Assembly (NCBI GenBank): GCA_964016885.1
Contig: OZ024760.1
Location: forward strand, 30,752,001-30,816,000
Length of the DNA: 64,000 nucleotides
From: Eledone cirrhosa
Taxonomy: Eukaryota
Reading direction: 5' to 3'
Shown here: positions 1-64,000 of the stretch, piece by piece
Layout: each line of letters begins with the position of its first letter
Position numbering within the stretch: the first letter of the stretch is position 1
Made by a program: the position numbers and the translations under genes
The notes under the pieces: model-generated
What the model was told of the DNA's origin: nothing
The model's database searches: none
What the model saw: the letters and a program-made list of their open reading frames with translations, nothing else

Positions 1-3000
1 TAATCTGTAATTTAATGTAATGTAATGTAATGTAATCTGTAATGTAATGTAATGTAATGTAATGTGTAATGTAATGTAATGTAATGTAATATACCGTAAT
101 GTAATGTGTAATGTAAAGTAATGTATAATGTAATGTAATGTAATGTAATGTAATGTGTAACATAATGTAATGTAATGTAATGTAATGTGTAATGTTAAAT
201 GTAATGTAATGTAATGTAATGTGTAATGTAATGTAACGTAATGTAATGTGTAATGTAATGTAATGTAATGAAATGTAATATAATGTGTAATGTAATGTAA
301 TGTAATGTAATGTAAAGTGTAACGTAATGTAATGTAATGTAATGTAATGTAATGTGTAACGTAATGTAATGTAACGTAATGTGTAATGTAATGTAATGTA
401 ATTTAATGTAATGTGTAATGTAATGTAATGTAATGTAATGTAATGTAATGTAATGTGTAATGTAATGTAATGTAATATAATATAATATAATATAACATAA
501 TATAATATAATATAATACAATATGTAATGTAATGTAATGTAATGTGTAATGTAATGTAATGTAATGTAATGTAATGTAATGTAATGTAATGTAATGTGTA
601 ATGTAATGTAATGTAATTTAATGTGTAATGTAATGTAATGTAATGTGTAATGTAATGTAATGTGTAATGTAATGTAATGTAATGTAATATAATGTAATGT
701 AATGTAATGTAATCTGTAATGTAATGTAATGTAATGTAATGTGTAATGTAATGTAATGTAATGTAATGTAATGTAATGTACCGTAATGTAATGTGTAATG
801 TAATGTAATGTATAATGTAATGTAATGTAATGTAATGTAATGTAATGTTATGTGTAACGTAATGTAATGTAATGTAATGTAATGTAATGTAATGTGTAAT
901 GTGTAATGTGTAATGTAATGTAATGTAATGTAATGTAATGTAATGTAATGTAATGTAATGTAATGTGTAATGTAATGTAATGTAATGTAATGTAGTGTAA
1001 TGTAATGTAATGTGTAATGTAATGTAATGTAATGTGTAATGTCATGTAATGTAATGTAATGTAATGTAATGTAATGTAATGTATAATGTAAGGTAACGTA
1101 ATGTAATGTAACGTAATGTAACGTGTAATGTAATGTAATGTAATGTAATGTGTAATGTAATGTAATGTAATGTAATGTAATGTAATGTAATGTAATGTAA
1201 TGTGTAAGGTGAAATGTAATGTAATGTATTATAATGTAATGTGTAATGTAACGTAACGTAATGTGTAATGTAATGTAATGTAATGTAATGTGTAATGTAA
1301 TGTAATGTAATGTAATGTAATGTAATGCAATGTAATGTAATGTAATGGGTAATGTAATGTAACGTAATGTGTAATGTAATGTAACGTAATGTGTAATGTA
1401 ATGTAATGTAATGTATAATGTAATGTAATGTAATGTAATGTAATGTAATGTAATGTAATGTAATGTAATGTAATGTGTAAGGTGTAAGGTGTAATGTAAT
1501 GTAATGTAATATAATGTAATGTGTAATGTAATGTAACGTAATGTGTAATGTAATGTAATGTAATGTAGTGTAATGTAATGTGTAATGTAATGTAATGTAA
1601 TGTGCAATGTAATGTAATGTAATATAATATAATATAATATAATATAACATCACATAATATGTAATGAAATGTAATGTAATGTAATGTAATGTAATGTAAT
1701 GTAACGTGTAATGTCATGTAGTGTAATGTAATGTAATGTAATATAATGTAATGTAATGTAATGTAATGTAATGTAATGTAATGTAATGTAATGTAATGTA
1801 ATGTAATGTGTAAAGTAGGGTAACGTAATGTAATGTAATGTAATGTAATGTGTAATGTAATGTAATGTAATGTAACGTAATGTGTAATCTAATGTAATGT
1901 GTAATGTAATGTAATATAATATAATATAATATAATATAATATAACATCACATAATATGTAATGTAATGTAATGTAATGTAATGTAATGTGTAATGTCATG
2001 TAATGTAATGTAATGTAATGTAATATAATGTATTTTAATGTAATGTAATGTAATGTAATGTGTAATGTAATGTAATGTAATGTAATATAATGTGTAATGT
2101 AATGTGTAATGTAATGTAATGTAATGTAATATAATGTAATTTAATGTAATGTAATGTAATGTAATGTGTAATGTAATGTAATGTAATGTAATGTAATGTG
2201 TAATGCAATGTAATGTAATATAATGTAATGTAATGTAATGTGTAATGTAATGTAATGTAATGTAATCTAATGTAATGTAATGTGTAATGTCATGTAATGT
2301 AATGTAATGTGTAATGTAATGTAATGTAATGTAATGCAATGTAATGTAATGTGTAATGTAATGTAATGTAATGTAATCTAATGTAATGTAATGTATTGTA
2401 ATGTAACGTGTAATGTAATGTAATGTAATGTAATGTAATGTAATGTAATGTGTAATGTAATGTAATGTAATGTAATGTAATGTGTAATGTAATGTAATGT
2501 AATGTAATGTAATGTGTAATGTAATGTAATGTAATGTAATGTAATGTAATATAATGTAATGTGTAATGTAATGTAATGTAATGTAATGTGATGTAATGTG
2601 TAATGTAATGTAATGTGTAATGTAATGTAATGTACTGTGTAATGTCATGTAATGTAATATGATGTGTAATCTAATGTAATGTAATGTAATGTAATGTAAT
2701 GTAACGTGTAATGTAACGTAATGTAATGTAATGTAATGTAATGTAATGTAATGTAATGTAATGTAATGTCTAATGTAATGTAATGTAATGTAATGTAATG
2801 TGTAATGTAATGTAATGTAATGTAATGTAATGTGTAATGTAATGTGTAATGTAATGTAATGTAATGTGTAATGTAATGTGTAATGTAATGTAATGTAATG
2901 TAATGTAATGTAATGTAATGTGTAATGTAATGTGTAATGTAATGTAATGTATAATGTAATGTAATGTAATGTAATGTAATGTGTAACGTAATGTAATGTA

Positions 3001-4894
3001 ATGTAATGTAATGTAATGTGTAATGTGTAATGTGTAATGTGTAATGTAATGTAATGTAATGTAATGTAATTTAATGTAATGTAATGTGTAATGTAATGTA
3101 ATGTAATGTAATGTAATGTAATGTAATGTAATGTGTAATGTAACGTAATGTAATGTAATGTAATGTGTAATGTAATGTAATGTAATGTAATGTAAGGTAA
3201 TGTAATGTGTAATGTAATGTAATATAATGTAATGTAATGTGTAATGCAATGTAATGTAATGTAATGTAATGTAATGTAATGTGTAATCTAATGTAATGTA
3301 ATGTGTGATGTAACGTAATGTAATGTGTAATGTCATGTAATGTAATGTAATGTAATGTAATGTGTAATGTAGTGTAATGTAATGTAATGTGTAATGTAAG
3401 GTAACGTAATGTAATGTAATGTAATGTAATGTGTAATGTAATGTAATGTAATGTAATGTGTAATGTAATGTAATGTAATATAATGTAATGTAATGTGTAA
3501 TGTAATGTAATGTAATGTAAAGTAATGTAATGTAATGTGTAATGTAATGTAATGTGTAATGTAATATAATGTAATGTAATGTAATGTGTAATTTAATGTA
3601 ATGTAATGTAATGTAAAGTGTAATGTAATGTAATGTAATGTAACGTAATGTAATGTAATGTAATGTGTAATGTAATGTAATGTAATGTAATGTAATGTAA
3701 TGTAATGTATAATGTAATATAATGTAATGTAATGTAATGTAATGTAACGTAATGTAACGTAATGTAATGTAATGTAATGTAACGTAATGTAATGTAATGT
3801 GTAATGTGTAATGTAATGTAATGTAATGTAATGTAATGTAATGTAATGTGTAATGTATATTGTAATGTAATGTAATGTAATATAATGTAATATAATGTAA
3901 TGTGTAATGTAATGTAATGTAATGAAATGTAATGTAAAGTGTAATGTAATGTAACGTAATGTAATGTGTAATGTAATGTAATGTAATGTAATGTAATGTA
4001 ATATAATGTGTAATGTAATGTAATGTAAAGTGTAACGTAATGTAATGTAATGTAATGTAATGTAATGTAATGTAATGTGTAATGTAATGTAATGTAACGT
4101 AATGTGTAATCTAATGTAATGTAATGTAATGTAATATAAAGTAATGTAATGTGCAATGTAATGTAATGTAATGTAATGTAATGTAATGTGTAATGTAAAG
4201 TAATGTAATGTGTAATGTCATGTAATGTAATGTAACGTGTAATGTAAGGTAACGTAATGTAATGTAATGTAACGTAATGTGTAATGTAATGTAATGTAAT
4301 GTAATGTAACGTGTAATTTAATGTAATGTAATGTAATGTAATGTAATGTGTAATGTAACGTAATGTATTGTAATGTAATGTAATGTAATGTAATGTAATG
4401 TAATGTAATGTACTGTGTAATGTAATGTAATGTAATGTAATGTAATGTAATGTAATGTGTAATGTAATGTAATGTAATGTAATGTAATGTGTAATGTAAT
4501 GTAATGTAATGTAATGTGTAACATAATGTAATGTAATGTAATGTAATGTGTAATGTAATGTAATGTAATGTAATGTAATGTAATGCGTAACATAATGTAA
4601 TGTAATGTAATGTAACGTGTAATATAATACAACGTAATGTAATGTAATGTAATGTAATATGTAATGTAATATAATATGATATTATATAATATAATATAAT
4701 ATAATATACTATGTAATGTAATGTAATGTAATGTAATGTAATGTAAAGTAATGTAACGTAATGTTTAATGTAATGTAATGTGTAATGTAATGTAATTGTT
4801 TCTACTTTAGGCACAAGGCCAGCAATTACCCAGTCCATTACTGGTACTTTATTTTATCGACCCCGTAAGGATGAAAGGCAAAGTCAACCTCGGC

Positions 4895-4907
4895 GGGATT
4901 TGAACTC
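4895..4907 (-). promoter_or_regulatory. Pol III B box (all 9 copies; mutated in copy 7)
   Basis: GAGTTCAAATCCC matches GTTCRANNCC, about 51 nt downstream of the A box. Confidence 0.85.
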
Positions 4908-4958
4908 AGATCGTAAAGGGACGTAACTATGCTGGAAAGCATGGCGTCTGACCCTCTA

Positions 4959-4970
4959 CCGATACTGCCA
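4959..4970 (-). promoter_or_regulatory. Pol III type-2 internal promoter A box (present in the 8 full-length copies)
   Basis: TGGCAGTATCGG starts about 10 nt from the element 5' end and fits the TRGCNNARYNNG-type consensus loosely. Confidence 0.75.
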
Positions 4971-5872
4971 ATCCACAGCCAATGTGTAATGTAATGTAAT
5001 TTAATGTAATGTGTAATGTAATGTAATGTGTAATGTAATGTAATGTACTGTGTAATGTCATGTAATGTAATATGATGTGTAATCTAATGTAATGTAATGT
5101 AATGCAATGTAATGTAACGTGTAATGTAACGTAATGTAATGTAATGTAATGTAATGTAATGTAATGTAATGTCTAATGTAATGTAATGTAATGTAATGTA
5201 ATGTGTAATGTAATGTAATGTAATGTAATGTAATGTGTAATGTAATGTGTAATGTAATGTAATGTAATGTAATGTAATGTGTAATGTAATGTGTAATGTA
5301 ATGTAATGTATAATGTAATGTAATGTAATGTGTAACGTAATGTAATGTAATGTAATGTGTAATGTGTAATGTGTAATGTAATGTAATGTAATGTAATGTA
5401 ATTTAATGTAATGTAATGTGTAATGTAATGTAATGTAATGTAATGTAATGTAATGTAATGTAATGTAATTTAATGTGTAATGTAACGTAATGTAATGTAA
5501 TGTAATGTGTAATGTAATGTAATGTAAGGTAATGTAATGTGTAATGTAATGTAATATAATGTAATGTAATGTGTAATGCAATGTAATGCAATGTAATGTA
5601 ATGTAATGTAATGTAATGTAATGTGTAATGTAATGTAATGTAATGTAATGTGTGATGTAACGTAATGTAATGTGTAATGTCATGTAATGTAATGTAATGT
5701 AATGTAATGTGCAATGTAGTGTAATGTAATGTAATGTGTAATGTAAGGTAACGTAATGTAATGTAATGTAATGTAATGTGTAATGTAATGTAATGTAATG
5801 TAATGTGTAATGTAATGTAATGTAATATAATGTAATGTAATGTGTAATGTAATGTAATGTAATGTAAAGTAA

Positions 5873-6057
5873 TTGTTTCTACTTTAGGCACAAGGCCAGC
5901 AATTACCCAGTGCATTACTGGTACTTTATTTTATCGACCCTGTAAGGATGAAAGGCAAAGTAAACCTCGGCGGGATTTGAACTCAGATCATAAAGGGACG
6001 TAACTATGCTGGAAAGCATGGCGTCCGACCCTCTACCGATACTGCCAATCCACCGCC
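5873..6057 (-). mobile_element. SINE copy 2 (type A, full length) with 17-bp TSD and 8 extra 5' bases
   Basis: Same body as copy 1. ATGTAATGTAAAGTAAT occurs at 5857-5873 and 6066-6082. Non-satellite TCTGGTGT lies at 6058-6065. Confidence 0.9.
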
Positions 6058-7392
6058 TCTGGTGTATGTAATGTAAAGTAATGTAATGTAATGTGTAATG
6101 TAATGTAATGTGTAATGTAACGTAATGTAATGTAATGTAATGTGTAATCTCATGTAATGTAATGTAATGTGTAATGTAATGTAATGTAACGTAATGTGTA
6201 ATGTAAGGTAACGTAATGTAATGTAATGTAATGTGTAATGTAATGTAATGTAATGTAATGTAATGTAATGTGTAATTTAATGTAATGTAATGTAATGTAA
6301 AGTGTAATGTAATGTAATGTAATGTAACGTAATGTAATGTAATGTAATGTGTAATGTAATGTAATGTAATGTAATGTAATGTAATGTATAATGTAATATA
6401 ATGTAATGTAATGTAATGTAATGTAACGTAATGTAACGTAATGTAATGTAATGTAATGTAATGTGTAATGTGTAATGTAATGTAATGTAATGTAATGTAA
6501 TGTAATGTGTAATGTGTAATGTAATGTAATGTAATGTAATATAATGTAATATAATGTAATGTGTAATGTAATGTAATGTAATGAAATGTAATGTAAAGTG
6601 TAATGTAATGTAACGTAATGTAATGTGTAATGTAATGTAATGTAATGTAATGTAATGTAATATAATGTGTAATGTAATGTAATGTAAAGTGTAACGTAAT
6701 GTAATGTAATGTAATGTAATGTAATGTAATGTGTAATGTAATGTAATGTAACGTAATGTTTAATCTAATGTAATGTAATGTAATGTAATATAAAGTAATG
6801 TAATGTGCAATGTAATGTAATGTAATGTAATGTAATGTGTAATGTAATGTAATGTAATGTAATGTGTAATGTCATGTAATGTAATGTAACGTGTAATGTA
6901 AGGTAACGTAATGTAATGTAATGTAACGTAATGTGTAATGTAATGTAATGTAATGTAATGTAACGTGTAATTTAATGTAATGTAATGTAATGTAATGTGT
7001 AATGTAACGTAATGTATTGTAATGTAATGTAATTTAATGTAATGTAATGTAATGTAATGTGTAATGTAATGTAATGTAATGTAATGTAATGTGTAATGTA
7101 ATGTAATGTAATGTAATGTGTAACATAATGTAATGTAATGTAATGTAATGTGTAATGTAATGTAATGTAATGTAATGTAATGTAATGCGTAACGTAATGT
7201 AATGTAATGTAATGTAATGTGTAATATAATACAACGTAATGTAATGTAATGTAATGTAATATGTAATGTAATATAATATGATATTATATAATATAATATA
7301 ATATAATATACTATGTAATGTAATGTAATGTAATGTAATGTAATGTAATGTAACGTAATGTTTAATGTAATGTAATGTGTAATGTAATGTAA

Positions 7393-7577
7393 TTGTTTCT
7401 ACTTTAGGCACAAGGCCAGCAATTACCCAGTGCATTACTGGTACTTTATTTTATCGACCCCGTTAGGATGAAAGGCAAAGTCAACCTCGGCGGGATTTGA
7501 ACTCAAATCGTAAACGGACGTAACTATGCTGGAAAGCATGGCGTCTGACCCTCTACCGATACTGCCAATCCACAGCC
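7393..7577 (-). mobile_element. SINE copy 3 (segmental duplicate of copy 1)
   Basis: Shares diagnostic bases (GTCTGACC, CACAGCC) and both flanks with copy 1. It differs by a few substitutions. Confidence 0.9.
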
Positions 7578-7899
7578 AATGTGTAATGTAATGTAATTTA
7601 ATGTAATGTGTAATGTAATGTAATGTGTAATGTAATGTAATGTAATGTAATGTAATGTAATGTAATGTAATGTAATCTGTAATGTAATGTAATGTGTAAT
7701 GTAATGTAATGTAATGTAATGTAATGTAATATACCGTAATGTAATGTGTAATGTAATGTAATGTATAATGTAATGTAATGTAATGTAATGTAATGTAATG
7801 TAATGTAATGTAATGTGTAACGTAATGTAATGTAATGTAATGTAATGTAATGTAATGTGTAATGTGTAATGTAATGTAATGTAATGTAATGTAATGTAA

Positions 7900-10500
7900 T
7901 GTGTAATGTAATGTAATGTAATGTAATGTAATGTAATGTAATGTAATGTAGTGTGTAATGTAAGGTAATGTAATGTAATGTAATGTAATGTAATGTAATG
8001 TGTAATGTAATGTAATGTAATGTATAATGTAATGTAATGTAATGTGTAATGTCATGTAATGTAATGTAATGTAATGTAATGTAATGTAATGTAAGGTAAT
8101 GTAATGTATAATGTAAGGTAACGTAATGTAATGTAACGTAATGTAACGTGTAATGTAATGTAATGTAATGTAATGTAATGTGTAATGTAATGTAATGTAA
8201 TGTAATGTAATGTAATGTATGGTAATGTAATGTGTAATGTAATGTAATGTAATGTAATGTAATGTAATGTGTAATGTAATGTAATGTAACGTAATGTAAT
8301 GTAAAGTAATGTGTAATGTAATTTAATGTAATGTAATGTAATGTCTAATGTAATGTAATGTAATGTAATGTGTAATGTAATGTAATGTAATGTAATGTGT
8401 AATGTAATGTAATGTAATGTAATGTAATGTAATGTAATGTAATGTGTAATGTAATGTGTAATGTAATGTAAAGTAACGTAATGTAATGGAAAGTGTAACG
8501 TAATGTAACGTAATGTAATGTAATGTAATGTAATGTGTAATGTAATGTAATGTATAATGTAATATAATGTAATGTAATGTAATGTAATGTAACGTAATGT
8601 AATGTAACGTGTAACGTAATGTAATGTAATGTAATGTAATGTAATGTAATGTGTAATGTGTAATGTGTAATGTAATGTAATATAACGTAATATAATGTAA
8701 TATAATGTAATGTAATGTGTAATGTAATGTAATGTAACGTAATGTAATGTAACGTAATGTAATGTGTAATGTAATGTAATGTAATGAAATGTAATGTAAT
8801 GTGTAATGTAATGTAACGTAATGTAATGTGTAATGTAATGTAATGTAATGTAATGTAATGTAATATAATGTGTAATGTAATGTAATGTAATGTAATGTAA
8901 TGTAAAGGGTAACGTAATGTAATGTTATGTAATTTAATGTAATATGTAACGTAATGTAATGTAACGTAATGTGTAATGTAATCTAATGTAATGTAATGTA
9001 ATATAAAGTAATGTAATGTGTAATGTAATGTAATGTAATGTAATGTGTAATGTAATGTAATGTAATGTAATGTAATGTGTAATGTCATGTAATGTAATGT
9101 AACGTGTAATGTAATGTAATGTAATGTGTAATGTAAGGTAACGTAATGTAATGTAATGTAACGTAATGTGTAATGTAATGTAATGTAATGTAATGTAATG
9201 TAATGTAATGTAATGTAATGTGTAATGTAAGGTAATGTAATGTAATGTAATGTAATGTAATGTAATGTGTAATGTAATGTAATGTAATGTATAATGTAAT
9301 GTAATGTAATGTGTAATGTCATGTAATGTAATGTAATGTAATGTAATGTAATGTAATGTAAGGTAATGTAATGTATAATGTAAGGTAACGTAATGTAATG
9401 TAACGTAATGCAACGTGTAATGTAATGTAATGTAATGTAATGTAATGTGTAATGTAATGTAATGTAATGTAATGTAATGTAATGTATGGTAATGTAATGT
9501 GTAATGTAATGTAATGTAATGTAATGTAATGTAATGTGTAATGTAATGTAATGTAACGTAATGTAATGTAAAGTAATGTGTAATGTAATTTAATGTAATG
9601 TAAAGTAATGTGTAATGTAATTTAATGTAATGTAATGTAATGTCTAATGTAATGTAATGTAATGTAATGTGTAATGTAATGTAATGTAATGTAATGTGTA
9701 ATGTAATGTAATGTAATGTAATGTAATGTAATGTAATGTAATGTAATGTGTAATGTAATGTGTAATGTAATGTAAAGTAACGTAATGTAATGGAAAGTGT
9801 AACGTAATGTAACGTAATGTAATGTAATGTAATGTAATGTGTAATGTAATGTAATGTATAATGTAATATAATGTAATGTAATGTAATGTAATGTAACGTA
9901 ATGTAATGTAACGTGTAACGTAATGTAATGTAATGTAATGTAATGTAATGTAATGTAATGTGTAATGTGTAATGTGTAATGTAATGTAATGTAACGTAAT
10001 ATAATGTAATATAATGTAATGTAATGTGTAATGTAATGTAATGTAACGTAATGTAATGTAACGTAATGTAATGTGTAATGTAATGTAATGTAATGAAATG
10101 TAATGTAATGTGTAATGTAATGTAACGTAATGTAATGTGTAATGTAATGTAATGTAATGTAATGTAATGTAATATAATGTGTAATGTAATGTAATGTAAT
10201 GTAATGTAATGTAAAGTGTAACGTAATGTAATGTTATGTAATTTAATGTAATATGTAACGTAATGTAATGTAACGTAATGTGTAATGTAATGTAATGTAA
10301 TGTAATGTAATATAAAGTAATGTAATGTGTAATGTAATGTAATGTAATGTAATGTGTAATGTAATGTAATGTAATGTAATGTAATGTGTAATGTCATGTA
10401 ATGTAATGTAACGTGTAATGTAATGTAATGTAATGTGTAATGTAAGGTAACGTAATGTAATGTAATGTAACGTAATGTGTAATGTAATGTAATGTAATGT
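7900..10500. repeat. Tandem duplication, unit about 1.3 kb
   Basis: The rare marker TGGAAAGTGT occurs at about 8487 and 9791, with matching variant order. Confidence 0.75.
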
Positions 10501-13500
10501 GTAATGTAATGTAATTTAATGTAATGTAATGTAATGTAATGTAATGTAATGTAATGTAATGTAATGTAATGTAATGTGTAATGTAATGTAATGTAATATA
10601 ATATAATATAATATAATATAATATAACATAATATAATATAATATAATATGTAATGTAATGTAATGTTGTGTAATGTGTAATGTAATGTAATGTAATGTAA
10701 TGTAATGTATGTGTAATGTAATGTAATGTAATGTAATGTGTAATGTAATGTAATGTAATGTAATGTAATGTAATGTAATGTGTAATGTAATGAAATGTAA
10801 TGTGTAATGTAATGTAATGTAATGTAATGTAACGTGTAATGTAATGTAATGTAATGTAATGTAACGTGTAACGTAATGTAATGTAATGTAATGTGTAATA
10901 TAATATAACGTAATGTAATGTAATGTAATGTAATGTAATGTAATATGTAATGTAATATAATATAATATTATATAATATAATATAATATAGTATACTATGT
11001 AATGTAATGTAATGTAATGTAATGTAATGTAATGTAATGTGTAATATAATGTAATGTAATGTGTAATGTAATGTAATGTGTAATGTAATGTAATGTGTAA
11101 TGTAATGTAATGTAATGTAATGTAATGTAATGTAATCTGTAATGTAATGTAATGTATTGTTATGTGTAACGTAATGTAATGTAATGTAATGTATATGTAA
11201 TGTAATGTAATGTGTAATGTGTAATGTAATGTAATGTAATGTAATGTAATGTAATGTAATGTAATGTAATGTAAGGTGTAATGTAATGTAATGTAATTTA
11301 ATGTAGTGTAATGTAATGTAATGTAATGTGTAATGTAATGTAATGTAATGTAATGTAATGTATAATGTAATGTAATGTAATGTAATGTGTAATGTCATGT
11401 AATGTAATGTAATGTAATGTAATGTAATGTAATGTAATGTAATGTAATGTAATGTAATGTATAATGTAAGGTAACGTAATGTAATGTAACGTAATGTAAC
11501 GTGTAATGTAATGTAATGTAATGTAATGTAATGTAATGTGTAATGTAATGTAATGTAATGTAATGTAATGTAATGTAATGTGTAAGGTGAAATGTAATGT
11601 AATGTATTATAATGTAATGTGTAATGTAACGTAACATAATGTGTAATGTAATGTAATGTAATGTAATGTAATGTGTAATGTAATGTAATGTAATGTAATG
11701 TAATGTAATGTAATGCAATGTAATGTAATGTAATGTGTAATGTAATGTAACGTAATGTGTAATGTAATGTAACGTAATGTGTAATGTAATGTAATGTAAT
11801 GTAATGTATAATGTAATGTAATGTAATGTAATGTAATGTAATTTAATGTAATGTAATGTAATGTAATGTAATGTGTAAGGTGTAATGTAATGTAATGTAA
11901 TGTAATATAATGTAATGTGTAATGTAATGTAAGGTAATGTGTAATGTAATGTAATGTAATGTAATGTGTAATGTAATGTAATGTAATGTGTAATGTAATG
12001 TAATATAATGTAATATAATATAATATAACATCACATAATATGTAATGAAATGTAATGTAATGTAATGTAATGTAATGTAATGTAATGTGTAATGTCATGT
12101 AATGTAATATAATATAATGTAATGTAATATAATGTAATGTAATGTAATGTAATGTAATGTAATGTAATGTAATGTGTAATGTAGGGTAACGTAATGTAAT
12201 GTAATGTAATGTAATGTGTAATGTAATGTAATGTAATGTAATGTAATGTAATGTAATGTGTAATTTAATGTAATGTAATGTAATGTAACGTAATGTGTAA
12301 TGTAATGTAATGTGTAATGTAATGTAATATAATATAATATAATATAATATAATATAATATAACATCACATAATATGTAATGTAATGTAATGTAATGTAAT
12401 GTAATGTAATGTAATGTAATGTAATGTGTAATGTCATGTAATGTAATGTAATGTAATATAATGTAATTTAATGTAATGTAATGTAATGTAATGTGTAATG
12501 TAATGTAATGTAATGTAATGTAATGTGTAATGTAATGTGTAATGTAATGTAATGTAATGTAATGTAACGTAATGTAATGTAATGTGTAATGCAATGTAAT
12601 GTAATGTAATGTAATGTAATGTGTAATGTAATGTAATGTAATGTAATCTAATGTAATGTAATGTAATGTAAAGTGTAATGTAATGTAATGTAATGTGTAA
12701 TGTAATGTAATGTAACGTGTAATGTAATGTAATGTAATGTGTAATGTCATGTAATGTAATGTAATGTGTAATGTAATGTAATGTAATGTAATGTAATGCA
12801 ATGTAATGTAATGTGTAATGTAATGTAATGTAATATAATCTAATGTAATGTAATGTATTGTAATGTAACGTGTAATGTAATGTAATGTAATGTAATGTAA
12901 TGTAATGTAATGTGTAATGTAATGTAATGTAATGTAATGTAATGTAATGTGTAATGTAATGTAATGTAATGTAATGTAATGTAATGTACTATAATGTAAT
13001 GTGTAATGTAATGTAATGTAATGTAATGTAATGTAATGTGTAATGTAATGTAATGTGTAATGTAATGTAATGTACTGTGTAATGTCATGTAATGTAACAT
13101 GATGTGTAATCTAATGTAATGTAATGTAATGTAATGTAATGTAACGTGTAATGTAATGTAATGTAATGTAATGCAATGTAATGTAATGTAATGTAATGTA
13201 ATGTAATGTAATGTAATGTCTAATGTAATGTAATGTAATGTAATGTAATGTGTAATGTAATGTAATGTAATGTAATGTAATGTGTAATGTAATGTGTAAT
13301 GTAATGTAATGTAATGTAATGTGTAATGTAATGTGTAATGTAATGTAATGTAATGTAATGTAATGTGTAATGTAATGTGTAATGTAATGTAATGTATAAT
13401 GTAATGTAATGTAATGTAATGTAATGTGTAACGTAATGTAATGTAATGTAATGTAATGTAATGTAATGTGTAATGTGTAATGTGTAATGTAATGTAATGT

Positions 13501-16500
13501 AATGTAATTTAACGTAATGTAATGTGTAATGTAATGTAATGTAATGTAATGTAATGTAATGTAATGTAATGTAATGTAATGTGTAATGTAACGTAATGTA
13601 ATGTAATGTAATGTAACGTGTAATGTAATGTAAGGTAATGTAATGTAATGTGTAATGTAATGTAATGTAATATAATGTAATGTAATGTGTAATGCAATGT
13701 AATGTAATGTAATGTAATGTAATGTAATGTAATGTAATGTGTAATGTAATGTAATGTAATGAAATGTAATGTGTGATGTAACGTAATGTAATGTGTAATG
13801 TCATGTAATGTAATGTAATGTAATGTAATGTAATGTGTAATGTAATGTAATGTAACGTAATGTGTAATGTAAGGTAACGTAATGTAATGTAATGTAATGT
13901 AATGTAATGTAATGTGTAATGTAATGTAATGTAATGTGTAATGTAATGTAATGTAATATAATGTAATGTAATGTAATGTAATGTGTAATGTAATGTAATG
14001 TAATGTAATGTAATGTAATGTGTAATGTAATGTAATGTAATGTAATGTAATGTGTAATGTAACGTAATGTAATGTAATGTAATGTGTAATCTCATGTAAT
14101 GTAATGTAATGTGTAATGTAATGTAATGTAACGTAATGTGTAATGTAAGGTAATGTAATGTAATGTAATGTAATGTGTAATGTAATGTAATGTAATGTAC
14201 TGTAATGTAATGTGTAATTTAATGTAATGTCATGTAATGTAATGTAATGTAAAGTGTAATGTAATGTAATGTAATGTAATGTAGTGTAATGTAATGTAAT
14301 GTAATGTAATTTAATGTAATGTAACGTAATGTAATGTAATGTAATGTAATGTGTAACGTAATGTAATGTAATGTAATGTAATGTAATGTAATGTAATGTC
14401 TAACGTAATGTAATGTAATGTAATGTAATGTAATGTGTAATGTAACGTAATGTAATGTAATGTAATGTAATGTGTAATGTAATGTGTAATGTAACGTAAT
14501 GTAATGTAATGTAATGTGTAACGTAATGTGTAATGTAATGTAATGTAAAGTAATGTAATGTAATGTAACGTAATGTATGGTAATGTAATGTAATGTAATG
14601 TAATGAGTAATGTAATGTACTGTAATGTAATGTAATGTGTAATGTAATGTAATGTAATGTAATGTAATGTAATGTGTAATGTAATGTGTAATGTGTAATG
14701 TAATGTAATGTAATGTAATGTAATGTAATGTAATGTGTAACGTAATGTAATGTAATGTAATGTAATGTAATGTGTAATGTAATGTAATGTAATGTGTAAT
14801 GTAATGTAAGGTAATGTAATGTAATGTAATGTGTAATGTAATGTAATGTAATGTAATGTAATGTAATGTAATGTGTAATGTAATGTAATGTAATGTAATG
14901 TATAATGTAATGTAATGTAATGTGTAATGTAATGTAATGTAATGTAATGTAATGTAATGTAATGTAATGTAATGTAATGTAATGTATAATGTAAGGTAAC
15001 GTAATGTAATGTAATGTGTAATGTAATGTAATGTAATGTGTAATGTAAAGTAATGTAATGTAATGTAATGTAATGTGTAATGTAATGTAATGTAATGTAA
15101 TGTAATGTTATGTAATGTAATGTAATGTGTAAGGTGTAATGTAATGTAATGTAATGTAATGTAATGTGTAATGTAATGTAATGTAATGTAACGTAATGTA
15201 ATGTTATGTAATGTGTAATGTAAGGTAATGTAACGTAATGCAATGTAATATAATGTGTAATGTAATGTAATGTAATGTAATGTGTAATGTAAGGTAATGT
15301 AATGTAATGTAATGTAATGTAATGTAATGTGTAATGTAATGTAATGTAATGTGTAATGTAATGTAATGCAATGTAATGTAATGTGTAATGTAATGTAATG
15401 TAATGTCATGTGTAATGTAATGTAACGTAATGTAATGTAACGTAATGTGTAATGTAATATAATGTAATGTAATGTAATGTAATGTAATGTAATGTAATGT
15501 AATGTAATGTGTAATGTAATGTAATGCAATGTTTAATGTAATGTAACGTAATGTAATGTAATGTGTAATGTAATGTTTAATGTAATGTAATGTAATGTAA
15601 TGTAATGTAATGTAATGTAATGTAATGTAATGTAATGTAATGTAATGTAATATAATGTAATGTAATGTAATATGTAATGTAATGTAATGTAATGTTTAAT
15701 GTAATGTAACGTAATGTAATGTAATGTGTAATGTAATGTTTAATGTAATGTAATGTAATGTAATATGTAATGTAATGTAATGTAATGTAATGTAATGTAA
15801 TGTAACGTAATGTAATGTAATGTAATATAATGTAATGTAATGTAATATGTAATGTAATGTAATGTAATGTAATGTAATGTAATGTAACGTAATGTAATGT
15901 AATGTAATTTAATGTAATGTAATGTAACGTAATGTGTAATGTAATGTGATGTAATCTGTAATGTAATGTAACGTAATGTAATGTGTAATGTAATGTAATG
16001 TAATGTGTAATGTAATGTAATGTAATATAATGTAATGTAATATAATGTAGTGTAATGTAATGTAATGTAATGTTATGTAATGTAATGTGTAATGTAATGT
16101 AATATAATGTAATTTAATGTAAGGTAATGTAATGTAATGTAATGTGTTACGTAATGTAATGTAATTTACTGTAATGTAATGTAATGTAATGCAATGTAAT
16201 GTAATGTAATGTCTAATGTAATGTAATGTAATGTGTAATGTAATGTAATGTAATGTAATGTAATGTAATGTAATGTAATGTAATGTAATGTAATGTGTAA
16301 TGTAATGTAATGTGTAATGTAATGTAATGTAATGTGTAATGTAATGTAGTGTAATGTAATGTAATGTAATATAATGTAATGTAATGTGTAATGAAATGTG
16401 TAATGTAATGTAATGTAATATAATCTAATGTAATGTGTAATGTAATGTAATGTAATATAATGTAAAGTGTAATGTAATGTAATGTAATGTAATGTAATGT

Positions 16501-16687
16501 GTAATGTAACGTAATGTAATGTAATGTACTGTGTAATGTCATGTAATGCAACATAATGTGTAATGTAATGTAATGTAATGTAATGTAATGTAATGTAACG
16601 TAATGTAATGTAATGTAATGTGTAATGTAATGTGTAATGTAATATAATGTAATGTAAAGTAATGTAACGTAACGTAATGTAATATAA

Positions 16688-16872
16688 TTGTTTCTACTTT
16701 AGGCACAATGCCAGCAATTACTCAGTGCATTACTGGTACTTTATTTTATCGACCCCGTAAGGATGAAAGGCAAAGTCAACCTCGGCGGGATTTGAACTCA
16801 GATCGTAAAGGGACGTAACTATGCTGGAAAGCATGACGTCCGACCTTCTACCGATACTGCCAATCCACCACC
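16688..16872 (-). mobile_element. SINE copy 4 (type A)
   Basis: Same body with diagnostic CATGACG and CCACCACC, plus CACAATG and CTCAGTG. No clear TSD. Confidence 0.9.
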
Positions 16873-19253
16873 CTAATGTAATGCGTAATGTAATGTGTAA
16901 TGTAATGTGTAACGTAATGTAATGTAATGTAATGTAATGTAATGTAATGTAATGTCTAACGTAATGTAATGTAATGTAATGTAATGTAATGTGTAATGTA
17001 ACGTAATGTAATGTAATGTAATGTAATGTGTAATGTAATGTGTAATGTAACGTAATGTAATGTAATGTAATGTGTAACGTAATGTGTAATGTAATGTAAT
17101 GTAAAGTAATGTAATGTAATGTAACGTAATGTATGGTAATGTAATGTAATGTAATGTAATGAGTAATGTAATGTAATGTAATGTAATGTAATGTGTAATG
17201 TAATGTAATGTAATGTAATGCAATGTAATGTGTAATGTAATGTGTAATGTGTAATGTAATGTAATGTAATGTAATGTAATGTAATGTAATGTAATGTGTA
17301 ACGTAATGTAATGTAATGTAATGTAATGTAATGTGTAATGTAATGTAATGTAATGTGTAACGTAATGTAAGGTAATGTAATGTAATGTAATGTGTAATGT
17401 AATGTAATGTAATGTAATGTAATGTAATGTAATGTGTAATGTAATGTAATGTAATGTAATGTATAATGTAATGTAATGTAATGTGTAATGTAATGTAATG
17501 TAATGTAATGTAATGTAATGTAATGTAATGTAATGTAATGTAATGTATAATGTAAGGTAACGTAATGTAATGTAATGTGTAATGTAATGTAATGTAATGT
17601 GTAATGTAAAGTAATGTAATGTAATGTAATGTAATGTAATGTGTAATGTAATGTAATGTAATGTAATGTTATGTAATGTAATGTAATGTGTAAGGTGTAA
17701 TGTAATGTAATGTAATGTAATGTAATGTGTAATGTAATGTAATGTAATGTAACGTAATGTAATGTTATGTAATGTGTAATGTAAGGTAATGTAACGTAAT
17801 GCAATGTAATGTAATGTGTAATGTAATGTAATGTAATGTAATGTGTAATGTAAGGTAATGTAATGTAATGTAATGTAATGTAATGTAATGTGTAATGTAA
17901 TGTAATGTAATGTGTAATGTAATGTAATGCAATGTAATGTAATGTGTAATGTAATGTAATGTAATGTCATGTGTAATGTAATGTAACGTAATGTAATGTA
18001 ACGTAATGTGTAATGTAATATAATGTAATGTAATGTAATGTAATGTAATGTAATGTAATGTAATGTAATGTGTAATGTAATGTAATGCAATGTTTAATGT
18101 AATGTAACGTAATGTAATGTAATGTGTAATGTAATGTTTAATGTAATGTAATGTAATGTAATGTAATGTAATGTAATGTAATGTAATGTAATGTAATGTA
18201 ATATAATGTAATGTAATGTAATGTAATGTAATATGTAATGTAATGTAATGTAATGTTTAATGTAATGTAACGTAATGTAATGTAATGTGTAATGTAATGT
18301 TTAATGTAATGTAATGTAATGTAATATGTAATGTAATGTAATGTAATGTAATGTAATGTAATGTAACGTAATGTAATGTAATGTAATATAATGTAATGTA
18401 ATGTAATATGTAATGTAATGTAATGTAATGTAATGTAATGTAATGTAACGTAATGTAATGTAATGTAATTTAATGTAATGTAATGTAACGTAATGTGTAA
18501 TGCAATGTGATGTAATCTGTAATGTAATGTAACGTAATGTAATGTGTAATGTAATGTAATGTAATGTGTAATGTAATGTAATGTAATATAATGTAATGTA
18601 ATATAATGTAGTGTAATGTAATGTAATGTAATGTTATGTAATGTAATGTGTAATGTAATGTAATATAATGTAATTTAATGTAAGGTAATGTAATGTAATG
18701 TAATGTGTTACGTAATGTAATGTAATTTACTGTAATGTAATGTAATGTAATGCAATGTAATGTAATGTAATGTCTAATGTAATGTAATGTAATGTGTAAT
18801 GTAATGTAATGTAATGTAATGTAATGTAATGTAATGTAATGTAATGTAATGTAATGTAATGTGTAATGTAATGTAATGTGTAATGTAATGTAATGTAATG
18901 TGTAATGTAATGTAGTGTAATGTAATGTAATGTAATATAATGTAATGTAATGTGTAATGAAATGTGTAATGTAATGTAATGTAATATAATCTAATGTAAT
19001 GTGTAATGTAATGTAATGTAATATAATGTAAAGTGTAATGTAATGTAATGTAATGTAATGTAATGTGTAATGTAACGTAATGTAATGTAATGTACTGTGT
19101 AATGTCATGTAATGCAACATAATGTGTAATGTAATGTAATGTAATGTAATGTAATGTAATGTAACGTAATGTAATGTAATGTAATGTGTAATGTAATGTG
19201 TAATGTAATATAATGTAATGTAAAGTAATGTAACGTAACGTAATGTAATATAA

Positions 19254-19438
19254 TTGTTTCTACTTTAGGCACAATGCCAGCAATTACTCAGTGCATTACT
19301 GGTACTTTATTTTATCGACCCCGTAAGGATGAAAGGCAAAGTCAACCTCGGCGGGATTTGAACTCAGATCGTAAAGGGACGTAACTATGCTGGAAAGCAT
19401 GACGTCCGACCTTCTACCGATACTGCCAATCCACCACC
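19254..19438 (-). mobile_element. SINE copy 5 (duplicate of copy 4)
   Basis: Identical by eye to copy 4, including flanks, 2566 bp downstream. Confidence 0.9.
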
Positions 19439-19680
19439 CTAATGTAATGCGTAATGTAATGTGTAATGTAATGTAATGTGTAATGTAATGTAATGTAATG
19501 CAATGTAATGTAATGTAATGTGTAATGTAATGTAATGTAATGTGTAATGTAATGTGTAATGTAATGTAATGTAATGTAATATAATGTAATGTGTAATGTA
19601 ATGTAATGTAATCTAATGTAATGTAATGTAAAGTAATGTGTAATGTAATGTAATGTAATGTAATGTCTAATATAATGTAA

Positions 19681-19868
19681 TTGTTTCTACTTTAGGCACA
19701 AGGCCAGCAATTACCCAGTGCATTACTGGTACTTTATTTTATCGACCCCGTAGGGATGAATGGCAAAGTTAAACTTGGCGGGATTTGAACTCAGAATGGC
19801 AAGGGCCGTAACTCTATGCGTCATAAGCGTGGCGTCCGACCCTATACCGATACTGCCAATCCACCGCC
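19681..19868 (-). mobile_element. SINE copy 6 (type B, 188 bp)
   Basis: The 3' half matches type A but the segment between the A and B boxes differs (AGAATGGCAAGGGCCGTAACTCTATGCGTCATAAGCGTGG). 20-bp TSD with one mismatch at 19662-19681 and 19872-19891. Confidence 0.9.
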
Positions 19869-22404
19869 CCCAATGTATAATATAATGTAATGTAATGTAA
19901 TGTAATGTAATGTGTAATGTAGTGGGTAATGTAATGTAATGTAATGTAATGTAATGTGTAATGTAATGTGTAATGTGATGTAATGTAATGTAATGTAATG
20001 TAATGTAATGTAATGTAATGTAATGTAATGTAATGTAATGTAATGTGTAATGTAATGTAATGTAATGTAATGTGTAATGCAATGTAATGTAATGTAATGT
20101 AATGTAACGTAATATAATGTAATGTAATGTGTAATGTAATGTAATGTAATGTAATGTAATGTAATGTAATGTAATGTAATGTGTAATGTAATGTAATGTA
20201 ATGTAATGTAATGTAATGTAATGTGTAATGTAATGTAATGTGATGTGTAATTTCATGTAATGTAATGTAATGTGTAATGTAATGTAATGTAATGTAATGT
20301 AATGTAATGTAATGTAATGTAATGTAATATGTAATGCATAATGTAATGTAATGTAATGTAATGTAATGTAATGTGTAATGTAATGTGTAATGTAATGTAA
20401 TGTAATATAATGTAATGTGTAATGTAATGTAATGCAATGTAATGTAATGTAATGTGTAATGTAATGTAATGTGTAATGTAATGTAATGTACTGTGTAATG
20501 TTATGTAATGTAATATGATGTGTAATGTAATGTATTGTAATGTTATGTAATGTAATGTAACGTGTAATGTAACGTAATGTAATGTAATGTAATGTAATGT
20601 GTAATGTTATGTAATGTAATGTAATGTAATGTAATGTAATGTCTAATGTAATGTAATGTATTGTAATGTAATGTGTAATGTAATGTAATGTAATGTAATG
20701 TAATGCAATGTAATGTAATGTAATGTAATGTAATGTAATGTAATGTAATGTAATGTAATGTGTAATGTAATGTGTAATGTAATGTAATGTAATGTAATGT
20801 AATGTAATGTAATGTAATGTAATGTGTAATGTAAGATGTAATGTAATGTAATGTAATGTAATGTAATGTGTAATGTAATGTAATGTAATGTAATGCAATG
20901 TAATGTAATATGTAATGTAATGTAATGTAATGTAATGTGTAATGTAAGGTAATGTAATGTAATGTAATGTAATGTAATGTAATGTGTAATGTAATGTAAT
21001 GTAATGTAATGTGTAATGTAATGTAATGTAATGTAATGTAATGTGTAATGTAATGTAATGTAATGTCATGTGTAATGTAATGTAACGTAATGTAATGTAA
21101 CGTAATGTGTAATGTAATATAATGTAATGTAATGTAATGTAATGTAATGTAATGTAATGTGTAATGTAATGTAATGCAATGTTTAATGTAATGTAACGTA
21201 ATGTAATGTAATGTGTAATGTAATGTTTAATGTAATGTAATGTAATGTAATATGTAATGTAATGTAATGTAATGTAATGTAATGTAATGTAATGTAATGT
21301 AATGTAATGTAATATAATGTAATGTAATGTAATGTAATGTAATATGTAATGTAATGTAATGTAATGCAATGTTTAATGTAATGTAATGTAATGTAATGTG
21401 TAATGTAATGTTTAATGTAATGTAATGTAATGTAATATGTAATGTAATGTAATGTAATGTAATGTAATGTAATGTAACGTAATGTAATGTAATGTAATAT
21501 AATGTAATGTAATGTAATATGTAATGTAATGTAATGTAATGTAATGTAATGTAATGTAACGTAATGTAATGTAATGTAATTTAATGTAATGTAATGTAAC
21601 GTAATGTGTAATGTAATGTGATGTAATCTGTAACGTAATGTAACGTAATGTAATGTGTAATGTAATGTAATGTAATGTGTAATGTAATGTAATGTAATAT
21701 AATGTAATGTAATATAATGTAGTGTAATGTAATGTAATGTAATGTTATGTAATGTAATGTGTAATGTAATGTAATATAATGTAATTTAATGTAAGGTAAT
21801 GTAATGTAATATAATGTGTTACGTAATGTAATGTAATGTACTGTAATGTAATGTAATGTAATGCAATGTAATGTAATGTAATGTCTAATGTAATGTAATG
21901 TAATGTGTAATGTAATGTAATGTAATGTAATGTAATGTAATGTAATGTAATGTAATGTAATGTATTGTAATGTAATGTAATGTGTAATGTAATGTAATGT
22001 GTAATGTAATGTGATGTAATGTAATGTAATGTAATGTGTAATGTAATGTAGTGTAATGTAATGTAATGTAATGTAATGTAATGTAATGTGTAATGAAATG
22101 TGTAATGTAATGTAATGTAATGTAATATAATCTAATGTAATGTGTAATGTAATGTAATGTAATATAATGTAAAGTGTAATGTAATGTAATGTAATGTAAT
22201 GTAATGTGTAATGTAACGTAATGTAATGTAATGTACTGTGTAATGTCATGTAATGCAACATAATGTGTAATGTAATGTAATGTAATGTAATGTAATGTAA
22301 TGTAATGTAATGTAACGTAATGTAATGTAATGTAATGTGTAATGTAATGTGTAATGTAATATAATGTAATGTAAAGTAATGTAACGTAACGTAATGTAAT
22401 ATAA

Positions 22405-22589
22405 TTGTTTCTACTTTAGGCACAAGGCCAGCAATTACCCAGTGCATTACTGGTACTTTATTTTATCGACCCCGTAAGGATGAAAGGCAAAGTCAACCTC
22501 GGCGTGATTTGAACTCAGATCGTAAAGGGACGTAACTATGCTGGAAAGCATGACGTCCGACCCTCTACCGATACTGCCAATCCACCACC
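22405..22589 (-). mobile_element. SINE copy 7 (same insertion lineage as copies 4 and 5)
   Basis: Same left flank (AACGTAACGTAATGTAATATAAT) and the CATGACG/CCACCACC diagnostics. B box substitution: GTGATTTGAAC on +. Confidence 0.9.
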
Positions 22590-22851
22590 CTAATGTAATG
22601 TGTAATGTAATGTGTAATGTAATGTAATGTAATGTAATGTGTAATGTAATGTAATGTAATGCAATGTAATGTAATGTAATGTGTAATGTAATGTAATGTA
22701 ATGTGTAATGTAATGTGTAATGTAATGTAATGTAATGTAATATAATGTAATGTAATGTAATGTGTAATGTAATGTAATGTAATCTAATGTAATGTAATGT
22801 AAAGTAATGTGTAATGTAATGTAATGTAATGTAATGTCTAATATAATGTAA

Positions 22852-23039
22852 TTGTTTCTACTTTAGGCACAAGGCCAGCAATTACCCAGTGCATTACTGG
22901 TACTTTATTTTATCGACCCCGTAGGGATGAAAGGCAAAGTTAAACTCGGCGGGATTTGAACTCAGAATGGCAAGGGCCGTAACTCTATGCGTCATAAGCG
23001 TGGCGTCCGACCCTATACCGATACTGCCAATCCACCGCC
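22852..23039 (-). mobile_element. SINE copy 8 (type B, duplicate of copy 6) with perfect 20-bp TSD
   Basis: AATGTCTAATATAATGTAAT occurs at 22833-22852 and 23043-23062. Confidence 0.9.
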
Positions 23040-23639
23040 CCCAATGTCTAATATAATGTAATGTAATGTAATGTGTAATGTAATGTAATGTAATGTAATG
23101 TAATGTGTAATGTAATGGGTAATGTAATGTAATGTAATGTAATGTAATGTGTAATGTAATGTGTAATGTGATGTAATGTAATGTAATGTAATGTAATGTA
23201 ATGTAATGTAATGTAATGTGTAATGTAATGTAATGTAATGTAATGTGTAATGCAATGTAATGTAATGTAATGTAATGTAACGTAATATAATGTAATGTAA
23301 TGTGTAATGTAATGTAATGTAATGTAATGTGTAATGTAATGTAATGTAATGTAATGTAATGTGTAATGTAATGTAATGTAATGTAATGTAATGTAATGTA
23401 ATGTAATGTGTAATGTAATGTAATGTGATGTGTAATTTCATGTAATGTAATGTAATGTGTAATGTAATGTAATGTAATGTAATGTAATGTAATGTAATAT
23501 GTAATGCATAATGTAATGTAATGTGTAATGTAATGTGTAATGTAATGTAATGTAATATAATGTAATGTGTAATGTAATGTAATGCAATGTAATGTAATGT
23601 AATGTGTAATGTAATGTAATGTGTAATGTAATGTAATGT

Positions 23640-26600
23640 ACTGTGTAATGTTATGTAATGTAATATGATGTGTAATGTAATGTAATGTAATGTAATGTAA
23701 TGTAATGTAACGTGTAATGTAACGTAATGTAATGTAATGTAATGTGTAATGTAATGTAATGTAATGTAATGTAATGTAATGTAATGTAATGTCTAATGTA
23801 ATGTAATGTATTGTAATGTAATGTGTAATGTAATGTAATGTAATGTAATGTAATGTGTAATGTAATGTAATGTAATGTAATGTAATGTAATGTAATGTAA
23901 TGTAATGTAATGTGTAATGTAATGTGTAATGTAATGTAATGTAACGTAATGTAACGTAATGTGTAATGTAATGTAATTTAATGTAATCTAATGTGTAATG
24001 TAATGTAATGTGTAATGTAATGTAATGTATAATGTAATGTAATGAATAATGTAATGTAATGTAATGTAATGTAATGTAATGTAATGTAATGTAATTTAAT
24101 GTTATGTGTAATGTAATGTAATGTAATGTAATGTGTAATGTAATGTAATGTAATGTAATGTGTAATGAAATGTAATGTAATGTAATGTAATGTAATGTAA
24201 TGTGTAATGTAATGTAATGTAATGTAATGTATAATGTAATGTAATGTAATGTAATGTGTAATGTCATGTAATGTAATGTAATGTAATGTAATGTAATGTA
24301 ATGTAATGTATAATGTAAGGTAACGTAATGTAATGTAACGTAATGTAACGTGTAATGTAATGTAATGTAATGTAATGTAATGTAATGTGTAATGTAATGT
24401 AATGTAATGTAATGTAATGTAATGTAATGTAATGTAATGTAATGTGTAAGGTAAAATGTAATGTAATGTAATGTAATGTAATATAATGTAATGTGTAATG
24501 TAATGTAACGTAATGTGTAATGTAATGTAATGTAATGTAATGTGTAATGTAATATAATGTAATGTAATGTAATGTAATGCAATGTAATGTAATGTAATGT
24601 GTAATGTAATGTAACATAATGTGTAATGTAATGTAATGTAATGTGTAATGTAATGTAATGTAATGTAATGTATAATGTAATGTAATGTAATGTGTAATGT
24701 AATGTAATGTAAGGTAATGTAATGTAATGTAATGTAATGTAATGTGTAAGGTGTAATGTAATGTAATGTAATATAATGTAATGTGTAATGTAATGTAACG
24801 TTATGTGTAATGTAATGTAATGTAATGTAATGTAATGTAATGTAATGTGTAATGTAATGTAATGTAATGTGTAATGTAATGTAATATAATATAATATAAT
24901 ATAATATAATATAACATCACATAATATGTAATGAAATGTAATGTAATGTAATATAATGTAAAGTAATGTAATGTAATGTAATGTAATGTAATGTAATGTA
25001 ATGTAATGTAATGTAATGTGTAATGTAAGGTAACATAATGTAATGTAATGTAATGTAATGTGTAATGTAATGTAATGTAATGTAATGTAATGTGTAATTT
25101 AATGTAATGTAATGTAATGTAACGTAATGTGTAATGTAATGTAATGTAATGTGTAATGTAATGTAATATAATATAATATAATATAATATAATATAACATC
25201 ACATAATATGTAATGAAATGTAATGTAATGTAATATAATGTAAAGTAATGTAATGTAATGTAATTTAATGTAATGTAATGTAATGTAATGTAATGTAATG
25301 TGTAATGTAAGGTAACATAATGTAATGTAATGTAATGTAATGTAATGTAATGTAATGTAATGTGTAATGTAATGTAATGTGATGTGTAATTTCATGTAAT
25401 GTAATGTAATGTGTAATGTAATGTAATGTAATGTAATGTAATGTAATGTAATGTAATGTAATGTAATGTAATCTAATGTAATATGTAATGCATAATGTAA
25501 TGTAATGTAATGTAACGTAATATAATGTAATGTAATGTAATGTAATGTAATGTAATGTAATGTAATGTAATGTAATGTAATGTAATGTAATGTGTAATGT
25601 AATGTAATGTAATGTAATGTAATGTAATGTAATGTGTAACGTAATGTAATGTGATGTGTAATTTCATGTAATGTAACGTAATGTAATGTAATGTAATGTA
25701 ATGTAACGTGTAATGTAACGTAATGTAATGTAATGTAATGTAATGTAATGTGTAATGTAATGTGTAATGTAATGTAATGTAATATAATGTAATGTGTAAT
25801 GTAATGTAATGCAATGTAATGTAATGTAATGTGTAATGTAATGTAATGTGTAATGTAATGTAATGTACTGTGTAATGTCATGTAATGTAATATGATGTGT
25901 AATGTAATGTAATGTAATGTAATGTAATGTAATGTAATGTAATGTAACGTGTAATGTAACGTAATGTAATGTAATGTAATGTAATGTGTAATGTAATGTA
26001 ATGTAATGTAATGTAATGTAATGTCTAATGTAATGTAATGTATTGTAATGTAATGTGTAATGTAATGTAATGTAATGTAATGTAATGTGTAATGTAATGT
26101 AATGTAATGTAATGTAATGTAATGTAATGTAATGTAATGTGTAATGTAATGTGTAATGTAATGTAATGTAACGTAATGTAACGTAATGTGTAATGTAATG
26201 TAATTTAATGTAATCTAATGTGTAATGTAATGTAATGTGTAATGTAATGTAATGTATAATGTAATGTAATGTATAATGTAATGTAATGTAATGTAATGTA
26301 ATGTAATGTAATGTAATGTAATTTAATGTTATGTGTAATGTAATGTAATGTAATGTAATGTGTAATGTAATGTAATGTAATGTAATGTGTAATGAAATGT
26401 AATGTAATGTAATGTAATGTAATGTAATGTAATGTGTAATGTAATGTAATGTAATGTAATGTATAATGTAATGTAACGTAATGTAATGTGTAATGTCATG
26501 TAATGTAATGTAATATAATGTAATGTAATGTAATGTAAGGTAATGTAATGTAATGTAATGTATAATGTAAGGTAACGTAATGTAATGTAACGTAATGTAA

Positions 26601-29600
26601 CGTGTAATGTAATGTAATGTAATGTAATGTAATGTAATGTTTAATGTAATGTAATGTAATGTAATGTAATGTAATGTAATGTAATGTAATGTAATGTAAT
26701 GTAATGTAATGTAATGTAATGTGTAAGGTAAAATGTAATGTAATGTAATGTAATGTAATATAATGTAATGTGTAATGTAATGTAACGTAATGTGTAATGT
26801 AATGTAATGTAATGTAATGTGTAATGTAATATAATGTAATGTAATGTAATGTAATGCAATGTAATGTAATGTAATGTGTAATGTAATGTAACATAATGTG
26901 TAATGTAATGTAATGTAATGTGTAATGTAATGTAATGTAATGTAATGTATAATGTAATGTAATGTAATGTGTAATGTAATGTAATGTAAGGTAATGTAAT
27001 GTAATGTAATGTAATGTAATGTGTAAGGTGTAATGTAATGTAATGTAATATAATGTAATGTGTAATGTAATGTAACGTTATGTGTAATGTAATGTAATGT
27101 AATGTAATGTAATGTAATGTAATGTGTAATGTAATGTAATGTAATGTGTAATGTAATGTAATATAATATAATATAATATAATATAATATAACATCACATA
27201 ATATGTAATGAAATGTAATGTAATGTAATATAATGTAAAGTAATGTAATGTAATGTAATGTAATGTAATGTAATGTAATGTAATGTAATGTAATGTGTAA
27301 TGTAAGGTAACATAATGTAATGTAATGTAATGTAATGTGTAATGTAATGTAATGTAATGTAATGTAATGTGTAATTTAATGTAATGTAATGTAATGTAAC
27401 GTAATGTGTAATGTAATGTAATGTAATGTGTAATGTAATGTAATATAATATAATATAATATAATATAATATAATATAACATCACATAATATGTAATGAAA
27501 TGTAATGTAATGTAATATAATGTAAAGTAATGTAATGTAATGTAATTTAATGTAATGTAATGTAATGTAATGTAATGTAATGTGTAATGTAAGGTAACAT
27601 AATGTAATGTAATGTAATGTAATGTAATGTAATGTAATGTAATGTGTAATGTAATGTAATGTGATGTGTAATTTCATGTAATGTAATGTAATGTGTAATG
27701 TAATGTAATGTAATGTAATGTAATGTAATGTAATGTAATGTAATGTAATGTAATCTAATGTAATATGTAATGCATAATGTAATGTAATGTAATGTAACGT
27801 AATATAATGTAATGTAATGTAATGTAATGTAATGTAATGTAATGTAATGTAATGTAATGTAATGTAATGTAATGTGTAATGTAATGTAATGTAATGTAAT
27901 GTAATGTAATGTAATGTGTAACGTAATGTAATGTGATGTGTAATTTCATGTAATGTAACGTAATGTAATGTAATGTAATGTAATGTAACGTGTAATGTAA
28001 CGTAATGTAATGTAATGTAATGTAATGTAATGTGTAATGTAATGTGTAATGTAATGTAATGTAATATAATGTAATGTGTAATGTAATGTAATGCAATGTA
28101 ATGTAATGTAATGTGTAATGTAATGTAATGTGTAATGTAATGTAATGTACTGTGTAATGTCATGTAATGTAATATGATGTGTAATGTAATGTAATGTAAT
28201 GTAATGTAATGTAATGTAATGTAATGTAACGTGTAATGTAACGTAATGTAATGTAATGTAATGTAATGTGTAATGTAATGTAATGTAATGTAATGTAATG
28301 TAATGTCTAATGTAATGTAATGTATTGTAATGTAATGTGTAATGTAATGTAATGTAATGTAATGTAATGTGTAATGTAATGTAATGTAATGTAATGTAAT
28401 GTAATGTAATGTAATGTAATGTAATGTAATGTAATGTAATGTAATGTAATGTGTAATGTAATGTGTAATGTAATGTAATGTAACGTAATGTAACGTAATG
28501 TGTAATGTAATGTAATTTAATGTAATCTAATGTGTAATGTAATGTAATGTGTAATGTAATGTAATGTATAATGTAATGTAATGTATAATGTAATGTAATG
28601 TAATGTAATGTAATGTAATGTAATGTAATGTAATTTAATGTTATGTGTAATGTAATGTAATGTAATGTAATGTGTAATGTAATGTAATGTAATGTAATGT
28701 GTAATGAAATGTAATGTAATGTAATGTAATGTAATGTAATGTAATGTGTAATGTAATGTAATGTAATGTAATGTATAATGTAATGTAATGTAATGTAATG
28801 TGTAATGTCATGTAATGTAATGTAATATAATGTAATGTAATGTAATGTAAGGTAATGTAATGTAATGTAATGTATAATGTAAGGTAACGTAATGTAATGT
28901 AACGTAATGTAACGTGTAATGTAATGTAATGTAATGTAATGTAATGTAATGTTTAATGTAATGTAATGTAATGTAATGTAATGTAATGTAATGTAATGTA
29001 ATGTGTAAGGTAAAATGTAATGTAATGTAATGTAATGTAATATAATGTAATGTGTAATGTAACGTAACGTAATGTGTAATGTAATGTAATGTGTAATGTA
29101 ATATAATGTAATGTAATGTAATGTAATGCAATGTAATGTAATGTAATGTGTAATGTAATGTAACATAATGTGTAATGTAATGTAACGTAATGTGTAATGC
29201 AATGTAATGTAATGTAATGTATAATGTAATGTAATGTAATGTGTAATGTAATGTAATGTAATGTAATGTAATGTAATGTAATGTAATGTAATGTGTAAGG
29301 TGTAATGTAATGTAATGTAATATAATGTAATGTGTAATGTAATGTAACGTTATGTGTAATGTAATGTAATGTAATGTAATGTAATGTGTAATGTAATGTA
29401 ATGTAATGTGTAATGTAATGTAATATAATATAATATAATATAATATAATATATCATCATATAATATGTAATGAAATGTAATGTAATGTAATATAATGTAA
29501 AGTAATGTAATGTAATGTAATTTAATGTAATGTAATGTAATGTAATGTAATGTGTAATGTAAGGTAACATAATGTAATGTAATGTAATGTAATGTGTAAT

Positions 29601-29750
29601 GTAATGTAATGTAATGTAATGTAATGTGTAATTTAATGTAACGTAATGTAATGTAACGTAATGTGTAATGTAATGTGTAATGTAATGTAATATAATATAA
29701 TATAATATAATATAATATAACATCACATAATATGTAATGTAATGTAATGC
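23640..29750. repeat. About 2.7 tandem copies of a 2.28 kb unit
   Basis: The rare marker AAGGTAAAATG occurs at about 24450, 26727 and 29008. Equivalent pseudo-ORF ends fall at 24582/26859/29131 and 25881/28163. Confidence 0.8.
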
Positions 29751-31587
29751 AATGTAATGTAATGTAATGTGTAATGTAATGTAATGTAATGTAATGTAAT
29801 GTAAAGTAATGTGTAATGTAATGTAATGTAATGTAACCTAATGTAATGTAATGTAATGTAATGTGTAATGTAATGTAATGTAGTGTGTAATGTAATGTAA
29901 TGTAATGTGTAATGTAATGTAATGTAATGTGTAATGTCATGTAATGTAATGTAATGTGTAATGTAATGTAATGTAATGTAATGTGTAATGTAAGGTAATG
30001 TAATGTAATGCAATGTAATGTAATGTGAAATGTAATGTAATGTAATGTAATCTAATGTAATGTAATGTATTGTAATGTAATGTAATGTAATGTAATGTAA
30101 TGTAATGTAATGTGTAATGTAATGTAATGTAATGTAATGTAATGTAATGTAATGTAATGTTACGTAATGTAATGTAATGTGTAATGTAATGTAATGTAAT
30201 GTAATGTGTAATGTAATGTAATGTAATGTAATGTAATGTAATGTGTAATGTCATGTAATGTAATGTAATGTGTAATGTAATGTAATGTAATGTAATGTAA
30301 TGTGTAATGTAAGGTAACGTAATGTAATGTAATGTAATGTAATGTAATGTAATGTAATGTAATGTAATGTAATGTAATGTAATGTAATGTATGGTAATGT
30401 AGTGTAATGTAATGTGTAATGTAATGTAATGTAATGTAATGTAATGTAATGTCTAATGTAATGTCTAATGTAATGTAGTGTAACGTAATGTAATGTAATG
30501 TAATGTGTAATGTAATGTAATGTAATGTCTAATGTAATGTAATGTAATGTAATGTGTAATGTAATGTAATGTAATGTAATGTAATGTGTAATGTAATGAG
30601 TAATGTAATGTAATGTAACGTAATGTAGTGTAATGTAATGTAATGTAATGTAATGTAATGTAATGTAATGTAATGTAATGTAATGTGTAACGTAATGTGT
30701 AATGTAATGTAATGTAATGTAATGTAATGTAATGTGTAATGTAATGTGTAATGTAATGTAATGTAACGTAATGTAATGGAAAGTGTAACGTAATGTAATG
30801 TAATGTAATGTAATGTAATGTAATGTAATGTAATGTGTAATGTAATGTAATGTAATGAAATGTAATGTAATGTGTAATGTAATGTAACGTAATATAATGT
30901 GTAATGTAATGTAATGTAATGTAATGTAATGTAATATAATGTGTAATGTAATGTAATGTAATGTAATGTAATGTAAAGTGTAACGTAATGTAATGTAATG
31001 TAATGTAATGTAATGTAATGTGTAATGTAATGTAATGTAAAGTAATGTGTAATGTAATGTAATGTAATGTAATGTAATATAAAGTAATGTAATGTGTAAT
31101 GTAATGTAATGTAATGTAATGTAATGTAATGTGTAATGTAATGTAATGTAATGTAATGTGTAATGTAATGTAATGTAATGTAATGTAATGTAATGTGTAA
31201 TGTCATGTAATGTAATGTAAAGTGTAATGTAATGTAATGTAATGTAATGTGTAATGTAAGGTAATGTAATGTAATGTAATGTAACGTAATGTGTAATGTA
31301 ATGTAATGTAATGTAATGTAACATGTAATTTAATGTAATGTAACGTAATGTAATTTAATGTGTAATGTAATGTAATGTAATGTAATGTAATGTGTAATGT
31401 GTAATGTAATGTAATGTAATATAATGTAATGTAATGTAATGTAATGTGTAATGTAATGTAATGTAATGTAATGTGTAATGTGTAATGTAATGTATGGTAA
31501 TGTAATGTAATGTAATGTAATGTGTAATGTAATGTAATGTAATGTAATGTAATGTAATGTAATGTAAAGTAATGTATGGTAATGTAA

Positions 31588-31709
31588 TTGTTTCTACTTT
31601 AGGCACAAGGCCAGCAAATTACCCAGTGCATTACTGGTACTTTATTTTATCGACCCCGTAAGGATGAAAGGCAAAGTCAACCTCGGCGGGATTTGAACTC
31701 AGATCATAA
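31588..31709 (-). mobile_element. SINE copy 9, 5'-truncated (about 120 bp; B box present, A box absent) with 19-bp TSD
   Basis: The body stops at ...GAACTCAGATCATAA. TAATGTATGGTAATGTAAT occurs at 31570-31588 and 31707-31725. Confidence 0.88.
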
Positions 31710-32868
31710 TGTATGGTAATGTAATGTAATGTAATGTGTAATGTAACGTAATGTAATGTAATGTAATGTAATGTAATGTAATGTAATGTCTAATGTAATG
31801 TAATGTATTGTAATGTAATGTGTAATGTAATGTAATGTAATGTAATGTAATGTGTAATGTAATGTGTAATGTAATGTGTAATGTAATGTAATGTAACGTA
31901 ATGTAATGTAATGTGTAATGTAATGTAATTTAATGTAATGTAATGTGTAATGTAATGTAATGTGTAATGTAATGTAATGTATAATGTAATGTAATGTAAT
32001 GTAATGTAATGTAATGTAATGTAATGTAATTTAATGTAATGTGTAATGTAATGTAATGTGTAATGTAATGTAATGTAATGTAATGTGTAATGAAATGTAA
32101 TGTAATGTAATGTAATGTAATGTAATGTGTAATGTAATGTAATGTAATGTAATGTAATGTAATGTAATGTAATGTATAATGTAATGTAATGTAATGTAAT
32201 GTAATGTGTAATGTCATGTAATGTAAGGTAATGTAATGTAATGTAATGTAATGTAATGTAATGTAATGTAATGTAATGTAATGTAATGTAATGTAATGTA
32301 ATGTAATGTAATGTAATGTAATGTATAATGTAAGGTAACCTAATGTAATGTAACGTAATGTAACGTGTAATGTAATGTAATGTAATGTAATGTAACGTGT
32401 AATGTAATGTAATGTAATGTAATGTAATGTAATGTGTAATGTAATGTAATGTAATGTAATGTAATGTAATGTAATGTAATGTAATGTAATGTAATGTAAT
32501 GTAATGTAATGTGTAATGTAACGTAACGTAATGTGTAATGTAATGTAATGTAATGTGTAATGTAATATAATATAATGTAATGTAATGTAATGCAATGTAA
32601 TGTAATGCAATGTGTAATGTAATGTAACATAATGTGTAATGTAATGTAACGTAATGTGTAATGTAATGTAATGTAATGTAATGTATAATGTAATGTAATG
32701 TAATGTAATGTGTAATGTAATGTAATGTAATGTAATGTAATGTAACGTAATGTAATGTAATGTAATGTAATGTGTAAGGTGTAATGTAATGTAATGTAAT
32801 ATAATGTAATGTGTAATGTAATGTAACGTAATGTGTAATGTAATGTAATGTAATGTGTAATGTAATGT

Positions 32869-32915
32869 AATATAATATAATATAATATAATATAATATAA
32901 CATCACATAATATGT
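32869..32915. repeat. Representative (AATAT)n-AACATCACATAATATGT cassette, about 45 copies in the window
   Basis: Counted by eye from about 1620 to 63380. Sparse in the left third and dense to the right of 24.9 kb. Confidence 0.85.
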
Positions 32916-35900
32916 AATGAAATGTAATGTAATGTAATATAATGTAATGTAATGTAATGTAATGTAATGTAATGTAATGTAATGTAATGTAATGTAATGT
33001 AATGTGTAATGTAATGTAATGTAATGTAATGTAATGTGTAATGTAAGGTAACATAATGTAATGTAATGTAATGTAATGTGTAATGTAATGTAATGTAATG
33101 TGTAATGTAATGTAATATAATATAATATAATATAATATAATATAACATCACATAATATGTAATGTAATGTAATGAAATGTAATATAATGTAATTTAATGT
33201 AACGTAATGTAATGTAATGTAATGTGTAATGTAATGTAATGTAATGTAATGTGTAATGTAATGTAATGTGTAATGTAATGTAATATAATATAATATAATA
33301 TAATATAATATAACATCACATAATATGTAATGAAATATAATGTAATGTAATATAATGTAATGTAATGTAATGTAATGTAATGTAATGTAATGTAATGTAA
33401 TGTGTAATGTAAGGTAACATAATGTAATGTAATGTAATGTAATGTGTAATGTAATGTAATGTAATGTAATGTAATGTGTAATTTAATGTAATGTAATGTA
33501 ATGTAACGTAATGTGTAATGTAATGTAATGTAATGTAATGTAATGTGTAATGTAATGTAATATAATATAATATAATATAATATAACATCACATAATATGT
33601 AATGTAATGTAATGTAATGTAATATAATGTAATTTAATGTAATGTAATGTAATGTAATGTGTAATGTAATGTAATGTAATGTAATCTAATGTGTAATGTA
33701 ATGTGTAATGTAATGTAATGTAATGCAATGTAATGTAATGTAATGTGTAATGTAATGTAATGTAATGTAATGTAATGTAAAGTAATGTGTAATGTAATGT
33801 AATGTAATGTAACCTAATGTAATGTAATGTAATGTAATGTGTAATGTAATGTAATGTATTGTGTAATGTAATGTAATGTAATGTGTAATGTAATGTAATG
33901 TGTAATGTCATGTAATGTAATGTGTAATGTAATGTAATGTAATGTAATGTAATGTGTAATGTAATGTGTAATGTAATGTAATGTAATGTAATCTAATGTA
34001 ATGTAATGTATTGTAATGTAACGTGTAATGTAATGTAATGTAATGTAATGTAGTGTAATGTAATGTAATGTGTAATGTAATGTAATGTAATGTAATGTAA
34101 TGTAATGTGTAATGTAATGTAATGTTACGTAATGTAATGTAATGTGTAATGTAATGTAATGTAATGTAATGTGTAATGTAATGTAATGTAATGTAATGTA
34201 ATGTGTAATGTCATGTAATGTAATGTAATGTGTAATGTAATGTAATGTAATGTAATGTAATGTAATGTGTAATGTAAGGTAACGTAATGTAATGTAATGT
34301 AATGTAATGTAATGTAATGTAATGTAATGTAATGTAATGTAATGTAATGTATGGTAATGTAATGTAATGTAATGTGTCATGTAATGTAATATAATATAAT
34401 ATAATATAATATAATATAACATCACATAATATGTAATGTAATGTAATGTAATGTAATGTAAGGTAATGTGTAATGTAATGTAATGTAATGTAACCTAATG
34501 TAATGTAATGTAATGTAACCTAATGTAATGTAATGTAATGTAATGTGTAATGTAATGTAATGTAGTGTGTAATGTAATGTAATGTAATGTGTAATGTAAT
34601 GTAATGTAATGTGTAATGTAATGTAATGTAATGTAATGTGTAATGTAATGTAATGTAATGTAATGTGTAATGTAAGGTAATGTAATGTAATGCAATGTAA
34701 TGTAATGTGTAATGTAATGTAATGTAATGTAATCTAATGTAATGTAATGTATTGTAATGTAACGTGTAATGTAATGTAATGTAATGTAATGTAATGTGTA
34801 ATGTAATGTAATGTAATGTAATGTAATGTAATGTAATGTAATGTTATGTAATGTAATGTAATGTGTAATGTAATGTAATGTAATGTAATGTGTAATGTAA
34901 TGTAATGTAATGTAATGTAATGTAATGTGTAATGTAAGGTAACGTAATGTAATGTAATGTAATGTAACGTAATGTAATGTAATGTAATGTAATGTAATGT
35001 AATGTAATGTAATGTAATGTAATGTAATGTAATGTAATGTATGGTAATGTAGTGTAATGTAATGTGTAATGTAATGTAATGTAATGTAATGTAATGTAAT
35101 GTAATGTCTAATGTAATGTAGTGTAACGTAATGTAATGTAATGTAATGTGTAATGTAATGTAATGTAATGTCTAATGTAATGTAATGTAATGTAATGTAA
35201 TGCGTAATGTAATGTAATGTAATGTAATGTGTAATGTAATGTGTAATGTAATGTAATGTAATGTAATGTAATGTAATGTAATGTAATGTAATGTAATGTG
35301 TAATGTAATGAGTAATGTAATGTAATGTAACGTAATGTAATGTAATGTAATGTAATGTAATGTAATGTAATGTAATGTAATGTAATGTAATGTGTAACGT
35401 AATGTGTAATGTAATGTAATGTAATGTAATGTAATGTGTAATGTAATGTGTAATGTAATGTAATGTAACGTAATGTAATGGAAAGTGTAACGTAATGTAA
35501 TGTAATGTAACGTAATGTAATGTAATATAATGTGTAATGTAATGTAATGTATAATGTAATATAACGTAATGTAATGAAATGTAATGTAACGTAATGTAAT
35601 GTAACGTGTAACGTAATGTAATGTAATGTAATGTAATGTAATGTAATGTAATGTGTAATGTGTAATGTGTAATGTGTAATGTAATCTAATGTAATGTAAT
35701 ATAATGTAATGTAATGTGTAATGTAATGTAATGTAACGTAATGTAATGTAATGTACTGTGTAATGTCATGTAATGTAATATGATGTGTAATGTAATGTAA
35801 TGTAATGTAATGTAATGTAATGTAACGTGTAATGTAACGTAATGTAATGTAATGTAATGTAATGTGTAATGTAATGTAATGTAATGTAATGTAATGTAAT

Positions 35901-38900
35901 GTAATGTAATGTAATGTAATGTCTAATGTAATGTAATGTATTGTAATGTAATGTGTAATGTAATGTAATGTAATGTAATGTAATGTAATATAATGTGTAA
36001 TGTAATGTAATGTAATGTAATGTAATGTAAAGTGTAACGTAATGTAATGTAATGTAATGTAATGTAATGTAATGTGTAATGTAATGTAATGTAAAGTAAT
36101 GTGTAATGTAATGTAATGTAATGTAATGTAATATAAAGTAATGTAATGTGTAATGTAATGTAATGTAATGTAATGTAATGTAATGTAATGTAATGTGTAA
36201 TGTAATGTAATGTAATGTAATGTGTAATGTAATGTAATGTAATGTAATGTAATGTAATGTGTAATGTCATGTAATGTAATGTAAAGTGTAATGTAATGTA
36301 ATGTAATGTAATGTGTAATGTAAGGTAATGTAATGTAATGTAACGTAATGTGTAATGTAATGTAATGTGTAATGTGTAATGTAATGTAATGTAATATAAT
36401 GTAATGTAATGTAATGTAATGTGTAATGTAATGTAATGAAATGTGTAATGTGTAATGTAATGTATGGTAATGTAATGTAATGTAATGTAATGTGTAATGT
36501 AATGTAATGTAATGTAATGTAATGTAATGTAATGTAATGTATGGTAATGTAATGTAATGTAATGTGTAATGTAACGTAATGTAATGTAATGTAATGTAAT
36601 GTAATGTAATGTAATGTCTAATGTAATGTAATGTATTGTAATGTAATGTGTAATGTAATGTAATGTAATGTATTGTAATGTGTAATGTAATGTGTAATGT
36701 AATGTAATGTAATGTAATGTGTAATGTAATGTCTAATGTAATGTAATGTATTGTAATGTAATGTGTAATGTAATGTAATGTAATGTAATGTAATGTGTAA
36801 TGTAATGTGTAATGTAATGTGTAATGTAATGTAATGTAACGTAATGTAATGTAATGTGTAATGTAATGTAATTTAATGTAATCTAATGTGTAATGTAATG
36901 TAATGTCTAATGTAATGTAATGTATTGTAATGTAATGTGTAATGTAATGTAATGTAATGTAATGTAATGTAATATAATGTGTAATGTAATGTAATGTAAT
37001 GTAATGTAATGTAAAGTGTAACGTAATGTAATGTAATGTAATGTAATGTAATGTAATGTGTAATGTAATGTAATGTAAAGTAATGTGTAATGTAATGTAA
37101 TGTAATGTAATATAAAGTAATGTAATGTGTAATGTAATGTAATGTAATGTAATGTAATGTAATGTAATGTAATGTGTAATGTAATGTAATGTAATGTAAT
37201 GTGTAATGTAATGTAATGTAATTTAATGTAATGTAATGTGTAATGTCATGTAATGTAATGTAAAGTGTAATGTAATGTAATGTAATGTAATGTGTAATGT
37301 AAGGTAATGTAATGTAATGTAATGTAACGTAATGTGTAATGTAATGTAATGTGTAATGTGTAATGTAATGTAATGTAATATAATGTAATGTAATGTAATG
37401 TAATGTGTAATGTAATGTAATGAAATGTGTAATGTGTAATGTAATGTATGGTAATGTAATGTAATGTAATGTAATGTGTAATGTAATGTAATGTAATGTA
37501 ATGTAATGTAATGTAATGTAATGTAATGTATGGTAATGTAATGTAATGTAATGTGTAATGTAACGTAATGTAATGTAATGTAATGTAATGTAATGTAATG
37601 TAATGTCTAATGTAATGTAATGTATTGTAATGTAATGTGTAATGTAATGTAATGTAATGTAATGTAATGTGTAATGTAATGTGTAATGTAATGTAATGTA
37701 ATGTAATGTGTAATGTAATGTCTAATGTAATGTAATGTATTGTAATGTAATGTGTAATGTAATGTAATGTAATGTAATGTAATGTGTAATGTAATGTGTA
37801 ATGTAATGTGTAATGTAATGTAATGTAACGTAATGTAATGTAATGTGTAATGTAATGTAATTTAATGTAATCTAATGTGTAATGTAATGTAATGTGTAAT
37901 GTAATGTAATGTAATGTAATGTAATGTAATGTAATTTAATGTAATGTGTAATGTAATGTAATGTGTAATGTAATGTAATGTAATGTAATGTAATGTGTAA
38001 TGAAATGTAATGTAATGTAATGTAATGTAATGTGTAATGTAATGTGTAATGTAATGTGTAATGTAATGTAATGTAACGTAATGTAATGTAATGTGTAATG
38101 TAATGTAATTTAATGTAATCTAATGTGTAATGTAATGTAATGTATAATGTAATGTAATGTAATGTAATGTAATGTGTAATGTCATGTAATGTAATGTAAT
38201 GTAATGTAATGTAATGTAATGTAATGTAATGTAATGTATAATGTAAGGTAATGTATAATGTAAGGTAACCTAATGTAATGTAACGTAATGTAACGTGTAA
38301 TGTAACGTAATGTAATGTAATGTAATGTAATGTAATGTAATGTAATGTAATGTAATGTAATGTAATGTAATGTGTAATGTAACGTAACGTAATGTGTAAT
38401 GTAATGTAATGTAATGTGTAATGTAATATAATATAATGTAATGTAATGTAATGCAATGTAATGTAATGTAATGTGTAATGTAATGTAACATAATGTGTAA
38501 TGTAATGTAACGTAATGTGTAATGTAATGTAATGTAATGTAATGTATAATGTAATGTAATGTAATGTAATGTGTAATGTAATGTAATGTAATGTAATGTA
38601 ATGTAACGTAATGTAATGTAATGTAATGTAATGTGTAAGGTGTAATGTAATGTAATGTAATATAATGTAATGTGTAATGTAATGTAACGTAATGTGTAAT
38701 GTAATGTAATGTAATGTGTAATGTAATGTAATATAATATAATATAATATAATATAATATAACATCACATAATATGTAATGAAATGTAATGTAATGTAATA
38801 TAATGTAATGTAATGTAATGTAATGTAATGTAATGTAATGTAATGTAATGTGTAATGTAATGTAATGTAATGTAATGTAATGTAATGTAATGTAATGTGT

Positions 38901-41900
38901 AATGTAAGGTAACATAATGTAATGTAATGTAATGTAATGTGTAATGTAATGTAATGTAATGTGTAATGTAATGTAATATAATATAATATAATATAATATA
39001 ATATAACATCACATAATATGTAATGTAATGTAATGAAATGTAATATAATGTAATTTAATGTAATGTAATGTAATGTAATGTAATGTGTAATGTAATGTAA
39101 TGTAATGTAATGTAATGTGTAATGTAATGTAATGTGTAATGTAATGTAATATAATATAATATAATATAATATAATATAACATCACATAATATGTAATGAA
39201 ATATAATGTAATGTAATATAATGTAATGTAATGTAATGTAATGTAATGTAATGTAATGTAATGTGTAATGTAAGGTAACATAATGTAATGTAATGTAATG
39301 TAATGTGTAATGTAATGTAATGTAATGTAATGTGTAATTTAATGTAATGTAATGTAATGTAACGTAATGTGTAATGTAATGTAATGTAATGTAATGTGTA
39401 ATGTAATGTAATATAATATAATATAATATAATATAATATAACATCACATAATATGTAATGTAATGTAATGTAATGTAATATAATGTAATTTAATGTAATG
39501 TAATGTAATGTAATGTGTAATGTAATGTAATGTAATGTAATCTAATGTGTAATGTAATGTGTAATGTAATGTAATGTAATGCAATGTAATGTAATGTAAT
39601 GTGTAATGTAATGTAATGTAATGTAATGTAATGTAAAGTAATGTGTAATGTAATGTAATGTAATGTAACCTAATGTAATGTAATGTAATGTAATGTGTAA
39701 TGTAATGTAATGTATTGTGTAATGTAATGTAATGTAATGTGTAATGTAATGTAATGAGTAATGTCATGTAATGTAATGTGTAATGTAATGTAATGTAATG
39801 TAATGTGTAATGTAAGGTAATGTAATGTAATGCAATGTAATGTAATGTGTAATGTAATGTAATGCAATGTAATGTAACGTGTAATGTAATGTAATGTAAT
39901 GTAATGTAGTGTAATGTAATGTAATGTGTAATGTAATGTAATGTAATGTAATGTAATGTTACGTAATGTAATGTAATGTGTAATGTAATGTAATGTAATG
40001 TAATGTGTAATGTAATGTAATGTAATGTAATGTAATGTGTAATGTCATGTAATGTAATGTAATGTGTAATGTAATGTAATGTAATGTAATGTAATGTGTA
40101 ATGTAAGGTAACGTAATGTAATGTAATGTAATGTAATGTAATGTAATGTAATGTAATGTAATGTAATGTAATGTAATGTATGGTAATGTAATGTAATGTA
40201 ATGTAATGTGTAATGTAATGTAATATAATATAATATAATATAATATAATATAACATCACATAATATGTAATGTAATGTAATGTAATGTAATGTAAAGTAA
40301 TGTGTAATGTAATGTAATGTAATGTAACCTAATGTAATGTAATGTAATGTAATGTGTAATGTAATGTAATGTAGTGTGTAATGTAATGTAATGTAATGTG
40401 TAATGTAATGTAATGTAATGTGTAATGTAATGTAATGTAATGTAATGTGTAATGTAATGTAATGTAATGTAATGTGTAATGTAAGGTAATGTAATGTAAT
40501 GCAATGTAATGTAATGTGTAATGTAATGTAATGTAATGTAATCTAATGTAATGTAATGTATTGTAATGTAACGTGTAATGTAATGTAATGTAATGTAATG
40601 TAATGTAATGTAATGTGTAATGTAATGTAATGTAATGTAATGTAATGTAATGTAATGTAATGTTATGTAATGTAATGTAATGTAATGTGTAATGTAATGT
40701 AATGTAATGTAATGTGTAATGTAATGTAATGTAATGTAATGTAATGTAATGTAATGTAATGTGTAATGTAAGGTAACGTAATGTAATGTAATGTAACGTA
40801 ATGTAATGTAATGTAATGTAATGTAATGTAATGTAATGTAATGTAATGTAATGTAATATATGGTAATGTAGTGTAATGTAATGTGTAATGTAATGTAATG
40901 TAATGTAATGTAATGTCTAATGTAATGTAATGTAATGTCTAATGTAATGTAGTGTAACGTAAATGTAATGTAATGTAATGTGTAATGTAATGTAATGTAA
41001 TGTCTAATGTAATGTAATGTAATGTAATGTAATGTAATGCGTAATGTAATGTAATGTAATGTAATGTGTAATGTAATGTGTAATGTAATGTAATGTAATG
41101 TAATGTAATGTAATGTAATGTAATGTGTAATGTAATGAGTAATGTAATGTAATGTAACGTAATGTAATGTAATGTAATGTAATGTAATGTAATGTAATGT
41201 AATGTGTAACGTAATGTGTAATGTAATGTAATGTAATGTAATGTAATGTAATGTGTAATGTAATGTGTAATGTAATGTAATGTAATGGAAAGTGTAACGT
41301 AATGTAATGTAATGTAATGTAATGTAATGTGTAATGTAATGTAATGTATAATGTAATATAACGTAATGTAATGAAATGTAATGTAACGTAATGTAATGTA
41401 ACGTGTAACGTAATGTAATGTAATGTAATGTAATGTAATGTAATGTAATGTGTAATGTGTAATGTGTAATGTAATCTAATGTAATGTAATATAATGTAAT
41501 GTAATGTGTAATGTAATGTAATGTAACGTAATGTAATGTAATGTACTGTGTAATGTCATGTAATGTAATATGATGTGTAATGTAATGTAATGTAATGTAA
41601 TGTAATGTAACGTGTAATGTAACGTAATGTAATGTAATGTAACGTAATGTGTAATGTAATGTAATGTAATGTAATGTAATGTAATGTAATGTAATGTAAT
41701 GTAATGTCTAATGTAATGTAATGTATTGTAATGTAATGTGTAATGTAATGTAATGTAATGTAATGTAATGTAATGTAATATAATGTGTAATGTAATGTAA
41801 TGTAATGTAATGTAATGTAAAGTGTAACGTAATGTAATGTAATGTAATGTAATGTAATGTAATGTGTAATGTAATGTAATGTAAAGTAATGTGTAATGTA

Positions 41901-44900
41901 ATGTAATGTAATGTAATGTAATATAAAGTAATGTAATGTGTAATGTAATGTAATGTAATGTAATGTAATGTAATGTAATGTAATGTGTAATGTAATGTAA
42001 TGTAATGTAATGTGTAATGTAATGTAATGTAATGTAATGTAATGTAATGTAATGTAATGTGTAATGTCATGTAATGTAATGTAAAGTGTAATGTAATGTA
42101 ATGTAATGTAATGTGTAATGTAAGGTAATGTAATGTAATGTAATGTAACGTAATGTGTAATGTAATGTAATGTAATGTAATGTAACGTGTAATTTAATGT
42201 AATGTAATGTAATGTAATGTAATGTGTAATGTAATGTAATGTAATGTAATGTAATGTGTAATGTGTAATGTAATGTAATGTAATGTAATGTAATGTGTAA
42301 TGTAATGTAATGTAATGTAATGTAATGTTTAATGTGTAATGTAATGTATGGTAATGTAATGTAATGTAATGTAATGTGTAATGTAATGTAATGTAATGTA
42401 ATGTAATGTAATGTAATGTAATGTAATGTAATGTATGGTAATGTAATGTAATGTAATGTGTAATGTAACGTAATGTAATGTAATGTAATGTAATGTAATG
42501 TCTAATCTAATGTAATGTATTGTAATGTAATGTGTAATGTAATGTAATGTAATGTAATGTAATGTAATGTGTAATGTAATGTGTAATGTAATGTAATGTA
42601 ATGTATTGTAATGTAATGTAATGTGTAATGTAATGTGTAATGTAATGTAATGTAACGTAATGTAATGTAATGTGTAATGTAATGTAATTTAATGTAATCT
42701 AATGTGTAATGTAATGTAATGTGTAATGTAATGTAATGTATAATGTAATGTAATGTAATGTAATGTAATGTAATTTAATGTAATGTGTAATGTAATGTAA
42801 TGTAATGTAATGTGTAATGTAATGTAATGTAATGTAATGTAATGTGTAATGAAATTTAATGTAATGTAATGTAATGTAATGTAATGTGTAATGTAATGTA
42901 ATGTAATGTAATGTATAATGTAATGTAATGTAATGTAATGTAATGTGTAATGTCATGTAATGTAATGTAATGTAATGTAATGTAATGTAATGTAATGTAA
43001 TGTAATGTAATGTAATGTATAATGTAAGGTAACCTAATGTAATGTAACGTAATGTAATGTAATGTAATGTAATGTAATGTAATGTAATGTAATGTAATGT
43101 AATGTAATGTGTAATGTAATGTAACGTAATGTGTAATGTAATGTAATGTAATGTGTAATGTAATATAATGTAATGTAATGTAATGTAATGCAATGTAATG
43201 TAATGTAATGTGTAATGTAATGTAACATAATGTGTAATGTAATGTAACGTAATGTGTAATGTAATGTAATGTAATGTAATGTATAATGTAATGTAATGTA
43301 ATGTAATGTGTAATGTAATGTAATGTAATGTAATGTAATGTAACGTAATGTAATGTAATGTAATGTATAAGGTGTAATGTAATGTAATGTAATATAATGT
43401 AATGTGTAATGTAATGTAACGTAATGTGTAATGTAATGTAATGTAATGTGTAATGTAATGTAATATAATATAATATAATATAATATAATATAATATAACA
43501 TCACATAATATGTAATGAAATGTAATGTAATGTAATATAATGTAATGTAATGTAATGTAATGTAATGTAATGTAATGTAATGTGTAATGTAATGTAATGT
43601 AATGTAATGTAATGTAATGTGTAATGTAAGGTAACATAATGTAATGTAATGTAATGTAATATGTAATGTAATGTAATGTGTAATGTAATGTAATATAATA
43701 TAATATAATATAATATAATATAACATCACATAATATGTAATGTAATGTAATGAAATGTAATATAATGTAATTTAATGTAATGTAATGTAATGTAATGTAA
43801 TGTGTAATGTAATGTAATGTAATGTAATGTAATGTGTAATGTAATGTAATGTAATGTGTAATGTAATGTAATATAATATAATATAATATAATATAATATA
43901 ACATCACATAATATGTAATGTAATGTAATGTAATGTAATATAATGTAATTTAATGTAATGTAATGTAATGTAATGTAATGTGTAATGTAATGTAATGTAA
44001 TGTAATCTAATGTGTAATGTAATGTGTAATGTAATGTAATGTAATGCAATGTAATGTAATGTAATGTGTAATGTAATGTAATGTAATGTAACGTAATGTA
44101 AAGTAATGTGTAATGTAATGTAATGTAATGTAACCTAATGTAATGTAATGTAATGTAATGTGTAATGTAATGTAATGTATTGTGTAATGTAATGTAATGT
44201 AATGTGTAATGTAATGTAATGTGTAATGTCATGTAATGTAATGTGTAATGTAATGTAATGTAATGTAATGTGTAATGTAAGGTAATGTAATGTAATGCAA
44301 TGTAATGTAATGTGTAATGTAATGTAATGTAATGTAATCTAATGTAATGTAATGTATTGTAATGTAACGTGTAATGTAATGTAATGTAATGTAATGTAGT
44401 GTAATGTAATGTAATGTGTAATGTAATGTAATGTAATGTAATGTAATGTAATGTAATGTTACGTAATGTAATGTAATGTGTAATGTAATGTAATGTAATG
44501 TAATGTGTAATGTAATGTAATGTAATGTAATGTAATGTAATGTAATGTGTAATGTCATGTAATGTAATGTAATGTGTAATGTAATGTGATGTAATGTAAT
44601 GTAATGTAATGTGTAATGTAAGGTAACGTAATGTAATGTAATGTAATGTAATGTAATGTAATGTAATGTAATGTAATGTAATGTAATGTAATGTAATGTA
44701 ATGTAATGTAATGTAATGTAATGTATGGTAATGTAATGTTATGTAGTGTAATGTGTAATGTAATGTAATATAATATAATATAATATAATATAATATAACA
44801 TCACATAATATGTAATGTAATGTAATGTAATGTAATATAATGTAATTTAATGTAACGTAATGTAATGTAATGTAATGTAATGTAATGTGTAATGTAATGT

Positions 44901-47900
44901 AATGTAATGTAATCTAATGTGTAATGTAATGTGTAATGTAATGTAATGTAATGCAATGTAATGTAAAGTAATGTGTAATGTAATGTAATGTAATGTAACC
45001 TAATGTAATGTAATGTAATGTAATGTGTAATGTAATGTAATGTAGTGTGTAATGTAATGTAATGTAATGTGTAATGTAATGTAATGTAATGTGTAATGTC
45101 ATGTAATGTAATGTAATGTGTAATGTAATGTAATGTAATGTAATGTGTAATGTAAGGTAATGTAATGTAATGCAATGTAATGCAATGTGTAATGTAATGT
45201 AATGTAATGTAATCTAATGTAATGTAATGTATTGTAATGTAATGTAATGTAATGTAATGTAATGTAATGTAATGTGTAATGTAATGTAATGTAATGTAAT
45301 GTAATGTAATGTAATGTAATGTAATGTTACGTAATGTAATGTAATGTGTAATGTAATGTAATGTAATGTAATGTGTAATGTAATGTAATGTAATGTAATG
45401 TAATGTAATGTGTAATGTCATGTAATGTAATGTAATGTGTAATGTAATGTAATGTAATGTAATGTAATGTAATGTCTAATGTAATGTAATGTATTGTAAT
45501 GTAATGTGTAATGTAATGTAATGTAATGTAATGTAATGTAATGTGTAATGTAATGTGTAATGTAATGTAATGTAATGTAATGTAATGTAATGTAATGTAA
45601 TGTGTAATGTAATGTGTAATGTAATGTAATGTAACGTAATGTAATGTAATGTGTAATGTAATGTAATTTAATGTAATCTAATGTGTAATGTAATGTAATG
45701 TGTAATGTAATGTAATGTATAATGTAACGTAATGTAATGTAATGTAATGTAATGTAATTTAATGTAATGTGTAATGTAATGTAATGTGTAATGTAATGTA
45801 ATGTAATGTAATGTAATGTAATGTGTAATGTAATGTAATGTAATGTAATGTAATGTAATATAATGTGTAATGTAATGTAATGTAATGTAATGTAATGTAA
45901 TGTAAAGTGTAACGTAATGTAATGTAATGTAATGTAATGTAATGTAATGTGTAATGTAATGTAATGTAAAGTAATGTGTAATGTAATGTAATGTAATGTA
46001 ATGTAATATAAAGTAATGTAATGTGTAATGTAATGTAATGTAATGTAATGTAATGTGTAATGTAATGTAATGTAATGTAATGTGTAATGTAATGTAATGT
46101 AATGTAATGTAATGTAATGTAATGTGTAATGTCATGTAATGTAATGTAAAGTGTAATGTAATGTAATGTAATGTGTAATGTAAGGTAATGTAATGTAATG
46201 TAATGTAACGTAATGTGTAATGTAATGTAATGTAATGTAATGTAACGTGTAATTTAATGTAATGTAATGTAATGTAATGTGTAATGTAATGTAATGTAAT
46301 GTAATGTGTAATGTGTAATGTAATGTAATGTAATGTAATGTAATGTAATGTAATGTAATGTAATGTAATGTAATGTGTAATGTAATGTAATGTAATGTAA
46401 TGTAATGTAATGTAATGTAATGTGTAATGTCATGTAATGTAATGTAATGTAATGTAATGTAATGTAATGTAATGTAATGTAATGTAATGTAATGTAATGT
46501 AATGTGTAATGTAACGTAACGTAATGTGTAATGTAATGTAATGTAATGTGTAATGTAATATAATGTAATGTAATGTAATGTAATGCAATATAATGTAATG
46601 TAATGTGTAATGTAATGTAACATAATGTGTAATGTAATGTAACGTAATGTGTAATGTAATGTAATGTAATGTAATGTATAATGTAATGTAATGTAATGTG
46701 TAATGTAATGTAATGTAATGTAATGTAATGTAATGTAACGTAATGTAATGTAATGTAATGTAATGTGTAAGGTGTAATGTAATGTAATGTAATATAATGT
46801 AATGTGTAATGTAATGTAACGTAATGTGTAATCTAATGTAATGTAATGTGTAATGTAATGTAATATAATATAATATAATATAATATAATATAACATCACA
46901 TAATATGTAATGAAATGTAATGTAATGTAATATAATGTAATGTAATGTAATGTAATGTAATGTAATGTAATGTAATGTAATGCAATGTAATGTAATGTAA
47001 TGTAATGTAATGTAATGTAATGTGTAATGTAATGTAATGTAATGTAATGTAATGTAATGTGTAATGTAAGGTAACATAATGTAATGTAATGTAATGTGTA
47101 ATGTAATGTAATGTAAAGTGTAATGTAATGTAATATAATATAATATAATATAATATAATATAATATAACATCACATAACATGTAATGTAATGTAATGAAA
47201 TGTAATATAATGTAATTTAATGTAATGTAATGTAATGTAATGTAATGTAATGTAATGTGTAATGTAATGTAATGTAATGTAATGTAATGTGTAATGTAAT
47301 GTAATGTAATGTGTAATGTAATGTAATATAATATAATATAATATAATATAATATAACATCACATAATATGTAATGAAATATAATGTAATGTAATATAATG
47401 TAATGTAATGTAATGTAATGTAATGTAATGTAATGTAATGTAATGTAATGTAATGTAATGTAATGTAATGTAATGTGTAATGTAAGGTAACATAATGTAA
47501 TATAATGTAATGTAATGTGTAATGTAATGTAATGTAATGTAATGTAATGTGTAATTTAATGTAATGTAATGTAATGTAACGTAATGTGTAATGTAATGTA
47601 ATGTAATGTAATGTAATGTGTAATGTGATGTAATATAATATAATATAATATAATATAATATAACATCACATAATATGTAATGTAATGTAATGTAATGTAA
47701 TATAATGTAATTTAATGTAATGTAATGTAATGTAATGTAATGTGTAATGTAATGTAATGTAATGTAATCTAATGTGTAATGTAATGTGTAATGTAATGTA
47801 ATGTAATGCAATGTAATGTAATGTAATGTGTAATGTAATGTAATGTAATGTAATGTAATGTAAAGTAATGTGTAATGTAATGTAATGTAACCTAATGTAA

Positions 47901-50900
47901 TGTAATGTAATGTAATGTGTAATGTAATGTAATGTATTGTGTAATGTAATGTAATGTAATGTGTAATGTAATGTAATGTGTAATGTCATGTAATGTAATG
48001 TGTAATGTAATGTAATGTAATGTAATGTGTAATGTAAGGTAATGTAATGTAATGAAATGTAATGTAATGTGTAATGTAATGTAATGTAATGTAATGTAAT
48101 CTAATGTAATGTAATGTATTGTAATGTAACGTGTAATGTAATGTAATGTAATGTAATGTAATGTAATGTAGTGTAATGTAATGTAATGTGTAATGTAATG
48201 TAATGTAATGTAATGTAATGTAATGTAATGTAATGTAATGTAATGTAATGTAATGTTACGTAATGTAATGTAATGTGTAATGTAATGTAATGTAATGTAA
48301 TGTGTAATGTAATGTAATGTAATGTAATGTAATGTGTAATGTCATGTAATGTAATGTAATGTGTAATGTAATGTAATGTAATGTAATGTGTAATGTAAGG
48401 TAACGTAATGTAATGTAATGTAATGTAATGTAATGTAATGTAATGTAATGTAATGTAATGTATGGTAATGTAATGTAATGTAATGTAATGTGTAATGTAA
48501 TGTAATATAATATAATATAATATAATATAATATAATATAACATCACATAATATGTAATGTAATGTAATGTAATGTAATATAATGTAATTTAATGTAACGT
48601 AATGTAATGTAATGTAATGTAATGTGTAATGTAATGTAATGTAATGTAATCTAATGCGTAATGTAATGTGTAATGTAATGTAATGTAATGCAATGTAATG
48701 TAATGTAATGTGTAATGTAATGTAATGTAATGTAATGTAAAGTAATGTGTAATGTAATGTAATGTAATGTAACCTAATGTAATGTAATGTAATGTAATGT
48801 GTAATGTAATGTAATGTAGTGTGTAATGTAATGTAATGTAATGTGTAATGTAATGTAATGTAATGTGTAATGTAATGTAATGTAATGTCATGTAATGTGT
48901 AATGTAATGTAATGTAATGTAATGTGTAATGTAAGGTAATGTAATGTAATGCAATGTAATGTAATGTGTAATGTAATGTAATGTAATGTAATCTAATGTA
49001 ATGTAATGTATTGTAATGTAATGTAATGTAATGTAATGTAATGTAATGTAATGTAATGTAATGTAATGTAATGTAATGTAATGTAATGTAATGTAATGTA
49101 ATGTAATGTAATGTTACGTAATGTAATGTAATGTGTAATGTAATGTAATGTAATGTAATGTGTAATGTAATGTAATGTAATGTAATGTAATGTAATGTGT
49201 AATGTCATGTAATGTAATGTAACGTGTAATGTAATGTAATGCAATGTAATGTAATGTAATGTGTAATGTAATGTAATGTAATGTAATGTAATGTAAAGTA
49301 ATGTGTAATGTAATGTAATGTAACCTAATGTAATGTAATGTAATGTAATGTGTAATGTAATGTAATGTATTGTGTAATGTAATGTAATGTAATGTGTAAT
49401 GTAATGTAATGTGTAATGTCATGTAATGTAATGTGTAATGTAATGTAATGTAATGTAATGTGTAATGTAAGGTAATGTAATGTAATGAAATGTAATGTAA
49501 TGTGTAATGTAATGTAATGTAATGTAATGTAATCTAATGTAATGTAATGTATTGTAATGTAACGTGTAATGTAATGTAATGTAATGTAATGTAATGTAAT
49601 GTAATGTAGTGTAATGTAATGTAATGTGTAATGTAATGTAATGTAATGTAATGTAATGTAATGTAATGTAATGTAATGTAATGTAATGTTACGTAATGTA
49701 ATGTAATGTGTAATGTAATGTAATGTAATGTAATGTGTAATGTAATGTAATGTAATGTAATGTAATGTGTAATGTCATGTAATGTAATGTAATGTGTAAT
49801 GTAATGTAATGTAATGTAATGTGTAATGTAAGGTAACGTAATGTAATGTAATGTAATGTAATGTAATGTAATGTAATGTAATGTAATGTAATGTAATGTA
49901 ATGTATGGTAATGTAATGTAATGTAATGTAATGTGTAATGTAATGTAATATAATATAATATAATATAATATAATATAACATCACATAATATGTAATGTAA
50001 TGTAATGTAATGTAATATAATGTAATTTAATGTAACGTAATGTAATGTAATGTAATGTAATGTGTAATGTAATGTAATGTAATGTAATCTAATGCGTAAT
50101 GTAATGTGTAATGTAATGTAATGTAATGCAATGTAATGTAATGTAATGTGTAATGTAATGTAATGTAATGTAATGTAAAGTAATGTGTAATGTAATGTAA
50201 TGTAATGTAACCTAATGTAATGTAATGTAATGTAATGTGTAATGTAATGTAATGTAGTGTGTAATGTAATGTAATGTAATGTGTAATGTAATGTAATGTA
50301 ATGTGTAATGTAATGTAATGTAATGTCATGTAATGTGTAATGTAATGTAATGTAATGTAATGTGTAATGTAAGGTAATGTAATGTAATGCAATGTAATGT
50401 AATGTGTAATGTAATGTAATGTAATGTAATCTAATGTAATGTAATGTATTGTAATGTAACGTGTAATGTAATGTAATGTAATGTAATGTAATGTAATGTA
50501 ATGTAATGTGTAATGTAATGTAATGTAATGTAATGTAATGTAATGTAATGTAATGTAATGTTATGTAATGTAATGTAATGTGTAATGTAATGTAATGTAA
50601 TGTAATGTGTAATGTAATGTAATGTAATGTAATGTAATGTAATGTAATGTAATGTGTAATGTCATGTAATGTAATGTAATGTGTAATGTAATGTAATGTA
50701 ATGTAATGTAATGTAATGTGTAATGTAAGGTAACGTAATGTAATGTAATGTAACGTAATGTAATGTAATGTAATGTAATGTAATGTAATGTAATGTAATG
50801 TAATGTAATGTAATGTATGGTAATGTAGTGTAATGTAATGTGTAATGTAATGTAATGTAATGTAATGTAATGTAATGTAATGTCTAATGTAATGTAGTGT

Positions 50901-53900
50901 AACGTAATGTAATGTAATGTAATGTGTAATGTAATGTAATGTCTAATGTAATGTAATGTAATGTAATGTAATGCGTAATATAATGTAATGTAATGTAATG
51001 TGTAATGTAATGTGTAATGTAATGTAATGTAATGTAAAGTAATGTAATGTAATGTAATGTGTAATGTAATGAGTAATGTAATGTAATGTAACGTAATGTA
51101 ATGTAATGTAATGTAATGTAATGTAATGTAATGTAATGTGTAACGTAATGTGTAATGTAATGTAATGTAATGTAATGTAATGTGTAATGTAATGTGTAAT
51201 GTAATGTAATGTAACGTAATGTAATGGAAAGTGTAACGTAATGTAATGTAATGTAATGCAATGTAATGTAATGTAATGTAATGTGTAATGTAATGTAATG
51301 TATAATGTAATATAACGTAATGTAATGAAATGTAATGTAACGTAATGTAATGTAACGTGTAACGTAATGTAATGTAATGTAATGTAATGTAATGTAATGT
51401 AATGTGTAATGTGTAATGTGTAATGTAATCTAATGTAATGTAATATAATGTAATGTAATGTGTAATGTAATGTAATGTAACGTAATGTAATGTAATGTAC
51501 TGTGTAATGTCATGTAATGTAATATTATGTGTAATGTAATGTAATGTAATGTAATGTAATGTAATGTAACGTGTAATGTAACGTAATGTAATGTAATGTA
51601 ATGTAATGTGTAATGTAATGTAATGTAATGTAATGTAATGTCTAATGTAATGTAATGTATTGTAATGTAATGTGTAATGTAATGTAATGTAATGTAATGT
51701 AATGTAATATAATGTGTAATGTAATGTAATGTAATGTAATGTAAAGTGTAACGTAATGTAATGTAATGTAATGTAATGTAATGTAATGTGTAATGTAATG
51801 TAATGTAAAGTAATGTGTAATGTAATGTAATGTAATGTAATGTAATGTAATATAAAGTAATGTAATGTGTAATGTAATGTAATGTAATGTAATGTAATGT
51901 AATGTGTAATGTAATGTAATGTAATGTAATGTGTAATGTAATGTAATGTAATGTAATGTAATGTAATGTAATGTAATGTAATGTGTAATGTCATGTAATG
52001 TAATGTAAAGTGTAATGTAATGTAATGTAATGTAATGTGTAATGTAAGGTAATGTAATGTAATGTAATGTAACGTAATGTGTAATGTAATGTAATGTAAT
52101 GTAATGTAACGTGTAATTTAATGTAATGTAATGTAATGTAATGTGTAATGTAATGTAATGTAATGTAATGTAATGTGTAATGTGTAATGTAATGTAATGT
52201 AATGTAATGTGTAATGTAATGTAATGTAATGTAATGTAATGTGTAATGTAAGGTAACATAATGTAATGTAATGTAATGTAATGTAATGTAATGTAATGTA
52301 ATGTAATGTAATGTAATGTAATGTAATGTGTAATGTAACGTAAGGTAATGTGTAATGTAATGTAATGTAATGTGTAATGTAATATAATGTAATGTAATGT
52401 AATGTAATGCAATGTAATGTAATGTAATGTGTAATGTAATGTAACATAATGTGTAATGTAATGTAACGTAATGTGTAATGTAATGTAATGTAATGTAATG
52501 TATAATGTAATGTAATGTAATGTAATGTGTAATGTAATGTAATGCAATGTAATGTAATGTAACGTAATGTAATGTAATGTAATGTAATGTGTAAGGTGTA
52601 ATGTAATGTAATGTAATATAATGTAATGTGTAATGTAATGTAACGTAATGTGTAATGTAATGTAATGTAATGTGTAATGTAATGTAATATAATATAATAT
52701 AATATAATATAATATAACATCACATAATATGTAATGAAATGTAATGTAATGTAATATAATGTAATGTAATGTAATGTAATGTAATGTAATGTAATGTAAT
52801 GTAATGTAATGTAATGTAATGTAATGTAATGTGTAATGTAATGTAATGTAATGTAATGTAATGTAATGTAATGTGTAATGTAAGGTAACATAATGTAATG
52901 TAATGTAATGTGTAATGTAATGTTATGTAATGTGTAATGTAATGTAATATAATATAATATAATATAATATAACATCACATAATATGTAATGTAATGTAAT
53001 GAAATGTAATATAATGTAATTTAATGTAATGTAATGTAATGTAATGTAATGTGTAATGTAATGTAATGTAATGTAATGTAATGTGTAATGTAATGTAATG
53101 TAATGTGTAATGTAATGTAATATAATATAATATAATATAATATAATATAACATCACATAATATGTAATGAAATATAATGTAATTTAATATAATGTAATGT
53201 AATGTAATGTAATGTAATGTAATGTAATGTAATGTAATGTAATGTAATGTAATGTAATGTAATGTAATGTAATGTAATGTAATGTAATGTAATGTAATGT
53301 AATGTAATGTGTAATGTAAGGTAACATAATGTAATGTAATGTAATGTAATGTGTAATGTAATGTAATGTAATGTAATGTAATGTGTAATTTAATGTAATG
53401 TAATGTAATGTAACGTAATGTGTAATGTAATATAATGTAATGTAATGTAATGTGTAATGTAATGTAATATAATATAATATAATATAATATAATATAATAT
53501 AACATCAGATAATATGTAATGTAATGTAATGTAATGTAATATAATGTAATTTAATGTAATGTAATGTAATGTAATGTAATGTGTAATGTAATGTAATGTA
53601 ATGTAATCTAATGTGTAATGTAATGTGTAATGTAATGTAATGTAATGCAATGTAATGTAATGTAATGTGTAATGTAATGTAATGTAATGTAATGTAATGT
53701 AAAGTAATGTGTAATGTAATGTAATGTAACCTAATGTAATGTAATGTAATGTAATGTGTAATGTAATGTAATGTATTGTGTAATGTAATGTAATGTAATG
53801 TGTAATGTAATGTAATGTGTAATGTCATGTAATGTAATGTCTAATGTAATGTAATGTAATGTAATGTGTAATGTAAGGTAATGTAATGTAATGCAATGTA

Positions 53901-56900
53901 ATGTAATGTGTAATGTAATGTAATGTAATGTAATCTAATGTAATGTAATGTATTGTAATGTAACGTGTAATGTAATGTAATGTAATGTAATGTAATGTAG
54001 TGTAATGTAATGTAATGTGTAATGTAATGTAATGTAATGTAATGTAATGTAATGTAATGTAATGTAATGTAATGTATTGTGTAATGTCATGTAATGTAAT
54101 GTAATGTGTAATGTAATGTAATGTAATGTAATGTAATGTGTAATGTAAGGTAACGTAATGTAATGTAATGTAATGTAATGTAATGTAATGTAATGTAATG
54201 TAATGTAATGTAATGTATGGTAATGTAATGTAATGTAATGTAATGTGTAATGTAATGTAATATAATATAATATAATATAATATAATATAACATCACATAA
54301 TATGTAATGTAAGGTAATGTAATGTAATATAATGTAATTTAATGTAACGTAATGTAATGTAATGTAATGTAATGTGTAATGTAATGTAATGTAATGTAAT
54401 CTAATGTGTAATGTAATGTGTAATGTAATGTAATGTCATGCAATGTAATGTAATGTAATGTGTAATGTAATGTAATGTAATGTAATGTAATGTAAAGTAA
54501 TGTGTAATGTAATGTAATGTAATGTAACCTAATGTAATGTAATGTAATGTGTAATGTAATGTAATGTAGTGTGTAATGTAATGTAATGTAATGTGTAATG
54601 TAATGTAATGTAATGTGTAATGTAATGTAATGTAATGTAATGTAATGTGTAATGTAATGTAATGTAATGTAATGTGTAATGTAAGGTAATGTAATGTAAT
54701 GCAATGTAATGTAATGTGTAATGTAATGTAATGTAATGTAATCTAATGTAATGTAATGTATTGTAATGTAACGTGTAATGTAATGTAATGTAATGTAATG
54801 TAATGTAATGTAATGTAATGTAATGTGTAATGTAATGTAATGTAATGTAATGTAATGTAATGTAATGTTATGTAATGTAATGTAATGTGTAATGTAATGT
54901 AATGTAATGTAATGTGTAATGTAATGTAATGTAATGTAATGTAATGTAATGTAATGTAATGTGTAATGTCATGTAATGTAATGTAACGTGTAATGTAATG
55001 TAATGTAATGTAATGTAATGTAATGTGTAATGTAAGGTAACGTAATGTAATGTAATGTAATATAATGTAATGTAATGTGTAATGTAATGTAATGTAACGT
55101 AATGTAATATAATGTACTGTGTAATGTCATGTAATGTAATATTATGTGTAATGTAATGTAATGTAATGTAATGTAATGTAACGTGTAATGTAACGTAATG
55201 TAATGTAATGTAATGTAATGTGTAATGTAATGTAATGTAATGTAATGTAATGTCTAATGTAATGTAATGTATTGTAATGTAATGTGTAATGTAATGTAAT
55301 GTAATGTAATGTAATGTAATGTAATATAATGTGTAATGTAATGTAATGTAATGTAATGTAATGTAAAGTGTAACGTAATGTAATGTAATGTAATGTAATG
55401 TAATGTAATGTGTAATGTAATGTAATGTAAAGTAATGTGTAATGTAATGTAATGTAATGTAATGTAATATAAAGTAATGTAATGTGTAATGTAATGTAAT
55501 GTAATGTAATGTAATGTAATGTAATGTGTAATGTAATGTAATGTAATGTAATGTGTAATGTAATGTAATGTAATGTAATGTAATGTAATGTAATGTAATG
55601 TGTAATGTCAGGTAATGTAATGTAAAGTGTAATGTAATGTAATGTAATGTAATGTGTAATGTAAGGTAATGTAATGTAATGTAATGTAACGTAATGTGTA
55701 ATGTAATGTAATGTAATGTAATGTAACGTGTAATTTAATGTAATGTAATGTAATGTAATGTAATGTGTAATGTAATGTAATGTAATGTAATGTAATGTGT
55801 AATGTGTAATGTAATGTAATGTAATGTAATGTAATGTAATGTAATGTAATGTAATGTAATGTAATGTGTAATGTGTAATGTAATGTATGGTAATGTAATG
55901 TAATGTAATGTAATGTGTAATGTAATGTAATGTAATGTAATGTAATGTATGGTAATGTAATGTAATGTAATGTGTAATGTAACGTAATGTAATGTAATGT
56001 AATGTAATGTAATGTAATGTCTAATGTAATGTAATGTATTGTAATGTAATGTGTAATGTAATGTAATGTAATGTAATGTAATATGTAATGTAATGTGTAA
56101 TGTAATGTAATGTAATGTAATGTAATGTAATGTAATGTGTAATATAATGTGTAATGTAATGTAATGTAACGTAATGTAATGTAATGTGTAATGTAATGTA
56201 ATTTAATGTAATCTAATGTGTAATGTAATGTAATGTGTAATGTAATGTAATGTAATGTAATGTAATGTGTAATGAAATGTAATGTAATGTAATGTAATGT
56301 AATGTAATGTGTAATGTAATGTAATGTAATGTAATGTATAATGTAATGTAATGTAATGTAATGTAATGTAATGTAATGTGTAATGTAATGTAATGTAATG
56401 TAATGTAATGTAATGTAATGTAATGTATAATGTAAGGTAACCTAATGTAATGTAACGTAATGTAACGTGTAATGTAATGTAATGTAATGTAATGTAACGT
56501 GTAATGTAATGTAATGTAATGTAATGTAATGTAATGTGTAATGTAATGTAATGTAATGTAATGTAATGTAATGTAATGTAATGTAATGTAATGTAATGTA
56601 ATGTGTAATGTAATGTAACGTAATGTGTAATGTAATGTAATGTAATGTGTAATGTAATATAATGTAATGTAATGTAATGTAATGCAATGTAATGTAATGA
56701 AATGTGTAATGTAATGTAACATAATGTGTAATGTAATGTAACGTAATGTGTAATGTAATGTAATGTAATGTATAATGTAATATAATGTAATGTAATGTAA
56801 TGTAATGTGTAATGTAATGTAATGTAATGTAATGTAATGTAACGTAATGTAATGTAATGTAATGTAATGTGTAATGTAATGTAATGTATTGTGTAATGTA

Positions 56901-59900
56901 ATGTAATGTAATGTGTAATGTAATGTAATGTGTAATGTCATGTAATGTAATGTGTAATGTAATGTAATGTAATGTAATGTGTAATGTAAGGTAATGTAAT
57001 GTAATGCAATCTAATGTAATGTGTAATGTAATGTAATGTAATGTAATCTAATGTAATGTAATGTATTGTAATGTAACGTGTAATGTAATGTAATGTAATG
57101 TAATGTAATGTAATGTAATGTAATGTAATGTAATGTAATGTAGTGTAATGTAATGTAATGTGTAATGTAATGTAATGTAATGTAATGTAATGTAATGTAA
57201 TGTTACGTAATGTAATGTAATGTGTAATGTAATGTAATGTGTAATGTAATGTAATGTAATGTAATGTAATGTGTAATGTCATGTAATGTAACGTAATGTG
57301 TAATGTAATGTAATGTAATGTAATGTAATGTGTAATGTAAGGTAACGTAATGTAATGTAATGTAATGTAATGTAATGTAATGTAATGTAATGTAATGTAA
57401 TGTAATGTAATGTAATGTAATGTAATGTATGGTAATGTAATGTAATGTAATGTAATGTGTAATGTAATGTAATATAATATAATATAATATAATATAATAT
57501 AACATCACATAATATGTAATGTAATGTAATGTAATGTAATATAATGTAATTTAATGTAACGTAATGTAATGTAATGTAATGTAATGTAATGTGTAATGTA
57601 ATGTAATGTAATGTAATGTAATGTAATCTAATGTGTAATGTAATGTGTAATGTAATGTAATGTAATGCAATGTAATGTAATGTAATGTGTAATGTAATGT
57701 AATGTAATATAATGTAAAGTAATGTGTAATGTAATGCAATGTAATGTAACCTAATGTAATGTAATGTAATGTAATGTGTAATGTAATGTAATGTAGTGTG
57801 TAATGTAATGTAATGTAATGTGTAATGTAATGTAATGTAATGTGTAATGTAATGTAATGTAATGTAATGTGTAATGTAATGTAATGTAATGTAATGTGTA
57901 ATGTAAGGTAATGTAATGTAATGCAATGTAATGTAATGTGTAATGTAATGTAATGTAATGTAATCTAATGTAATGTAATGTATTGTAATGTAACGTGTAA
58001 TGTAATGTAAAGTAATGTAATGTAATGTAATGTAATGTAATGTGTAATGTAATGTAATGTAATGTAATGTAATGTAATGTAATGTAATGTAATGTAATGT
58101 AATGTAATGTAATGTAATGTGTAATGTAACGTAAGGTAATGTGTAATGTAATGTAATGTAATGTGTAATGTAATATAATGTAATGTAATGTAATGTAATG
58201 CAATGTAATGTAATGTAATGTGTAATGTAATGTAACATAATGTGTAATGTAATGTAACGTAATGTGTAATGTAATGTAATGTAATGTAATGTATAATGTA
58301 ATGTAATGTAATGTAATGTGTAATGTAATGTAATGTAATGTAATGTAATGTAACGTAATGTAATGTAATGTAATGTAATGTGTAAGGTGTAATGTAATGT
58401 AATGTAATATAATGTAATGTGTAATGTAATGTAACGTAATGTGTAATGTAATGTAATGTAATGTGTAATGTAATGTAATATAATATAATATAATATAATA
58501 TAATATAACATCACATAATATGTAATGAAATGTAATGTAATGTAATATAATGTAATGTAATGTAATGTAATGTAATGTAATGTAATGTAATGTAATGTAA
58601 TGTAATGTAATGTAATGTGTAATGTAATGTAATGTAATGTAATGTAATGTAATGTAATGTGTAATGTAAGGTAACATAATGTAATGTAATGTAATGTGTA
58701 ATGTAATGTTATGTAATGTGTAATGTAATGTAATATAATATAATATAATATAATATAATATAACATCACATAATATGTAATGTAATGTAATGAAATGTAA
58801 TATAATGTAATTTAATGTAATGTAATGTAATGTAATGTAATGTGTAATGTAATGTAATGTAATGTAATGTAATGTGTAATGTAATGCAATGTAATGTGTA
58901 ATGTAATGTAATATAATATAATATAATATAATATAATATAACATCACATAATATGTAATGAAATATAATGTAATTTAATATAATATAATGTAATGTAATG
59001 TAATGTAATGTAATGTAATGTAATGTAATGTAATGTAATGTAATGTAATGTAATGTAATGTGTAATGTAAGGTAACATAATGTAATGTAATGTGTAATGT
59101 AATGTAATGTAATGTAATGTAATGTGTAATTTAATGTAATGTAATGTAATGTAACGTAATGTGTAATGTAATGTAATGTAATGTAATGTAATGTGTAATG
59201 TAATGTAATATAATATAATATAATATAATATAATATAACATCACATAATATGTAATGTAATGTAATGTAATGTAATATAATGTAACTTAATGTAATGTAA
59301 TGTAATGTAATGTAATGTGTAATGTAATGTAATGTAATGTAATCTAATGTGTAATGTAATGTGTAATGTAATGTAATGTAATGCAATGTAATGTAATGTA
59401 ATGTGTAATGTAATGTAATGTAATGTAATGTAAAGTAATGTGTAATGTAATGTAATGTAACCTAATGTAATGTAATGTAATGTAATGTGTAATGTAATGT
59501 AATGTATTGTGTAATGTAATGTAATGTAATGTGTAATGTAATGTAATGTGTAATGTCATGTAATGTAATGTGTAATGTAATGTAATGTAATGTAATGTGT
59601 AATGTAAGGTAATGTAATGTAATGCAATGTAATGTAATGTGTAATGTAATGTAATGTAATGTAATCTAATGTAATGTAATGTATTGTAATGTAACGTGTA
59701 ATGTAATGTAATGTAATGTAATGTAATGTAGTGTAATGTAATGTAATGTGTAATGTAATGTAATGTAATGTAATGTAATATAATGTAATGTAATGTTACG
59801 TAAGGTAATGTAATGTGTAATGTAATGAAATGTAATGTAATGTGTAATGTAATGTAATGTAATGTAATGTAATGTGTAATGTCATGTAATGTAATGTAAT

Positions 59901-62900
59901 GTGTAATGTAATGTAATGTAATGTAATGTAATGTGTAATGTAAGGTAACGTAATGTAATGTAATGTAATGTAATGTAATGTAATGTAATGTAATGTAATG
60001 TAATGTAATGTAATGTATGGTAATGTAATGTAATGTAATGTAATGTGTAATGTAATGTAATATAATATAATATAATATAATATAATATAACATCACATAA
60101 TATGTAATGTAATGTAATGTAATATAATGTAATTTAATGTAACGTAATGTAATGTAATGTAATGTAATGTGTAATGTAATGTAATGTAATGTAATCTAAT
60201 GTGTAATGTAATGTGTAATGTAATGTAATGTAATGCAATGTAATGTAATGTAATGTGTAATGTAATGTAATGTAATGTAATGTAATGTAAAGTAATGTGT
60301 AATGTAATGTAATGTAATGTAACCTAATGTAATGTAATGTAATGTGTAATGTAATGTAATGTAGTGTGTAATGTAATGTAATGTAATGTGTAATGTAATG
60401 TAATGTAATGTGTAATGTAATGTAATGTAATGTAATGTAATGTGTAATGTAATGTAATGTAATGTAATGTGTAATGTAAGGTAATGTAATGTAATGCAAT
60501 GTAATGTAATGTGTAATGTAATGTAATGTAATGTAATCTAATGTAATGTAATGCATTGTAATGTAATGTGTAATGTAATGTAATGTAATGTAATGTAATG
60601 TAATGTAATGTAATGTAATGTGTAATGTAATGTAATGTAATGTAATGTAATGTAATGTAATGTAATGTTATGTAATGTAATGTAATGTGTAATGTAATGT
60701 AATGTAATGTAATGTGTAATGTAATGTAATGTAATGTAATGTAATGTAATGTAATGTAATGTGTAATGTCATGTAATGTAATGTAACGTGTAATGTAATG
60801 TAATGTAATGTAATGTAATGTAATGTGTAATGTAAGGTAACGTAATGTAATGTAATGTAACGTAATGTAATGTAATGTAATATAATGTAATGTAATGTGT
60901 AATGTAATGTAATGTAACGTAATGTAATATAATGTACTGTGTAATGTCATGTAATGTAATATTATGTGTAATGTAATGTAATGTAATGTAATGTAATGTA
61001 ATGTAACGTGTAATGTAACGTAATGTAATGTAATGTAATGTAATGTGTAATGTAATGTAATGTAATATAAAGTAATGTAATGTGTAATGTAATGTAATGT
61101 AATGTAATGTAATGTAATGTAATGTAATGTAATGTGTAATGTAATGTAATGTAATGTAATGTGTAATGTAATGTAATGTAATGTTATGTAATGTAATGTG
61201 TAATGTCATGTAATGTAATGTAAAGTGTAATGTAATGTAATGTAATGTAATGTGTAATGTAAGGTAATGTAATGTAATGTAATGTAACGTAATGTGTAAT
61301 GTAATGTAATGTAATGTAATGTAACGTGTAATTTAATGTAATGTAATGTAATGTAATGTAATGTGTAATGTAATGTAATGTAATGTAATGTAACGTGTAA
61401 TGTGTAATGTAATGTAATGTAATGTAATGTAATGTAATGTAATGTGTAATGTAATGTAATGTAATGTAATGTAATGTAATGTGTAATGTGTAATGTAATG
61501 TATGGTAATGTAATGTAATGTAATGTGTAATATAATGTAATGTAATGTAATGTAATGTAATGTAATGTATGGTAATGTAATGTAATGTAATGTGTAATGT
61601 AACGTAATGTAATGTAATGTAATGTAATGTAATGTCTAATGTAATGTAATGTATTGTAATGTAATGTGTAATGTAATGTAATGTAATGTAATGTAATGTG
61701 TAATGTAATGTGTAATGTAATGTAATGTAATGTAATGTAATGTAATGTAATGTAATGTGTAATGTAATGTGTAATGTAATGTAATGTGTAATGTAATGTA
61801 ATTTAATGTAATCTAATGTGTAATGTAATGTAATGTGTAATGTAATGTAATGTATAATGTAATGTAATGTATTGTAATGTAATGTAATTTAATGTAATGT
61901 GTAATGTAATGTAATGTAATGTAATGTGTAATGTAATGTAATGTAATGTAATGTAATGTGTAATGAAATGTAATGTAATGTAATGTAATGTAATGTGTAA
62001 TGTAATGTAATGTAATGTATAATGTAATGTAATGTAATGTAATGTAATGTAATGTGTAATGTAATGTAATGTAATGTAATGTAATGTAATGTAATGTAAT
62101 GTAATGTAATGTAATGTAATGTAATGTAATGTATAATGTAAGGTAACCTAATGTAATGTAACGTAATGTAACGTGTAATGTAATGTAATGTAATGTAATG
62201 TAATGTGTAATGTAATGTAATGTAATGTAATGTAATGTAATGTAATGTAATGTAATGTGTGATGTAATGTAATGTAATGTGTAATGTAATGTAATGTAAT
62301 GTGTAATGTAATATAATGTAATGTAATGTAATGTAATGCAATGTAATGTAATGTAATGTGTAATGTAATGTAACATAATGTGTAATGTAATGTAACGTAA
62401 TGTGTAATGTAATGTAATGTAATGTAATGTATAATGTAATGTAATGTAATTTAATGTGTAATGTAATGTAATGTAATGTAATGTAACGTAATGTAATGTA
62501 ATGTAATGTAATGTGTAAGGTGTAATGTAATGTAATGTAATATAATGTAATGTGTAATGTAATGTAACGTAATGTGTAATGTAATGTAATGTAATGTGTA
62601 ACGTAATGTAATATAATATAATATAATATAATATAATATAATATAATATAACATCACATAATATGTAATGAAATGTAATGTAATGTAATATAATGTAATA
62701 TAATGTAATGTAATGTAATGTAATGTAATGTAATGTGTAATGTAATGTAATGTAATGTAATGTAATGTAATGTGTAATGTAAGGTAACATAATGTAATGT
62801 AATGTAATGTAATGTGTAATGTAATGTAATGTAATGTGTAATGTAATGTAATATAATATAATATAATATAATATAATATAACATCACATAATATGTAATG

Positions 62901-64000
62901 TAATGTAATGAAATGTAATATAATGTAATTTAATGTAATGTAATGTAATGTAATGTAATGTAATGTAATGTAATGTGTAATGTAATGTAATGTAATGTAA
63001 TGTAATGTGTAATGTAATGTAATGTAATGTGTAATGTAATGTAATATAATATAATATAATATAATATAATATAATATAATATAACATCACATAATATGTA
63101 ATGAAATATAATGTAATGTAATATAATGTAATGTAATGTAATGTAATGTAATGTAATGTAATGTAATGTAATGTAATGTAATGTAATGTGTAATGTAAGG
63201 TAACATAATGTAATGTAATGTAATGTAATGTGTAATGTAATGTAATGTAATGTAATGTAATGTGTAATTTAATGCAATGTAATGTAATGTAACGTAATGT
63301 GTAATGTAATGTAATGTAATGTGTAATGTAATGTAATATAATATAATATAATATAATATAATATAACATCACATAATATGTAATGTAATGTAATGTAATG
63401 TAATGTAATGTAATGTAATGTAATGTGTAATGTAAGGTAACATAATGTAATGTAATGTAATGTAATGTGTAATGTAATGTAATGTAAAGTAATGTGTAAT
63501 GTAATGTAATGTAATGTAATGTAATATAAAATAATGTAATGTGTAATGTAATGTAATGTAATGTAATGTAATGTAATGTAATGTAATGTAATGTGTAATG
63601 TAATGTAATGTAATGTAATGTGTAATGTAATGTAATGTAATGTAATGTAATGTGTAATGTCATGTAATGTAATGTAAAGTGTAATGTAATGTAATGTAAT
63701 GTAATGTGTAATGTAAGGTAATGTAATGTAATGTAATGTAACGTGTAATGTAATGTAATGTAATGTAATGTAATGTAATGTAATGTGTAATGTAATGTAA
63801 TGTAATGTAATGTAATGTAATGTAATGTAATGTAATGTAATGTAATGTAATGTAATGTAATGTAATGTAATGTAATGTAATGTGTAATGTAATGTAACGT
63901 AATGTGTAATGTAATGTAATGTAATGTGTAATGTAATATAATGTAATGTAATGTAATGTAATGTAATGCAATGTAATGTAATGTAATGTGTAATGTAATG

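Follow-up and report, generated by a model that had tools for sequence, protein, structure and literature searches.

Why should nine copies of one short element lie in a simple satellite in the same orientation and the same register? The stretch of DNA analysed here, referred to as the window, is 64 kb of satellite from a single-orientation array of about 1.3 Mb (G000:C21, about 29.66-30.96 Mb). A preliminary description held that the element, a SINE of about 185 bp, is targeted to the (AATGT)n repeat and that no other foreign sequence is present in the 64 kb. The second statement agrees with a periodicity scan, which gave exactly nine non-satellite segments. All nine are minus-strand SINE copies joined to the array at TAAT|TGTTTCTAC, as first reported, and their division into five groups (1+3; 2; 4+5+7; 6+8; 9) is upheld by common flanks and internal variants. 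The features are as follows.

1..64000, plus strand: (AATGT)n satellite containing variant units, within the array of about 1.3 Mb
4797..4980, minus strand: SINE copy 1, lineage C, with a 20-bp repeat at 4777-4796 and 4981-5000
5874..6065, minus strand: SINE copy 2, lineage G, with a 17-bp target site duplication (TSD) at 5857-5873 and 6066-6082
7394..7577, minus strand: SINE copy 3, a tandem duplicate of copy 1
16689..16873, minus strand: SINE copy 4 of lineage H, inserted at a variant unit, ATTAT, with a degraded TSD of about 9 bp
19255..19439, minus strand: SINE copy 5, a duplicate of copy 4, with 457 bp of left flank in common
19682..19871, minus strand: SINE copy 6, lineage I, with a 20-bp TSD containing one mismatch
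22406..22590, minus strand: SINE copy 7, a lineage H duplicate
22853..23042, minus strand: SINE copy 8, a duplicate of copy 6, with an exact 20-bp TSD at 22833-22852 and 23043-23062
31589..31707, minus strand: SINE copy 9, 5'-truncated, with a 19-bp TSD at 31570-31588 and 31707-31725

The TSDs and the 5' truncation bear out the proposal that these are independent insertions made by target-primed reverse transcription. The direct repeats ascribed to four of the groups were also found, at 17-20 bp, although that of copies 1 and 3 is uninformative alone because the same string occurs 803 times in the window. The repeat string of copy 2 occurs 38 times, that of copy 9 25 times and that of copies 6 and 8 only 3 times. 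Copies 4, 5 and 7 have an exact direct repeat of only 4 bp, extended to 9 bp if one mismatch is allowed, and their sisters farther along the array have a repeat of about 9 bp beginning ATTATATTA.

A 497-kb sample of the 1.3-Mb array contained 92 copies of the SINE, which collapse to 10-15 lineages, the remainder being tandem duplicates. Groups 1+3, 2 and 4+5+7 sit within larger lineages C, G and H, with 21, 3 and 23 sampled copies respectively. The truncated groups B, D, E2, F and F2 are possibly products of deletion, and chimeric copies between array lineages exist. It could be supposed that one or two original insertions gave rise to every array copy through array duplication together with deletion and mutation, orientation and register being trivially inherited, and the large proportion of duplicates, the possible deletion products and the chimeras would suit such an origin. 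We consider it very unlikely, however, since 5' ends, subfamily and TSDs, the last flagged by rare units, vary between groups, and distinct TSDs accompany distinct subfamily variants in at least 10 groups. Copies 6 and 8, for example, belong to a different subfamily, 89-90% identical to copy 2. Nearest relatives are also mostly dispersed: of 11 lineages tested, 10 had a dispersed copy and not another array lineage as their closest sequence, and one lineage G copy is a 100% match to a dispersed copy.

The inserts belong to an ordinary and very abundant genome-wide SINE, apparently of the tRNA type. Its 18-nt 3' end has 70,988 exact matches in the genome (35,414 on the plus strand and 35,574 on the minus strand), of which 62,317 are followed by ATTA, 57,533 by ATTAT and only 994 (1.4%) by ATTAC. 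The element had been read as ending in CAATTAC; it ends in ATTAT, and the terminal C is a base of the satellite. Specific targeting of the SINE, or of a subfamily, to the (AATGT)n satellite would account for the finding that 92 of 92 sampled array copies are on one strand (minus) and that ATTA is the junction in 89 of 89 whose 3' end is intact. It would also fit the density of copies, 185 per Mb in the array compared with 50-62 per Mb outside, and the 5 independent insertions in the window where a flat density expects 1.5 (Poisson about 0.02, by hand). Against this, three satellite units follow just 18 of the 70,988 ends, all 18 in the C21 array, and 27 of the best 30 genomic matches to the SINE lie outside the satellite. 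Most copies are thus outside, with unrelated flanks, an outcome named beforehand as contradicting the idea. The copy excess in the array is due to tandem duplication, and independent insertions there are no denser than the genome average, the 497-kb sample having 10-15 founders against 11.8 from flat density. ATTAC is disfavoured about 26-fold relative to ATTAT, and among the matches listed no LINE end is followed by ATTAC inside the array. Targeting to this satellite is therefore extremely improbable. As a case of satellite homing the locus would be without importance, a general target rule and duplication within the array being enough to give the pattern.

The nature of this rule was evident from 123 dispersed copies, of which 84 had a direct repeat of at least 8 bp, the threshold used. 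In 71 of the 84 the repeat (8-23 bp) begins exactly at the end of the element. The duplication starts with ATTA in 68 of these 71, usually as ATTAT, and in 63 of 63 the preceding base is a pyrimidine (C or T), eight copies nested in another SINE end having been left out of this count. The satellite presents the YATTA motif every five bases on one strand: there are 161 sites per kb on the minus strand of the array, 0.26 on the plus strand and 6.7 in random DNA. It is likely that the single orientation and register of the array copies follow from this one-strand supply. What stands of the suggestion that orientation and register are directed by sequence is thus the general motif, and not the satellite itself as target. 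Satellite ATTAC is, by rough estimate, a 26-fold worse insertion site than ATTAT; ATTAT units make up 3.9% of sites and were used by 4 of the 10-15 array lineages (binomial p 0.0004-0.002). From genome-wide rates per site, the window should hold 6.6-6.9 insertions on the minus strand and 0.06 on the plus strand; 5 and 0 are seen. The same site-weighted model over-predicts the 497-kb sample (40-43 against 10-15 founders), and array age or turnover must therefore matter. A generic search for further inserts bounded by repeats starting with ATTA returned SINEs and background only. We are confident that this is a genome-wide SINE inserting at Y|ATTA(T), with the one-strand motif the likely cause of the satellite pattern and an L1/Tx1-like LINE the likely source of the enzymes.

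The element is short, non-coding, dispersed on both strands and present in high copy, and its copies show both TSDs at the element end (71 of 123) and 5' truncation (copy 9). Its head contains an A-box-like TGGCAGTATCGG and a B-box-like GAGTTCAAATCC, putative Pol III boxes. An Rfam scan and ARAGORN gave no match to the SINE. Only 7 of 172 tail matches lacked the SINE body, six of them being truncated or diverged SINEs and one chance-like. Motif look-ups in papers and supplements found no named family, and a search of the accessible literature found no paper on the target rule, the partner or the satellite. The SINE is of a known, target-preferring kind; the pairing of SINE and LINE was not found in the literature searched.

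An element encoding reverse transcriptase and sharing the 3' end of the SINE had been proposed as something to look for, and its presence in (CATTA)n as something to check. A LINE with a short apparent match of only about 30 nt was found; it accumulates in (ATT)n tracts with fixed polarity. This candidate has two ORFs with Exo_endo_phos, RVT_1 and zf-RVT domains and a weak zf-CCHC upstream; its best solved match is human L1 ORF2p (E 6.5e-55) and one of its named homologues is 'Transposon TX1 149 kDa protein' (32% identity). Its domains and homologue matches make it likely to be L1/Tx1-like. The matching region includes a CUUGU hairpin with a 3-4 bp stem and compensatory changes, so that the 3' stem-loop of the LINE covaries with that of the SINE. 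Folding of the 3' and 5' parts of the SINE was not above shuffles (z 0.06 and -0.21), and the hairpin accordingly rests on covariation. In favour of the partnership, ATTAT follows 57 of 70 candidate LINE ends. Counting against it, besides the shortness of the match, ATTAT is found at only 21 of 52 mapped 5' junctions, many of which are poorly mapped, and the LINE copies examined are 81-91% alike, older than the SINE copies (98-100%).

It is conceivable, if rather doubtful, that the target rule is right and that the partner is another LINE, whether CR1-like with an (ATT)n tail, Dong/R4-like, an RTE or one not sampled, the LINE survey having covered sampled families non-exhaustively. The CR1-like copies, about 99% alike, form a young family whose (ATT)n tail has the same polarity, but they have no 3' sequence in common with the SINE and no clear long TSD in 19 loci, and on these grounds the family was rejected. 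RTE-driven SINEs with the TSD start in register with the tail repeat are known (PMC6007223); the two RTE families seen here, however, end in TGAA or CTGAGT repeats and were rejected for their different tails. The Dong/R4-like family, of which twenty long loci served as extra sequence only, was rejected as well: it ends in (AAT)n of opposite polarity, its tail is not shared, and 5 of 29 such tails carry the SINE in antisense.

With the L1/Tx1-like candidate as partner, a mechanism may be envisaged. Its APE-type endonuclease would nick the strand 5'-ATAAT^R-3', and the freed TAAT-3' end could anneal to the AUUA(U) terminus of the SINE RNA and prime reverse transcription. The short CUUGU hairpin may be the recognition feature of the RNA, and a second nick 8-23 bp away would give rise to the duplication. 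Orientation and register are probably directed by the sequence preference of such a partner LINE, by base pairing between the nicked strand and the end of the RNA, or by both, nicking preference and priming looking alike at the level of sequence. On balance we lean towards a dominant octopod SINE of at least 70,000 copies driven by an undescribed, (ATT)n-preferring L1/Tx1-like LINE via a tiny covarying CUUGU hairpin. If so, Y|ATTAT would rank with the strictest short target rules on record for SINEs of high abundance, and it would be clear why SINEs and LINEs form nested clusters in the AT microsatellites of such genomes. The rule and the candidate LINE together offer a likely route of spread for a major octopod repeat, and a likely reason for the accumulation of the SINE in (ATT)n tracts and the tails of other elements.

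Several known systems resemble this one. SINEU of crocodilians was assigned to the Tx1-clade LINE Tx1-Mar by common target preference (Kojima 2015, PMC4494074), and here too SINE and LINE are provisionally paired in this way and tandem SINE insertions sandwiching a TSD occur. The head looks tRNA-like, in contrast to the snRNA-derived head of SINEU, insertion is at an AT motif of 5-6 bp spread genome-wide and not in one DNA transposon, and copies are far more numerous. Among non-LTR elements specific to microsatellites are Kibi (TC)n, Koshi (TTC)n, Dong (TAA)n and Waldo (ACAY)n (PMC3812793, PMC4494074), and the candidate LINE, piling up with fixed polarity in (ATT)n, is like the Tx1-clade Kibi and Koshi. 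Fixed orientation and register within a repeat, a feature of such elements and of the TRAS/SART type, is found here and explained by the general motif; the large share of copies expected in the target repeat of a repeat-specific element, over 20% in PMC4494074, is not seen for (AATGT)n (18 of 70,988, or at most the 994 with ATTAC). Unlike them, the SINE needs only Y|ATTA(T), is mostly outside long repeats and has (AATGT)n as a second-rate site. In the RTE-related Au-like and Sauria SINEs the TSD start fits the 3' repeat, which has been read as selection of the nick or pairing of the primer (Nishiyama and Ohshima 2018, PMC6007223), and it fits here also; the present rule is much tighter, however, with 4-5 near-invariant bases compared with one or two, there is no conspicuous T-stretch at -10, and the sampled RTEs do not have the tail of the SINE. 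By description only, the element can be likened to the octopus tRNA-derived SINEs OK, OR1 and OR2 and to the tRNA-Core and tRNA-Deu classes (PMC4824008, PMC4758252, PMC8967140), as it too is abundant and of tRNA type and its host is probably an octopod.

Later duplication of segments within the array would have turned about 10-15 founders into the 92 copies of the 497-kb sample, and would have produced the chimeras. The founder insertions are natural markers for the history of the 1.3-Mb array, with duplications and exchanges across up to about 0.9 Mb.

The whole window is (AATGT)n satellite, variant units included. A periodicity scan of it gave nine interruptions, all formed by one SINE of ~185 bp, and no non-SINE interruption, in agreement with the preliminary description. 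All nine copies lie on the minus strand and share the junction TAAT|TGTTTCTAC, so the single orientation and register reported earlier hold throughout. The flanks and internal variants bear out a division into five groups, and the long direct repeats noted in four of these measure 17-20 bp.

Direct repeats flanking the SINE copies (minus strand) in the window
Copies 1 and 3: 20 bp; string present 803 times in the window, weak evidence by itself
Copy 2: 17 bp; string present 38 times
Copies 6 and 8: 20 bp; string present 3 times
Copy 9: 19 bp; string present 25 times
Copies 4, 5 and 7: 9 bp, with one mismatch

The insertions are genuine and in part independent: distinct founders exist, as had been proposed, but part of the nine copies are duplicates. 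The head of the element contains stretches that look A-box-like and B-box-like by eye; it had no match in Rfam or ARAGORN.

The idea that this SINE is targeted to the satellite fails when the 3.0-Gb genome, in which the window occupies G000:C21:30,752,001-30,816,000, is searched. Among the top 30 matches for copy 2, 27 lie outside the array, with a satellite density of at most 0.04 in their 500-bp flanks, and three inside. The 18-nt 3' end of the SINE has 70,988 exact occurrences (35,414 on the plus and 35,574 on the minus strand), and three satellite units follow it in only 18, every one in the C21 array. ATTA follows in 62,317, ATTAT in 57,533 and ATTAC in 994. Because ATTAT, not ATTAC, mostly trails the 3' end genome-wide, the terminal C formerly assigned to the SINE is part of the satellite.

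The target rule was surveyed in 275 non-array loci (1.42 Mb), a non-random set in which evenly spaced samples were mixed with search matches, counting copies of at least 90% identity with both ends in view (n = 123). A flanking repeat of at least 8 bp was found in 84 of these dispersed copies, and none by this criterion in 39. In 71 the repeat, 8-23 bp long, begins exactly at the SINE end, with ATTA in 68 and ATTAT in 64. Once eight copies nested in another SINE's end are excluded, all of the remaining 63 have a pyrimidine just before the repeat, C in 34 and T in 29. Since the 5' copy of the repeat begins with ATTA too, the motif was present in the target before insertion, and the rule is Y|ATTA(T). 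At C1:282.22 Mb a SINE copy sits inside a small TATTA/CATTA microsatellite with the polarity seen in the array. Head-to-tail SINE tandems occur at loci L004, L008, L015, L022, L029 and L105, each copy lying in a target duplication made by a previous copy.

The array spans ~29.66-30.96 Mb of C21 in a single orientation, and nearly all of the genome's perfect 8-unit satellite runs fall within it (14,300 on the plus strand, 55 on the minus). YATTA sites number 161 per kb on its minus strand and 0.26 on its plus strand, against 6.7 on both strands of random DNA. Rough per-site rates, obtained from genome-wide counts and the site density in 360 kb of samples, are ~7e-3 for YATTAT and 2-3e-4 for YATTAC; at these rates the window should contain 6.6-6.9 minus-strand and 0.06 plus-strand insertions, against 5 and 0 observed. 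A 497-kb sample of the 1.3-Mb array, including one 3-kb locus chosen through a match, holds 92 SINE matches, all on the minus strand; among the 89 with an intact 3' end, 56 are at ATTAC and 33 at ATTAT. The 92 form 15 junction groups, five of which are short and may be deletion products, leaving 10-15 founders, compared with 11.8 expected from flat density and 40-43 from a site-weighted model. This comparison of the array with its outside, made without regard to array age, places the founder count near the flat-density value and therefore indicates no founder enrichment, the surplus of copies (185 per Mb, against 50-62 per Mb outside at 89% identity or more with the 3' end) being due to duplication. 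Against this, the window by itself contains 5 founders, compared with 1.5 expected at flat density. ATTAT units make up 3.9% of sites, and four founders lie at them (p 0.0004-0.002), a bias that agrees with the prediction of the general rule, and for 10 of 11 array lineages tested the nearest relative is a dispersed copy. The SINE does not home to the satellite.

Copies of lineage C, which includes copies 1 and 3 (L071, L031-L040, window 4797-7577), are scattered over ~0.94 Mb of array, from 29.82 to 30.76 Mb, and those of lineage A over ~0.7 Mb, a spread that marks duplication or exchange over long distances. Chimeric copies at G000:C21:30689843, 30693718, 30734609 and 30736566 (L034, L035, L039) carry 5' and 3' flanks that belong to different lineages, which suggests exchange among SINE copies within the array. 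At its left edge (L129:9500-10000) a gradual shift from (AATAT)n to (AATGT)n suggests that the satellite arose from an AATAT microsatellite. A single array insert of ~70 bp (L142:6494-6603) is distinct from this SINE and may be the terminus of a different short repeat family.

Three LINE types were set aside as the SINE's partner. The tails of two RTE-like families are made of other repeats, and the (AAT)n tail of a Dong/R4-like family has the opposite polarity. A CR1-like family, so called provisionally from its motifs, carries an (ATT)n tail, yet it shares no 3' sequence with the SINE and lacks a clear long TSD; it is young (L169-L218), with many intact 945-aa frames ~99% alike. The Dong/R4-like family (L059, L249-L298), which sits in (AAT)n tracts, is abundant: it has 47,043 candidates, the longest frames reach 1,141 aa, and its tails gather antisense SINE and L1/Tx1-like insertions.

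The L1/Tx1-like LINE found in those tails is ~6 kb long, with two ORFs and endonuclease, RT and zf-RVT domains. Its top match among solved structures is human L1 ORF2p; its top named homologue, at 65%, comes from Argonauta hians, and the match to a 'Transposon TX1' protein is 32%. An octopod is therefore the probable host. The LINE ends in GCC-CTTGT-GGC or AACC-CTTGT-GGTT, ~11 nt and (ATT)n, and one 22-nt form of this end occurs 2,580 times; the SINE ends in GGC-CTTGT-GCC, ~13 nt and ATTAT. Among 62 LINE and 170 SINE ends, all common variants retain a stem of 3-4 bp closing the same loop; both sides of the stem change at the second pair when LINE is compared with SINE, and at the third when LINE subfamilies are compared. 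ATTAT follows 57 of 70 LINE ends and adjoins 21 of 52 mapped 5' junctions, many of them poorly mapped, and the two elements insert in each other's ends. The 3' match is short, the hairpin is not singled out by folding alone, and the LINE copies examined are older than the youngest SINE copies. None of 211 LINE ends followed by ATTAC lies in the array among the matches listed, which extend beyond C21. On balance it is plausible, with the odds leaning slightly in favour, that this LINE is the partner. Among listed matches, tandem runs of ~96-bp period at C27 ~4.79-6.27 Mb (G000) carry its 3' end, apparently a minisatellite built from it.

Parts of the literature describe Tx1 elements with target preference, and a SINE assigned to one (PMC4494074), review microsatellite-specific LINEs (PMC3812793), and tie the tail repeat of RTE SINEs to the TSD start (PMC6007223; PMC13295347). 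Sections on octopus genomes report SINE-rich sequence with L1-Tx1, CR1, RTE and Dong-R4 families (PMC13282606; PMC8967140); the portions of PMC4824008, PMC4758252 and PMC5786205 that name octopus or cephalopod SINEs do not identify the present family. A literature search, repeat databases aside, found no published account of its target rule or partner. The target rule of the SINE is tight, a LINE is plausible as its partner, and the element is of a kind already known.

What the data show directly is which motif is targeted, how long the TSDs are, that the satellite is asymmetric between its strands, and that founders have been duplicated. Mechanistically, an APE-type endonuclease would nick 5'-ATAAT^R-3', TAAT-3' could then pair with the AUUA end of the SINE RNA, and ORF2 may recognise the hairpin. 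At the sequence level nick choice is indistinguishable from primer pairing, although the invariant pyrimidine at -1, being outside the paired stretch, favours some enzyme preference.
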